NCBI GenBank assembly: GCA_051294905.1
Contig: CM119373.1
Coordinates: 35,340,001-35,404,000 of the forward strand
Reading direction: 5' to 3'
Length of the DNA stretch: 64,000 nucleotides
DNA from: Botryllus schlosseri
Lineage: Eukaryota
How positions within the stretch are numbered: position 1 is the stretch's first letter; every line of letters starts with the position of its first letter. The position numbers and the translations under genes were made by a program. The notes under the pieces are model-generated. The model ran no database searches. It was given only the letters and a program-made list of their open reading frames with translations, and was not told where the DNA came from. Shown here in pieces: positions 1 through 64,000 of this stretch.

Positions 1-17
1 CCACACTTTCATCAGGC

Positions 18-293
18 TGCAGCGTGGATCCAGTCATTTCTGGGACCTGTCGTTGCAACCTGCCATCTGTTATGCATGGGACCTATCGAATGTGAAAAGA
101 TTTTCGCGAATGTGAGAAAGGTCATGGCAAAATACCGGAATATTTGCAAAACAAAGTATCGTAGCAGTGTGGTGTTGTCGTGGAAGGTGCAATGGTTATC
201 ATCTCAGCCAATATCCAGTATGTCAATGTTGGCAATGAAGGTCATTTACAACTGTGGCCATATACTAACCTTTTGACTTCTAAATATGCCTCG
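18..293 (+). pseudogene. C-terminal relic of an F-box/LRR paralog (collapsed gene)
   Basis: Matches the 3' CDS of intact copies (gcagcgtggatc..., CHLLCMGPIEC...KYRNICKTKYR) with frameshifts; near-identical relics at 11925 and 28020. Confidence 0.8.
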
Positions 294-522
294 GGTGCAG
301 ATAATTGTATAATTGTAATTGTATAATTTGGGTTTTTGAATGACTATGCCCAAGAATTATTGTATGTTGATTTGGATTATAGCTTTGGATTTCATGCTGG
401 GACTGCACACCATCGAACTATCCTTCTCTTAAAATCACCCTTTTCCCCCAATTCAAACAAGCGGTGCTCGATGTATCATTCGTATGGTATCGCTCTTCTA
501 TTTTCACATGATGGTGTCAATA

Positions 523-2115
523 ATGGATGTTGTGAGTAGCTTGCCAGATGAAATGTGGTTGAAGATTCTCGAATACCTTCCACTTCATGACCGTTTTGAA
601 TGGGTCAAACTTACGAAAAAAAGGTTATTTCACCTTGCTGGAGACATATCTGCAGTCCAAGATCTCGATTTTCTCGGATGTAGTTATGTATCGAGCGATC
701 AGTTTTTGAAAATAATCAATCGTTCGACGGACAGTGTGAGATTTTTGTCCTTCCGGGACTGCACATGGCTCTCGAATCAAATCTGCACCACCATGCCGAG
801 ATTGAAAAATCTTGATACACTGGATATACTGGGGTGTTTCTTGAGTAGCGAAACGTTGCACAGTCTACTCCACGCTACGCGTTCCATAAAATGATTGGCT
901 CTATCCACTACCGAACTGGTCATGAAAGATTTTTGTCTGCGGCAGTCAAAACACGAATTGTCACTTCTGGTCTTACATGTAGAATTGCTTCACGATCCCG
1001 GAAAACTCGGCTGGTTTGAAACCAGAACGGTGTTAAAGAATTTTATTAAGACATGTTGTTATTCTAAACCACATTGCATTTCAGTCCAAACTCTCAAGTA
1101 TTTGCCTTTAGATCGTTTTGAAGACATATTCATCGAGACAAATCTTGCTGTTCATAGAGACTCCACCCAGCGAGTGATGCGGGGGGCTTGTGATAAAGCT
1201 TACCATAATCAGATACTGATTGCAGAGACTTTACACAGATATGACAGTCCTCTGTCGGCCGGTTGCTTAGATGATGCCCGGGTGCTCTTTCTTCCTATGC
1301 CGGGATGGAGGCATGGGAGTATGCACGCATCATGTTATTGTGAAGGAATATACCTGCCTGTTGAACTACATGAACTGGAGTATCTTATTTGCTCACGGGA
1401 CGTATATGGTGATGGTACTAGTCCAGATACTGCTGAGGGAGTTTTGCAAAATTGTAGTATTCCGAAACTGACACATCGGGACTTGGGCAGACGGTGCGTT
1501 TCTTATTTTGGTCACGCCGAGGCATTCCCGGGTGTATGCAAGAAATTACCATCTTTCACAAACCTCGTTGAGCTTAATGTGTGTGGGCTGGATTTGAATG
1601 CTAACATGTTTCTATTAGCGATTATGGACATGAAACATTTGAAGGGTTTGTCTTTTTCGCTCCATCTTCCTATTCAATCTGATCCGGATCCTGAACAAGA
1701 CATAATGAATTTCACAACTAAGACATGAGACACGGATGAAAGTTGCAGGTATTCGATGTTTTTATCGAAGTTGGTGAAAAATTTCCCGGATTTGGAAAAG
1801 TTGGAAATAAGTTGTAGCATGGATGCCCGAAAATGCGTTGCTGTCAGTGATTTGGAACCGATTGGGATTCTGGGCAAACTTTGTTATCTATCTCTACATG
1901 GATTCATTTTGGACGATGTAGATCAGCTTGCTCAAATTCTATCCAAATGCATGAAAATATCATCATTGGATCTTGGCCACTTTGAGACTGATGTTGCCCA
2001 TGATTTTTCAGAGTGTTTTGCTTCGTTACGCCATCTCACTTATCTACGACTTGCCCATGATGATTTGGAGTCTGTATCGAAATTCAACGATTTTCACATG
2101 AGTACGTATCTGTAG
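523..2115 (+). pseudogene. F-box/LRR (FBXL18-like) pseudogene, type A
   Basis: F-box LPDEMWLKILEYLPLHDR. In-frame TGA at 892-894 (AGA in paralogs) and 1726-1728 (GGA in 28530 copy). Splice acceptor mutated to ttttcAC at 506-507. 3' end deleted at about 2103, fused to spacer sequence. Confidence 0.9.
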
Positions 2116-2202
2116 GAACACCTTTGTTCTGGCTAAGTCTGTGGCATTTGCCAATCACGGATTGTTTCGACCAATGCCAAAGTGAGAGTGAAGCAGGTAA
2201 GT
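2103..2202 (+). other. Putative non-coding 5' exon and splice donor (GT at 2197) for the 5074 gene
   Basis: aagcag|GTAAGT; the same ~100-nt block precedes most units. Confidence 0.6.
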
Positions 2203-2392
2203 CATAATAATTGCGAACCCTGATAAGTCAATGGTTCTGTCGTCAGCAGAGCCGCCTGTACTGTAAAGTTAGCTTTATACAGCTGGGCCACGAGTCGACA
2301 ATGCCTGTGTTTGACCTTCCTACTCCCTATGTATATGTAGTGACACAGGACCTTATGGTCAACAGACTTCTGTTTTTCCAGTTACTTGATTT

Positions 2393-2736
2393 GGGAGGGA
2401 TATTACGGTACGGGGATGTTAGGGTTAGCAAGGTGGATAGTAGGGTTGGGAGTGGGGGATATTGGAGTTGGGGACGGGGATATTAGGGTTGGGGTAGGGG
2501 CGATATTGGGGTTGAGGTAGGGGGTGTTAGGGTTGGGGGGATATTAGGGTTAGGTTAGGGGTAATATTAGGGTTAGGTTAGGGGTAATATTAGGGCTAGG
2601 TTAGGGGTTAGGGTTAGGTTAGGGGTAATATTAGGGTTAGGTTAGGGGTAATATTAGGGCTAGGTTAGGGGTTAGGGTTAGGTTAGGGGTAATATTAGGG
2701 CTAGGTTAGGGGTAATATTAGGGTTAGGTTAGGGGT
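2393..2736. repeat. G-rich telomere-like minisatellite (about 23-bp unit TAATATTAGGGTTAGGTTAGGGG), G-quadruplex potential
   Basis: Repeated TTAGGG/TTAGG/TTAGGGG motifs read directly; degenerate on the left, regular on the right. Confidence 0.85.
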
Positions 2737-2935
2737 AAGTACACTTGGTATCATGCCCAATTATGCGAGAGTACCTACATGAGTATCTTGGCCGCAAAGT
2801 ACACTTGGTATCATGCCCAATTATGCGAGAGTACCTACATGAGTATCTTGGCCGCAAAGTACACTTGGTATCATGCCCTATTGTGCGAGAGTACCTACAT
2901 GAGTATCTTGGCCGCAAAGTACACTTGGTATCATC
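2737..2935. repeat. 60-bp tandem repeat, about 3.3 copies
   Basis: Unit aagtacacttggtatcatgcccaattatgcgagagtacctacatgagtatcttggccgca recurs at 2737, 2797, 2857 and partially at 2917. Confidence 0.95.
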
Positions 2936-3646
2936 GGGGGATAAACGTCCGACGAGAATCGAATCGGGTCCGCCAAATTAGTGGGCGCTTATCGTTACCA
3001 TTGCGTTATCTCCCCCGCACCTATTATCACACCTTATTATGTGAGTGTCTGTACATGAATGTAATGGGCGCAAAGTGCGTTGTATTTTTTAAATTTTCGA
3101 TAAAAATGCGATACACAATACATAATGTGGTGAAGAGATCGGAGTAAGTCGCTTCCTTGCCCTTTTCCTTCGTTTTCTTGTACAATTTCTTCATCTGGCA
3201 TGCGAGCGAGCGATGTAAAATGTAATCTTGCTCATCACCGGCATGTGTATCTGTGAATTCAAGATGAGTTGTTTATAAGAGGCAATAATATGATATAATA
3301 TGGAACCCCGACTTGATTTATAGGGTTTTGTGATTATAGTGATTATATTGAAAGATGTGCGGCCCGCGGGTTGAGAACCCCTGATTTATAGGGTTTTGTG
3401 GGGAGCACAGTCGGTAACTACGTGAAGCACTATCAATTCCGACACGTTCATGTGCAGCATTAATCGGTGATGGTCATGGGGGTCACTTTCTCGAGGTGGC
3501 CGTATTCTACACTTGACCCTATTTCCTTTAGGTTATGTTGAATATTTGGCTGCTGACTGCTATTGATATTATTTTTACCTTCATTGAAATAGTCCAGATT
3601 CATAACCTAGATTACGGTACTAATTTTCACCTTGAGCAAATGGGCA

Positions 3647-4848
3647 AAGCTGGGCACAAGGATTTGAATACTCGAATCTGAATCAAGTAAGAATGTGGAT
3701 GTGATATAAGTCGGGTAGCGAAAGATGATTTTTTTTGGAGTACTGAAATTTCACTATCCATGCCATAATGTGTTACTTTATCAATGAAAATAAAGTTTTG
3801 ATACTAATTTCTAATGTTTCAGGTTAACAAATCCTAATTTTTTGGGTCATAGCAGCATACCAAACATTGAACATGTATTACATAGCTTTAAGTTACCTCC
3901 ATGTGGTGTCTAATTAGTATTACGGTACTGAAGCGTGTATTCTTCGCGGTTGCATAAAAAGTTCATATTTAAACTCACGATGAGTAAAGCTAGATTACCC
4001 GACGTGACTCAAAGGCCTAGTACCGTAATTTTCCATGTATAATCCGCAAAATTTTCATGATTTTTTGTCCTAAAATAGGGGGATGCGTATTATACACGGG
4101 TACAACAAGCCTTGAAAAAAATCTCCCTCGATAAAAACTGGAAATCACACCTATCCTCATGTTTGTTTCCAATCGCGCATCACTTTCAGCCATCGCGCAT
4201 AGTAATTAGTGGGAAGCGTGTTGCCAATTAACGAGAGTCGTTTGCAAAAGCACGCGATCTCCTGCTGAGTTGGTTTTCCGTTTGTTCGCTAGCGAAATTA
4301 GGTCACTAACAGACACTCGCACGCGGTAATTCTCGCCAATTCATCGCGTCAACGACAGGCCCGAACAATCGCATACGCAATTTATACATACGCGAGAGGC
4401 CATGCGCGCAAGATATAATCGCTTGCGTAATCAGTCTCATCTCCAACAGACCTGTGACGCATGACGTAACCGTTAGCCTAGGCGCAATCGCATCAGTAAT
4501 AGGCATCGTGCGCAAGATGTCGGTTCGTTGGCCTAAACTAACTCGCCGCCGGCCTCGCAGGCTTTGGCTGCTATCTACTATCGTTTAAAGACAATCCCAC
4601 TAATTGTAAAATGATTAGCGATCGTTGTGTAATGATTGTTCAAGAGTGACATCGCAAACCAGAATGACATCGTATACGAAATCGGAGCTATTCATGTACT
4701 GAAATGCAGGGTGCGTACTATACATGGGTACAGGCTTTTTCCCAGAATTTACATGCTATTTTAGGGGTGCGTATTATACATGGGGGCGTACTATACTTGG
4801 AAAATTACGGTACTCGATTCACTCAAGTATTCGATTCTGGTTAGCCTT
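3647..4848 (+). mobile_element. Ancient intronic hAT-type MITE (unit-resident copy), interrupted by the 4023-4810 element
   Basis: Ends match the 36797-37311 element in reverse complement (gctgggcacaaggatttgaatactcgaatctgaatc ... cactcaagtattcgattctggttagcc). Confidence 0.6.
4023..4810. mobile_element. Tc1/mariner-superfamily (pogo/Tigger-like) MITE, 788 bp
   Basis: TIRs CCGTAATTTTCCATGTATA / TATACTTGGAAAATTACGG; TA duplicated at 4021-4022 and 4811-4812; empty site cctagTActcgattc in paralogous units (e.g. about 8920). Confidence 0.9.
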
Positions 4849-5073
4849 TGTCAAGGTGGTTGTAAAAAAGTATTAGTTCAAAACGCAATTGATTGTATAA
4901 TTTGGGTTTTTGAATGACTATGCCCAATAACTTACTTGTGTATGTTGATTCGGATTATAGCTTTGGATTTCATGCTTGGACTGCACACCATCTCTTAAAA
5001 TCTCCCTTTTCCCCCAATTCAAGTAAATGGGGCTCGATGTATCATTCCAATGGTATCCCTTTTCTACTTTTAG

Positions 5074-6969
5074 ATGATGGTGTCAATAATGGATGTTGTG
5101 AGTAGCTTGCCAGATGAAATGTGGTTGAAGATTCTCGAATACCTTCCACTTCATGACCGTTTTGAATGGGTCAAACTTACGAACAAAAGGTTATTTCACC
5201 TTGCTGGAGACATATCTGCAGTCCAAGATCTCGATTTTCACGGCTGTAGTTACATATCGAGCGATCAGTTTTTGAAAATAATCGATCGTTCAAAAGACAG
5301 TGTGAGATATTTATCTTTCCGGGACTGTCCTTGGCTCTCGAATCAAATCTGCACCACCATGCCAAGATTGAGAAATCTTGTAACACTGGATATACTAGGG
5401 TGTTTCTTGAGTAGCGAAACATTGCACAGTCTACTCCGTGCTACGCACTGCCTAAAAAGGTTGGCTCTATCCACTACGGAACGGGTCATGGGAGATTTTT
5501 GTCGGCTACAGCCAAAGTGTGGATTGTCACTTCAAGTATTGCATGTAGAATTTCTTGAAGATCCCGAAACATTCTACAGGTTCAATTCCAGTATGGCGCT
5601 AAAGAATTTTATCAAGAATTTTTGTCATCCAAAACCACAGTGCGTGTCAGTTCAAACGACCAAGGATTGGATTCTTTTTGATTCTAGGGATATTTTCATA
5701 GAGCCATGTCTTGACGTTTATCGAGACTTCAGCCAATTAGTGACGAGGAAAGATTATACTGAAATGTATCAAAATCATTTACATGTTGCCGTTGCTTTAC
5801 ATCAAGATAACAGTGCTCTGACGACGGGTTGCTTAGATAAAGCCAGGGTACTTTGTTTCCCTAATTGGTTGACAGAACTCGATTTGTTTGCAACTTGTTG
5901 TTGTGAAGGACGTCCCCTCCCTCACACTCTATATGAACTTGAGTATCTGGCTTGCTCAATCGTCAATTATCATCCTGTTCTAGGCCGTTCTGCCGAAGAT
6001 GTTTTACTAAATCGTTGCATTCCTAATCTCACCCATCTAGACTTGGGTAGATGGCGGCGGTATTCTGGTGTCACCAAGGGTATATGCAGGAAATTACCTT
6101 TTTTTACAAACCTTGTTGAGCTGAATGTGTGTGGGCTGGACTTGGATGCTAACATGCTCCTATTTGCAATTAAGGGCATGAAGCATTTGAAGGGTTTGTC
6201 GTTTTTGCTACATACTCCTTTACAATGTGACCATGATCCAAAGCAGAATCTAGTGAATTTTACGGCAACTGAGACAAGGGACACAGATGCGAATTGCAGA
6301 TATTCGATATTTTTGTCAAAATTGGTGAAAACTTTCCCAGATTTTGAGAAGTTGGAAATGATGTGTAGCATGGATGCCAGAAAATGCGTTGCTGTCAGTG
6401 ATTTGGAACCGATTGGGATACTGGCCAAACTTCGTTATCTATCTCTACATAGATTTCCCTTGGACGATGTAGATCAGCTTACGAAAATCCTATCCAAGAG
6501 CACGAAAATAGGATCATTGGATCTCGGTCACTTCGAGACTAAGGATGTCTGTGATTTTTCAAGGTGTTTTGCTTCATTACACAATCTCGTTTATCTACGA
6601 CTTGCACATGATGATTTGGAGTCTGTCTCAAAATTCAAAGATTTGCACACGAGTAGAAATCTTCAAAGATTTTCTCTATATTCGAAGTCCACCTTGTCAG
6701 CAGCGTGGATCGAGTCTTTCTTGAGACCAGTCGTTGCAACCTGTGATCTGTTTTGTATGGGACATATCCAATGTCAAAATGTGGATGAAGATGTGAAAAA
6801 GATGATTGCAAAGTACCGCAATATTTGTGAATCGAAATATCGAAACAACGTGGTATTGTCATGTAGTGATGATCGAAGCAGCCAACATCCAGTCTGTCAA
6901 AGTTGGCAGGGAAGGTCGTTTTCATCTGTTGCCACATACAGCCCATTTGACTTCCTAAAGATGCCTTGA
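5074..6969 (+). CDS. FBXL18: F-box/LRR-repeat protein, FBXL18-like, type B (intact, 631 aa; family start ATG at 5089)
   Basis: N-terminal F-box, LxxLxL repeats, family C-terminus HPVCQSWQGRSFS. Motifs resemble human FBXL18 as recalled (VRYLSFRDCPWL ~ IQQLSMAGCYWL; LQRFSLYSKSTL ~ LQRLCLVSRSGTL). The symbol is family-level and was not confirmed by a search. Confidence 0.85.
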   Translation: MMVSIMDVVSSLPDEMWLKILEYLPLHDRFEWVKLTNKRLFHLAGDISAVQDLDFHGCSYISSDQFLKIIDRSKDSVRYLSFRDCPWLSNQICTTMPRLRNLVTLDILGCFLSSETLHSLLRATHCLKRLALSTTERVMGDFCRLQPKCGLSLQVLHVEFLEDPETFYRFNSSMALKNFIKNFCHPKPQCVSVQTTKDWILFDSRDIFIEPCLDVYRDFSQLVTRKDYTEMYQNHLHVAVALHQDNSALTTGCLDKARVLCFPNWLTELDLFATCCCEGRPLPHTLYELEYLACSIVNYHPVLGRSAEDVLLNRCIPNLTHLDLGRWRRYSGVTKGICRKLPFFTNLVELNVCGLDLDANMLLFAIKGMKHLKGLSFLLHTPLQCDHDPKQNLVNFTATETRDTDANCRYSIFLSKLVKTFPDFEKLEMMCSMDARKCVAVSDLEPIGILAKLRYLSLHRFPLDDVDQLTKILSKSTKIGSLDLGHFETKDVCDFSRCFASLHNLVYLRLAHDDLESVSKFKDLHTSRNLQRFSLYSKSTLSAAWIESFLRPVVATCDLFCMGHIQCQNVDEDVKKMIAKYRNICESKYRNNVVLSCSDDRSSQHPVCQSWQGRSFSSVATYSPFDFLKMP

Positions 6970-8039
6970 GTGCAGATCAACCATCCTATTCCTGTTTGAA
7001 TATTGCTCAACATTATTGAACCGCCATTTTCTTTGAATTAATACTTCTCGTTGCATTTCGTTATTTCTTTCGTTTTATCGATAGTGATCAGAACTATTCT
7101 CATATGAGCTAGCTACCAGACATTTCAATTGTATGACATGGTTTTAGATTTGTGAAGGATCCCAATAGAAGGAGTAGTTGCATCCACATTTCCGCTCCTA
7201 TCCAAACTCCACCTAATATGATCCACTGTGATCCATTTGGTGAATTTTTATTTAATTCATGATGGCCTTGCCACTTCCATGTCAGTAATATGTTCATTAC
7301 CGCATTAGCAGTAAATAAATCCGTGTTGATGTTTACACATCCCGTTCCATACATGAACATGTTTAAGTTTATTTATGCTATTATCTTCAACTGTGGTTTC
7401 TGTTTCTTACTGCATATTTGACATCTCGCCAGTTTCACATGTATTCGGTATGATTTATCATTATTCCACTTGACAGTTCCTTGCAGTATCATCTAAACTC
7501 CTGTAGCAAATCGATGTCCGCAATCTCAAAATATTTGAGAACAGTGTCTTCAAATCGTGATCCTTCTGAATAATCAAGACGTAAAATAGCAGCAGTTTTT
7601 ATGCATTCAATTACTGAAATGTATCTCTGTACTGATATAAGTTATTTGTCATGGACCATTGTTCAATTTGTAGAAATCACAGTGACAACGCAAATTTCTT
7701 TTGTGCACAAATGTAATCTTGCGCTTTGGATTGAATTTTACACTAAGTCTCCAATATTGTGTCACCCGAACATCAATTTAATGCATAGATAGTATTTTTA
7801 AAATGCTCTTACCTGTATCATAGCATACGCATAACATTGAATTGAGTTAGCTTGAAAAGGGTGTATATCTCCACAACATACAAACACAGTAGCCATAATT
7901 ATTGACCTACACTACGATCTACGAGTGGCATCTTTGTTCATGAATCATGGATTAGCATTGTGATATCTGGTTTTCTTTAATGGTAATTGTTGACATTGTG
8001 ACATCAGTTGTTATTTTTCTTAAGTATAATTTGTTAGTG

Positions 8040-8147
8040 GAAGTCGGGTACGTATCTGAAGGACAACTTTCTTCTGGCTAAATCTGTGGCATTTGTTAAT
8101 CTAGGACTGTTTCAACCAGGGCCGAAGTGAGAGTGAAGCAGGTAAGC
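8040..8147 (+). other. Putative non-coding 5' exon and donor (GT at 8142); intron 8142-9204
   Basis: gaagcag|GTAAGC; acceptor cttctattttcag at 9204. Confidence 0.65.
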
Positions 8148-8531
8148 TATAATAATCATGGTGCCTATGGTGCTGTAGTTTGCAGCGCTGCCGGTACTGT
8201 AAAGTTAGCTTTATAATCCTAGCCCACTTGTCGACAATGCCTGTGTTTGACCTCCCTACTCCCTATGTAGGCCTATATGTAGTGACACAGGAAACTATGG
8301 TCAACGGGCTTCTGTATCTTCTTTTGGTAAATTTGTACCAGTTCCTGCGTAATCTTGATGAGCTATTGAATCATTGCATCTCCTCAAAGCTGGGGTCGTA
8401 GGTGATATTTCTGTAAGGGTATGTTAATTATTTGGCTGCTAACGGCTATTGCTATTATTTTTACCTCCATTGTAATATTCCAGATTCATAACCTAGATTA
8501 CGGTGCCAATTTTCACCTTGAGAAGAGGCGC

Positions 8532-8963
8532 AAGGCTGGGCACAAGGATTTGAATACTCGAATCTGAATCAAGTAATAATACGGATGCAATCTAGTCGGG
8601 TAGCATGATTTTATTTCGAGTACTGAAATTCCACTATCCCTGCTATAATGTGTTACTTTAGCAATGAATGTAAAGTTGATAGTAATTTCTAATGCTGAAT
8701 GTTTGAAATCTCAATTATTTGTGTCACAGCAGCATACCAAACGTTAAACATGTATTAGAAAGGTATAAATTGCCTTCATGTGGTGTCTAATTAGTATTAC
8801 GGTACTGAACCGTATATACTTTACGGTAGCATGAGAGGTTCATATTTAATCTTTCCACATCTTTCGTACTGCTGTAACGTCACAATGAGTGAAGCTAGAT
8901 TACTCGACTCGACTCAAACCCTAGTACTCGATTCACTCAAGTATTCGATTCTGGCTAGCCTTA
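8532..8963 (+). mobile_element. Ancient intronic hAT-type MITE (unit-resident copy)
   Basis: Both ends homologous to the TSD-flanked element at 36797-37311 (reverse complement). Confidence 0.7.
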
Positions 8964-9248
8964 GTACGAAATCAAGATGACTGTAAAAATGTATTAGTCC
9001 AAAACACGCTTAGTTGTATAAATTGGGTTTTTGAATGACTATGCTCGTGAATTTGTACATTTTGAATCGGAGCATAGCTTTGGATTTCATGTTTGAACTG
9101 CACTCCATCGAACTAGCCTTGTCTAAAAATCTGACCTTGCTTTCCTAATTCAAATAAGCGGTGCTCGATGTATCATTTCAATTGTATCACCCTTCTATTT
9201 TCAGATGATAGTGTCGAGTTGAAGCTTTTCGTTTGACAAGATTCAATA

Positions 9249-11102
9249 ATGGATATTGTGAGCAGCTTGCCAGATGAAATTTGGTTGAAGATTCTCGAAT
9301 ACCTTCCACTGCATGACCGTTTTGAAAGGGTCAAATTTACAAACAAAAGGTTTTATCACCTTGCGGGAAACATATCTGGAGTCCAAGATCTCGATTTTCA
9401 CGGCTGTAGTTATGTATCGAACGATCAGTTTTTGAAAATAATCAATCGTTCAAAGGACAGTGTGAGATTTTTGTCGTTTCGGGACTGTACTTGGTTCTCG
9501 AATCAAATCTGCACCACCATGCCGAGATTGGAAAATCTTGTTACACTGGATGTATTGGGTTGTTTCTTGAGTAGCGAAACATTACACAGTCTACTTGGTG
9601 CCACATGCTCCTTAAAAAGACTGGCTCTATCCATTACGGAACCGGTCATGACAGATTTTTGTCTCTTGAAGTCAAAACGCAGATTGTCACTTCGAGTCTT
9701 GCATGTGGAATTGCTTCACGATCCCAAAACTCTCTATGGTAGCGTAAGCCAAATCATGGTGTTGAGTGATTTTATTAATACATGCTGTCACATGCCGCAC
9801 TGCGTTTCAGTCCAAACGCCGAAGTATATACTTCTCGATGATTTTAAAAACATTATGATTGAGGCAAATCCTGCGATTGATCGTGACTCCATCCAAATGG
9901 TGACGAGGGCAGCTTGTGATGAAACTTATCTAAATCGGTTACTGATTGCCGTTGCTTTACATAGGGATGTGAGTTCTCTGTCGGTTGGTTGCTTAGATGA
10001 ATCGCGATTACTCTGCCTTCCTATGCAGATAAGACATGAGAACTTACTCGCATCTGAACTACATACGCATTTTTTTCCCCCGCGGGACGAATATGTTGAT
10101 GATCCAGATTCTGCTGAGGCAGTTTTGTTAAATTGCTGGATCCCAAAACTGAGACATCTAAACATCGACAGATATTGTAGTTTTGATTTTGGTGTCATTG
10201 ATGTATCTCCTCGTATATGCAAGAAACTACCAACTTTCACAAACCTTGTTGAGCTCAATGTATGTGGGCTGGATTTGCATGCTAACATGCTTCTATTAGC
10301 GATTATGGATATGGAACATTTGAAGGGTTTGTCTTTTTCGCTCCATCTTCCTAAACAATGTGAGCTGGATCCAGGGCAGGATGTGTGGAATTATAAAGCT
10401 GAGACAATAGACGCCGATGAAGAAAGTTGCAGATATTCGATATTTTTGTCGAAATTGGTGAACAATTTCCCGGATTTGAAAAAGCTTGAAATGAAGTGTA
10501 GCGAACATGCCCGAAAATTCGTTTCTGTCAGTGAATTGGAACCAATCGGGATACTGGGCCAACTTCGCCATCTATCTCTACACAGATTCATTTTGGACGA
10601 TGTAGATCAGCTTGCGCAAATCCTATCCAAATGCATGAAAATATCATCATTGGATCTTGGTCACTTTGAGACTGATGTTGCCCATGATTTTTCAGAGTGT
10701 TTTGCTTCGTTACGCCATCTCACTTATCTACGACTTGCCCATGATGACTTGGACGGTGTATCGAAATTCCACGATTTGCACATGAGTAGCAATCTTCGAA
10801 GATTCACTTTTTATTCAGATTGCGCATTGTCAGCAGCGTGGATCGAGTCATTTCTGGGACCGGTTGTTGCAACTTGTGATCTGTTCTGTATGTGCCATAT
10901 CGAATGTCAATATGTGAATGCGGCTGTGAAAAAGTTGATTGAAAAGTACCGGAAGCTTTGTGAATCAAAATATCGTAACAATGTGGTGTTGTCATGCAGT
11001 AATGAACTTGTCAGCCAACATCCAGTGTGTCAAAGTTGGCAGGCACGTTCGTTCTCTACTGTTGCCATGTGCAGCCCTTTTGACTTCGTAAAGAGACCAT
11101 GA
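9249..11102 (+). CDS. FBXL18: F-box/LRR-repeat protein, FBXL18-like, type C (intact, 617 aa)
   Basis: Uninterrupted ORF with F-box, LRRs and conserved C-terminus; in-frame internal deletion after NLLAS. Confidence 0.85.
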   Translation: MDIVSSLPDEIWLKILEYLPLHDRFERVKFTNKRFYHLAGNISGVQDLDFHGCSYVSNDQFLKIINRSKDSVRFLSFRDCTWFSNQICTTMPRLENLVTLDVLGCFLSSETLHSLLGATCSLKRLALSITEPVMTDFCLLKSKRRLSLRVLHVELLHDPKTLYGSVSQIMVLSDFINTCCHMPHCVSVQTPKYILLDDFKNIMIEANPAIDRDSIQMVTRAACDETYLNRLLIAVALHRDVSSLSVGCLDESRLLCLPMQIRHENLLASELHTHFFPPRDEYVDDPDSAEAVLLNCWIPKLRHLNIDRYCSFDFGVIDVSPRICKKLPTFTNLVELNVCGLDLHANMLLLAIMDMEHLKGLSFSLHLPKQCELDPGQDVWNYKAETIDADEESCRYSIFLSKLVNNFPDLKKLEMKCSEHARKFVSVSELEPIGILGQLRHLSLHRFILDDVDQLAQILSKCMKISSLDLGHFETDVAHDFSECFASLRHLTYLRLAHDDLDGVSKFHDLHMSSNLRRFTFYSDCALSAAWIESFLGPVVATCDLFCMCHIECQYVNAAVKKLIEKYRKLCESKYRNNVVLSCSNELVSQHPVCQSWQARSFSTVAMCSPFDFVKRP

Positions 11103-11924
11103 CTGTGAATGGTGCCATAACTTGACGTCATATTTCTGTTTAGAATTTTTTTTTTCAGCTTTCATCTGAACTTCGAAATGAATATAAAATTGATTTCATT
11201 TACCGGTACCTCTTGCAACTTATCCATGGTGCTCAGAACCTCGGTCATACGAGCTAGTTTCCCACCATGTCAATTGTATGACATACCGTAGTTTGGAATT
11301 TAAGAAGGATCCACAGTAAAGTAGGTAATTCGATAGAAATATCTACACCCCTCCTGATATCACAAAATATGATACCATGTCATCCACGTTGTGGATTTGA
11401 ATTGAATTCCTGATGGTTGTGTTTACCTCCATGTCGTTATTTATTCCTGCATTAGTTGAAAAATTGAATTCTGTTGATCATAAGGTAATAATAATTGTAT
11501 ACAATATCAGCTATTGCGTTTGTACATATTGCTGTCTTGAGGAAGGCTTCTGTAGCCTAAGCGTACATTTGACTTTCCGTTTTTTGTTTTACATACCTAA
11601 ATGTCATTTCAGCTTTAATCTCGCACTATTGACATATTCAACACCGTGCTTGTTATCAGATGATTATGGTATAATATATTGGCATTTTCACTACCATAGC
11701 TGCAAATAATTTACTGCCATGCCATCATGTTGTATTTTTTCAGCACTGCTTTTGTTCCTCGATTAAATTATTGGATTACACTTCTGGATTTAGTTCGTTT
11801 GTTGCCATTATTGTACATATGACTTGGCTTTGTTGCAATTCATACAAATGAACAGTTCTCAAGTTATCATCTGTATCGCCCTTCATTTTCAGATAATAGT
11901 TTTGTAGTGTTAACTTGTTACCAC

Positions 11925-12197
11925 ATTTTCATCAGGCTGCAGCGTGGATCCAGTCATTTCTGGGATCTGTCGTTGCAACCTGGGACCTATCGAATGTGAA
12001 AAGATTTTCGCGAATGTGAGAAAGGTCATGGCAAAATACCGGAATATTTGCAAAACGAAGTATCGTAGCAGTGTGGTGTTGTCGTGAAGGTGCAATGATT
12101 ATCATCTCAGCCAATATCCAGTATGTCAATGTTGGCAATGAAGGTCATTTACAACTGTGGCCATATACTAACCTTTTGACTTCTAAATATGCCTCGG
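11925..12197 (+). pseudogene. C-terminal relic of F-box/LRR paralog
   Basis: Near-identical to 18-293, with an extra 16-bp deletion. Confidence 0.8.
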
Positions 12198-12425
12198 GTG
12201 CAGATAATTGTATAATTGTAATTGTATAATTTGGGTTTTTGAATGACTATGCCCAAGAATTATTGTATGTTGATTTGGATTATAGCTTTGGATTTCATGC
12301 TGGGACTGCACACCATCGAACTATCCTTCTCTTAAAATCTCCCTTTTCCCCCAATTCAAACAAGCGGTGCTCGATGTATCATTCGAATGGTATCCCTCTT
12401 CTATTTTCAGATGATGGTGTCAATA

Positions 12426-14263
12426 ATGGATGTTGTGAGTAGCTTGCCAGATGAAATGTGGTTGAAGATTCTCGAATACCTTCCACTTCATGACCGTTTT
12501 GAATGGGTCAAACTTACGAAAAAAAGGTTATTTCACCTTGCTGGAGACATATCTGCAGTCCAAGATCTCGATTTTCTCGGATGTAGTTATGTATCGAGCG
12601 ATCAGTTTTTGAAAATAATCAATCGTTCGACGGACAGTGTGAGATTTTTGTCCTTCCGGGACTGCACATGGCTCTCGAATCAAATCTGCACCACCATGCC
12701 GAGATTGAAAAATCTTGATACACTGGATATACTGGGGTGTTTCTTGAGTAGCGAAACGTTGCACAGTCTACTCCACGCTACGCGTTCCATAAAATGATTG
12801 GCTCTATCCACTACCGAACTGGTCATGAAAGATTTTTGTCTGCGGCAGTCAAAGTGTGGATTGTCACTTCAAGTATTGCATGTAGAATTTCTTGAAGATC
12901 CCGAAACATTCTACAGGTTCAATTCCAGTATGGCGCTAAAGAATTTTATCAAGAATTTTTGTCATCCAAAACCACAGTGCGTGTCAGTTCAAACGACCAA
13001 GGATTGGATTCTTTTTGATTCTAGGGATATTTTCATAGAGCCATGTCTTGACGTTTATCGAGACTTCAGCCAATTAGTGACGAGGAAAGATTATACTGAA
13101 ATGTATCAAAATCATTTACATGTTGCCGTTGCTTTACATCAAGATAACAGTGCTCTGACGACGGGTTGCTTAGATAAAGCCAGGGTACTTTGTTTCCCTA
13201 ATTGGTTGACAGAACTCGATTTGTTTGCAACTTGTTGTTGTGAAGGACGTCCCCTCCCTCACACTCTATATGAACTTGAGTATCTGGCTTGCTCAATCGT
13301 CAATTATCATCCTGTTCTAGGCCGTTCTGCCGAAGATGTTTTACTAAATCGTTGCATTCCTAATCTCACCCATCTAGACTTGGGTAGATGGCGGCGGTAT
13401 TCTGGTGTCACCAAGGGTATATGCAGGAAATTACCTTTTTTTACAAACCTTGTTGAGCTGAATGTGTGTGGGCTGGACTTGGATGCTAACATGCTCCTAT
13501 TTGCAATTAAGGGCATGAAGCATTTGAAGGGTTTGTCGTTTTTGCTACATACTCCTTTACAATGTGACCATGATCCAAAGCAGAATCTACTGAATTTTAC
13601 GGCAACTGAGACAAGGGACACTGATGCGAGTTGCAGATATTCGATATTTTTGTTACAATTGGTGAAAATTTTCGCAGATCTTGAGAAGTTGGAAATGATG
13701 TGTAGCATGGATGCCAGAAAATGCGTTGCTGTCAGTGATTTGGAACCAATTGGAATGCTGGCCAAACTTCGTTATCTATCTCTACATAGATTTCCCTTGG
13801 ACGATGTAGATCAGCTTACGAAAATCCTATCCAAGAGCACGAAAATAGGATCATTGGATCTCGGTCACTTCGAGACTGATGATGTCTGTGATTTTTCAAG
13901 GTGTTTTGCTTCATTACGCAATCTCGTTTATCTACGACTTGCACATGATGATTTGGAGTCAGTCTCAAAATTCAAAGATTTGCACATGAGTAGAAATCAT
14001 TAAAGATTAACCTTGTCTTTAAATTCCTTTTTGTCAGCAGTGTGGATCGAGTCGTTTCTGGGACTGGTCGTTGCAACGTGCGATCTGTTTTGTATGTGCC
14101 ATATCACATGTAGAAATGAGGATGCAGAAATTGAAAAGGTCATTGAAAGATACCGCAATATTTGTGAATCGAAATACCGTAAAAGGATGATATTGTCATG
14201 CAGTGATGACCGTATCAGTCACCATCCAGTTTGTCAAAGTTGGGAGGGACGGTCATTTTCGTC
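12426..14263 (+). pseudogene. Chimeric F-box/LRR pseudogene (A 5' / B middle / K-like 3')
   Basis: 5' end matches the 523 copy including TGA at 12795-12797; from 12854 matches the 5074 copy; CAA>TAA at 14001-14003; 3' end matches 44370-44640 and then loses the stop codon by deletion. Confidence 0.9.
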
Positions 14264-16739
14264 TGATTTCATTATACGTCTTGCGTTTTTCCATATATAT
14301 CAGAACGATATTGACGTTGGCGTACTATCCATGATGCCAATTGTATGACATGATTCATAATTCGAGATGGATCAAATGTGAAGAGTAGGTAGTTGAATAG
14401 AAATTTTCACAACCCTTCACAACTGATGGAGAATATGATCCGCAATAGTTCACTTAAGGCTAATTTTTTATTCATGTGATGGTCCTGTAGCTTACATGAC
14501 AAAATATGATTTACCTCATTGGCAGTTGATAGATTTATGTTGATTTTATGGTATTAACCACTATCTACATTCTACAGTATCAGCTACCATTATTGCAGTT
14601 GTTATGTATTAAGGCAGCTGTCTTCTTTCATAGATTTATGCACATAAATTTCATTCCTTGTAAAAGTGCAAGCGGTCGTTTTGTGTTGGGTGGAACACTC
14701 TAGATGTTATGGAGATCCTTTGCCAGATTATAGTCCAAATGCTGATGGCAAAGCATTAAACATTTCCTTTGTTGTTTGGATCATTGTAAGTTAAGAGTCA
14801 TTCATAATGGATTTTTATTTCGAATTTTTACACTGTGTGTTAGTATTGATTTTCACATTCCATTTCATACATGAACACTGTTATGTTCAATATTTCTCTT
14901 ATTTCTGGTACCACCTGTTGTTTCTGTTTCTGACTGTTTGCGTATTTGACATCTTGCTAGTTGTCACATGCAATGGGAATGATATATCATGATTCTAGCT
15001 AATGGTACCTTGCAATATCATTTAATAGGGCATGACTTTGAATCAGCCTGAAAAACTCCTCTGACAAGACGATGTCTGCAATCTCAAAATATTTGAAAAT
15101 GGTGTCTTCAAATCTTTATCGTAATACTGAATATTCAAGTCACAAAATTGCAGATTCTGTGTATTGCTCGAGGGGCTGAATTACATTGACACAGTATTAG
15201 CTCATAAGAAACACTTCAAATATGAAAATCCTTTATGAAATTAAGTTCAAATACTGAGGCAAACGCAAAGAACTTGGTCCACGGTATTGGTGTCACCGCA
15301 GATATGGTATTAAATAAGTTGACCATCTTGAGTGATGGAATTTTATTTGCAATGTTGGCACCGTGTTATAGTGTTCATTTCTACATTCTATATCATTCAT
15401 GAACACGGTAGTGTTAATTAGTGCTGTTATTTCAACCCTCGGCTTCTGTTTTGACTAGAAATTTGGCGCCTTACCTGTTACTGGTATGATTCATCATTAT
15501 TCTACCTGGCGGTACCTTGCAGTATTATCATGTATGGCTTGAATTTGATGTAGTCTAAAAACTCCTATACAGTAACTAAAATGTGTCTTCAAACCGTGAT
15601 CCTTCTCCTTAACATTCAAGACGTAAAATTGCAGTTTTTCTATATTGCTCGGACTGCTTATCTACAATTTCACAGTATTAACTCTCATTCAAAGCTATGT
15701 GGAAAAATTCATAAATTACTCAACCTAATTACTGTAAAAGTGTCGTGTGCTAATTAAGCACCAGATTGTGTCAGTGTGATTTCATCAGTTCATCATGCCA
15801 AATGCAAAGCACCGCATTGTCTTTCCGTACTTTCCTTCCCTGTGACTAATATTTTATTCATGACTCCTGACTTAGCATTGTGATATCAAGTTTTCTTTGG
15901 TGTTAATTGTTGACATTGTGATAACGCCTATTATATTTCTTTGTTGACAGAAGCTATTAAGTTAGATGAGTCTATGAAGGAAAACTTTCTTCTGAATTGA
16001 ATAAGTCTGTGGCATTTGCTAATCAAGGATCGTTTGGACCAGTGCCGGAGTGTTAGTAAAGCAGGTAAACTACATTTAATTATCGTGACTCCAGATAGGC
16101 CATTGGCCCTTGTCCTTAGTTCTACAGAGCTGCCTAGCAGTACTGCCTTATTCAGAGTATTGTAAAGTTAGCTTTGTAGAGCTGGGCTACTTGTCGGCGA
16201 TGCCCGTGCTTTACCTCCCTATTGGATATTGTCACTCCCTATGTATATGTAATTAGTAGTGTAGTGTCACAGGCCGCCCTGACTTCTGTATATTCAGTTA
16301 TTAAATATGTGCCAGTTCTTGTGTAATCTGTATGACCTATTTAGTCATCATCATTTAGTACATCAGGTAAACTACATTTAATAATCGTGATTCCTGATAG
16401 CCCATTTGTCCTGTGGTCTGCCTTATTCAGATTTTCGTAAAGTTAGCTTTGTAAAGCTTGCCTGTGTTTGACCTCCCTTTGTATATGTATGTAGTGTCAC
16501 AGGCCACCCGGCTTCGGTATTTTCAGTTATTAAATTCGTGCCAGTTCTTGTGTAATCTGTATAACTTATTTAGTCATTACATGTCCTTAAAGCTGGTTCC
16601 GTAGGGGATATTTCTGTAAGGTTGTATCGAACATTTGGCTACTTCTATCAATATTAGCTTTTCCACCGTTGAAATATTTCAGATGCAAAACCTAGACTAC
16701 ACTACTAATTTTAACCTCGAGCAGAGGTGCAGTACAATG

Positions 16740-17179
16740 CAGGGTTATGAACAAGGATTTCAACATTCGAATCTGAATCAAGTAATAGTGTCAATGCGAT
16801 CGAGTCGGGTAGTGAGAGATCATTTTTTTCGACTATTGAAATTTCACGATCCATGCTACTAAAGAGTTATTTTATCAATGAATTTATAGTTTCGATAGTA
16901 ATTTCAAAAGTGGAAGGTTTCAAATCTCAATTAATCGTGTCATAGACGTATGCTAAAGATTAAACATGTATTACGAAGCTATAAATTACCCTCATGTGGT
17001 GTACAATTGGTATTATATTCTTTGCTGCGATTGCATAGGAGGTAGCTACATATTTGAACTTTCCACATCTTTCGTACTGGTATGACATCACAATTAGCGA
17101 TATTCAAATACTCGACTCGTAGCCTAGTAGGGCCTACTCGATTCAGAATTGAATCACTCAAGTATTTGATTTCGCCCTA
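16740..17179 (+). mobile_element. Ancient intronic hAT-type MITE with residual TSD
   Basis: Flanks gtacaatg (16732-16739) and gtaccaag (17180-17187) match at 6/8; right end gattcagaattgaatcactcaagtatttgatttcgcccta matches the reverse complement of the 36797 end. Confidence 0.7.
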
Positions 17180-17261
17180 GTACCAAGTGAAGATGATTGT
17201 GTAAAAGTATTAGTCCAAAACACGCTAAATTGTACGATATGGATTTTTGAATGACTACGCT

Positions 17262-18958
17262 CAGGGGCGTAGACAGCGGGGAATAATCGGTGTCCAATAT
17301 CCCCCGTTCCCAAGCTCAAACTACCCCTCCTCTTGAATCCAAAATTTAGCTCTCTGTTATTATCTTAGTATAATCACTTAATGCTCATTCGTGATTAGAT
17401 GCCCAATCAGCGTCTTCACAGAACAATAAATGCGACGATACCCCTTTTTCTCCTATTCCTCTCTCGTCTGTGACAGCGGGAGTAATTAGCGTATCACATT
17501 ACATTGCAGCCGACCTAGGCTTGTATTGTTAGATAGGCTTACCATATTTTGGAAATCAAAAAAGAGGACACTTTTTCAGAAATTTGCAACTTGCAAAACC
17601 GGAGTGAAATTCTCAAGAATCGGTTAATTTTTCCCACTTTGTGATCGGTTGACTAAAATAAAAAAAAAAAAAAAAAAAAAAGGTCATCTTTTCCGCTCAG
17701 ATCTCAAAATAACGTTTTTTACTGCACATCGCTAGTTGGATGACTACAAAAAAAAAAAAAAAGGTCATCTCTCCGCTCAGAGCTAAATTCACCGTTTTTC
17801 ACCCGTCGGAGCTTCACTTCTGTGCTACTATGTGGCATATCACTCGCAATTTCCTCTAAATCTGCTCTAAATCCTAAAAAAGAGGACAAAATCTCAAAAA
17901 AGAGGACAAAAGGGCGTCCTCCGAGGACACTTTCAAAAAAGTCAAAAAAGAGGACAAATCCTCTTAAAAGAGGACGTATGGTAAGCCTATTGTTAGAGAT
18001 AGCAGATCCCTAAAGAACCAAATCAGATTGTACTAATCAAATGTCCAATGTGGAATCTATTATGTATCGATCCAATTTGCGTTGATTTAGTTCGGTTGTT
18101 GCGTAGATTTCCAGTCTTTGCGTGTCTCGGGCCTCTGACACATCTGCTGATTGTCCTGTTTGAATGCGCTTGGCTACATGGCCAATAGTAGAAACATTGG
18201 AGGCTAGGAAAATCAGGCCACTTTGTGACTCGAGGCGCGTGATAGTGCTATCAATGTTCGATGTAATGTTGTAATGATGAGAAGTTGTAGTCTTGGCCTG
18301 GACAATTTGCGATTGTCACGTTTGCACCGCAAACGCATTTGGGAATGCTTTTTGGTTGCAGCCTGAGCCTGCGCCGGGCCGCTGTTATTCACCAGATACA
18401 ATGGCACAAGCTCAAGCGTTATTTGGTCTTTACTATCTCCACACACCAAAATACTACACCATCTTAGCAGACAGTAGACATCACATTGATTCAAAATAAA
18501 TTTAATCCAGATCATGTGCAATAACAGACAACAAGCTACAAAAGAACACAGGCTAATTCATTTGCGCATCTTCGCTGTTCATATTTGATCGCAGAATTGA
18601 GACATCTCGGCCGTGCTGTAATATGATCTCCACGAGATATTTCTTGATAATGATCCTCGCTTTGGTAATTAGGTCATGATAACTCACTGTCTCTCTTTCT
18701 GCAGTTATCTTAGGTTACGGGTTGTGGTGTTGTATTTAAATCGTGCAACTGGGTTATATATATGTGAATGATGAAGTCACAAACGCAAGGAATATTATCT
18801 GACCATTGTAATATCTGCATTTGTGTATACAATTAACCTGATGAATCGATTAGAGCTCGGAACATCCAATTTTTGAAGCATTCTCCTTTTTAAAAAAAAT
18901 ACCCCCCCCTTTTTTTTTATAAATATCCCCCGTTATTTCTCGGCTGGCTACGCCCCTG
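17262..18958. mobile_element. Non-autonomous hAT DNA transposon, 1.7 kb
   Basis: TIRs CAGGGGCGTAGACAGC / GCTGGCTACGCCCCTG; perfect 8-bp TSD actacgct (17254-17261, 18959-18966); no transposase ORF. Confidence 0.9.
17534..17989. mobile_element. Nested hAT MITE, 456 bp
   Basis: 13-bp TIR TAGGCTTACCATA / TATGGTAAGCCTA; perfect 8-bp TSD ttgttaga (17526-17533, 17990-17997); subterminal GAGGAC repeats and poly-A tracts. Confidence 0.92.
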
Positions 18959-19129
18959 ACTACGCTCATGAGCTTGTGCGTGTTGAGTTGGAGTATATAG
19001 CTTTGGATTTGATATATGGACTACGCGTTTTCGCACTAGCCTTCTATTAAAATCTACCCTCGAAATTCAAATAAGCAGTGTTCTATATATCATTCCAATT
19101 GTATCACCCTGCTATTTTTAGATGACAGT

Positions 19130-19487
19130 GGCGTGGTGCGCACGACATGGCCGTTTGCCTGAGCAATCACATCTATAATAGGCCTCGTGTGCAAGATATC
19201 GTCGCTGACCTGAATTATCGCGTTGCGAGCCTCGCAGGCATTGGCTACTATCTACTATCGTTTAAGACAATGCTGTTAAGTGTATAATGATTAGCAATCG
19301 TTATGTCATTATTGCTCAACAGTGACATCGCAAAACAGAATGACATCGAATACTAAAACATAACTATTCATGTAGTGCGAATGCAGGGTGTGTACTATAC
19401 ATGGGTACAGGCTTTTTCCCTGAATTTACACGCCATTTTAAGGGTGCGTATTATACATGGGGGCGCACTATATTCGGAAAATTACGG
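19130..19487. mobile_element. Left-truncated copy of the pogo-like MITE family
   Basis: Homologous to about 4490-4810; ends ...cggaaaattacgg followed by TA. Confidence 0.8.
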
Positions 19488-19738
19488 TACTTGATATTGG
19501 ACATAATTATAGGCTATTACAAAGCTCTAAATTACCTTCATGTGGTGTCTAATTTGTATTTGGGAATATAGCTTTGAATTTCATGCGTGAACTGCACACC
19601 ATCGCACTAGCCTTCTCTAAAAATCTCCCCTTTTTTTCTCATTCAAATAAGCATTTCTCCATATATCATTCCAATGGTATCACCATTCTATTTTCAGATG
19701 ATAGTGTGGAGTTGAAGCTTTTTGTTAAAGATTTCATA

Positions 19739-21628
19739 ATGGATATGGTGAGCAGCTTGCCAGATGAAATGTGGTTGAAGATTCTCGAATACCTACCACT
19801 GCATGATCGTCTTAACTGGGTCAAATTTACGAACAAACGGTTTTTTCACCTTGCTGGAGACATATCTGCAGTACAAGAACTCGATTTTCACGGATGTAGT
19901 TATGTATCGAACGATCTGTTTTCGAAGATCATCAATTGTTCAAAAGATAGTGTGAGATTATTATCTTTCCGTGATTGCCCTTGGCTCTCGGATGAAATCT
20001 GCACCACTATGCCAAGATTGAAAAATCTTGTTACGCTGGATATATTGGGGTGTTTCTTGACCAGCGAAACATTACACAGTCTTCTTCGTGCCACTCGCTC
20101 CATAAAAAAACTGGCTCTATCCACTACAGAACTGGTCATGAAAGATTTTTGTCGGTTGCAGTCAAAACGCGGATTGTCACTTCGAGTGATACATGTAGAA
20201 TTGCTTCACGATCCCGGAAAAGTCCGTAGTGACGAAACCAGAACGGTGTTCAAGAATTTTATCAAGACATGCTGTCATTCTAGACCACACTGCGTTACGG
20301 TCCAAACGCTGAAGAACTTATACTTTAATTTAAAAGATATTTTGATTGAGGCAAATCGTGCGCTTTATCGAGACTACTTTCGAACAGTGAGGAGTATAGC
20401 TTGTGATCGAACTTACGGAACTAAGATACTGACTGCTGTTGCTTTACATAGAGCTGTCAGTCCTCTGTCGGCGGATTGCTTAGATGAAGCTCGGGTACTC
20501 TGCCTTCCTATGCAGAAAAGCCGTGATAAGGTGCTCGCATCATGTTATTGTAAAGGAGAACACCTGTCTATTGCACTACATGTACTGGAGTATCTGATTT
20601 GCTCGCGGGATGAATATATTGATGATCCAGATTCTGCTGAGGCAGTTTTGCTAAATTGCCGTATCCCGAAACTGACACATCTAAACTTATTCACCAGTTA
20701 CCGAAGTATTCCCTGCCATTTCACCGAAGTATTCCAGGGTATATGCAAGAAATTACCAGCTTTCACAAACCTTGTTGAGCTGAATGTGTGTTGGCTGGAG
20801 CTGCCTGCTAACATGCTTCTATTGGCAATCATGGACATGAAACATTTGAAAGGTTTGTCTTTTTCGCTCCATCTTCCTATACAATGTGACCCGGATCCAG
20901 AGCAAGACGTCATGAATTTTACAGCTGAGACAAGAGACACCGATGAAAGTTGCAGATATTCGATATTTTTGTTGAAATTGGTGAGAAATTTTCCGGATTT
21001 GGAAAAGTTAGAAATGATATGTAGCATGGATGCCCGAAAATCCGTTGCTGTCAGTGATTTGGAACCGATTGGTATGCTGGCCAAACTTCGTTATCTATCT
21101 CTACACAGATTTATTTTGGACGATGTACATAAGCTTGCAAATATCCTATCCAGAAGCACAAAGATATCATCATTGGAGCTTGGTCACTTTGAGACTGATG
21201 TTGAATGTGATTTTTCAAAGTGTTTTGCTTCATTACACCATCTCATTTATCTACGACTTGCCCATCGTGATTTACAGTCTGTATCGAAATTCCGCGATTT
21301 GCACATGAGTAGAAATCTTCAAAGATTCACTTTTCGTTGAGAGCACGCATTGTCACCAGCGTGGATCGAGTCATTTCTGGGACCTGTCGTTGCAACTTGT
21401 GATCTGTTTTGTATGTGCCATATCGAATGTGGAAATGGGGATGAGGAGGTGGTGAAAAGGGTCATTGCAAAATACCGGAATATTTGTGAATTGAAATACC
21501 GTAACAGGGTGATATTGTCATGTAGTGACAAACGCATCAGGCAACATCCAGTGTGCCAAAGTTGGCAGGGACGCTCGTTCTCAACTGTTGCCACATGCAG
21601 CCCTTTTGACTTCATATAGACACCATGA
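19739..21628 (+). pseudogene. F-box/LRR pseudogene or C-terminally truncated paralog, type E
   Basis: Open for about 530 codons, then in-frame TGA at 21338-21340 (TCA in paralogs) and TAG at 21617-21619; no frameshift. Confidence 0.8.
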
Positions 21629-22815
21629 CTGTGAATGGTGCCATAACTTGACGTCATATTTCTGTTCATAATTTTGTTTTTTTAGTTTTTATCTGAACTG
21701 CTATTTTATTTGAAATACATATAAAAGTGATTTCATTTACCGGTACCTCTTTCAATTTATCCATCCTCGGTCATGCAGGCTAACTTCCCACCATGTCAAT
21801 TGTATGACACGGTCCATAATTTTTAAAAAGATCCAAAGTGAAGGAGGTAGTTCGATGGAAATATCTACACCTCTCCTGACATCACCAAATACGATCCGGT
21901 GTGATCCACTTTGTGAATTTTAATTGAATTTCTGATGGTCGTGTTTAGCTCCATGCCATTAATTTATTTATTTCAGCATTAGTAGTAAAATTGAATTCTG
22001 TTGATCCTAAGGTTATGATAACTGTATACAATATCAGATATTGCGGTTGTATATATCGCTGTCTTGAGGAACGCTTCTGTAGCCTATGTATACATTTGGC
22101 TCTTCGTTTTTTTATTTTTATACCTAAATGTCATTTGAAGGGAGTGAGTGAGTAAGTAGGTGTCTGGATTTGGGTGAAAAGCTTCAATGTTATAAAACAT
22201 CGTTTGCCAAATGAAGCTCACATACTGGGGTAAAGCAAAGAACCATGTCCTCATTGTTGGTTTCACCTCATATAGGGTGTTAAATTGATGTTCATGCCCC
22301 CCCCCCCTTCCCCCCGTGCATGAATAATTTTTATTTACTATGGTTAAATTGTTCAGTGTTCAATAGTATTCATTAACGCATTTAATTTCATACCACAGTC
22401 TTGTGTTGATTTTTGCGGTTTTTTTCATTTGCGTTTCTTTGTCTCACACTATTAACGCATTCGAGACCGTGTTTTTTATCAAATGCATATGGTATAATAT
22501 ATTAGTATTTTCTTACTATAGCTGCAAATAAATTACTGCCATCATGTCGTATTGTATTCACACTCCTTTTGTTCGTCGCTTCAATTTTCTGATTACAGCT
22601 CAGGATTTAGTTCGTGGGTTGCCATTATTGTGCATATAATGATTGTGTTTATTACACACTAAATCGCACAAACTTGAAAATCATCCCTTTGTTGCAATTC
22701 ATACAAATGCAGAGTTATCATGTCCATTTTATTCATACTGTATCGCCCTTCATTTTCAGACGTTAGTTTTTTAGTTTTAACTTGTTACCACTTTTTCATC
22801 TGTAAGGATTTGACA

Positions 22816-23079
22816 ATGGATATTGTGAGCAGGTTGCCTGATGAAATGTGGACAAAGATTCTCGATTATCTCCCAGTACACGACCGTCTCGAATGGGTGA
22901 AATACACAAACAAAAGATTTTTTCAGCTTGCTGGAGATGTCTCTGCTGTCCAAAATCTCGATTTTCGTGGACGTAGTTATGTGTCCAATAGCATGTTTCA
23001 GAAAATACTCAATTGTTCAAAAGACAGTGTGAGATTTTTATCTTTCCGGGACTGCGCTTGGCTCTCGAATGAAATTTGC
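22816..23079 (+). pseudogene. N-terminal fragment (F-box plus about 2 LRRs)
   Basis: MDIVSRLPDEMWTKILDYLPVHDRLEW...NEIC, then fused to spacer sequence homologous to about 61512. Confidence 0.85.
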
Positions 23080-23230
23080 GCTTTTGGAGCATTGTGCAAT
23101 TTGTAGAGATCTCATCTTGAAAACGCATCTGAACGAGTCATGGAAATTTATTCTTTCCACAAATGTAATACCGCGCTATAGATTAAATAATGCACAAATT
23201 CTACAATATTGTGTCACTCGAACACAACGG

Positions 23231-24343
23231 CAGGGGTGGGCAATTATTTTCCTCCACGGGCCAAACAAGAAAAATAAATACATTGGCGGGCTGAGTGAAA
23301 ATTTTAGCTATATTCTCTGGCGTATGTTAATTTTATTTGCAAATTACATTGTTAATAAATGCGGCTCAGTGAATGTGTTGATATATTAGGTAATGAGAAA
23401 GTGACAGTTCAAAATAGCTATTTGCTGTCATGATTCAAAACAATGTTGAACATGATACATTTTAGCTCCATGTTCCTCTATTAAGAATCTAAAACAGTGG
23501 TTCTCAAAATTTTTTAGGCACACCTCCCTTAACGATAGCGAACAATTTGGCGCCCCCTTGTTATGATATCACAAAATATTAAAAAGTGCAACCAACGGAT
23601 AGTTTGATGGCATGGACGATTCTAGCTTTTGATGAGAGAATTGTGATATACAATGTCGGACAATACACAGAGCAACAACTATAAGCTGGCTGTGTATCGC
23701 GCATAGCTTCGCCCTCCCTTGACCGAGTGTTTCGTGTTTTTGTCATAAGACTGACTTTAATTAAAATCCTTGATCTCGACGACATGCTCGGCAAAAACCG
23801 AAAGTACAGGTTTACCCCCGACTCCAGTATACGAATATTTAGTTCTCTAAATTCTTAGCCTAAACCTTTTTTGAATTTCAATTTTCGGCATGGCATCCTT
23901 TATGGGTAGTAGATATGATGACTCGTATAGTAATCGCAAGCACTGATTGACTTGTTTTACGAATTGGGATTTGGAAACATATCACGTAACAAATTGGAAC
24001 ACATGCCATATAATGCGTAATGTGAAAATGGCAACCAATAAGGTTTGCACTAAACTATATGGAAAGAGTGATTTTTGTGATTTCAATTGATTCTTATACT
24101 TTGCCACATTGCCTTTATTTTAAATCTGGATTACGCATGTCAGATACGTAGGCAGCGCAATCGTGGTATATTAATGAACAGGCTTCAAAGTAAACGACTT
24201 TCCTGTTCATTTGATACAGCCTATGGCTTTAGTCATTCAAAATGCAAGTTTATTGTTTTGAATTCCAAGCAACACTTCACGGTCCGCACAAATTGGCTTC
24301 GCGGGCCGCATTTGGCCCGCGGGCCGCACTTTGCCCAGGTCTG
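23231..24343. mobile_element. hAT (Charlie-like) non-autonomous element, 1.1 kb
   Basis: Ends CAGGGGTGGGCAA / TTGCCCAGGTCTG; right TSD gtcaacgg, left retains caacgg after an adjacent deletion; internal orphan CAGTGGTTCTCAA end at 23495. Confidence 0.75.
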
Positions 24344-24575
24344 GTCAACGGGTTTCTGTATCTTCATTTGGTAAATTTGTACCAGCTCTTGTGTAATCTT
24401 TATGAGCTATTGAATCATTGCATCTCCTCAAAGCTGGGGTCGTAGCTGATATTTCTGTAAGGGTATGTTAATTATTTAGCTGCTAACTGCTATTGGTATT
24501 ATTTTTACTTCCATTGTAATATTCCAAATTCATAACCTAGATTACGGTACCAATTTTCACCTTGAGCAAAGGCGC

Positions 24576-25007
24576 AAGGCTGGGCACAAGGATTTGAATA
24601 CTTGAATCTGAATCCAGTAATAATACGGGTGCAATCTAGTCGGGGTAGCAAGAGATGATGTTATTTCGAGTACTGAAATTCCACTATCCCTGCTATAATG
24701 TATTATTTTAGCAATGAATGTAAAGTTGATAGTAATTTCTAATGCTGAATGTTTGAAATCTCAATTATTTGTGTCACAGCAGCATACCAAACGTTTAACA
24801 TGTATTAGAAAGGTATAAATGCCTTCATGTGGTGTCTAATTAGTATTACGGTACTGAACCGTATATACTTTACGATAGCATGAGAGGTTCATATTTAAAC
24901 TTTCCACATCTTTCGTACTGCTGTAACGTCACAATGAATGAAGCTAGATTACTCGACTCAAACCCTAGTACTCGATTCACTCAAGTATTCGATTCTGGCT
25001 AGCCTTA
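24576..25007 (+). mobile_element. Ancient intronic hAT-type MITE (unit-resident copy)
   Basis: Near-identical to 8532-8963. Confidence 0.7.
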
Positions 25008-25292
25008 GTACGAAATCAAGATGATTCTAAAAATGTATTAATCCAGAACACGTTTAGTTTTATAAATTGGGTTTTTGAATGTCTATGCTCATGAATTTGT
25101 ACATGTTGATTTGGAGCATAGCTTTGGATTTCATGTTTATACTGCAAACCATCCAACTAGCCTTCTCTAAAAATCGGACCTCGTTTTTCTAATTCAAATT
25201 ATCGGTGCTCGATGTATCATTTCAATTGTATCACCCTTCTATTTTCAGATGATAGTGTCGAGGTGAAGCTTTTCATTTGACATGATTCAATA

Positions 25293-27185
25293 ATGGATAT
25301 TGTGAGCAGCTTGCCAGATGAAATGTGGTTGAAGATTCTCGAATACCTTCCATTGCATGACCGTTTTGAATGGGTCAAATTTACAAACAAAAGGTTTTTT
25401 CACCTTGCGGGAGACATATCTGCAGTCAAAGATCTCGATTTTCACGGATGTAGTTATCTTTCGAACGATCAGTTTTTGAAAATAATCAATCGTTCAAAGG
25501 ACAGTGTGAGGTTTTTGTCCGTCCGGGACTGCGCTTGGTTCTCGGCTCAAATCTGCACCACCATGCCGAGATTGAAAAATCTTGTTACACTGGATATATT
25601 GGGGTGTTTCTTGAGTAGTGAAACATTACACACTATACTTGGTGCCACATGCTCCCTAAAGAGATTGGCTCTATCCACTACGGAACTGGTCATGACAGAT
25701 TTTTGTCTCTTGCAGTCAAAACGCGGAATGTCACTTCGAGTCTTGCATGTGGAATTGCTTCACGATCCCGAAACTTTCTATAGTAGCGAAAGCGAAACCA
25801 TAACGGTGTTGAGTGATTTTATTAATACATGCTGTCATTCAAAACCGCACTGCGTTTCAGTCCAAACGTGGAAGTATTTATCTCGCAACGATTTTGAAAA
25901 TATTATGATTGCGGCAAGTCCTGCGATTGATCGAGACTCCATCCAAACAGTGACGAGGGAAGCTTGTGATGAAACTTATCTAAATCGGATACTGATTGCC
26001 GTTGCTTTACATAGGGATGTGAGTTCTCTGTCGGTTGGTTGCTTAGATGAATCGCGGGTACTCTGCCTTCCTATGCAGATGAGACATATGAATTTGCTCG
26101 CATCATGTTATTGTAAAGAAGAATACCTTCCTATTGCGCTACATGAGCTGGAGTATATTTTGTCGCGGGACGAAGATACTGATGATCCAGATTATGCTGA
26201 GGCACATTTGTTAAACTCCCGGACCCCAAAACTGAGACATCTAAACTTGGGCAGACGACCTACTTGTTATTATGGTGTCGCCGAAGCATTCCCTCGTATA
26301 TGCAAGAAATTACCAACTTTTACAAACCTTGTTGAGCTTAATGTGTGTGGACTGGATTTGCATGCTAACATGCTTCTATTAGCGATTATGGATATGAAAC
26401 ATTTGAAGGGTTTGTCTTTTTCGCTCCATCTTCCTGTACAATGTGAGCCGGATCCAGAGCAGGACGTAATTAATTTTACAGCTGAGACGAGAGACGCCGA
26501 TGAAAGTTGCAGATATTCGATATTTTTGTCGAAATTGGTGAAAAATTTCCCGGATTTGGAAAAGTTTGAAATGAAGTGTAGCATGGATGCCCGAAAATAC
26601 GTTGCTGTCAGTGATTTGGAACCGGTTGGGATGCTGGGCAAACTTTGTTATCTATCTCTACACAGATTTATTTTGGACGATGTAGATGGGCTTGCAAAGA
26701 TCCTATCCAAATGCACAAAGATATCATCATTGGACCTTGGTCACTTTGAGACTGATGTTGCCTGTGATTTTTCAGAGTGTTTTGCTTCGTTACGCCATCT
26801 TATTTATCTACGACTCGCCCATGATGACTTGGAAGGTGTATCGAAATTTAACGATTTGCACATGAGTAGCAATCTTCGAAGATTCACTTTTTATTCAGAG
26901 TGCGAATTGTCAGCAGCGTGGATCGGGTCGTTTCTGGGACCGGTCTTTGCAACCTGCGATCTGTTTTGTATGTGCCATATCGAATGTGAAAATGGGGATA
27001 CCGCGGTTGTGAAAAATGTCATTGCAACATACCGGGCTATTTTTGCATTGAAATACGGTAACAGGGTGATATTGTCATGTAGTGATAATCGTATCAGCCA
27101 ACATCCAGTGTGTCAAAGTTGGCAGGGACGCTCGTTCTCAACTGTTGCCACATGCAGCCCTTTTGACTTTGCAAAGACACCATGA
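25293..27185 (+). CDS. FBXL18: F-box/LRR-repeat protein, FBXL18-like, type C (intact, 630 aa)
   Basis: Uninterrupted ORF with full domain set. Confidence 0.85.
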   Translation: MDIVSSLPDEMWLKILEYLPLHDRFEWVKFTNKRFFHLAGDISAVKDLDFHGCSYLSNDQFLKIINRSKDSVRFLSVRDCAWFSAQICTTMPRLKNLVTLDILGCFLSSETLHTILGATCSLKRLALSTTELVMTDFCLLQSKRGMSLRVLHVELLHDPETFYSSESETITVLSDFINTCCHSKPHCVSVQTWKYLSRNDFENIMIAASPAIDRDSIQTVTREACDETYLNRILIAVALHRDVSSLSVGCLDESRVLCLPMQMRHMNLLASCYCKEEYLPIALHELEYILSRDEDTDDPDYAEAHLLNSRTPKLRHLNLGRRPTCYYGVAEAFPRICKKLPTFTNLVELNVCGLDLHANMLLLAIMDMKHLKGLSFSLHLPVQCEPDPEQDVINFTAETRDADESCRYSIFLSKLVKNFPDLEKFEMKCSMDARKYVAVSDLEPVGMLGKLCYLSLHRFILDDVDGLAKILSKCTKISSLDLGHFETDVACDFSECFASLRHLIYLRLAHDDLEGVSKFNDLHMSSNLRRFTFYSECELSAAWIGSFLGPVFATCDLFCMCHIECENGDTAVVKNVIATYRAIFALKYGNRVILSCSDNRISQHPVCQSWQGRSFSTVATCSPFDFAKTP

Positions 27186-28019
27186 CTGTGGATGGTCCCA
27201 TAAATTGACGTCATATTTCTGTTTAGAATTTTGTGTTTTCAGTTTTCATCTGAACTTTGAAATGAATATAAAACTGAATTCATTTACCGGTGCCTCTTTC
27301 AACTTATCCATGATGCTCAGGACCTCGGTCATGCGAGCTAACTTCCCACCATGTCAATTGTATGACATACTGTAGGTAGTTCGGAATTTAAGAAGGATCC
27401 AAAGTAAAGTAGGTTGTTCGATAGAAATATCTACACCCCTCCTGATATCACAAAACATGATACCATGTCATCCACGTTGTCGATTTGAATTGAATTCCTG
27501 ATGGTTGTGTTTACCTCCATGTCGTTATTTATTCCTGCATTAGTAGAAGATTTGAATTCTGTTGATCATAAGGTAATAATAATTGTATACAATATCAGCT
27601 ATTGCGTTTGTACATATTGCTGTCTTGAGGAAGGCTTCTGTAGCCTAAGCGTACATTTGACTTTCCGTTTTTTGTTTTACACACCTAAATGTCATTTCAG
27701 CTTTTATCTCGCACTATTGACATATTCAACACCGATTTTGTTATCAGATGAATATGGTATAATATATTGGCATTTTCACTACCATAGCTGCAAATAATTT
27801 ACTGCCATGCCATCATGTTGTATTTTTTCAGCACTGCTTTTGTTCCTCGATTAAATTTTTGGATTACACTTCTGGATTTAGTTCGTTTGTTGCCATTATT
27901 GTACATATGACTTGGCTTTGTTGCAATTCATACAAATGAACAGTTTTCAAGTTATCATCTGTATCGCCCTTCATTTTCAGATAATAGTTTTATAGTGTTA
28001 ACTTGTTACGACACTTTCA

Positions 28020-28302
28020 TCAGGCTGCAGCGTGCATCCAGTCATTTCTGGGACCTGTCGTTGCAACCTGCCATCTGTTATGTATGGGACCTATCGAATG
28101 TGAAAAGATTTTCGCGAATGTGAGAAAGGTCATGGCAAAATACCGGAATATTTGCAAAACGAAGTATCGTAGCAGTGTGGTGTTGTCGTGGAAGGTGCAA
28201 TGATTATCATCTCAGCCAATATCCAGTATGTCAATGTTGGCAATGAAGGTCATTTACAACTGTGGCCATATACTAACCTTTTGACTTCTAAATATGCCTC
28301 GG
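28020..28302 (+). pseudogene. C-terminal relic of F-box/LRR paralog
   Basis: Near-identical to 18-293. Confidence 0.8.
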
Positions 28303-28529
28303 GTACAGATAATTGTATAATTGTAATTGTATAATTTGGGTTTTTGAATGACTATGCCCAAGAATTATTGTATGTTGATTTGGATTATAGCTTTGGATTT
28401 CATGCTGGGACTGCACACCATCGACCTATCCTTCTCCTAAAATCTCCCTTTTCCCCCAATTCAAACAAGCGGTGCTCGATGTATCATTCGAATGGTATCC
28501 TATTCTATTTTCAGATGATAGTGTCAATA

Positions 28530-30175
28530 ATGGATGTTGTGAGTAGCTGGCCAGATGAAATGTGGTTGAAGATTCTCGAATACCTTCCACTTCATGACCG
28601 TTTTGAATGGGTCAAACTTACGAACAAAAGGTTATTTCACCTTGCTGGAGACATATCTGCAGTCCAAGATCTCGATTTTCTCGGATGTAGTTATGTATCG
28701 AACGATCAGTTTTTGAAAATAATCAATCGTTCGACGGACACTGTGAGATTTTTGTCCTTCCGGGACTACACATGGCTCTCGAATCAAATCTGCACCGCCA
28801 TGCCGAGATTGAAAAATCTTGATACGCTGGATATACTGGGGTGTTTCTTGAGTAGCGAAACGTTGCACAGTCTACTCCACGCTATGCGTTCCATAAAAAG
28901 ATTGGTTCTATCCACTACCGAACTGGTTATGAAAGATTTTTGTCTGCGGCAGTCAAAACACGTATTGTCACTTCTGGTCTTACATGTAGAATTGCTTCAC
29001 GATCCCGGAAAACTCGGCTGGTTTGAAACCAGAACGGTGTTGAAGAATTTTATTAAGACATGTTGTTATTCTAAACCACATTGCATTTCAGTCCAAACTC
29101 TCAAGTATTTGCCTTTAGATCGTTTTGAAGACATATTCATCGAGACAAATCTTGCTGTTCATAGAGACTCCACCCAGCGAGTGATGCGGGATGCTTGTGA
29201 TAAAGCTTACCATAATCAGATACTGATTGCAGAGACTTTACACAGATATGACAGTCCTCTGTCGGCCAGTTGCTTAGATGAAGCAAGGGTGCTCTTTCTT
29301 CCTATGCCGGGATGGAGGCATGGGAGTATGCACGCATCATGTTATTGTGAAGGAAAATACCTGCCTGTTGAACTACATGAACTGGAGTATCTTATTTGCT
29401 CGCGGGACGTATATGGTGATGGTACTTGTCCAGATACTGCTGAGGCAAATTTGCAAAATTGCAGTATTCCGAAACTGACACATCAGGACTTGGGCAGACG
29501 GTGTGTTTCTTATTTTGGTGACGCCGAGGCATTCCCGGGTGTATGCAAGAAATTACCATCTTTCACAAACCTCGTTGAGCTTAATGTGTGTGGGCTGGAT
29601 TTGAATGCTAACATGTTTCTATTAGCGATTATGGACATGAAACATTTGAAGGGTTTGTCTTATTCGCTCCATCTTCCTATTCAATCTGATCCGGATCCAG
29701 AACAAGACATAATGAATTTCACAACTAAGACAGGAGACACGGATGAAAGTTAACGGTATTCGATGTTTTTGTCGAAATTGGTGAAAAATTTCCCGGATTT
29801 GGAAAAGTTGGAAATAAGTTGTAGCATGGATGCCCAAAAATTCCCGATTTGCACATGAGTAGCAATCTACAAAGATTCACTCTGTATTCAAAGTCGACAT
29901 TGTCAGCAGCGTGGATCGAGTCATTTCTGCGACCGGTTGTTGCAACTTGCGAACATTTCTTTATGTGCCATATCGAATGTCAAAATGTGAACGTGGGTGT
30001 TAAAAAGATGATTGCAAAGTATCGAAGGCTTTGTGAATCAAAATATCGTAACAATGTGGTATTGTCATGCAGTAATAATCGTATCAGCCAACATCCAGTG
30101 TGTCAAAGTTGGCAGGGTAGGTCGTTTTCATCTGTGGCCACATACAGCCCGTTCGACTTTCTAAAGATGCCTTGA
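28530..30175 (+). pseudogene. F-box/LRR pseudogene, type A
   Basis: TAA at 29751-29753; internal deletion of about 250 bp at about 29840; C-terminus retained to 30175. Confidence 0.88.
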
Positions 30176-30594
30176 GCGCAAGTAAACCGGTTTGCCATCA
30201 TATTTCTGTTTTGATTTTCGTTCAACGTCATTGAACTGCCATTTTATTTGAATTGATGCTTTTAATTAGTTTTTGTTATCTCCTTCATTTTCTCGATAGT
30301 ACTCAGATGTTAGAACGGTCCGCAGATAGGCTAGCTACCCAGTATGTCAATTGTATGACATGGTTTGCAATTTTAGAATTTGCCTAAAAGAAGAGATGAA
30401 GAGTATTTGCATCCAAATTTTCACACCCACCCAAAATTCACTGAATATGATCCACTTGGAAGTTTTTGTCTAATCCATGATGGCTTTGTCAATTCCCTGT
30501 CATCAATATGTGATATTCCCGTATCGGCAGTGAATCAATTTGTGTTGAAGTTGAAGTTGATGTTTAAACAATGCGATAGTATTGACTTCTTTAC

Positions 30595-30920
30595 CGACAA
30601 GATGGCGTAATGGTTAAGCGTCCGGCTTCTTGAGCGGTAGGTCGTGGGTTCGATCCCCGGCCGGGTCACACCAAAGACCTTCTAACACTGGTATCCATGA
30701 CTTCCCGGCTTGGCGCTCATGCACTACTGGGATAGCATGGAGGGGTGGTGCATGAATTAGAAAGCCGTAAAGGCTATATCTGCACTTCCTTGTCCAGCGG
30801 CATATGCACATCATGCACTTATGGTATGCATATGCACAGATCGTGTGTATGTATATCATGAGTCGGTGTATATGCCGCAAAAAAACATCAAGGACAAAAA
30901 TAAACTACGTCCTTTCCTTC
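30595..30920 (+). mobile_element. tRNA-derived SINE
   Basis: Pol III box A TGGCGTAATGG (30603-30613), box B GGTTCGATCCC (30647-30657), body after the tRNA-like head, (CCTTT)-like tail, putative TSD ctttac (30589-30594, 30921-30926); absent from the homologous spacer of other units. Confidence 0.85.
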
Positions 30921-31029
30921 CTTTACATTCCATTTCGTACATGAACATTGTTACCAGTACGTTGATTTTTGCTCTTACTTGACCTGTGGTTTCTGTTTCT
31001 AACTGCGTATTTGAGATCTTCCCAGTTAT

Positions 31030-31474
31030 CACATGTATTTGGTAGGATTTTTCAGAGGGTTTTGCTTCATTACGCAATCTCGTTTATCTACGACTTGTCC
31101 ACAATGATTTGGAGTCTGTATCGATATTCAGCAATTTGCAAATGAGTAGAAATCTTCAAAGATTCACTCTTTATTCAAAGTCTACCTTGCCAGCGGCGTG
31201 GATCGAGTCATTTCTGGGACCGGTCGTTGCAACCTGCAATCTGTTCTGTATGTGCCATATCGCGTGTAAAAATGTGGATGCAGATGTTGAAAGGCTAATT
31301 GCAAAATACCGCAACATTTGTGAATCGAAATACCGTAACAAGGTGATACTGTCATGCAGTGATAATCGTATTACCCAACATCCAGTGTGCCAAAGTTGGC
31401 AGGGACGCTCGATCTCACAAGTTGCCACATACAGCCCTTTTGACATTGTAAAAAACCATGAGTGTAAATTTTAG
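31030..31474 (+). pseudogene. C-terminal fragment, type D
   Basis: Spacer fused to ...gatttttcagagggttttgc; translation matches the C-termini of 38248 and 58528. Confidence 0.85.
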
Positions 31475-31909
31475 ACGCGTAGCCAGCCAAAAAATAAGGA
31501 TGGTTGAATTTACTAATTTAGCATCAATTCATTAGCGTTCAGTACATGCGCAAATGGCGATTATACAATATCCTCGTGTTGACGAAGTATGATAGGCTTG
31601 CCAACGAGTCCGGCAGTGCTGTCAATTAGCGAGTCCCTGATCTATTATGAACAATAAAATATGTGTGCTTATCAGCATGTATTACATAGCTCAAGACAAA
31701 ATGACCAAGTTGATATGGAGTCTGTTCCATAATGGCCTTTCCGGTGGCTCGATCATTTATCATCTTTTATAGCTCAAGCTTGGACACACATGCTATTTTC
31801 AGTATTAGCTGAAATCAATGTTCCCACGCACATGTTTGCGGACACTCAATATCATCAAGTTTTGTGATGTCACTCTTTAATCACACCTAACTCCTGGGCT
31901 ACGCGCCTG
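31472..31909. mobile_element. hAT-like MITE just 3' of a type D CDS end
   Basis: Ends (t)AGACGCGTAGCCAG / CTGGGCTACGCGCCTG; TSD degenerate (gtaaattt / gtatatag); left-end remnants at about 39980 and 60273. Confidence 0.65.
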
Positions 31910-32374
31910 GTATATAGGCCCGTGACTTGACATCATATTTCTGTTTCTAACTTCATTTTTGTCAGTTGGCATTGAACTGCCATATTCTTTAAAATAAATA
32001 TGAAATTCATTTCATTCATTCATCTATCATTTCATCCATAATGCTAAGAACATCGGTCTTGCGAGCTAACTTCCCACCATGTCAATTTTATGACATAGTT
32101 CAAAAGTGAAGTAGGTAGTTTGATTGAAATAAGTACTTACACCCCTCATGATATCACCAAATAGGATCCGGTGTGAATAAATTTGTGAATTTTAGTGTAA
32201 TTCCGGACGTGTTACTTCAACGTCAATAATATGTTTATTATTATATTGGCTGTCAATATAATTGTGTTGATCCTTAACAATGTAGGCCTACGCAATATTA
32301 GCTATTGCGAATATTGCAGTCTCAGCATTTGAAGAGCTTCTCGTAGATACAGAACCCCAATATACAAATAAATA

Positions 32375-33079
32375 GTATATTCACATTGAAATCAACCTGA
32401 ATATTTCCGGCTGACGTTTGTCAGGGGTATTCGTCATCAACTAGTAGATCATTTGAAAGAACAAGTCAAGAGTCAAGTTGAATAATTTTCAATTCACCAC
32501 CGAGTCAAGTCCAAGTCAGCGAGCAGAGTCCGAGTCATGGTGTTTTGACTCGGGTACGAGTCCAAGTCATTGCGTTGACTGCTCAGCTTTCGGTTACATT
32601 CTTGTTTAACCGACTTTTTATGACACTTATCGGTGCTACCGAACTATTCGCATTTTCAATATACTAATTTCCTCACTTTTAACAGTTTTTGGACTTATTT
32701 TCAAATAACAGTACCAATAGACGACATACCAATGGTGCGCTTACTTTTCTATTCTTCGAAATTACAATAAAATGTCGGTCTTGGCCGCCTGATTCATACA
32801 CAATGACCCGAGTTCAAGTTGAGTCATTACACAGATTGACTTGAGTCATATCCGTATTCTAAGAAAATGACTCGAGTCGAGTCCAGTCATCAAAAAATTG
32901 CGACTCAATTCATTGCAACCCTGGTGCATATCAACAATGGTATCGCAAAAATGAAGTCACCGGCATTGAAATTTCGAATAATCGGGGTGATGTCCTTTCG
33001 AATTCTCAACTAGTTGATGACAGTCACCTCTGACGAGTGTCAGCCAAAAATATTCGAGTTGATTTCAGTATGAATATGG
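32375..33079. mobile_element. MITE with about 90-bp imperfect terminal inverted repeats and TA flanks, containing a truncated GAGTC-rich hAT-like MITE (about 32455-32923)
   Basis: 32375-32463 is the imperfect reverse complement of 32990-33079; TA at 32373-32374 and 33080-33081; inner element ends TCATTGCAACCCTG. Confidence 0.7.
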
Positions 33080-33804
33080 TATTCAAAAGAATAATAATTT
33101 TACACCATTATGCATACATTTCACATTTCGTATGTAGGTTTTTATGCATAAATATCATTGCAAGAGAGAATGGCCTATGTAGTGGTCTGGTTTTGGGTGA
33201 ACCACTTCAAATGTTATGAAGATCTTTTGACAAATGAAGCCCATATACTGGGGGTTAAGAAATGATCCATGTCCTCGTTATTGGTTTCACCGCATATAAG
33301 ATATTGAATTTATGTTTATCATCGTGCATGATTAATTTAATTTTCAATGCTTCCACTGTTCAGCAGTATCCATTTCCATATTTCATTTTATGCATCAGCA
33401 TCATGTTCATTCTCGCTGTTATTTTGACTTGCTCACTTCACTTTTGTCTCACACTGTTTACGTACCTTACACCGTGCCAGTTGTCACATGCATATGGTAT
33501 AATATATCAGCATTTTCTTTCAATAGCTGCCAAACAATCGCCGCTTTTGTTTCTCAATTCAATATTCTGATTACATTGCTGGATTAAGCGCGTAGCCTTT
33601 TTGTGCATATAATAACTGCTTATCACGTGCTCAATTGCATCAACCTGCTAAAAATCCGCCATTTGTTGTTATTTTCAAATAAAAAGTGTTAGATATATCA
33701 TCCCCATTTCATTTAAATTACGGTATATCACCCTTTTATTTTCAGATTATAGTTTCAGTTAAAACTTGGTAGCCTACTCCTTTTTCATTGGTGAAGATTT
33801 CATA

Positions 33805-35670
33805 ATGGATATTGTGGACAGCTTGCCCGATGAAATCTGGATGAAGATTCTCGGTTATCTACCAGTACATGATCGGCTTGAATGGGTTAAATTTACCAAC
33901 AGAAGATTTTTACAGCTTGCTGGAGATATTTCTGCCGTCCAAAATCTCGATTTTCGCGGATGCAGTTATGTATCGAACGATCAGTTTTCGAAAATAATCA
34001 ATCGTTCAAAAGACAGTGTGAGATTTTTATCTTTCCGGGACTGCGCTTGGCTCTCTAATCAAATCTGCACCGACATTCCAAGATTGAAAAATCTTGTTAC
34101 ACTGGATATATTGGGGTGTTTCTTGAACAGCGAAATATTACACAGTCTTCTTCGTGCCACTCGCTTCATAAAAAGATTGGGTATATCCACTTCAAAACTG
34201 GTCATGAAAGATTTTTGTCGGTTGCAGTCAAAACGCGGATTGTCACTGCGAGTTTTACATGTAGAATTGCTTCACGATCCCGAAAAAATCAGCAGTCGCC
34301 AAACCAGGATAGTGTTGAGGAATTTTATCAAGACATGCTGTCATTCTAAACCACATTGCATTACTGTCCAAACTGTGAAGTATTTACCTCTAGACGATTT
34401 TGAAGATATATTCATCGAGGCAAATCTTGCGGTTTACCGGGACTCTATCCAGATAGTGACGAGGGAAGCTTACGATCGAGCATACCAAAATCAGATACTG
34501 ATTGCAGTTGCTTTGCACCGAGAAGGCAGCTCTCTGTCGACAAGTTGTTTAGATAAATCCAGGGTACTCTGTCTTCCTATGCTGTTTAGACGTAAGAGTA
34601 CATATGTATCATGTTACTGTAAAGGACGTCCCCTCCCTAACACACTGCATGAACTGGAGTATCTTATTTGCTCGCGTGATCAATATTGGGGTGACCCTGA
34701 TTCAGCTGAGGATCTTTTGCTGAACCACAGTCTTCCGAATCTCACACATCTAGACTTGTGCCACCGGCTCTGTTCTTATTTTGATGTCTCCGATGGTATA
34801 TGCACGAGATTACCATTTTTCACAAACCTTGTTGAGCTGAATGTGTATGGGGTAAGCTTGGATGCCGACGTCCTTTTAAATTCGATTATGGGCATGAAAC
34901 ATTTGAATGGTTTGTCTTTTTCACTACATATTCCTTTGCAATGTGATCCAGATTCAGAACAGAATGTGACTGAGACAAAGGACACAAATGGAAGTTGCAG
35001 ATACTCTATGTTTTTGTCGAAATTGGTGACAAGTTTCCCAGGTTTAGTAAAGTTGGAACTGATATGCAGCGTAGATGCCAGAGAATGTGTTGCTGTCTGT
35101 GATCTAAATCCAATCGGGAAGCTGGCTAAACTTCGTTATCTATCTCTTCATAGATTTTCTTTGGACAATGTAGATCTGCTTGCAAAGATCCTATCCAACA
35201 ACAAGAATATATCATCATTGGATCTCGGTCACTTTGAGACAGATGCTGTCTGTGATTTTTCGAAGTGTTTTGCTTCGCTACGCAATCTCATTTATCTACG
35301 ACTTGCCCATGATGATTTGGAGTCTGTCTCAAAGTTCAAGGATTTGCACCTGAGTAGAAATCTTCAAAGATTCACTCTGTATTCGAAGTCCACCTTGTCA
35401 ACAGCGTATATCGAGTCATTTTTAGGAGCAGTTGTTGCAACCTGTGATCTGTTCTGCATGGGCCATATTCAATGTCAAAATGTGAATGATGATGTGAAAA
35501 AGATGATTGAAAAGTACCGTAATATTTGTGAATCGAAATATCGCAACAATGTGGTATTGTCATGCAGTGATGATCGTATCAGCCAACATCCAGTGTGTCA
35601 AAGTTGGCAAGGAAGGTCATTTTCATCTGTTGCCACATACAGCCCATTTGACTTTTTAAAGATGCCTTGA
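33805..35670 (+). CDS. FBXL18: F-box/LRR-repeat protein, FBXL18-like, type F (intact, 621 aa)
   Basis: Uninterrupted ORF from the conserved ATG GAT ATT GTG start. Confidence 0.85.
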   Translation: MDIVDSLPDEIWMKILGYLPVHDRLEWVKFTNRRFLQLAGDISAVQNLDFRGCSYVSNDQFSKIINRSKDSVRFLSFRDCAWLSNQICTDIPRLKNLVTLDILGCFLNSEILHSLLRATRFIKRLGISTSKLVMKDFCRLQSKRGLSLRVLHVELLHDPEKISSRQTRIVLRNFIKTCCHSKPHCITVQTVKYLPLDDFEDIFIEANLAVYRDSIQIVTREAYDRAYQNQILIAVALHREGSSLSTSCLDKSRVLCLPMLFRRKSTYVSCYCKGRPLPNTLHELEYLICSRDQYWGDPDSAEDLLLNHSLPNLTHLDLCHRLCSYFDVSDGICTRLPFFTNLVELNVYGVSLDADVLLNSIMGMKHLNGLSFSLHIPLQCDPDSEQNVTETKDTNGSCRYSMFLSKLVTSFPGLVKLELICSVDARECVAVCDLNPIGKLAKLRYLSLHRFSLDNVDLLAKILSNNKNISSLDLGHFETDAVCDFSKCFASLRNLIYLRLAHDDLESVSKFKDLHLSRNLQRFTLYSKSTLSTAYIESFLGAVVATCDLFCMGHIQCQNVNDDVKKMIEKYRNICESKYRNNVVLSCSDDRISQHPVCQSWQGRSFSSVATYSPFDFLKMP

Positions 35671-36796
35671 GTTCAGATCAACCATCCTATTCCTGTTTGA
35701 ATATTGCTCAACATTATTGATCCACCATTTTCTTTGAATTAATACTTTTCGGTGCATTTTGCTATTTCGTTCGTTTTATCGATAGTGATCAGAACCATTC
35801 TCATATGAGCTAGTTACCCGACATCTCAATTGTATGACATGGTTTGAAATTTGAGAAGAATCTAAATATGATGAGTAGTTGCATCCAATTTTCACACCCA
35901 TCCAAAGTCCACCGAATAGGTTCCACTTTGATCCGTTTGGTAATTTTTATTTAATTCATGATGGCCCTTGTCACTTCCATGTCAGTAATATGCTCAATAC
36001 CGCATTGGTAGTAAATAAATTTGTGTTGATGTTCACACTTTGTGATGATATTGATTTCCACATTGCGTTCCATACATGAACAATGAACATGGTTATGTTG
36101 ATTTATGCTGGTATTTGCGACTGTGGTTTCTTTTTCTTACTGCATATTTGACATCTGGCCTGTTTCACATGTATTTGGTATGATTTATCAATATTCCACT
36201 TGACCGTACCTTGCAGTATCATCGAAACTCTTATAGCAAATTGATATCCGCAAATCAAAATATTTGAAAACGGGGTCTTCAATTCGTGATCATTCCGAAA
36301 ATTAAAGACGCAAAATGGCAGTTTTTATGTATTGCTCAGACCGATTATTTACAGTATTAACTGTCATTCAATGCTCTGTAGAAAAATTTCCAGTCCAATT
36401 GCTGTGTAAGTGACTAATGCTAATTTAGTACCATATTGCCTCAGTGTGATTTCATCCTTTATCATGCCAAATGTGAAGCACAACATTTTCTTGATATAGT
36501 TGCCTGCAAATTACTGTCTTCGTTTTCCATTCTCTCTGAACTATCTGGAACCAGAATGATTGTGTTTTCATTTGTGCAGCAATGAACCCTGTTATCATTC
36601 ATTTGCTTATCCAGCCAAGCTATCTCACTACAGTATCAGGTTGCTGAATCATTGGTATGTACTTGAGTCGTGAGAACTTTCTACTTGAGAAATATATCCA
36701 ATGTTCTAAGTTTCAATTAAGGAAATATATCTCTGTACTGATAAGTTATTTTGTCATGGACCATTGTGCAATTGGTAGAAGTCATATAATGACAAC

Positions 36797-37311
36797 TAGG
36801 GCTGGGCAAAATCGAGTACCTGAGTGATTCGATTCTGAATCACGTAAAATGCTTCGAGTCGAGTCGAGTATTCGAGTATCACTCATTATGACGTCACAAC
36901 ATAATGAACTATGTCAAAGTTCAAATATGTACCTTTTATGCCACCACGAAGAACATAATGCCTGTTATCCGTCACATTAATGATACTTAGGTATGTTTTC
37001 GACCATACCGACTTCATTGCACTTCTTGACAATGTTGTGGAACGATCATGACTTCGGAAATGTGTTATTTCCAGTAATGTTAGTAGCTTTGTACTATGTC
37101 TATCATGCTACGACACGGCCAATCAAGGTTTCAAGGCTTCATCAGTGGAAAATATTATCAAAACTATAATTCTTGTTAGTTCATTAACTTTCAGTTGTGA
37201 GGAGCGTACAATTTCAGTACTCGAAAAAATCGTCTTTTACTACTCGACTCGAATCATTAAAATTAATACTCGATTCAGATTCGAGTACTCGAATCATTGT
37301 GCCCCGCCCTA
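36797..37311 (-). mobile_element. Young hAT MITE, 515 bp (same family as the unit-resident intronic MITE, opposite orientation)
   Basis: TIRs TAGGGCTGGGCAAAAT / ATTGTGCCCCGCCCTA; perfect 8-bp TSD atgacaac (36789-36796, 37312-37319). Confidence 0.92.
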
Positions 37312-37674
37312 ATGACAACGCTTCTGGCTGATTAACCGAAATTTATTCCCTGCACAAATGTAATCTTGCGCTATGGATCAAATTTTACAATACACAAAGT
37401 CTCCAATATTGCGTCACCTGAACACCAATTTAATGCAAAGATGGTCATTGTAAATGCTCTTACCTGTATCATAGCATACGCATAACATTGAATTGAGTTA
37501 GCTTGAAAAGGGTATATATCTTCACAAATCAAAATAGCCATAATTATTAGCCTACACTACAGTGGCTTCTTTATTCATGAATCACGGATTAGCATTGTGA
37601 TATCTGGTTTTCTTCAATCCTAATTGTTGACATTGTGATGTCAGTTGTTATTTTTCTTTAGTATAATTTGTTAG

Positions 37675-37784
37675 TGGAAGTTGGGTACGTATCTGAAGGA
37701 CAACTTTGTTCTGGCTAAGTCTGTGGCATTTGCTAAACAAGGATTGTTTGGACCAGCGCCAAAGTGAGAGTGAAGTAGGTAAGC
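37675..37784 (+). other. Putative 5' exon and donor (GT at 37779); intron shortened to 425 nt by deletion
   Basis: gaagtag|GTAAGC; acceptor at 38203. Confidence 0.55.
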
Positions 37785-38247
37785 TATAATAGTTGTGAAC
37801 CCTGATAGGCCTATGCTTCTGTAGTATACAGAGCTGCCGGTACTGTAAAATTTCCACATCTTTCGTACTGCTGTAACGTCACAATGAGTGAAGCTAGATT
37901 ACTCGGCACGACTCGAACCCTGGTACTCGATTCACCCGAGTATTCAATTCTGGCTAGCCTTAGTACGAAATGAAGATGATTGTAAAAAAGTATGAGTCCA
38001 AAACACGCTTAGTTGTATAAATTGGGTTTTTCAATGTCTATGCTCATGTATTTGTACATGTTGATTTGGAGCATAGCTTTGGATTTCATGTTTGGACTGC
38101 ACACCATAGAACTAGCCCTCTCTAAAAATCTGACCTTGTTATCCTAATTCAAATAAGCGGTGCTCAATGTATCATTTCAATTGTATCATCCTTCTATTTT
38201 CAGATGATAGTGTCAAGTTGAAGCTTTTCGTTTGACAGGATTCAATA

Positions 38248-39972
38248 ATGGATATTGTGAGCTGCTTGCCAGATGAAATCTGGTTGAAGATTCTCGAATA
38301 CCTACCACTGCATGACCGTTTTGAATGGGTCAAATTTACGAACAAAAGGTTTTTTCGCCTTGCTGGCGACATATCTGCATTCCAAGATCTCGATTTTCAT
38401 GGATGTAGTTATGTATCTGACGATCAGTTTTTGAAAATAATCAATCGTTCGAAGGACAGTGTGAGATTTTTGACCTTCCGGGACTGCGCTTGGTTCTCGA
38501 ATCAAATCTGCACCACCATGCCCAGATTGAAAAATCTTGTTACACTGGATATATTGGGATGTTTCTTGAGTAGCGAAACATTACACAGTCTACTTGGTGC
38601 CACATGCTCTATAAAAAGATTGGCTCTATCCACTACGGAACTGGTCATGACAGATTTTTGTCGGTTGCAATCGAAATGCGGATTGTCACTTCGAGTCTTG
38701 CATGTGGAACTGCTTCATGATCCCGGAAAACTCTATAGTAGCCGGACCAGAACGGTGTTCAGGAATTTTATTAATACATGCTGTCATTCTAAACCACACC
38801 GCGTTTCAGTTCAAACGCTCAAGCATTTGGATCGGCGAGAGATCAAAAATATTTTCCGGGAGACAAATCTTAAGGTATGGAGAGCATCCACACAAAGAGT
38901 GGAGATACTAATTGCTGTTCCTTCACATCAAGATGGCAGTACTCCTTGCTCGCGGGACGAACATTATGATGACCTATCTTTACCTGAGGCAGTTTTTCTA
39001 AATCGCAGTATTTCGAAAGTCACACATCTGTACTTAGGCGACCGCCGCACTCTTTTAAATTGTGAATTAAAGGGTTTATGTATCAAATTACATTCCCATT
39101 ACATTCCAAATTACCTTGTGGAGCTGAATGCGTGTGGAATCGACATGGATACTAACATGTTCCTATTATCGATTATGGACTTGAAACATTTGAAAGGTTT
39201 GTCGTTTCCTCTCCATCTTCCTTTACCATGTAAGCCGGATCAAAATCGGAATGTATTGAATTTTACGACAACTGAGACAAGGGACTCAGATGCAAGTTGC
39301 AGTTATTCGATATTTTTGTCGAAATTGGTGAAATATTTCCCAAATTTGGAAAAGCTGGAAATGAGGTATCGCAGGGATGCCCAAAAATACACTACTGTCA
39401 GTGATTTGGAAGCGATTGGCATGTTGGCCAAACTTCGGTATCTATCTCTACATAGATTTCCTTTGAACGATGAAGATCAGTTTGCAAACATCCTCTCAAA
39501 ATGTACGAATATAGCATCATTGGATCTCGGTTACTTTGTGACTGATGTTGCATGTGAATTTTCTAAGTGTTTTGCTTCGTTACGCAATCTCATTTATCTA
39601 CGACTTGCCCATGATGATTTGGAGTCAGTATCGAAATTCAACAATTTGCACGTGGGCAGAAATCTTCAAAGATTCACTCTGTATTCAAAGTCCACCTTGT
39701 CAGCGGCGTGGATCGAGTCATTTCTTGGACCGATTGTTGCAACCTGTAATCTGTTCTGTATGTGTCATATCGAATGTAAAACTGTGGATGCAGATGTTAG
39801 AAAGCTAATTTCAGAATACCAGAACATTTGTGATTTGAAATACCGAACCACGGTGATATTGTCATGCAGTGATAATCGTATTAGCCAACATCCTGTGTCC
39901 CAAAGTTGGCATGGCCGCTCGTTATCGCATGTTGCCTCATACAGCCCTTTTGACATTGTAAAAAAACCATGA
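38248..39972 (+). CDS. FBXL18: F-box/LRR-repeat protein, FBXL18-like, type D short form (intact, 574 aa)
   Basis: Uninterrupted ORF with in-frame central deletions. Confidence 0.85.
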   Translation: MDIVSCLPDEIWLKILEYLPLHDRFEWVKFTNKRFFRLAGDISAFQDLDFHGCSYVSDDQFLKIINRSKDSVRFLTFRDCAWFSNQICTTMPRLKNLVTLDILGCFLSSETLHSLLGATCSIKRLALSTTELVMTDFCRLQSKCGLSLRVLHVELLHDPGKLYSSRTRTVFRNFINTCCHSKPHRVSVQTLKHLDRREIKNIFRETNLKVWRASTQRVEILIAVPSHQDGSTPCSRDEHYDDLSLPEAVFLNRSISKVTHLYLGDRRTLLNCELKGLCIKLHSHYIPNYLVELNACGIDMDTNMFLLSIMDLKHLKGLSFPLHLPLPCKPDQNRNVLNFTTTETRDSDASCSYSIFLSKLVKYFPNLEKLEMRYRRDAQKYTTVSDLEAIGMLAKLRYLSLHRFPLNDEDQFANILSKCTNIASLDLGYFVTDVACEFSKCFASLRNLIYLRLAHDDLESVSKFNNLHVGRNLQRFTLYSKSTLSAAWIESFLGPIVATCNLFCMCHIECKTVDADVRKLISEYQNICDLKYRTTVILSCSDNRISQHPVSQSWHGRSLSHVASYSPFDIVKKP

Positions 39973-40096
39973 GTTTAATGGCAGGCCGTAGCCAGCTGAC
40001 AAATATGAGAAGTGGAAATGAATGGATGGGGAATGGCGATTTTTTTGAGTTTGCTGATATAGCATTAATTCGTTTTCCCCTTTCTGTAGACACTAA

Positions 40097-40361
40097 ACAT
40101 ATCTGCAGTCCAAGATCTTGATTTTTTGCGGATGTAGTTATGTATCATACGACATGTTTTTGAATCCAATCCATTGTCAAAATGTGGATGCCGGTGTTAA
40201 AAGGGTCATTGCGAAGTATCTGAATATTTGTGAATCGAAATGTTGTATTGTCATGCTGTGATGATTGTTACAGCCAACATCCGGTGTATCAAAGTTGGCA
40301 GGGTAGGGTGTTTTCATCTGTCGCCACATACAACCCTTTTGACTTTCTAAAGATGCCTTGA
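40097..40361 (+). pseudogene. Collapsed relic: short N-terminal piece joined to the C-terminus
   Basis: acatatctgcagtccaagatc... fused to ...tgtcaaaatgtggatg...gatgccttga. Confidence 0.75.
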
Positions 40362-41629
40362 GTGCAGATCAACGTGTACACCATCATATTTCTGTTCGAA
40401 TTTTGTTCTACATCATTGAACCGTCATTTTCTTTGAACTACTTTTCGTTGCATTTCGTTATTTCTTTCGTTTTATCGATAGTGATCAGAACTATTCTCAT
40501 ATGAGCTAGTTACGCGACATTTCAATGGTATGACATTGTTTAAAATTTATGGAGGTTCCAAATAGGATGAGTAGTCGCATCCAAACTTTCACACCCGTCC
40601 AAAATCCACCATATACGTTCCACTTCGTAAATTTTTATCACGATGGCGTTGTCTCTTCCATGTCAGTAATATGTTCCTTACCGCATTGGCAATAAATAAA
40701 TTTGTGTTGATGTTGACACTGTGCGATGGTATCGATATCTATATTCCGTAACATACATGAACATGGTTAGCTTGATTTCTACTGTTATTTGCGTCTGTGG
40801 TTTCTGAGTCTTTCTGCACTTTTAACATCTTGCCAGTGTCACATGTATTTGGTATGATTTATCATTATTCCACTTGACAGTACCCTGCGGTATCATCAGA
40901 ACTCCTATAGCAAATCGATGTCCTCAATCTCAAAATATTTGTAAACACTGTCTTCAAATCGTGATTCTTCTGAGTATTCAAGTCGCAAAAAAGCAGGTTT
41001 TATGGATTGCTGGGATCGATTATTGACAGTATTAACTCTCATTCAATGCTCTCTGGAAAAATTTCCAGCTTAATTGCTGTGTAAGTGACTATGCTAATTT
41101 CGCACCATATTGCCATATGCCAAATGTGAAGCACAGCATTTTCTTGACATAGTTGCCTGCAAATTACTGCCATCATTTTCTATCCTATCTGAACAGCTGT
41201 GTTTCTCAATTCAATATCTAGTACCAGAAGTATCGGTTTTAAATTTGGGCATAAATAGACCCTGGTATCATTCGTTTGCTAATTAGGCCAAGGCATCTCA
41301 TTACTGTATCAGCTTGTTGAAGTACCAGCAGCGGAAATCATTGGTATATACCACGGTCGTGAGCCGTTGCTACTTCAGAAAAATATCCAATGTCCACAGT
41401 TTCAATTAAGGAAATGTATCTCTGAACTCATGAGGTATTTTGTCATTGAGCATGGTGCAATTTTTGGAAATCCCATTGGACAACGCATATGACTGTAGCC
41501 ATAATTATTACACTATGAGTGAGTTTTTATTCACGACTCCTGGATTAGCATTGTGATATCAAGTTTTAATTGGTGTTTATCGTTGACATTGTGATATCGG
41601 CTATTGTTTTCCTTTATTAGATGTTGTTA

Positions 41630-41735
41630 AGTTGGATTCATCTGCGAAGGACAACATTCTTCAGGATAAGTTTGTAGGATTTACTAATCACGGAGCGTTT
41701 GGACCAATGCCGAAGTGAGAGTGAAGCAGGTAAAT
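41630..41735 (+). other. Putative 5' exon and donor (GT at 41730); acceptor at 42794
   Basis: gaagcag|GTAAAT. Confidence 0.55.
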
Positions 41736-42833
41736 TATAATAATTGTGAATACTGATAAGCCATTGGTTCTGGAGTCTGCATTGCTGCCCATTAGCACTG
41801 CCTTATTCATAGTATTCTAAAGTTAGCTTTGTAAAGCTGGGCTACTTGTCAGTGATGCCCGTGTTTGATCTCCCTATTGAATGCTTCCACTCCCTATGCT
41901 GTGTCACAGGCCGCAGGTCAGTTATTGAATATGTAGCAGATCTTTGGTAATCCTAATTGACTATTTTGTCATGGTATCCCCTCAGAGCATGTGTCCTACT
42001 AGGTATAACTGTAAGGTTGTGTTGCTCCTATGGTTGGCTACTTATATGTTTTGATATTATTGCCACCTCCACTCAAACATGCCAGCCAGACTTAAAATCT
42101 AGGTAACGGTACCAAGTTTCAAATCTAGGTAACGGTACCAAGTTTCAACTCGGACAAAGTCACAATATGAGGTAGGGTCGCGCACAAGGATTCCAGTACT
42201 CTAATCTGAATTCAATAACGATGCTCATGATCCGAGTCTAGTAGTAAGAGATGAATTTTTCTGGTACTAAAATTATAAGCCCCTATCACCGCTAACTTTT
42301 AATTTATCAGCAAAACTTATAGTCACCACTGCCATAGTAATTTCCAATGTGGAAGGCTTGAATCTCGTTATTACAGCATACTAAACATCCAGCATGTATT
42401 ACAAAGATACAAATTACTGTGATGTGGTGTACAACTGGCATTGTATTCTTTTCACATCTTTCCTACTTTTTAGACGTTATAATCAGTAAACTCTAATACC
42501 CGCTTTAGGATCAAGTCACTGCAGTACTCGCTTTTGCATAGCCGCAGCACAAAGTCACGATCACTGGGAAAAAGTATTAAACCAAAACACGCTTAATCGT
42601 ATAAGTCGGATTTTTAGCTCACAATGGTGACTTGACTACTTGATGATTTGCAATATAGCTTAGGATTGGTGCACGGACTTCCTACAGTTGTGCTGACTTT
42701 CTCTAAAAATTAGCTCTTCGTTCCGTATTCAAGTGCTCGATTTATCATTGCAATTTATGCAGAGTATCGTATCGTGTCACGATTCTATTTTCAGACGATT
42801 GTATAAGTTGAAAATTTTTTCTGTACAGACTCC

Positions 42834-44685
42834 ATGATGGATGTTGTGAGCAGCTTGCCAGATGAAATGTGGGTCAGCATTCTGGAATACCTACCCGTAC
42901 ATGACCGTCTAGAATGGGTGAAATTTACAAACAAAAGATTTCTTCAGCTTGCTGGCGATATTCGTACGGTCCGAACTCTAGATTTTGAAGGATGTAGTTA
43001 TGTATCAAGCGATCAGTTCTTGACGATAATCAATCGCTCAAAAGACATAGTGAGATTTTTATCTTTCCGGGATTGTGCTTGGTTCCCGAATCAAATCTGC
43101 ACCACAATTCCAAGATTGAAAAATCTTGTGACGTTGGATATATTAGGGTGTTTTTTGAGTAGCGAAACGTTACGCAGTCTACTCCGCGCCACACGCTCCA
43201 TAAAAAGATTGGCTCTATCCACTACAGAACTGGTCATGAAAGATTTTTGTCGCTTGCAGTCAAAGCGTGGATTATCGCTTCGAGTCTTACATGTGGAATT
43301 ACTTCACGATACCGAAACAATCTGTAGTCAGGAAACCAGAACGGTGTTAAAGGATTTTATCAAGACATGCTGTCATTCAAAACCACACTGCATTTCCGTT
43401 AAAACGCCCAAGCATTTGCCTCAGTACGATTTTCAAGGTATTCTAATAGATGCAAACTGTATGGCGCATCGGGACTTTGTCCACAGTGTGATGAGGGAAG
43501 ATTATGCTGGAACATACCAAAATCAGATGCTGATTGCCTTTGCTTTACATCGTCACGGCAGTGAACTGTCGTCAGGTTGCTTAGATGAAGCCCGGGTGCT
43601 GTGTCTTCCTATGCTGTTAAGACATAAGAGCGTATGCGCATTTTGTTATTGTGAAGGGCAATGCCTGCCAATAACATTACATGAGCTGGAGTATCTTATT
43701 TGCTCGCGTGATGAGTATTTAGATTGTGGAAATTACTGCGATCCAAATTCTGTCAAGGCAGTTTTGCAAAGAAGCCGCATTCCGAAGCTCACTCATCTAG
43801 ACTTTGGAAGACGGTTCGATTCTTGTTTTGGATCCCTCGGTTGCATATTCAGTAAATTACCCTCTTTCACAAACCTTGTCGAACTGAATGTTAGTGGGTT
43901 GGACTCGGATGCTAACATGCTTCTGGTTGCGATTATGGGCATGAAACATTTGAACGGTTTGTCATTCTCACTTCACCTCCCTTCACAATGTGACCCAGAT
44001 GCAAAGCAGACTGTAATAAATATAACGAAAACTGAGACAAAGGATGCAAATTGCGGATACTCGATACTTCTATCAAAATTGGTGACGAATTTCCCAGGTT
44101 TGAAAAAGTTGGAACTGACCTGTAGCGTGGATGCTAGAAAATGTGTTACTGTCAGTGATCTGAATCCAATTGGAATGCTGACCAAACTTCGTTATCTTTC
44201 TCTACATAGATTTCCATTGGATAATGTAGATCAGCTTGCACAGATCCTATCCACCAACATAAAGCTAGCATCATTGGATCTCGGTCACTTTGAGACTGGT
44301 GTTGTCGTTGATTTTTCAGATTGTTTTGCATCGCTTGATAATCTCGTCTATCTACGACTTGCCCATGAGTAGAAATCTTCAAAGATTCACCTTGTATTCA
44401 AAGTCCTCTTTGTCAGCAGCGTGGATCGAGTCGTTTCTGGGACCGGTTGTTGCAACGTGCGATCTGTTTTGTATGTGCCATATCGCCTGTAGAAATGTGG
44501 ATGCAGAAATTGAAAAGGTCATTGAAAGATACCGCAATATTTGTGAATCGAAATACAGTAACAGGGTGATATTGTCATGCAGTGATGATCGTATCAGCCA
44601 CCATCCAGTGTGTCAAAGTTGGGAGGGACGGTCATTTTCGTCCGTCGCCACATACAGCCCTTTTGACTTTCTAAAGAAACCTTGA
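42834..44685 (+). pseudogene. F-box/LRR paralog type K, frameshifted by a 41-bp deletion
   Basis: Open for 512 codons; deletion between two CATGA motifs (junction 44364-44368); C-terminal frame intact to 44685. Confidence 0.88.
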
Positions 44686-47120
44686 GTGGAATCATACCGA
44701 TATCATTGTTCTGTTTTGAATTGCGTTCTGCTTGAGATGTGATCGAAATGTTATTTCCTTTACTGTGAATGTAAATCTGATTTCATGATAACTCTTGCGT
44801 TTTTCCATATATATCAGAACGATATTGACGCTGGCGTACTATCCATGATGCCAATTGTATGACATGATTCATAATTCGAGATGGATCAAATGTGAAGAGT
44901 AGGTAGTTGAATCGAAATTTTCATAACCCTCCACAACTGATGACGAATATGATTTGCAGTAGTTCACTTAAGGCTAGATTTTTATTCTTCTCCTGATGGC
45001 CCTATAAGTTCCGTGTCAAAATATGATTCACTGTAACGGCAGTTGATAAATTTATGTTAGTCTTATGGTATTAACCACTACCTACAATATCAGCTACCGG
45101 TATTGCAGTTGTGATGCATTCAGGTGGCTGTGTCTGAAACGCTAACAATTGTGTCGCATGCACATTTGACATCTTTTATAGATTCAGTCACATAAATTTC
45201 ATTCTGTGTATGAATGCAAATGGGCGTTTTGTTCTGGGTGGATCACTTTACATATTATGGAGATCCTTTGCCAAATTGAAGTCCAAATGCTGATGGCAAA
45301 GCATTGAACATTTCTTTTGTTGTTTGTATCATTATAAGTTAACAGTCATTCATAATGGATTTTTATTTGCAAATTTTACACTGCGTGATAGTATTGATTT
45401 CCACATTCCACTTCATACATGAACACTGTTATGTTCAATATTTCTCTTATTTTTGGTACCACCTGTTGTTTCTGTTTCTGACTGTTTGCGTATTTGACAT
45501 CTTGCTAGTTATCACATGCAATGGGAATGATATATCATGATTCTAGCTAATGGTACCTTGCAATATCATTAAATAGGGCATGACTTTGATTCAGACTGAA
45601 AAACTCCTCTGACAAGACGATGTCTGCAATCTCAAAATATTTGAAAATGGTGTCTTCAAATCTTGATCGTAATACTGAATATTCAAGTCACAAAATTGCA
45701 GATTCTGTGTATTGCTCGGGAGGCTGAATTACATTGACACAGTATTAACTCTCATTAGCTCATAAGAAACACTTCAAATTTGAATATCCTTTATGAAATT
45801 AAGTTCAAATACTGAGGCAAACGCAAAGAACATGGTCCACGGTATTGGTGTCACCGCAGATATGGTATTAAATAAGTTGACCATCTTGAGTGATGGAATT
45901 TCATTTGCAATGTTGACACCGTGTGATAGTGTTGATTTCTACATTCTACTTCATTCATGAACACTGTAGTGTTGATTATTGCTGTTATTTCCGCCCGCGG
46001 CTTCTGTTTTGACTAGAAATTTGGCAACCTACCAGTTACTGGTATGATTCATCATTATTCTACCTGGCGGTACCTTGCAGTATTATCAAGTATGGCTTGA
46101 TTTTGATGTAGTGTAAAAACTCCTATACAGTAACTAAAAAGTGTCTTCAAACCGTGATCCTTCTCCTTGACATTCAAGACGCAAAATTGCAGTTTTTCTA
46201 TATTGCTCGGACTGCTTATCTACAATTACACAGTATTAACTCTCATTCAAAGCTAGGTGGAAAAATTCATAAATTACTCAGCCTAATTACTGTATAAGTG
46301 ACTTATGCTAATTCAGCACCAGAATGCGTCAGTGTGATTTCATCAGTTCATCATGCCAAATGCAAAGCACTGCATTGTCTTTCCATACTTTCCTTCCCTG
46401 TGACTAATATTTTATTGATGACTCCTGACTTGGCATTGTGATATCAAGTTTTCTTTGGTGTTAATTGTTGACATTGTGAAAACAGCTAATATTTTTCTTT
46501 GTTGACAGAAGCTACTGAGTTAGATGAGTCTACGAAGGAGAACTTTCTTCTGAATTGAATAAGTCTGTGGCATTTGCTAATCAAGGATCGTTTGGACCAG
46601 TGCCGAAGTGTTAGTAAAGCAGGTAAACTACATTTAATAATCGTGACTCCAGATAGGCCATTGTCCTTTGTTCTACAGAGCTGCCTAGTAGTACTGCCTT
46701 TTTCAGAGTATTGTAAAGTTAGCTTTGTAGTGCTGGGCTACTTGTCAGCGATGGCCGTGCTTCACCTCCTTATTGGATATTGTGACTCCCTATGTATATA
46801 TATATGTAGTAGTGTAGTGTCACAGGCCGCCCTGACTGCTGTATATTCAGTTGTTAAATATGTGCCAGATCTTGTGTAATCTGTATGACCTATTTAGTCA
46901 TTACATGTCCCTAAATCTGGTTCCGTAGGTGGTATTTCTCTAAGGTTGTGTCGAACATTTGGCTACTAACTGGCATTGATAATATTTTTATCACTTTGGA
47001 GTATTTCACAGTTAAAATCTAGATTACAGTGCTGGTACTAATTTTCATCTCGAGCAAAGGCACAGTAGATAGGCACAGATAGGGCGGGGCTCAAGGATTC
47101 GAATCGTCGAATTTGAATCT

Positions 47121-47378
47121 GAGTCATTTCTGGGACCGGTTGTTGCAACTTGTGATCTGTTCTGTATGTGCTATATCGAATGTCAAAATGTGAATGCGGC
47201 TGTGAAAAAGATGATTTCAAAGTACCAAAATATTTGTGAATCGAAATATCCTAACAACGTGGTATTGTCATGTAGTGATGATCGTATCAGCCAACATCCA
47301 GTATGCCAAAGTTGGCAGGGAAGGTCGTTTTCATCTGTTGCCACATGCAGCCCTTTTGACTTTGTAAAGAGACCATGA
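47121..47378 (+). pseudogene. C-terminal fragment fused to the intronic MITE
   Basis: gaatttgaatct|gagtcatttctgggaccgg...; ends SPFDFVKRP*. Confidence 0.85.
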
Positions 47379-47826
47379 CTGTGAATGGTACCATAACTTG
47401 ACGTCATGTTTCTGTTTAGAATTTTGTTTCATTCAGCTTTCGTCTGAACTTTGAAATGAATATATAATCGATTTCATATACCGGTACCTCTTTCAACTTA
47501 TCCATGATGCTCAGAGCCTAGGTCATGCGGGCTAACTTCTCACCATGTCAATTGTATGACAATTGTATGTCAATTGTATGACATAACTCGGCATGTATGA
47601 AGGATCCAAAGTATAGTAGGTTGTTCGATAGAAATATCTACACCCCTCCTGATATCACCGAATATGATCCGATGTGATCCACTTTGTGAATTTTAATTGA
47701 ATTCCTGATGGTCGTGTTAACCTTCATGTCATTAATTTATTTCCGTATACTGTATAGCTCATAATTTCATATAATAGTTTTGTAGTTTGAGCTTGTTGCC
47801 AGTTTTTCAACTGTAAAGATTTCACA

Positions 47827-48072
47827 ATGGATATTGTGTGCAGCTTGCCTGATGAACTGTGGATAAAGATTCTTGATTATCTCCCGGTACATGACCGTCT
47901 TGAATGGGTGAAACATACAAACAAAAGATTTTTTGAGCTAGCCGGAGATGTCTCTGCTGCCCGAAATCTTGATATTCAAAAATGCAGTTATGTGTCCAAT
48001 GACATGCTTTTGGAAATACTCAATCGTTCAAAATACAGTTTGAGATATTTATCTTTCCTGGACTGCGCTTGG
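47827..48072 (+). pseudogene. N-terminal fragment (F-box plus about 2 LRRs), sister of 22816
   Basis: MDIVCSLPDELWIKILDYLPVHDRLEW...DCAW, then spacer sequence. Confidence 0.85.
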
Positions 48073-48590
48073 GTGGGTGGAAGTGAGTGGGTGGTGTCGT
48101 TATTTCTGTCGTTTCATCGATAGTGCTCAGAGCTATTCTAATGTGGTCTAGCAGCTACCGGGCATGTCAATTGTATGTGATGGTGTACGATTTGAAAAGG
48201 ATCAAAATAGGATAAGTACGGTAGTTTCATCCAAATTTTCACACCGATCCAAAAATCCACCGAATATGAATCCGCTGTGATCCATTTGTTCCATTTTCAT
48301 CTAATTCATGGTTGCCTTGTCACTTCCATGTCTGTAATATGTTAATTACTGCATTGGCAGTAAATGAATTGGTGATGATGTTTACAGTGTGCGATTGTAT
48401 TGATTTCCACATTCAGTTCCATACATGTAGATGGTTATGTTGATTTTTGCTGTTATTTGCAACTGTGGTTTCTGTGTCTTTCCGCATATTTAACATCTTG
48501 CCAGTTTCATATGTATTTGGTTTGATTTATCGTTATTCCACTTGACAGTTCCTTGCAGTATCGTCAAAACTCCTATAGCAAATCGATATC

Positions 48591-48720
48591 AAACCACATC
48601 TCCTCAAGGCTCTGTGGATATAAAGCTGTATCAGCTGTACCAGCTGTATCAGCTGTATCACTCTGTGGATATAAAGCTGTATCAGCTGTATCACTCTGTG
48701 ATCATTGCATCTCCTCAAAG
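48591..48720. repeat. Locally repeated filler sequence at a deletion junction
   Basis: ctctgtggatataaagctgtatcagctgta twice, cagctgtat 9-mers, and a copy of the flank catctcctcaag. Confidence 0.8.
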
Positions 48721-49452
48721 CTGGGGTCGTAGGTGATATTTCTGTGAGGGTATGTTGAATATTTGGCTGCTAACTGCTATTGTTGTTATACATTGTAATA
48801 TTTCAGTTTCATAACCTAGATTACGGTACCAATTTTTACCTTGAGCAAAGGCGCAAGGCTTGGCACAATGATTTGAATACTCGAATCTAACTCAGGTAAT
48901 AATGCGAATGCAATCTAGTCGGGTAGTATGATTTTATTTCGAGTACATGTACATGTCGAGGGAAAAATGTGTTGATGACACTCTACTATGGTATTGATAT
49001 CCACATCCCGTTGCACACATAAACATTGTTATGTTGATTTATGCTGTTATTTGCAACTGTGGTTTCTGTTTCTTACTGCATTTTTAACTTACTGCGTACT
49101 GCTGTAAGTCACAATGAGGAAGCTAGATTACTCGATTCACGCAAGTATTCGATTCTGGCTAGCCTTAGCACGAAATCAAGATGATTGTAAAAATGTATTA
49201 GTCCAAAACACGCTTAGTTGTATAAATTGGGTTTTTGAATGACTATGCTCATGAATTTGTACATTTTGATTCAGAGCATAGCTTTGGATTTGATGTTTGG
49301 ACTGCACACCATCAAACAAGCCTTCTCTAAAAATCTGACCTCATTTTCCTAATTCAAATGAGCTGTGCTCGATGTATCATTTCAGTTGTATCACCCTTCT
49401 ATTTTCAGATGATAGTGTCGAGTTGAAGCTTTTCGTTTGACAAGATTCAATA

Positions 49453-51339
49453 ATGGATATTGTGAGCAGCTTGCCAGATGAAATGTGGTTGAAGATTCTC
49501 GAATACCTTCCACTGCATGACCGTTTTGAATGGGTCAAACTTACAAACAAAAGGTTTTTTCGCCTTGCTGGCGACATATCTGCAGTCCAAGATATCGATT
49601 TTCGCGGCTGTAGTTACGTATCGAGCGATCAGTTTTTGAAAATAATCGATTGTTCAAAAGACAGTGTGAGATATTTATCTTTCCGGGACTGTCCTTGGCT
49701 CTCGAATCAAATCTGCACCACCATGCCGAGATTGAGAAATCTTGTTACACTGGATATATTAGGGTGTTTCTTGAGTAGCGAAACATTGCACAGTCTACTC
49801 CGTGCTACGCACTGCCTAAAAAGGTTGGCTCTATCCACTACGGAACAGGTCATGGGAGATTTTTGTCGGCTACAGCCAAAGTGTGGATTGTCACTTCAAG
49901 TATTGCATGTAGAATTTCTTGAAGATCCCGAAACATTTTACAGATTCGAGTCCAGTATGGCGCTAAAGAATTTTATCGAGAATTGTTGTCATCCAAAACC
50001 ACAATGCGTGTCAGTTGAAACGATCAAGGATTGGACTCTTTTTGATTGTAGGGATATTTTCATAGAGCCAAATCTTGACAATCATCGAGGCTCCAGCCAA
50101 TTAGTGATGAGGAAACATTATACTGAAACGTACGAAAATCATTTACATGTTGCCGTTGCTTTACATCAAGATGGCAGTGCTCTGACGACGGGTTGCTTAG
50201 ATAAAGCCAGGGTACTTTGTTTCCCTAATTGGTTGACGGAACTCGATTTTTATGCGACATGTTGTTGTGATGGACGTCCCCTCCCTAACACTCTATATGA
50301 ACTTGAGTATCTGGCTTGCTCAAGCGACAATGAATTTTATGATCCTGTCCCAGGCCATTCTGCCGAAGACGTTTTACTAAATTGTTGCATTCCTAATCTC
50401 ACCCATCTAGACTTGGGTAGATGGCGGCGGTATTCTGGTGTCACCAAGGGTATATGCAGGAAATTACCATTTTTTACAAACCTTGTTGAGCTGAATGTGT
50501 GGTGGCTGGACTTGGATGCTAACATGCTCCTATTTGCAATTATGGGCATGAAGCATTTGAAGGGTTTGTCGTTTTTGCTACATATTCCTTTACAATGTGA
50601 CCATGATCCAAAGCAGAATCTAGTGAATTTTACGGCAACTGAGACAAGGGACACAGATGCGAGTTGCAGATATTCAATATTTTTGTCAAAATTGGTGAAA
50701 ACTTTCCCAGATTTTGAGAAGTTGGAAATGATGTGTAGCATGGATGCCAGAAAATGCGTTGCTGTCAGTGATTTGGAACCGATTGGGATACTGGCCAAAC
50801 TTCGTTATCTAACTCTACATAGATTTCCCTTGGACGATGTAGATCAGCTTACGAAAATCCTATCCAAGAGCACGAAAATAGGGTCATTGGATCTCGGCCA
50901 CTTCGAGACTAATGATGTCTGTGATTTTTCAAGGTGTTTTGCTTCATCACGCAATCTCGTTTATATACGACTTGCGCATGATGATTTGGAGTCTGTCTCA
51001 AAATTCAAAGATTTGCACGTGAGTAGAAATCTTCAAAGATTTTCTCTATATTCGAAGTCCACCTTGTCAGCAGCGTGGATCGAGTCTTTCTTGAGACCAG
51101 TCGTTGCAGCCTGCAATCTGTTTTGTATGGGACACATCCAATGTGAAAATGTGGATGAAGATTTGAAAAAGATGATTGCAAAGTACCAAAATATTTGTGA
51201 ATCGAAATATCGCAACAACGTGGTATTGTCATGTAGTGATGATCGAAGCAGCCAACATCCAGTCTGTCAAAGCTGGCAGGGAAGGTCGTTTTCATCTGTG
51301 GCCACATACAGCCCATTTGACTTCCTAAAGATGCTTTGA
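49453..51339 (+). CDS. FBXL18: F-box/LRR-repeat protein, FBXL18-like, type B (intact, 628 aa)
   Basis: Uninterrupted ORF; closest paralog is 5074. Confidence 0.85.
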   Translation: MDIVSSLPDEMWLKILEYLPLHDRFEWVKLTNKRFFRLAGDISAVQDIDFRGCSYVSSDQFLKIIDCSKDSVRYLSFRDCPWLSNQICTTMPRLRNLVTLDILGCFLSSETLHSLLRATHCLKRLALSTTEQVMGDFCRLQPKCGLSLQVLHVEFLEDPETFYRFESSMALKNFIENCCHPKPQCVSVETIKDWTLFDCRDIFIEPNLDNHRGSSQLVMRKHYTETYENHLHVAVALHQDGSALTTGCLDKARVLCFPNWLTELDFYATCCCDGRPLPNTLYELEYLACSSDNEFYDPVPGHSAEDVLLNCCIPNLTHLDLGRWRRYSGVTKGICRKLPFFTNLVELNVWWLDLDANMLLFAIMGMKHLKGLSFLLHIPLQCDHDPKQNLVNFTATETRDTDASCRYSIFLSKLVKTFPDFEKLEMMCSMDARKCVAVSDLEPIGILAKLRYLTLHRFPLDDVDQLTKILSKSTKIGSLDLGHFETNDVCDFSRCFASSRNLVYIRLAHDDLESVSKFKDLHVSRNLQRFSLYSKSTLSAAWIESFLRPVVAACNLFCMGHIQCENVDEDLKKMIAKYQNICESKYRNNVVLSCSDDRSSQHPVCQSWQGRSFSSVATYSPFDFLKML

Positions 51340-52549
51340 GTGCAGAACAACCATCCTATTCGTGTTTGAATATGGTTCAACATTATTGAACTGCCATTTT
51401 CTTTGAATTAATACTTTTCGTTACATTTCGTTATTTCTTTCGTTTTATTGATAGTGATTACAAACTATTCTCATATGAGTTAGCTACCCGACATTTCAAT
51501 TGTATGACATGGTTTTAAATAATGGAGGATCCAAATAGAAGGAGTAGTTGCATCCACATTTCCGCTCCTATTCAAACTCCACCTAATATGATCCACTGTG
51601 ATCCATTTGGTAAATTTTTATTTAATTCATGATGGCCTTGTCACTTCCATTTGAGTAATATGTTCATTACCGCATTGGTAGTAAATTAAAATGTATTGTT
51701 GACACTGTACTATGGTATTGATATTTACATCCCGTTCCATACATAAACATTGTTATGTTGATTTATGCTGTTATTTGTAACAGTGGTTTCTGTTTCATAC
51801 TGCATTTTTAACATCTTGCCAGTTTAACATGTATTTGGTATGATTTATCATTATTCCACTTGCCAGTACCTTGCAGTATCATTAAAACCCACATGGCAAA
51901 TCGATGTCCGCAATCTCAAAATATTTTAAAACAGTGTCTTCAAATCGTGGTCCTTCTCAATAATCAAGACGCAAAATAGCAGTTTTTATGCATTCAATTA
52001 CGAAAATGTATCTTCGTACTGATATAAGCTATTTGTCATGTACCATTGTGCAATTTGTAGAAATTACATAGTGACAACGCAAATTTATTTCATGCAGAAA
52101 TGTAATCTTGCGCTTTGGATTGAATTTTACACCAAGTCTCCCCATTTTGCGTCACTCGCACACCAATTTAAAGCATAGATAGTAATTTTAATATACTCTT
52201 ACCTCTATCATAGCATACGCATAACATTGAATGGAGTTAGCTTGAAAAGGGTTGAATATATAGATTGAATCACGTACGTATGCTCATATATTGTGTCACC
52301 CAAACACTAATTTAATGAAAAGATGAACATTCTTACCTGTATCATGGCTTATGAATTACATTGAATTGAGTTAGCTTTAAAAGGGCATTTATCTCCACAA
52401 TATACAAACACACTAGCCATAATCATTGACCTACACTACGAGTTGCATCTTTGTTTATGAATAATGGATTAGCATTGTGATATCTGGTTTTCTTTATTGT
52501 AATTGTTGACATTGTGATATCAGTTGTTATTTTTCCTAAGTATAATTTG

Positions 52550-52663
52550 TTAGTGGAAGTCGGGTACGTATCTGAAGGACAACTTTCTTCTGGCCAAGTC
52601 TGTGGCATTTGCTAATGAAGGACTGTTTCAGCCAGTGCGGAAGTGAGAGTGAAGCAGGTAAGC
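52550..52663 (+). other. Putative 5' exon and donor (GT at 52658); intron to 58483 contains the LTR element
   Basis: gaagcag|GTAAGC. Confidence 0.6.
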
Positions 52664-53036
52664 TATAAAAATCACGAACCCTGATAGGCCTATGGTCCTG
52701 TAGTCTGCAGACCTGCTGGTACTGTAAAGTTAGCTTTCTTATCGCCAATGCCCGTGTTTGACCTACCTACTTCCTATGTAGGCCTATATGTAGTGACACA
52801 GGAAACAATGGTCAACAGGCTTCTGTATCTTCATTTGGTAAATTTGTACGAGTTCTTGCCTAATCTTTGAGGTATTAAATCATTGCATCTTCTCAAAGCT
52901 GAGGTCGTAGCTAATGATATTTCTGTAAGGGTATGTTAATTATTTGGCTGCTAACGGCTATTAATATTATTTTTACCTCCATTGTAATATTCCAGATTCA
53001 TAACCTAGATTACGGTGCCAATTTTCACCTTGAGCA

Positions 53037-53468
53037 AAGGCTGGGCACAAGGATTTGAATACTCGAATCTGAATCAAGTAATAATACGGATGCAATCTAG
53101 TCAGGTCGCATGATTTTATTTCGAGTACTGAAATTCCACTATCCCTGCTATAATCTGTTACTTTTGCAATGAATGTAATGGTGATAGTAATTTCTAATGC
53201 AGAATGTTTGAAATCTCAATTATTTGTGTCACAGCAGCATACCAAACGTTTAACATGTATTAATAAAGGTATAAATTGCCTTCATGTGGTGTCTAATTAG
53301 TATTACGGTACTGAACCATGTATACTTTACGGTAGCATGAGAGGTTCAAATTTAAACTTTCCACATATCTCGTACTGCTGTAACGTCACAATGAGTGAAG
53401 CTAGATTACTTGACTCGACTCAAACCCTAGTACTCGATTCACTCAAGTATTCGATTCTGGCTAGCCTT
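53037..53468 (+). mobile_element. Ancient intronic hAT-type MITE (unit-resident copy)
   Basis: Homologous to 8532-8963. Confidence 0.7.
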
Positions 53469-53605
53469 TTTACGAAATCAAGATGATTGTAAAAATGTAT
53501 TAGTCCAAACACACTTAGTTGTATAAATTGGGTTTTTGAATGGCTATGCTCATGAATTTGTACATGTTGATTTGGAGCATAGCTTCGGAGTTCATGTTTG
53601 GACAG

Positions 53606-53801
53606 TGTTGTGGAATTACTTTGCGTTTGTCGATAATGACTCGTGCTCGTTGATTGTCTTCCTGTGTTCCTACCGTCGTTAGTATTTCGTGTGTCGTAGT
53701 TCTGTTAAGGTTTGGTCGTGAATAAACGTGGTTTTGAATTGTGCTGCATCGGTTTAGCCTTCTTCGGTATGATCAAGAAATATTTTAAGAGGAACACAAC
53801 A
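53606..53801 (+). repeat. 5' LTR
   Basis: TG...CA ends, 7-bp terminal inverted repeat, AATAAA at 53721. Confidence 0.95.
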
Positions 53802-53810
53802 GAACGTTTC

Positions 53811-53828
53811 TGGCGACGAGGATGGGAT
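53811..53828 (+). other. Primer binding site, complementary to tRNA-Ser(GCU) 3' end
   Basis: TGGCGACGAGGATGGGAT is the reverse complement of ...ATCCCATCCTCGTCG-CCA, the recalled 3' end of animal tRNA-Ser(GCU). Confidence 0.8.
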
Positions 53829-53944
53829 CCTGTGATATATATAGGATCTGAGCTATTTCAACATCTCCGAGAAGAGGTTGCAGTACGACTAAGTTTTATT
53901 CGTGAGACCTACATATCTTCGAGTGCGTGACTACCACACCCAAC

Positions 53945-56900
53945 ATGTCTGAAGAAGTTGTTAAGGTTCTTAAGCAACAATTAGAACAGCAGCGGGAATA
54001 ATTAGAACAGCAGCGTAAAGAGTTGGACGAACAGAAGGCACATAACGAACAGCAGATGAAAGCATGGATGGAGACACTGCGTCAAATATCTTCTCAGGCG
54101 GTCTCCACTGCGTCGGTCAGCAATGTGTCAGTTCAGCCATTTGCGCCATTTGACTCAACAACAGAACTCTGGACTGACTATTGGGAACGCTTCTGTACAT
54201 TCGTGAGCGCACACTCTGTGCCGAATGATGAAGTGGCCCATGTATTCTTAACGAATCAACGCGCAGTGGTCTACAAGATGTTGCAGAACATAGCTGCGCA
54301 GCAGGCCGATCCTAAGAAGATCAATGATCTTTCCATGGAAGAAATTAACTCTTTTTTGAAAGACCACTATGATCCGAAGCAATTTGTGGTTAGAGAACGC
54401 TACAAATTTTGGAGTGATATGAAGCGCAAACCTGGTGAAACCATACCAGAATTAGCTGCTCGTATCAGGCAAGACGCGATCACATGTGACTTTTCTTCAA
54501 TTAAAAATCCGTTGGACGAAGCGATGTCCACGCGATTTATGTGTTCGGTGGGAAATGAAGCTGTTCTATAGGCTGTATTTAAACTGAAAAGCGATTCTTT
54601 GAACTTCGAGACTGTTGTCAAAACAGCAACTGATACGGAAGATGCCGCCAAAGTAGCAAAAGAAACCGTTTATGGTTCAAAATCCGAAGACCCGCTTCAA
54701 ACTAACGTGGTAAAGTCTTCTTATACAAAGAAAAGTAAAGGAGACGCCCAGAACTCCAAGAGTCGGGTTGCTGGATATGAAGGGGAAGGAAGAAACCTCT
54801 CTGAAAAGGCGCGTTTCCGATGTGACAAGTGCGGACACTCTCCTGATGAATGCAAATATGTAGATGCTGTCTGTCATTACTGCGACAAAAGAGGTCACAT
54901 TCAACCAGCATGTCGTATCAAAAAGAAAGATAGGTTGACGGAGAAAGGCGTTCGTAAGAACCGTCGCGTTAGAAGTGTTAAACACACACGGTCGTATCCA
55001 GAAATCGAAATCGACGTGCATATCAATAAAGACATCCAATCATTTGAGTTGGATACTGGCGCGAGAGAAAATTTCGTGTCCAAAGACAGATGGATCGCTC
55101 TGGGAAGACCTGCTATGGTGAATGCTGAGTAACTGAGTTCGAATCTGCATCCTTGCATAAACTGAACACTCTAGGTACATTCACACCTAAGAATGTTTCA
55201 CTGACAGATGTGAACGATCGGTCAGAAATATCCGATTTCTCATTTATAGTTACCGATATACCGAATTTGAACTTGATAGGCCGTAGTGGAATATTGAAGT
55301 TGGGAATTTCAATCGATGCTCTGCTATACGGTAACAGTGTTGTAAAATCGCTTTCCAATGTTGATTTTTCGGAATTGGCCAAACGCTGTGAGGATATCAG
55401 TAACGAATTCCCAGAACTTTTCAAATCTGAATTGGGTTGTTTAAAGGATGTTAAGTTAGACATTCAATTTAAAAATGATGCGAAACCTATTTTCTGTAAA
55501 TATCGCCCAGTACCGTTGCTATCCGTGATGAGTTATCCCAAGCGTATGATGTAGGGATAGCCAAATGTGTGCGGCAACCGGTCGATTTTAATGATTATGG
55601 TACGCCTGTTGTTCCAATTCGTAAACGATCGCTTCCTGGTAGTAAATCGGGAAAGATTCGTGTGTGCGGCGATTATTCTGTTACAGTTGATTCGCAACTT
55701 GAAACGCATAGACAACCGATTCCACTCGCGGAAGAGCTCATGCAGAAATTGGGCGGGGGTTATGGTTTTACGAAGATTGACTTGGCTGATGCCTATAACC
55801 AAGTTCAATTGACTGAAGAGAGTCAAAAGAGACTTGCTCTCAGCACGCATCGTGGTGTCTTGCTGCAAATGAGATTACCGTTTGGAATTTCTTCAGCACC
55901 AGGTTATTTCACTGAATTCATGAATCAGCTGACTGCCGACTTGAAAGGTGTAGCTGTTTACCTGGATGACATTTTGGTCACATTAATAATCTCCGTGCGT
56001 TATTGAAGAGACTTCAAGATAAAGGTCTCCGATGCCGAAGAGAAAAGTGCACATTCGCACAACCGTCAGTCGAATACCTAGGTCACAAATTATCAAGTGC
56101 CGGTATTTCCAAAGGTTCGAAAGTGGAGGCAGTGTTGAAAATGCCTGCTCCATCTAACGTTTCTGGTCTCAAATCATTTCTGGGCCAAGTACAATTCTAC
56201 AGTAAATTTTTACCCAATCTGTCCGCGGTGACGGAACCGTTACACCGTCTTACAAGAAAGGGAATCCCGTGGTTTTGGGGTAAAGATGAGCAAGATTCAT
56301 TCGAAGAATTGAAGAAAATGCTATGTGCAGATTTGCTCCTAGTTCACTTTGATCCAACAAAGAAGTTAGGATTATCATGTGACGCTTCGGAAGTAGGAAT
56401 TGGTTGCTTACTTTTTCACCGTTCTGAAGATGGTTCTGAGAAGCCGATTTCCTACATGTCGAAAACGTTGACGGAAACTCAACGAAAGTATAGTCAGATT
56501 CACAAAGATGCTTTGGCTATCATTTTTGCTCTCCAGAAGTATCATCAATACTTATATGGAAGAAAGTTTATATTGGTTACTGACCATAAACCTCTACTGG
56601 CATTGTTTGGACCAAGCAAAGCGATACCGGCCCTCGCAGCAAATCGTCTGGCAAGATGGGGACTGACTTTGAACCAATACGATTATGATATTGAATATCG
56701 TAATACAAAGCAACACGGTAATGCTGATGCATTGAGTCGACTTCCGTTCAGTCATGACTCCGTATTTGACAAAGGGGAGGAAGAGGAAAATATGAACATT
56801 GTTAGCACAGTACGTACTGTGAGCCAACAGATTAATCCTTCTGATCCTGGTATATTGGCAAAAGAATCCAGCAAAGATCCTGTCATTTCTGCTGTGATGA

Positions 56901-58156
56901 GATACACCAGAGTGGGCTGGCCAGAAAATGTTGCCAGCACCAAAGATCAAGGATATTCGTTAGAAGATTTCTGTAAGATATCCACATGTTTATCTGTTGA
57001 AAACGGATGTTTGTTTTCAGGAGCGAGAATCGTAATTCCCTCGAGTCTGCAAAGAAAGGTGTTGGATATTCTTCATTTGGGACATTTTGGAATGCAACGT
57101 ATGAAGCAACTTGCTCGTAGTGCTGTGTATTGGCCGCGAATGGACAATGATATTGTGGACATGTGTCACAGATGTGTCTCATGCTGTGAAAATCAGAACG
57201 CTCCTAAGAAGGCGAGTATCCATCCTTGGATGTTACCTGAGAAGCCGTGGATGAGAGTTCATGTCGACCATGCAATCGAATTCATGGGAACCAATTGGCT
57301 CGTATTGACGGACTCGTATTCTAAATATCCTTGCATCCACCCGACCAATTCCGTTTCAAGCAAGGAAACTATCGGATTACTAGAACAGGACTTTGCACAT
57401 TTTGGATATCCGTTTACCATTGTGTCTGACGATGCAAGTACGTTCAAGTCTGAAGAGTTTCAGAAATGGTGTAAAAAAAGAGGAATTATCCACCTTTCGG
57501 GTGCACCGTATCACCCATCTACGAATGGCGCCGCAGAAAAGCTGGTTGACTCATTCAAACGCGCACTACGCAAATCAAGTTTGCCGGCCAAGGCCGCATT
57601 ACAGGAATTCCTCATGTTGTACAGGAGAACGCCGCTTGCAAGTGGGTTATCTCCGAGTCAGCTTCTCAATAGCAGACAAATTCGTACGATGATTGACACG
57701 CTACTGCCATCTCCAGCTCATGCAGCTCAAGGCAAGCAAGTGAGAGAAGTTGAGAAGCAAGTAAAGGCTTCAGTCAATCGATTCACGGTTGGCACACCTT
57801 GTTATGCTCTGTATTATGGGCCGAAGAAGAATAAAAAGCCCAAATGGGTACCTGCGACAGTTACCAAGGTATTTGGTTCTCGCAGTGTCAATGTTATGGT
57901 TCATCCGCGTGGTCCTACGTGGAGAAGACACATTGATCAACTTCGACCAAGGTATGGAATTGAAGAAGACAGCGAGCCTGGCATCACACCTGATGTACCT
58001 GCTTTTAATTATCAAAGGGTAGTAAGCCCTCCGAGAAACAATATCGTGGCAATGCGTCATGCCTCTCCGGAAGTCCATGAATTACCGGAATATGGACCTC
58101 ATAACCCGAGACGTTCCAAACGAACTCGTAAACCGAGAGTTATTCTTGATTTGTAA
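53945..58156 (+). pseudogene. gag-pol polyprotein, disrupted
   Basis: Coiled-coil gag, two Cys/His knuckles (second CHYCDKRGHIQPAC), protease LDTGA, RT YLDD, RNase H CDAS, integrase HHCC and D..D..E. Stops at 53999 and 54569; frameshifts at about 55128 and 55517; deletion at about 55980. Confidence 0.92.
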
Positions 58157-58169
58157 TAACTCTCATGTT

Positions 58170-58179
58170 AGAAGGGAGG
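58170..58179 (+). other. Polypurine tract
   Basis: AGAAGGGAGG immediately before the 3' LTR. Confidence 0.85.
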
Positions 58180-58375
58180 TGTTGTGGAATTACTTTGCGT
58201 TTGTCGATAATGACTCGTGCTCGTTGATTGTCTTCCTGTGTTCCTACCGTCGTTAGTATTTGGTGTGTCGTAGTTCTGTTAAGGTTCGGTCGTGAATAAA
58301 CGTGGTTGTGAATTGTGCTGCATCGGTTTAGCCTTCTTCGGTATGATCAAGAAATAGTTTAAGAGGAACACAACA
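58180..58375 (+). repeat. 3' LTR
   Basis: 196 bp, about 98% identical to the 5' LTR; AATAAA at 58295. Confidence 0.95.
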
Positions 58376-58527
58376 GAGAGCACACCGTCGAACTAGCCTT
58401 CTCTAAAATCTTACCTTGTTTTCCTAATTTAAACAAGCGGTGCTCGATGTATCATTTCAATTGTATCACCCTTCTATTTTCAGATGATAGTGTCGAGTTG
58501 AAGTTTTCCGTTTGAGAAGATTCAATA

Positions 58528-60282
58528 ATGGATATTGTGAGCAGCTTGCCATATGAAATGTGGTTGAAGATTCTCGAATACCTTCCACTGCATGACCGTT
58601 TTGAATGGGTCAAATTTACAAACAAAAGGTTTTTTCACCTTGCGGGAGACATATCAGCAGTCCAAGATCTCGATTTTCACGGATGTAGTTATGTATCGAA
58701 CGATCAGTTTTTGAAAATAATCAATCGTTCGAAGGACAGTGTGAGATTTTTGTCCTTCCGGGACTGCGCTTGGCTCTCGAATCAAATCTGCACCACCATG
58801 CCGAGATTGAAAAATCTTGTTACACTGGACATATTGGGGTGTTTCTTGAATAGCGAAACATTACACAGTCTACTTGGTGCCACATGCTCCATGAAAAGAT
58901 TGGCTCTATCCACTACGGAACTGGTCATGACGGATTTTTGTCGGCTGCAGTCAAAATGCGGATTGTCACTTCTAGTCTTGCATGTGGAATTGCTTCACGA
59001 TCCAGGAAAACTCTGTAGTATCCAAACCAGAACGGCGTTGAGGGATTTTATCAGGACATGCTGTCATTCTAATCCACACCGCGTTTCATTTCAAACGCAC
59101 AAGCAGTTTGATCTACAAGAGTTGAAAGATATGTCCTGGGAGGGGAATCTCAAGATATGCAAAGTGTTCACACAAAGCGTGGTGAGGGATGCTTATGATC
59201 AACAATACCAAACTGACACACTAGTTGCTCTTCCTTTAAATCAAGATGGCTCTCCTCCTTACTTGCGGGACGAACATTATGATGAGCTAGCTTTACCTGA
59301 GGCAGTTTTTCTGAATCACAGCATTCGGAAAGTGACACATCTAGACTTAAGCAACAGTCGCGCTCTTTTAATTTATGAATTCAAGGGTTTATATAAGAAA
59401 TTACCATCTTTCACAAACCTTGTTGAGCTGAACGTGTGTGGACTGGACTTGGATGCCAACATGCTCCTGTTATCGATTATGGACTTGAAACATTTAATCG
59501 GTTTGTCTTTTTCCCTCCATCTTCCTTTACAATGTAAGCAGGATCCAAATCAAAATGTATTGAATATTACGACAACTGAGACAAGAGACTCAGATGCAAG
59601 TTACAGTTATTCGGTATTTTTGTGGAAATTGGTGAAATGTTTCCCAAATTTGGAAAAGCTGGAAATGAGGTATTGCGTGAATGCCCGAAAATACTCTACT
59701 GTTAGCGATTTGGAAGCGATTGGCATGTTGAACAAACTTCGTTATCTCTCCCTACATAGATTTCCTTTGAACGATGTAGATCAGCTTGCAGACATCTTCT
59801 CCAAATGCACGAATATAGCATCATTGGATCTCGGTCACTTTGAGACTGATGTTGCCTGTGAATTTTCAAAGTGTTTTGCTTCGTTGCGCAATCTCGTTTA
59901 TCTACGACTTGCCCATGATGATTTGGAGTCAGTATCAAAATTCAAAAATTTGCATGTGGGCAGAAATCTTCAAAGATTCACTTTGTATTCAAAGTCCACT
60001 TTGTCAGCGGCGTGGATCGAGACATTTCTTGGACCGGTTGTTGCAACCTGCAATCTGTTCTGTATGTGCCATATCGAATGTAAGAATGTGGATGCAGATG
60101 TTAGAATGCTGATTGCAAAATACCGGAACATTTGTGATTCGAAATACCGTAGCAAGGTGATATTGTCATGCAGTGATAATAGTATTAGCCAACATCCAGT
60201 GTGCCAAAGTTGGCATGGCCGCTCGTTATCGCATGTTGCCCTATACAGCCCTTTTGACATTGTAAAAAATGGCATGCTGTAG
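58528..60282 (+). CDS. FBXL18: F-box/LRR-repeat protein, FBXL18-like, type D short form (intact, 584 aa)
   Basis: Uninterrupted ORF; altered last residues GML*. Confidence 0.85.
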   Translation: MDIVSSLPYEMWLKILEYLPLHDRFEWVKFTNKRFFHLAGDISAVQDLDFHGCSYVSNDQFLKIINRSKDSVRFLSFRDCAWLSNQICTTMPRLKNLVTLDILGCFLNSETLHSLLGATCSMKRLALSTTELVMTDFCRLQSKCGLSLLVLHVELLHDPGKLCSIQTRTALRDFIRTCCHSNPHRVSFQTHKQFDLQELKDMSWEGNLKICKVFTQSVVRDAYDQQYQTDTLVALPLNQDGSPPYLRDEHYDELALPEAVFLNHSIRKVTHLDLSNSRALLIYEFKGLYKKLPSFTNLVELNVCGLDLDANMLLLSIMDLKHLIGLSFSLHLPLQCKQDPNQNVLNITTTETRDSDASYSYSVFLWKLVKCFPNLEKLEMRYCVNARKYSTVSDLEAIGMLNKLRYLSLHRFPLNDVDQLADIFSKCTNIASLDLGHFETDVACEFSKCFASLRNLVYLRLAHDDLESVSKFKNLHVGRNLQRFTLYSKSTLSAAWIETFLGPVVATCNLFCMCHIECKNVDADVRMLIAKYRNICDSKYRSKVILSCSDNSISQHPVCQSWHGRSLSHVALYSPFDIVKNGML

Positions 60283-60374
60283 CCAGCCGACAAATATGAA
60301 TGGAAGTGGAAATGAATGGGTGGGAGTGGGCAATTTTTTTGAGTTTACTGATATAGCATCAATTGGTTTTTCCC

Positions 60375-60430
60375 CGTGCTGGAGACATATCTGCAGTCCA
60401 AATCTTGATTGTCGCGGATGTGGTTATGTA
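60375..60430 (+). pseudogene. Tiny N-terminal CDS relic
   Basis: gctggagacatatctgcagtccaa...ggttatgtatc, as at 40097. Confidence 0.6.
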
Positions 60431-61904
60431 TCATCATGTTGTTTGCATTAATGCTTTTCGTTACATTTCATTATTTCTTTCGTTTCATCGATAGTGCTTA
60501 GAACTATTCTAATATGGGCTAGCTACCGGGCATGTCAATTGTATGCGATGGTGTACGATTTGAAAAGGATCCAAATATGATGAGTACAGTAGTTTCATCC
60601 AAATTTTTACACCGATCCGAAAATCCACCGAATATGATCCGCTGTGATCCATTTGTTAAATTTTCATCTAATTCATGGTTGCCTTGTCACTTCCATGTCT
60701 GTAATATGTTTATTACTGCATTGGCAGTAAATGAATCGGTGATGATGTTTACACTGTGCGATTGTATTGATTTCCACATTCAGTTCCATACATGTGGATG
60801 GGTATGTTGATTTTTGCTGTTATTTGCAACTGTGGTTTCTGTTTCCTTCCGCATATTCAACATCTTGCCAGTTTCATATGTGTTTGGTATGATTTATCAT
60901 TATTCCACTTTGACAGATCCTTGCAGTATCGTCGAAGCTCCTATAACTAATCGATATTCGCAATCTCAAAATATTTGAAAACAGTTTCTTCAAATCGTGA
61001 TCCTTTTGAATGTTCAAGACCAAAATAGCAGTTTTTATGTATTGCATGGGCTGATTATTCACGGTATTAACTCTCATTCAATGCAATGTGGAAAAATTTG
61101 GCATCGTAAGCTCGCAAAAAGTTCAAAAATTGTCATCTTCTGTCTCCCAGCCTAATTGCTGTGCAAGTTACTTACGATAATTTAGCACCATATTGCCTTG
61201 GTGTAATTTTGTGACTTCATCATGCCAAATGCGAAGCACAGCATTATCTTGACATCGATTCCTGCAAATTACTGTCTTCTATCCTATCTGAACTATCTGG
61301 AACCAGAGTGATCATGTTTAAATTTGTGCAATGGTGGACCCTGTTATCATTCATTTCCTTAGTCGGTCAAGCTATCTCAGTACAATATCCGTTTCCTGAA
61401 GTCATTTGTGTGTACCATGGTCGTGAGACTTTTCTAAATGAGAGTTATATCCAATGTCCATAGTTTCAATTAAGAAAATGTATCTCTGTACTGGTATAAG
61501 TTAATTTGTCATGGAGCATTGTGCAATTTGTAGAGATCTCATCTTGAAAACGCATCTGACTGAGTCATGGAAATTTATTCTCTCCTCAAATGTAATACCG
61601 CGCTATAGATTAAATCATGCACGAATTCTCCAATATTATGTCATTCGAACACCAATTTAATGCACAGACAGTTGTTGTAAAATTATCTTACCTGTACCAT
61701 GGCATATGCATTACATTGAATTGAGTTATCTTGAAAAGGGCATATATGTCCAGAATATAATACAAGGTAGCCATAATTAATTGCCTACACTAAGAGTGGT
61801 TTCTTTATTCATGAATCTTGGATTAGCATTGTAATATCTGGTTTTCTTTAATCTTGATTGTTGACATTGTGATATTAGTTGTTATTTTTCTTTAGTGTAA
61901 TTTG

Positions 61905-62018
61905 TTAGTTGAAGTTGGGTACGTATCTGAAGGACAACTTTCTTCTTGCCAAGTGTGTGCCATTTGCTAATCAAGGACTGCTTCAACCTGTGCCAAAGTG
62001 ACAGTGAAGCAGGTAAGC
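61905..62018 (+). other. Putative 5' exon and donor (GT at 62013); intron to 63013
   Basis: gaagcag|GTAAGC; acceptor cttctattttcag. Confidence 0.62.
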
Positions 62019-62346
62019 TCTAATAATCATGAACTCTGATAGGCCTATGGTTCTGTAGGCTGCAGAGCTGCCGGTGCTGTAAAGTTAGCTTTCTAATCCT
62101 AGCCCACTAGTCGACAATGCCCGTGTTAGACCTTCCTACTCCATACATAGGCCCAGTTCTTGTGTAATCTTTATGAGCTATTTAGTCATTGCATATCCTC
62201 AAAGCTGGGGTCGTAGGTGATATTTCTGTAAGGGTATGTTGATTATTTGGCTACTAACGGCTATTGATGTTATTTTTACCTCCATTGTAATATCCCAGAT
62301 TCATAACCTAGATTACGGTACCAATGATCACCTTGAGCAAAGGCGC

Positions 62347-62773
62347 AAGGCTGGGCACAAAGATTTGAATACTCGAATCTTAATCAAGTAATAATACGGA
62401 TGCAATGTATTCGGGTAGCATGATTTTATTTCGAATACTGAACTTCCACTATCCCTGCTATAATGTGTTACTTTAGCAATGAATGTAAAGTTGATAGTAA
62501 TTTCTAATGCTGAATGTTTGAAATCTCAATTATTTGTGTCACAGTAGCATACCAAACGTTTAACATGTATTGGAAAGGTATAAATTGCCTCCATGTGGTG
62601 TCTAATTAGTATTACGGTACTGAACCGTGTATACTTCACGGTAGCATGAGTGCTTCTTATTTAAACCGTCCCCGTCTTTCGTACTTCTGTATCGTCACAA
62701 TGAGTGAAGCTAGATTACTCGACTCTAACTGTAGTACTCGATTCACTCAAGTATTCGATTCTGGCTAGCCTCA
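62347..62773 (+). mobile_element. Ancient intronic hAT-type MITE (unit-resident copy)
   Basis: Homologous to 8532-8963. Confidence 0.7.
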
Positions 62774-63057
62774 GTACGAAATCAAGATGATTGTAAAAAT
62801 GTATTAGTCCAAAACATGCTTAGTTGTATAAATTGGGTTTTTGAAGGACTATGCTTCTGAATTTGTACATATTGATTTGGAGCATAGCTTTGGATTTCAT
62901 GTTTGGACTGCAAACCATCGAACTATTCTTCTCTAAAAATCTGACCTTATTTTCCTAATTCAAATAAGCGTTGCTCGTTTATCATTTCAATTGTATCACC
63001 CTTCTATTTTCAGATGATAGTGTCGAGTTGAAGCTTTTCGTGTGGTAAGATTCAATA

Positions 63058-64000
63058 ATGGATGTTGTGAGCAGCTTGCCAGATGAAATGTGGTTGAAGA
63101 TTCTCGAATACCTTTCACTGCATGACCGTTTTGAATGGGTCAAATTTACAAACAAAAGGTTTTTTCACCTTGCGGGAGACATATCGGCAGTCCAAGATCT
63201 CGATTTTCACGGATGTAGTTATGTATCGAACGATCAGTTTTTGAAAATAATCAATCGTTCGAAGGACAGTGTGAGATTTTTGTCCTTCCGGGACTGCGCT
63301 TGGCTCTCGAATCAAATCTGCACCACCATGCCGAGATTGAAAAATCTTGTTACACTGGACATATTGGGGTGTTTCTTGAATAGCGAAACATTACACAGTC
63401 TACTTGGTGCCACATGCTCCATGAAAAGATTGGCTCTATCCACTACGGAACTGGTCATGACGGATTTTTGTCGGCTGCAGTCAAAATGCGGATTGTCACT
63501 TCTAGTCTTGCATGTGGAATTGCTTCACGATCCAGGAAAACTCTGTAGTATCCAAACCAGAACGGCGTTGAGGGATTTTATCAGGACATGCTGTCATTCT
63601 AATCCACACCGCGTTTCATTTCAAACGCACAAGCAGTTTGATCTACAAGAGTTGAAAGATATGTCCTGGGAGGGGAATCTCAAGATATGCAAAGTGTTCA
63701 CACAAAGCGTGGTGAGGGATGCTTATGATCAACAATACCAAACTGACACACTAGTTGCTCTTCCTTTAAATCAAGATGGCTCTCCTCCTTACTTGCGGGA
63801 CGAACATTATGATGAGCTAGCTTTACCTGAGGCAGTTTTTCTGAATCACAGCATTCGGAAAGTGACACATCTAGACTTAAGCAACAGTCGCGCTCTTTTA
63901 ATTTATGAATTCAAGGGTTTATATAAGAAATTACCATCTTTCACAAACCTTGTTGAGCTGAACGTGTGTGGACTGGACTTGGATGCCAACATGCTCCTGT
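63058..64000 (+). CDS. FBXL18: F-box/LRR-repeat protein, FBXL18-like, type D (partial, runs off the window; missed by the ORF track)
   Basis: ATG GAT GTT GTG AGC AGC TTG CCA GAT GAA...; open to the window end and identical to the 58528 copy from about 63187. Confidence 0.85.
   Translation, partial: MDVVSSLPDEMWLKILEYLSLHDRFEWVKFTNKRFFHLAGDISAVQDLDFHGCSYVSNDQFLKIINRSKDSVRFLSFRDCAWLSNQICTTMPRLKNLVTLDILGCFLNSETLHSLLGATCSMKRLALSTTELVMTDFCRLQSKCGLSLLVLHVELLHDPGKLCSIQTRTALRDFIRTCCHSNPHRVSFQTHKQFDLQELKDMSWEGNLKICKVFTQSVVRDAYDQQYQTDTLVALPLNQDGSPPYLRDEHYDELALPEAVFLNHSIRKVTHLDLSNSRALLIYEFKGLYKKLPSFTNLVELNVCGLDLDANMLL

What the first reader, a model, noticed from the sequence alone, without database searches (positions are those of the whole stretch)
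523..64000. Large tandem array of FBXL18-like SCF adaptors with a hypervariable central LRR block: candidate diversifying recognition system
Seen: at least 13 near-full-length copies plus about 9 relics in 64 kb. The F-box, first LRRs and C-terminal LRRs are strongly conserved, but short segments directly after each central LxxLxL strand differ radically. After LHVELLHD: PGKLGWFE / PETFYRFN / PKTLYGSV / PGKVRSDE / PEKISSRQ / TETICSQE / PGKLCSIQ. After the THLDL-type strand: GRRCVSYFG / GRWRRYSG / DRYCSFDFG / FTSYRSIP / CHRLCSYF / GDRRTLLN / SNSRALLI. Every indel in the intact copies preserves frame. Known: F-box proteins bind Skp1 through the F-box and substrate through LRRs, vertebrate FBXL18 is single-copy, and expanded positively selected F-box families in nematodes and plants have been proposed to target foreign proteins. 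Inference: a birth-and-death repertoire of ubiquitin-ligase receptors, possibly for pathogen, viral, transposon or allorecognition targets.
Basis: partly seen in the sequence, partly recalled or inferred. Interest (0 to 1): 0.88.

Follow-up and report, generated by a model that had tools for sequence, protein, structure and literature searches.

The report
Tandem FBXL18-like F-box gene array
The window is almost entirely a same-strand cluster of 13 single-exon genes for F-box/leucine-rich-repeat ubiquitin-ligase adaptors, probably in a sea squirt. Their two ends are conserved and their middle loops change at about the neutral rate, a kind of expansion already known from worms and plants, and no expression was seen.

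Summary
There are 13 near-full-length copies, all on the + strand. Seven are intact ORFs, five are disabled and one is cut by the window end. There are also 8-10 relics and one LTR retroelement. All quoted variable peptides are present.

The closest known family is FBXL18. Three lines agree: a Pfam N-terminal hit at threshold, language-model features, and predicted-fold TM of 0.57-0.70 against about 0.33-0.54 for the next family. Similarity is remote (17% identity), and orthology is untested.

Only five real relatives appeared among 1.84 billion representative proteins. Four come from one unnamed run and one from the ascidian Styela clava. The family therefore looks narrowly distributed on current data, and this species' copies are absent from the searched protein collections.

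Selection differs by block:
- The N- and C-terminal blocks are under purifying selection (omega 0.33 and 0.43).
- The central block has omega 0.69 overall, about 1 between recent duplicates, and 1.0-1.5 in loops just after the strands.
- A site-class test favours some omega>1 sites in the centre only (p 3e-4). It is marginal with intact genes alone (p 0.047) and is lost after strict gap filtering.

Copies are recombinant mosaics. No expression was seen in three bulk RNA runs. Birth-and-death evolution is shown, diversifying recognition is plausible but unproven, and the targets are unknown.

The parts
523..2112 (+). Copy c523, a pseudogene. In-frame stops at codons 124 and 402; homology ends near codon 528; the acceptor motif is mutated to CAC.
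5089..6969 (+). Copy c5089, an intact ORF (631 aa if read from the ATG at 5074).
9249..11102 (+). Copy c9249, an intact ORF of 617 aa.
12426..14264 (+). Copy c12426, a pseudogene and recombinant mosaic. Stops at codons 124 and 526. About nt 1-400 is 100% identical to c523, and about nt 450-1200 is 100% identical to c5089.
19739..21628 (+). Copy c19739, with a premature stop at codon 534 and otherwise full length.
25293..27185 (+). Copy c25293, an intact ORF of 630 aa. It is the reference for the model and the numbering.
28530..30172 (+). Copy c28530, a pseudogene with a stop at codon 408 and a 250-bp deletion that shifts the frame.
33805..35670 (+). Copy c33805, an intact ORF.
38248..39972 (+). 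Copy c38248, an intact short form of 574 aa with in-frame deletions of about 55 aa in total in the central block.
42837..44682 (+). Copy c42837, in which a 41-bp deletion shifts the frame after codon 511.
49453..51339 (+). Copy c49453, an intact ORF of 628 aa and a recent duplicate of c5089 (dS 0.07).
58528..60282 (+). Copy c58528, an intact short form of 584 aa. The LTR element lies about 150 bp upstream of its ATG.
63058..64000 (+). Copy c63058, cut by the window end and nearly identical to c58528.
16..280 (+). Relic: a C-terminal fragment lying upstream of c523.
11935..12183 (+). Relic: a C-terminal fragment.
22816..23082 (+). Relic: an N-terminal fragment covering codons 1-89.
28024..28288 (+). 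Relic: a C-terminal fragment.
31046..31456 (+). Relic: a C-terminal fragment covering codons 492-629.
40233..40358 (+). Relic: a C-terminal fragment.
47124..47375 (+). Relic: a C-terminal fragment.
47827..48081 (+). Relic: an N-terminal fragment covering codons 1-85.
25743..26363 (+). Central variable block of the reference copy (codons 151-357). M0 omega is 0.69, and this is the only block with support for an omega>1 site class.
25237..25253 (+). Conserved 3' splice-acceptor-like motif TTCTATTTTCAG|ATGAT, 11-56 nt upstream of the ATG. A match precedes every one of the 13 copies.

Best explanation
The window holds a young, lineage-specific tandem cluster of genes with a single coding exon. Each encodes an F-box followed by a long, irregular leucine-rich-repeat solenoid whose nearest known family is FBXL18. 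The host is probably an ascidian.

The products are most likely substrate receptors of SCF (Skp1-Cul1-Rbx1) ubiquitin ligases. In that model the conserved N-terminal F-box and first repeats dock on Skp1. The conserved C-terminal repeats and tail keep a common scaffold or a shared partner. The central repeats carry loops after their beta-strands that differ between paralogues.

The cluster grows and decays by segmental duplication, unequal crossing-over or gene conversion, and pseudogenisation.

Shown here: the anatomy of the cluster, the relationship to FBXL18, purifying selection on both ends, a near-neutral to mildly positive regime in the central loops, and the recombinant mosaics.

Inferred, not shown: Skp1 binding, that the central loops contact substrates, that their divergence is adaptive, and any target.
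For: Thirteen same-strand copies and their relics. Homology extends 240-950 bp upstream of the ATG, and larger blocks are duplicated (8298-12395 matches 24342-28500 at 91%; 3-491 matches 28011-28499 at 98%).

F-box and FBXL18-type LRR Pfam hits. A family profile matches the F-box plus first repeats of SKP2 (1fs2, E 1.5e-7) and FBXL17.

The AF2 model has pLDDT 67.9 and pTM 0.70 and shows alternating strand and helix. Its best reviewed match is human FBXL18, at TM 0.57/0.51 and E 3e-14; the next family reaches 0.33. In the Atlas shape search FBXL18 scores 0.70/0.63 and the next family 0.54. The Atlas feature search also ranks FBXL18 first.

Full-length relatives at 22-30% identity conserve the centre and the C-terminal tail.

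Omega is below 1 in the intact genes: N block p 1e-9, C block p 1e-15. M2a beats M1a only in the centre: LRT 15-16.5 there, 0 in the N and C blocks. Recent pairs of intact genes have central pN/pS of 0.84-1.07 against 0.2-0.5 in the flanks. Omega rises from about 0.35 in strands to about 0.7 at 5-7 residues after the strand end. The candidate sites lie 1-12 residues after central strands.

Segment trees disagree, and c12426 contains tracts 100% identical to two different copies.
Against: No expression was found. Two bulk RNA runs gave 3-12 reads on 5.9 kb, and a third gave 64 reads that mostly fit only in part. No indexed RNA-Seq run was listed as holding c5089.

The positive-selection signal is modest. 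It is marginal with intact genes only (p 0.047), absent after strict gap filtering, and open to inflation by recombination and by loop misalignment.

The strand residues on the concave face, which are the usual LRR recognition surface, are conserved rather than variable.

Much of the centre (residues 197-250, 260-278, 292-301 and 322-332) is modelled with pLDDT below 50, so it may be flexible linker rather than a binding surface.

Synonymous divergence is also higher in the centre (pS 0.41 against 0.25). Part of the contrast therefore reflects homogenisation of the flanks.
Confidence: 0.7

Rival explanations
1. Neutral 'genomic drift'. The copies are redundant duplicates whose central repeats have simply lost constraint. 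In this reading the variable loops are flexible spacers, and their divergence has no role in recognition.
For: M1a assigns about 53% of central sites to omega = 1. Recent pairs have central pN/pS of about 1. The variable segments coincide with low-confidence parts of the model. Five of the 12 complete copies are already disabled. No expression was seen. Genomic drift has been proposed for plant F-box families (PMC3030570).
Against: M2a fits better than M1a in the centre only (LRT 15-16.5). The centre still contains constrained strands and motifs that are conserved in relatives at 28-30% identity, so a block average near 1 implies that some sites are above 1. Indels in the intact copies keep the reading frame.
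Confidence: 0.3
2. A germline- or embryo-restricted F-box cluster, or a selfish or incompatibility element. It would resemble the oocyte-type Fbxw12 cluster of mouse or the newborn F-box genes that cause hybrid incompatibility in Caenorhabditis, rather than an immune repertoire.
For: Silence in the bulk RNA runs examined fits narrow expression. The turnover is rapid, tandem and species-specific. Precedents are described in PMC3984280 (the mouse Fbxw12 cluster) and in PMC11573670 and PMC12951971 (Caenorhabditis).
Against: There is no direct evidence. The tissues behind the RNA runs are unknown to me, and no partner or antidote gene lies in the window: the spacers hold no recognisable domains.
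Confidence: 0.12
3. A dead array: all copies are unexpressed pseudogenes or decaying retro-copies, and the long ORFs survive only because the copies are young.
For: No expression was detected. There are many disabled copies and relics. The coding sequence has no introns.
Against: Omega is significantly below 1 in the N and C blocks of the intact copies at dS up to 0.57. Seven ORFs of about 600 codons are intact. An acceptor-like motif and about 240 bp of upstream sequence are conserved. Distant relatives in other species have the same single-exon layout with intact ORFs.
Confidence: 0.08

Closest known systems
FBXL18 (F-box/LRR-repeat protein 18; Pfam PF19729)
   Same: It has an F-box followed by a solenoid of irregular LRRs about 600 residues long. 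It is the best match by Pfam (positions 6-82), by language-model features, and by predicted fold (TM 0.57-0.70 over nearly the full length).
   Different: Identity is 17%, and Pfam covers only the first 13% of the profile, at or near the cut-off. Here the family is multi-copy and tandem and its coding sequence is a single exon, whereas primates and mouse have one FBXL18 gene and rat has a second, retrocopied one (PMC3984280). The conserved C-terminal tail (SQHPVCQSW...VA.xSPFD) has no known counterpart that I could test.
Expanded, positively selected F-box families of Caenorhabditis and plants
   Same: These are lineage-specific tandem expansions that evolve by birth and death, with a conserved F-box and a fast-evolving substrate-side domain (PMC8120010, PMC8665587, PMC3030570).
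   Different: Those families mostly carry FBA, FTH, kelch or other C-terminal domains and number in the hundreds. Here the variable part is an FBXL-type LRR and the host is probably a chordate. The evidence for selection here is weaker.
Mouse Fbxw12 gene cluster
   Same: It is a tandem cluster of F-box receptor genes specific to one chordate lineage (PMC3984280).
   Different: It has WD40 rather than LRR substrate domains, and its genes are multi-exon.
TIR1 / COI1 (plant F-box LRR hormone receptors)
   Same: They are the best solved-structure matches (TM about 0.4). From general knowledge, long loops that leave the LRRs after the strands form the ligand pocket in those proteins, which is a precedent for binding through such loops.
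   Different: There is no sequence relationship beyond the F-box/LRR class, and TM is below 0.5.

Membership tests
F-box protein (SCF substrate receptor) | An F-box motif at the N-terminus | tested here: met
   Pfam F-box scores 19.7-21.8 bits against a cut-off of 20.5 in the window copies, and 28 bits in relative P0001. The family profile matches the SKP2 and FBXL17 F-box plus first LRRs at E 1.5e-7 to 4e-7. P8, W12 and R24 are invariant across species.
F-box protein (SCF substrate receptor) | Binds Skp1 and assembles with Cul1 | not testable with these tools
   This needs a complex prediction or pull-down. Only single chains could be modelled here.
FBXL class | The F-box is followed directly by an LRR solenoid | tested here: met
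   The model alternates strand and helix from residue 47 to 598. All top fold matches are F-box/LRR proteins.
FBXL18 family (PF19729) | A full-length match to the family's LRR profile above the gathering score | tested here: inconclusive
   Scores are 24.7, 27.1 and 31.9 bits against a cut-off of 27. Only profile positions 6-82 of 591 are matched. Relatives score 16-19 bits.
FBXL18 family (PF19729) | A fold closer to FBXL18 than to other FBXL proteins | tested here: met
   In Swiss-Prot AFDB, FBXL18 scores TM 0.57/0.51 and FBXL13 0.33. In the Atlas, FBXL18 scores TM 0.70/0.63 and the next families at most 0.56. Both sides are predictions, and the query model has pLDDT 68.
FBXL18 family (PF19729) | Groups with FBXL18 orthologues in a phylogeny or by reciprocal best hit | not tested
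   No tool gave me an FBXL18 sequence, and two word-index searches returned nothing.
Diversifying recognition repertoire | A multi-copy cluster with birth-and-death turnover | tested here: met
   There are 7 intact copies, 5 disabled copies, one copy cut by the window end, and 8-10 relics. dS among copies ranges from 0.07 to 0.57, and some copies are mosaics.
Diversifying recognition repertoire | A class of sites with omega>1 in the recognition domain | tested here: inconclusive
   The M2a-versus-M1a LRT is 15-16.5 (p 3e-4 to 5e-4) in the centre and 0 elsewhere. With the 7 intact genes it is 6.1 (p 0.047), and after strict gap filtering 2.5 (not significant). Block omega is 0.69.
Diversifying recognition repertoire | The variable sites lie on a ligand-contacting surface | not testable with these tools
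   The sites lie in loops 1-12 residues after the strands. The strand residues themselves are conserved. I had no model coordinates, and no ligand is known.
Diversifying recognition repertoire | Expressed, ideally in response to challenge | tested here: not met
   Three bulk RNA runs gave essentially no reads on 24200-30100, and no indexed RNA-Seq run was listed for c5089. Only 6-13% of each run was read, the tissues are unknown, and only one stretch was laid.

The most novel reading that the evidence does not exclude
A chordate (tunicate) has built a rapidly diversifying intracellular repertoire of FBXL18-derived SCF receptors. In this reading the post-strand loops are under positive selection to tag changing non-self or selfish targets for degradation. 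Such targets could be viral or transposon proteins, gamete or allorecognition determinants, or partners in hybrid incompatibility. It would be an animal LRR counterpart of the nematode and plant F-box 'immune' expansions or of S-locus F-box systems.
Probability: 0.12. Interest if true: 0.8.

Novelty: new member of a known kind. Interest (0 to 1): 0.5.

Why it matters
Fast-turning-over F-box families are thought to act as intracellular surveillance or conflict genes in nematodes and plants. Clear examples among chordates are few. This array would add an FBXL18-derived, LRR-type example from what is probably a tunicate.

The searches suggest the family has not been described. No protein within 50% identity appeared among 1.84 billion cluster representatives, and literature searches found no report of it.

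The array also offers a compact system for studying how recombination homogenises the two ends of a gene while the centre diverges: 7 intact paralogues with a defined variable block. Without expression data or known targets, its biological importance remains open.

Tried and rejected
- Two homologous-protein searches, one with a single copy and one with a 9-sequence alignment, returned nothing.
- A single-sequence search of the PDB gave only weak FBXL17 hits.
- The first AF2 model, built from the 7 paralogues alone, was poor (pLDDT 54) and was replaced by a model from 15 sequences.
- afdb_clusters gave only generic F-box/LRR matches with TM below 0.4.
- The literature searches I ran found no report of F-box expansions in ascidians, tunicates, Styela or Botryllus. 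The run SRR25569784, which holds the relatives, is not mentioned in the library.
- ORFs in the spacers have no Pfam domains.
- I considered that the strong contrast between centre and ends might be pure positive selection and rejected that reading. Synonymous divergence is also higher in the centre, and the flanks show tracts 100% identical between copies, so homogenisation contributes.
- I could not map sites on the 3D model because the coordinates are not exposed.


Full report
**What is there**

The window has 39% GC and no N. It is filled by one gene family on the + strand. tblastn with the 630-aa ORF at 25293-27185 finds 13 near-full-length copies. They start at 523, 5089, 9249, 12426, 19739, 25293, 28530, 33805, 38248, 42837, 49453, 58528 and 63058. 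The last copy runs off the window end.

The same search finds eight short relics, and blastn adds two smaller fragments. Each copy's coding sequence is a single exon.

Seven copies are intact ORFs of 574-634 aa: c5089, c9249, c25293, c33805, c38248, c49453 and c58528. Five copies are disabled:
- c523 has stops at codons 124 and 402 and is truncated at the 3' end.
- c12426 shares the codon-124 stop with c523 and has another at codon 526.
- c19739 has a stop at codon 534.
- c28530 has a stop at codon 408 and a 250-bp deletion.
- c42837 has a 41-bp deletion.

In the intact copies every indel keeps the reading frame.

Homology extends 240-950 bp upstream of each ATG, and larger blocks are duplicated. 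Region 8298-12395 matches 24342-28500 at 91%, and 3-491 matches 28011-28499 at 98%. The array therefore grew by segmental tandem duplication.

The spacers carry no recognisable domains. The exception is one LTR retroelement at 53605-58377, with 199-nt LTRs that are 98% identical and RNase H and integrase domains. It lies about 150 bp upstream of the c58528 start codon.

**What the protein is**

Pfam finds an F-box at residues 5-25/47 and, as the best LRR family, LRR_FBXL18 (PF19729). That hit covers only profile positions 6-82 of 591, and its scores straddle the cut-off: 24.7-31.9 bits against 27.

A profile of the family matches the F-box plus first repeats of SKP2 (E 1.5e-7) and FBXL17 among solved structures.

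An AF2 model from 15 sequences has pLDDT 67.9 and pTM 0.70. It is a strand/helix solenoid from residue 47 to 598. Residues 197-250, 260-278, 292-301, 322-332 and 384-405 are modelled with low confidence.

Three fold or feature comparisons point to FBXL18:
- Among reviewed proteins, the best match is human FBXL18 (E 3e-14, TM 0.57/0.51, 17% identity, query residues 7-594). FBXL13 follows at TM 0.33.
- In the ESM Atlas shape search, the FBXL18 cluster scores TM 0.70/0.63 over 563 residues, and the next families at most 0.56.
- The Atlas feature search also ranks FBXL18 first.

Solved structures give only generic matches such as COI1 and TIR1, at TM about 0.4.

"FBXL18-like" is therefore justified as the nearest family. 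Orthology was not tested.

**Distribution**

An exhaustive profile search of 1.84 billion representative proteins listed only five true relatives among its best 150 hits. The other listed hits were giant generic LRR proteins, and hits ranked lower were not shown.
- P0001-P0003 and P0032 are 22-30% identical over the full length. All four come from one Logan-assembled run of an unnamed organism. Each is again a single coding exon, and L002 and L003 have an acceptor-like site just upstream of the ATG.
- P0095 is an uncharacterised 304-aa protein of the ascidian Styela clava.

I did not verify the species.

No representative lies within 50% identity of the window's proteins. This species' copies are therefore absent from the searched protein collections.

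The cross-species alignment conserves motifs inside the central block (R.L.LP; C.C....P..L..L.YL) and a C-terminal tail. The centre is thus part of the fold and not an arbitrary insert.

**Selection**

Pairwise dS among the intact copies is 0.07-0.57, with whole-gene dN/dS of 0.3-0.6.

I wrote a GY94+F3X4 likelihood that reproduces the IQ-TREE log-likelihoods exactly.

| Block | M0 omega | M2a vs M1a LRT |
|---|---|---|
| N (codons 1-150) | 0.33 | 0 |
| Centre (151-357) | 0.686 | 15.0 (p 5e-4) |
| C | 0.43 | 0.03 |

In the centre, M2a places 9.5% of sites at omega of about 2.5.

Omega below 1 is significant in all three blocks of the intact genes, at p 1e-9, 1e-3 and 1e-15. This rules out a dead array.

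Robustness of the central signal:
- 10 non-redundant copies: LRT 16.5.
- 7 intact copies only: LRT 6.1 (p 0.047).
- Two halves of the block, each on its own tree: LRT 12.7 and 8.9.
- Strict gap filtering, which keeps only 89 codons: LRT 2.5 (not significant).

Three independent recent pairs of intact genes have central pN/pS of 0.84, 1.07 and 1.02. Their flanks are at 0.2-0.5.

By predicted secondary structure, omega is about 0.37 in strands and 0.86 in central loops. It rises from about 0.35 within the strand to about 0.7 at 5-7 residues after the strand end. Ten-residue blocks peak at 161-170 (1.07), 261-270 (1.17) and 321-330 (1.52).

The sites with the highest posterior for omega>1 are alignment columns 167, 194, 268, 301, 333 and 334. 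They lie 1-12 residues after central strands.

The caveats are recombination, loop alignment, few lineages, and branch lengths that were only rescaled. My reading is that the centre mixes constrained scaffold sites, many effectively neutral sites, and probably a few positively selected ones.

**Recombination**

The trees for the three blocks disagree.

c12426 is 100% identical to c523 over about nt 1-400 and 100% identical to c5089 over about nt 450-1200. This confirms another first-stage note on this window.

The C-terminal part of c523 resembles c9249. Synonymous divergence is lower in the flanks (0.25) than in the centre (0.41). Homogenisation of the ends therefore contributes to the contrast between conserved ends and variable centre.

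**Expression and gene structure**

A 3' acceptor-like motif, TTCTATTTTCAG|ATGAT, precedes all 13 copies 11-56 nt before the ATG. There are 14 matches against 0.85 expected by chance, and in the pseudogene c523 the motif is CAC. This suggests either a 5'-UTR intron or spliced-leader trans-splicing. No RNA evidence decides between them.

Laying three bulk RNA runs on 24200-30100 gave 12, 3 and 64 reads. These were mostly partial fits in the spacer, so they probably come from paralogues or repeats. No joints were reported. Older contig sets hold only short fragments. No indexed RNA-Seq run was listed as holding c5089.

Expression is therefore not shown. Only 6-13% of each run was read, only one stretch could be laid, and the tissues are unknown.

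**Verdict**

The birth-and-death F-box/LRR array and its FBXL18 affinity are well supported.

Diversifying recognition is plausible but rests on a moderate, partly fragile statistical signal. No expression or target is known.

Lineage-specific F-box expansions with fast-evolving substrate domains are well known in nematodes and plants (PMC8120010, PMC8665587, PMC3030570, PMC11573670). F-box clusters also exist in mammals (PMC3984280). This array is a new member of a known kind, in a new host lineage and a new FBXL subfamily.

Noticed in passing
window 53605-58377: A Ty3/gypsy-type LTR retroelement with 199-nt LTRs at 53605-53803 and 58179-58377 that are 98% identical. Its 3' pol ORF at 56003-58156 is intact (RNase H, integrase), but the 5' part is broken into several ORFs. 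It splits the conserved upstream region of c58528 about 150 bp before the ATG, and that gene's ORF is still intact.
   Followed up: partly
window 25237-25253 and the equivalent sites before every copy: A conserved polypyrimidine-CAG acceptor lies 11-56 nt upstream of each start codon, preceded by about 240 bp of conserved sequence that includes the invariant ATGTATCAT. In most copies the AG is followed by a 5-codon upstream ORF (ATGATAGTG...TGA). In c523, c5089, c12426 and c28530 a 41-nt deletion puts that ATG in frame with the gene. Whether the site serves a 5'-UTR mini-intron or spliced-leader trans-splicing is undecided.
   Followed up: partly
window 24200-24345: Contig word depth in run X1 jumps to about 666 here, against 0-15 elsewhere. 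Several different loose ends begin at 24343-24346. This points to the edge of a high-copy interspersed repeat.
   Followed up: no
window 38248-39972, 58528-60282, 63058-64000: Three copies share in-frame loss of about 44-55 residues of the central block (the segment LS.GCLD..RVLCLP...C.C....LP..LHELEYL), which is roughly two irregular repeats. Two of them keep intact ORFs, so a shorter solenoid seems to be tolerated.
   Followed up: partly
all copies, last ~40 codons (e.g. window 27060-27182): The C-terminal tail SQHPVCQSWQGRSFS.VA.xSPFD is conserved, and its end (VA.C.PFD) is kept in relatives that are only 25-28% identical. It has no Pfam match, and its role is unknown.
   Followed up: no
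L001-L004 (Logan run SRR25569784): Four paralogues that are only 23-34% identical to each other occur in one unnamed run. The family is therefore old and diversified in at least one other species, while the window's array is a young burst.
   Followed up: partly

What the first reader, a model, noticed from the sequence alone, without database searches (positions are those of the whole stretch)
12426..14263. Three-way mosaic gene with a crossover resolvable to 4 bp at the conserved/hypervariable boundary
Type A reads ...tgtctgcggcagtcaaaacacg, type B ...tgtcggctacagccaaagtgtgg, and this copy ...tgtctgcggcagtcaaagtgtgg. The switch therefore lies in caaa at 12850-12853. Upstream is near-identical to the 523 copy, including its TGA. 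About 730 bp downstream appears identical to 5514-6250, the entire variable block. The 3' end and following 2 kb match the type K unit (44370-46900). Inference: ectopic recombination in the conserved flanks swaps the whole variable cassette, which would generate new specificities.
Basis: partly seen in the sequence, partly recalled or inferred. Interest (0 to 1): 0.7.

Follow-up and report, generated by a model that had tools for sequence, protein, structure and literature searches.

The report
Mosaic F-box pseudogene from paralog exchange
One broken copy in a long head-to-tail row of F-box/leucine-rich-repeat genes is a real patchwork of at least four neighbouring copies, made by ordinary recombination between repeats. 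It is a clear example of a well-known process, not a new mechanism.

Summary
The focal copy (12387-14263) has no differences from copy A (gene at 484) over 12411-12853. That stretch includes a TGA stop found only in these two of 28 copies. The focal copy has no differences from copy B (gene at 5074) over 12850-13589 (740 bp). The switch lies in caaa at 12850-12853 (37 A-type then 230 B-type informative sites; 0 of 200 permutations matched).

The "three-way" reading is incomplete. Sequence fetched from outside the window shows two better parents. Copy P (about 51 kb upstream) is 99.2% identical to the focal copy's upstream 1.5 kb. Copy Q is about 97% identical to its 3' end and 3 kb of downstream flank, against 90.6% for type K.

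The focal unit sits where P and Q sit in an older segmental duplication, and it is exactly one unit shorter. I read it as an in-register P/Q-type fusion, later overwritten by short gene-conversion tracts from or with A and B. These tracts stop where similarity collapses.

The focal copy is dead: two in-frame stops and a 3' deletion. It therefore makes no new specificity itself. Across the family, switch points are enriched at the left edge of the variable block and depleted inside it, so cassette-like exchange is plausible.

The read data could not bridge the junction.

The parts
10885..12410 (+). P-like segment. It covers the upstream flank, a remnant of a gene 3' end (11939-12205) and the first bases of the focal gene. 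It is 99.2% identical to copy P, which lies outside the window at window coordinates about -51278 to -49769, and 94.0% identical to copy A.
   Evidence: It shares a 16-bp deletion at 11980 with P only. Runs of P-type informative sites continue up to 12410.
12411..12853 (+). Tract identical to copy A (A coordinates 508-950). It encodes the F-box and the first leucine-rich repeats.
   Evidence: 0 differences in 443 bp and 35 consecutive A-type sites from 12416 to 12844. Copy A is 97.5-98% like its sister copies A2 and A3 both here and elsewhere, so this sequence is native to A.
12795..12797 (+). In-frame TGA stop, shared only with copy A (A coordinates 892-894).
   Evidence: the other 26 aligned copies have AGA, AAA or AGG at this codon.
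12850..12853 (+). A-to-B junction (caaa).
   Evidence: The last B-distinguishing site is 12849 and the first A-distinguishing site is 12854. Only this copy joins the A-type left context to the B/Q/J-type right context.
12850..13589 (+). Tract identical to copy B (B coordinates 5513-6252). It covers the whole hypervariable block, about 12905-13445.
   Evidence: 0 differences in 740 bp. B is Q-like (98-99%) on both sides of the tract and matches the focal copy at all 19 informative sites inside it.
13590..13757 (+). Cluster of 10 substitutions private to the focal copy, directly after the right end of the B tract.
   Evidence: Three of the states occur in none of the 28 copies. Unexplained.
13590..14263 (+). 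Q-like 3' part of the gene (96.6% to Q).
14001..14003 (+). TAA stop private to the focal copy.
   Evidence: Q, B, J and K all have CAA here.
14263..14264 (+). Site of a private 133-bp deletion relative to Q and K. It removes the last dozen or so codons and the stop. The junction shows TCTGA microhomology.
14262..17260 (+). Downstream flank. It is 96.7% identical to the flank of copy Q (outside the window); type K at 44776-46901 is 90.6% identical.
484..2115 (+). Copy A, a pseudogene with several stops and a truncated 3' end. It is the partner for tract 12411-12853.
5074..6969 (+). Copy B, an intact 631-aa F-box/LRR gene. It is the partner for tract 12850-13589.
42834..46901 (+). It is a more distant relative of the Q-type 3' end and flank.

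Best explanation
The window lies inside a cluster of about 165 kb. The cluster holds at least 28 intronless F-box/LRR (FBXL18-like) genes and pseudogenes in one orientation.

The focal unit occupies the position that two adjacent paralogs, P and Q, hold in an older copy of the same multi-unit block. It is shorter by exactly one unit. Its backbone is therefore an in-register fusion of an A/P-type 5' half with a B/Q-type 3' half. Such a fusion is made by unequal homologous recombination in the conserved 5' region.

Short non-allelic gene-conversion tracts were laid on this backbone. An older one involves P (10885 to about 12410, 0.8% diverged). Two very recent ones involve A (12411-12853) and B (12850-13589), each with no differences.

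Both recent tracts abut the junction because usable similarity ends there. To the right of 12853, A is only 60-74% like the focal copy. In the 35 bp left of 12850, B has 8 mismatches. The exchange with A also copied a stop codon.

What is shown: the mosaic, its breakpoints, the one-unit deletion and the broken state of the gene. What is inferred: the order of events, the direction of the B exchange, and homology-limited tract ends.
For: Block structure: X1-P-Q, X2-A-B and X3-focal are parallel blocks. The alignment offset shifts from 62790 to 58104 (4686 bp), against a P-to-Q start spacing of 4676 bp. Relative to A/B it shifts from 11881 to 7327.

A and B keep their own flanks and their usual 97.5-99% similarity to their sister copies, so the transfer was non-reciprocal.

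No differences in 1183 bp contrasts with 1-1.4% divergence for the youngest whole-unit duplicates.

Mosaicism is general in the family. The nearest neighbour differs between the 5', variable and 3' regions in more than half of the 28 copies. A second significant exchange of the variable block has its left breakpoint at 12859-12867, in the A2/A3/A triplet. Switch points are enriched at the left edge and depleted inside the block.

Synonymous divergence is lower in the conserved 5' part (0.38) than in the variable block (0.63). That fits homogenisation of the flanks.
Against: No read or contig was shown to bridge 12850.

The P, A, B and Q segments are contiguous, with no backbone left between them. 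One multi-template repair event would explain that equally well.

The direction of the B exchange is unresolved. There are 12 shared derived sites in 740 bp, which lies between the B-private rate (4 in 401 bp) and the focal-private rate (11 in 401 bp).

The cluster of 10 private substitutions at 13590-13757 is not explained.

The regions used for the breakpoint statistics were defined after looking at the data.
Confidence: 0.62

Rival explanations
1. One complex repair event. A break in the ancestor of the focal copy was repaired by synthesis that copied from several paralogs in turn (P, then A, then B, then back to the Q-type backbone). The switch between templates happened at very short matches such as caaa. 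This is template switching during synthesis-dependent strand annealing or break-induced replication.
For: The four segments are collinear and contiguous. The A|B junction has only 4 bp of identity between sites that lie 5 bp apart. A cluster of private substitutions sits next to the tract end, as error-prone synthesis might leave.
Against: The P-like segment has about 0.8% differences, mostly private to P, whereas the A and B tracts have none in 1183 bp. The expected number at the P rate is about 4, giving P about 0.015. This suggests more than one time layer. The sequence around the junction is 85-90% similar between types, so ordinary homologous exchange is also possible.
Confidence: 0.17
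2. Assembly artefact. Either the consensus of the focal unit was contaminated by reads from A and B, or an allelic fusion haplotype was wrongly placed in tandem beside X2-A-B.
For: No listed contig bridges 12850. DNA run X1 holds only 74% of the words and has no contig at 98% or better over 13517-13718. Perfect identity of the tracts is what mis-polishing would give.
Against: A false join would carry A's upstream and B's downstream flanks for kilobases. Instead the 1.2-kb patch sits in a distinct P/Q-like context. In X1 a 288-nt contig begins exactly at 12850 and runs without difference to 13137. That is as expected if a second left context meets the B/Q/J context there, and in the assembly only the focal copy supplies such a context. 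The depth of that shared block (21.7) is about twice that of focal-unique sequence (13.2). Similar mosaics occur throughout the family. B's downstream flank is unlike the focal one, which argues against simple allelism.
Confidence: 0.08
3. An adaptive cassette-exchange system. Conserved flanks act as recombination handles so that whole variable blocks are moved between copies. Broken copies serve as reservoirs that can donate blocks to intact receptor genes such as B, creating new substrate specificities.
For: The tract covers the whole variable block. B, the only intact partner, carries the identical block. Breakpoints cluster at the left edge. dN/dS rises to 0.6-0.95 in the block against 0.23 in the 5' part.
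Against: The focal product is dead. The direction of transfer is unknown, and the weak evidence leans towards B as donor. There is no enrichment at the right edge. dN/dS stays below 1. The breakpoint pattern follows from similarity-dependence alone. No expression data were obtained.
Confidence: 0.13

Closest known systems
Non-allelic gene conversion and chimeric genes in tandem duplicates (human CYP21A2/CYP21A1P in the RCCX module; Lepore-type globin and opsin fusions). From general knowledge; PMC3843699 was listed but not read.
   Same: In-register fusion of adjacent paralogs with loss of one unit. Short non-reciprocal patches copied between paralogs. A disabling mutation (here a TGA) spread from one copy to another by conversion.
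   Different: At least four partners contribute to one copy. The array has about 28 members. Here the recipient is itself a pseudogene.
Sequence exchange in clusters of plant LRR immune receptor genes (for example RPP8, PMC6771003, listed, abstract only).
   Same: Tandem LRR genes with a hypervariable recognition region, mosaic paralogs, and intergenic exchange proposed as a source of new specificities.
   Different: These are F-box/LRR ubiquitin-ligase adaptors in an animal, not NLRs. No link to immunity is shown.
Expanded, fast-evolving F-box families, including S-locus F-box arrays with genetic exchange (bioRxiv 10.1101/2025.10.28.683340, listed, abstract only) and the nematode and plant F-box expansions (general knowledge).
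   Same: A conserved F-box with a variable substrate-binding part, tandem birth-and-death evolution, and exchange between copies.
   Different: The family is intronless, FBXL18-like and restricted to one lineage. Only about five full-length relatives were found among 1.84 billion representative proteins. Its function is unknown.
Programmed cassette conversion (chicken immunoglobulin pseudo-V genes, trypanosome VSG mosaics, Anaplasma msp2; PMC11946796 listed, abstract only).
   Same: Pseudogene copies and segmental mosaics whose breakpoints lie in conserved flanks of a variable block.
   Different: There is no dedicated expression site and no sign of somatic or programmed exchange. Many copies are intact genes with their own 5' regions.

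Membership tests
F-box/LRR (FBXL) SCF substrate receptor, FBXL18-like | N-terminal F-box motif | tested here: met
   Pfam F-box scores 21.8 bits against a cut-off of 20.5 on copy B, residues 10-30. The focal 5' fragment scores 19.7 bits, just below the cut-off.
F-box/LRR (FBXL) SCF substrate receptor, FBXL18-like | LRR solenoid after the F-box, with a fold like known FBXL receptors | tested here: met
   The AlphaFold model has mean pLDDT 69 and regular strand-helix repeats. The best solved matches are TIR1, COI1, D3 and FBXL2. The best Swiss-Prot model is human FBXL18, E 1.9e-14, TM 0.59, aligned over the full length.
F-box/LRR (FBXL) SCF substrate receptor, FBXL18-like | Sequence membership in the FBXL18 LRR family | tested here: inconclusive
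   Pfam LRR_FBXL18 scores 27.1 bits against a cut-off of 27. It matches only profile positions 8-70 of 591. Identity to FBXL18 in the structural alignment is 16%.
F-box/LRR (FBXL) SCF substrate receptor, FBXL18-like | Binds Skp1 and recruits substrates | not tested
   No complex prediction or experiment was done.
Non-allelic (interlocus) gene conversion tract | A stretch identical to one paralog, flanked by sequence that is closest to other paralogs, with significant breakpoints | tested here: met
   (chi-square 256, 0 of 200 permutations as high).
Non-allelic (interlocus) gene conversion tract | Non-reciprocal: the partner copies keep their own flanks and positions | tested here: met
   A stays A2/A3-like and B stays Q-like outside and across the tracts.
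Non-allelic (interlocus) gene conversion tract | The junction is present in raw reads or in an independent assembly | tested here: inconclusive
   a contig starts exactly at 12850 and the depth ratio is about 2:1, but no listed piece bridges the junction.
Lepore-type in-register fusion by unequal crossover | The 5' flank comes from the upstream member and the 3' flank from the downstream member of an adjacent pair, with loss of one unit | tested here: met
   The upstream flank is P-like and the downstream flank Q-like. The offset shift is 4686 bp against a P-Q spacing of 4676 bp.
Lepore-type in-register fusion by unequal crossover | A single junction between two parents | tested here: not met
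   There are four segments. The original fusion point has been overwritten by the A and B tracts.
Programmed cassette diversification | One expression site fed by silent donor cassettes, with somatic exchange | tested here: not met
   At least 15 copies in the cluster are open full-length or nearly full-length genes with their own starts. Somatic exchange cannot be tested with these tools.

The most novel reading that the evidence does not exclude
The array works as a diversification system. A recombination-prone site at the left edge of the variable block (three independent breakpoints fall within 12847-12867) lets whole recognition blocks move between copies. Broken copies such as this one act as donors to intact F-box/LRR receptor genes such as B.
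Probability: 0.13. Interest if true: 0.6.

Novelty: new member of a known kind. Interest (0 to 1): 0.3.

Why it matters
This is a very well resolved natural example of how tandem gene families are reshuffled. It shows a fusion of neighbouring copies, several short conversion tracts, and a stop codon spread by conversion. It lies in a lineage-restricted F-box/LRR family whose central block evolves fast. If population data showed that variable blocks are exchanged among intact copies, the array would become an animal counterpart of plant receptor clusters. As it stands, it documents ordinary concerted and birth-and-death evolution.

Tried and rejected
Type K as the third parent was rejected. It is 90.6% identical, against about 97% for copy Q outside the window.

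A simple A-by-B unequal crossover was rejected. The focal copy has neither A's upstream flank nor B's downstream flank.

Another donor for 13590-13757 was sought among all 28 copies, and none was found.

RNA run X19 laid no reads, which is no test of expression.

Polarising the B exchange with copy J was inconclusive.

The first Viterbi mosaic run was discarded because cheap gap states favoured truncated copies. It was redone.

The X3/X1/X2 triplet was significant but messy, and it is not a clean cassette.

A protein search found one relative, and a profile search found about five full-length ones. A contig look-up for P0001 returned no DNA.

Literature searches found no description of this family.

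Full report
**Setting.** The window has no N. It carries a one-orientation row of open frames of about 600 aa, spaced every 4-5 kb, plus a Ty3/gypsy-type pol gene. The frames encode an N-terminal F-box followed by leucine-rich repeats.

An AlphaFold model of copy B (mean pLDDT 69) is a long LRR solenoid. Its best solved matches are the F-box receptors TIR1, COI1, D3 and FBXL2. Its best reviewed-protein match is human FBXL18, at TM 0.59 over the full length.

The window is G000:C3:35340001-35404000 in a 495-Mb assembly. All DNA-level relatives lie in one cluster at about 35.258-35.421 Mb. Distant full-length relatives (25-32% identity) lie on other contigs. Outside this genome the family is almost absent: one hit in the word-indexed search and about five full-length hits among 1.84 billion representatives. 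My Pfam and fold results agree on the family; I did not test the organism.

**Check of the observation.** Pairwise and multiple alignments confirm every sequence statement.
- The focal copy has no differences from copy A over 12411-12853. The first A-distinguishing site is 12854.
- It has no differences from copy B over 12850-13589, which corresponds to 5513-6252. The last B-distinguishing site on the left is 12849.
- The switch is therefore confined to caaa at 12850-12853.
- In an alignment of 28 copies, only the focal copy joins the A-type left context to the B/Q/J-type right context.
- Informative sites run 37 A-type then 230 B-type. The two-breakpoint chi-square is 256, and none of 200 permutations reaches it.
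- The TGA at 12795-12797 occurs only in A and the focal copy.
- The match to type K exists at about 90%.

**What the window alone could not show.** I fetched the rest of the cluster. Two copies upstream of the window are better parents.
- Copy P is 99.2% identical to 10885-12410, against 94.0% for A. It alone shares a 16-bp deletion with the focal copy at 11980.
- Copy Q is 96.6% identical to 13590-14263 and 96.7% to the flank 14262-17260. Over 14262-16348, Q is 97.0% identical and K 90.6%.

The copy is thus a four-segment mosaic: P-like, then A, then B, then Q-like.

**Large-scale structure.** High-identity self-alignments show three parallel blocks, X1-P-Q, X2-A-B and X3-focal, within a larger segmental duplication. 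Between the upstream and downstream halves of the focal unit, the alignment offset to block 1 drops by 4686 bp. The P-to-Q start spacing is 4676 bp. The focal unit is therefore an in-register fusion that lacks exactly one unit.

**Recent tracts.** Copy A remains 97.5-98% like its sisters A2 and A3 across the shared tract and beyond it. The tract sequence is therefore native to A, and the focal copy received it, together with the stop codon.

Copy B is 98-99% like Q on both sides of the 740-bp tract, and it matches the focal copy at all 19 informative sites within it. The direction of this exchange is unresolved. Polarising with copy J gives 12 shared derived sites in 740 bp. That lies between the B-private rate (4 in 401 bp) and the focal-private rate (11 in 401 bp).

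No differences in 1183 bp contrasts with about 0.8% for the P-like segment and 1-1.4% for the youngest whole-unit duplicates. The A and B tracts are therefore the youngest layer.

Both tracts end at the junction. The simplest reason is that similarity ends there. Beyond 12853, A is 60-74% like the focal copy. In the last 35 bp before 12850, B has 8 mismatches. This step is inference.

**State of the gene.** Read in frame, the focal copy has two stops: the TGA shared with A and a private TAA at 14001-14003. It also has a private 133-bp deletion that removes the last codons. A, P and Q are also broken. B is intact. The event therefore produced no working new receptor at this position.

Mean pairwise identity is 85-92% in the 5' part, 62-78% over about 12905-13445, and 80-88% afterwards.

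A copying-model (Viterbi) analysis of all 28 copies gave 51 supported switches, which merge into 39 events.
- The 150 bp at the left edge hold 8 events against 3.1 expected (P about 0.01).
- The block interior holds 5 against 10.2 expected (P about 0.04).
- The right edge is not enriched.

The A2/A3/A triplet shows a second significant block exchange, with its left breakpoint at 12859-12867. The nearest neighbour differs between regions in more than half of the copies. The regions were defined after seeing the data and the events are not fully independent, so this support is moderate.

Among 15 open copies, dN/dS is 0.23 in the 5' part, 0.59-0.65 in the variable block (peak 0.95), and 0.37-0.40 in the 3' part. 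Synonymous divergence is higher in the block (0.63 against 0.38). This fits purifying selection on working genes, homogenised flanks, and a relaxed or partly diversifying centre.

**Artefact check.** DNA run X1 holds 74% of the sampled words. Its contigs are short.
- One contig of 288 nt starts exactly at 12850 and matches to 13137 without difference. A graph contig that ends at that base is expected if two left contexts meet there. In the assembly only the focal copy supplies a second context.
- Its depth (21.7) is about twice that of focal-unique sequence (13.2).
- No listed piece bridges the junction, so this is indirect.
- The two bins without any contig at 98% or better (13517-13718) overlap a cluster of 10 private substitutions at 13590-13757. 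I cannot explain this cluster.

A false join is unlikely, because the 1.2-kb patch sits inside distinct P/Q-like flanks.

**Verdict.** The finding is a well-resolved instance of unequal recombination plus non-allelic gene conversion in a lineage-restricted F-box/LRR array.

Noticed in passing
window 54023-58156: A Ty3/gypsy-type retroelement is inserted in the array. It has an open 717-aa frame with RNase H and integrase domains (56003-58156) and further open frames upstream. Local G+C rises to 0.43-0.44.
   Followed up: partly
window 11939-12205 (also 19-247 and 28027-28255): All A-type units carry a remnant of about 270 bp of a gene 3' end just upstream of their start. It is about 70% like the 3' ends of other copies. 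This is a trace of an older unequal exchange or deletion.
   Followed up: partly
window 13590-13757: Ten substitutions private to the focal copy fall within 168 bp, right after the B-identical tract. Three of the states are seen in no other copy. DNA run X1 has no near-identical contig over 13517-13718.
   Followed up: partly
G000 C1:9.38-9.43 Mb, C3:23.30-23.44 Mb, C6, C8, C10, C15, C16, C169 (loci L025-L031): Distant full-length intronless relatives (25-32% protein identity, 600-720 aa) lie elsewhere in the genome, some of them in clusters of their own. The superfamily is wider than this array.
   Followed up: partly
window 22815-23079, and its duplicate outside the window at window coordinates -26579 to -26315: Solo 265-bp fragments of the 5' (F-box) end of the gene lie between full units.
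   Followed up: no
G000:C3:35327034-35327833 (outside the window): A tandem repeat with a 61-bp period was seen in the self-alignment of the cluster.
   Followed up: no
window 9249-11102: The intact copy X3, just upstream of the focal unit, is itself a significant but messy mosaic of X1 and X2, with several switches.
   Followed up: partly
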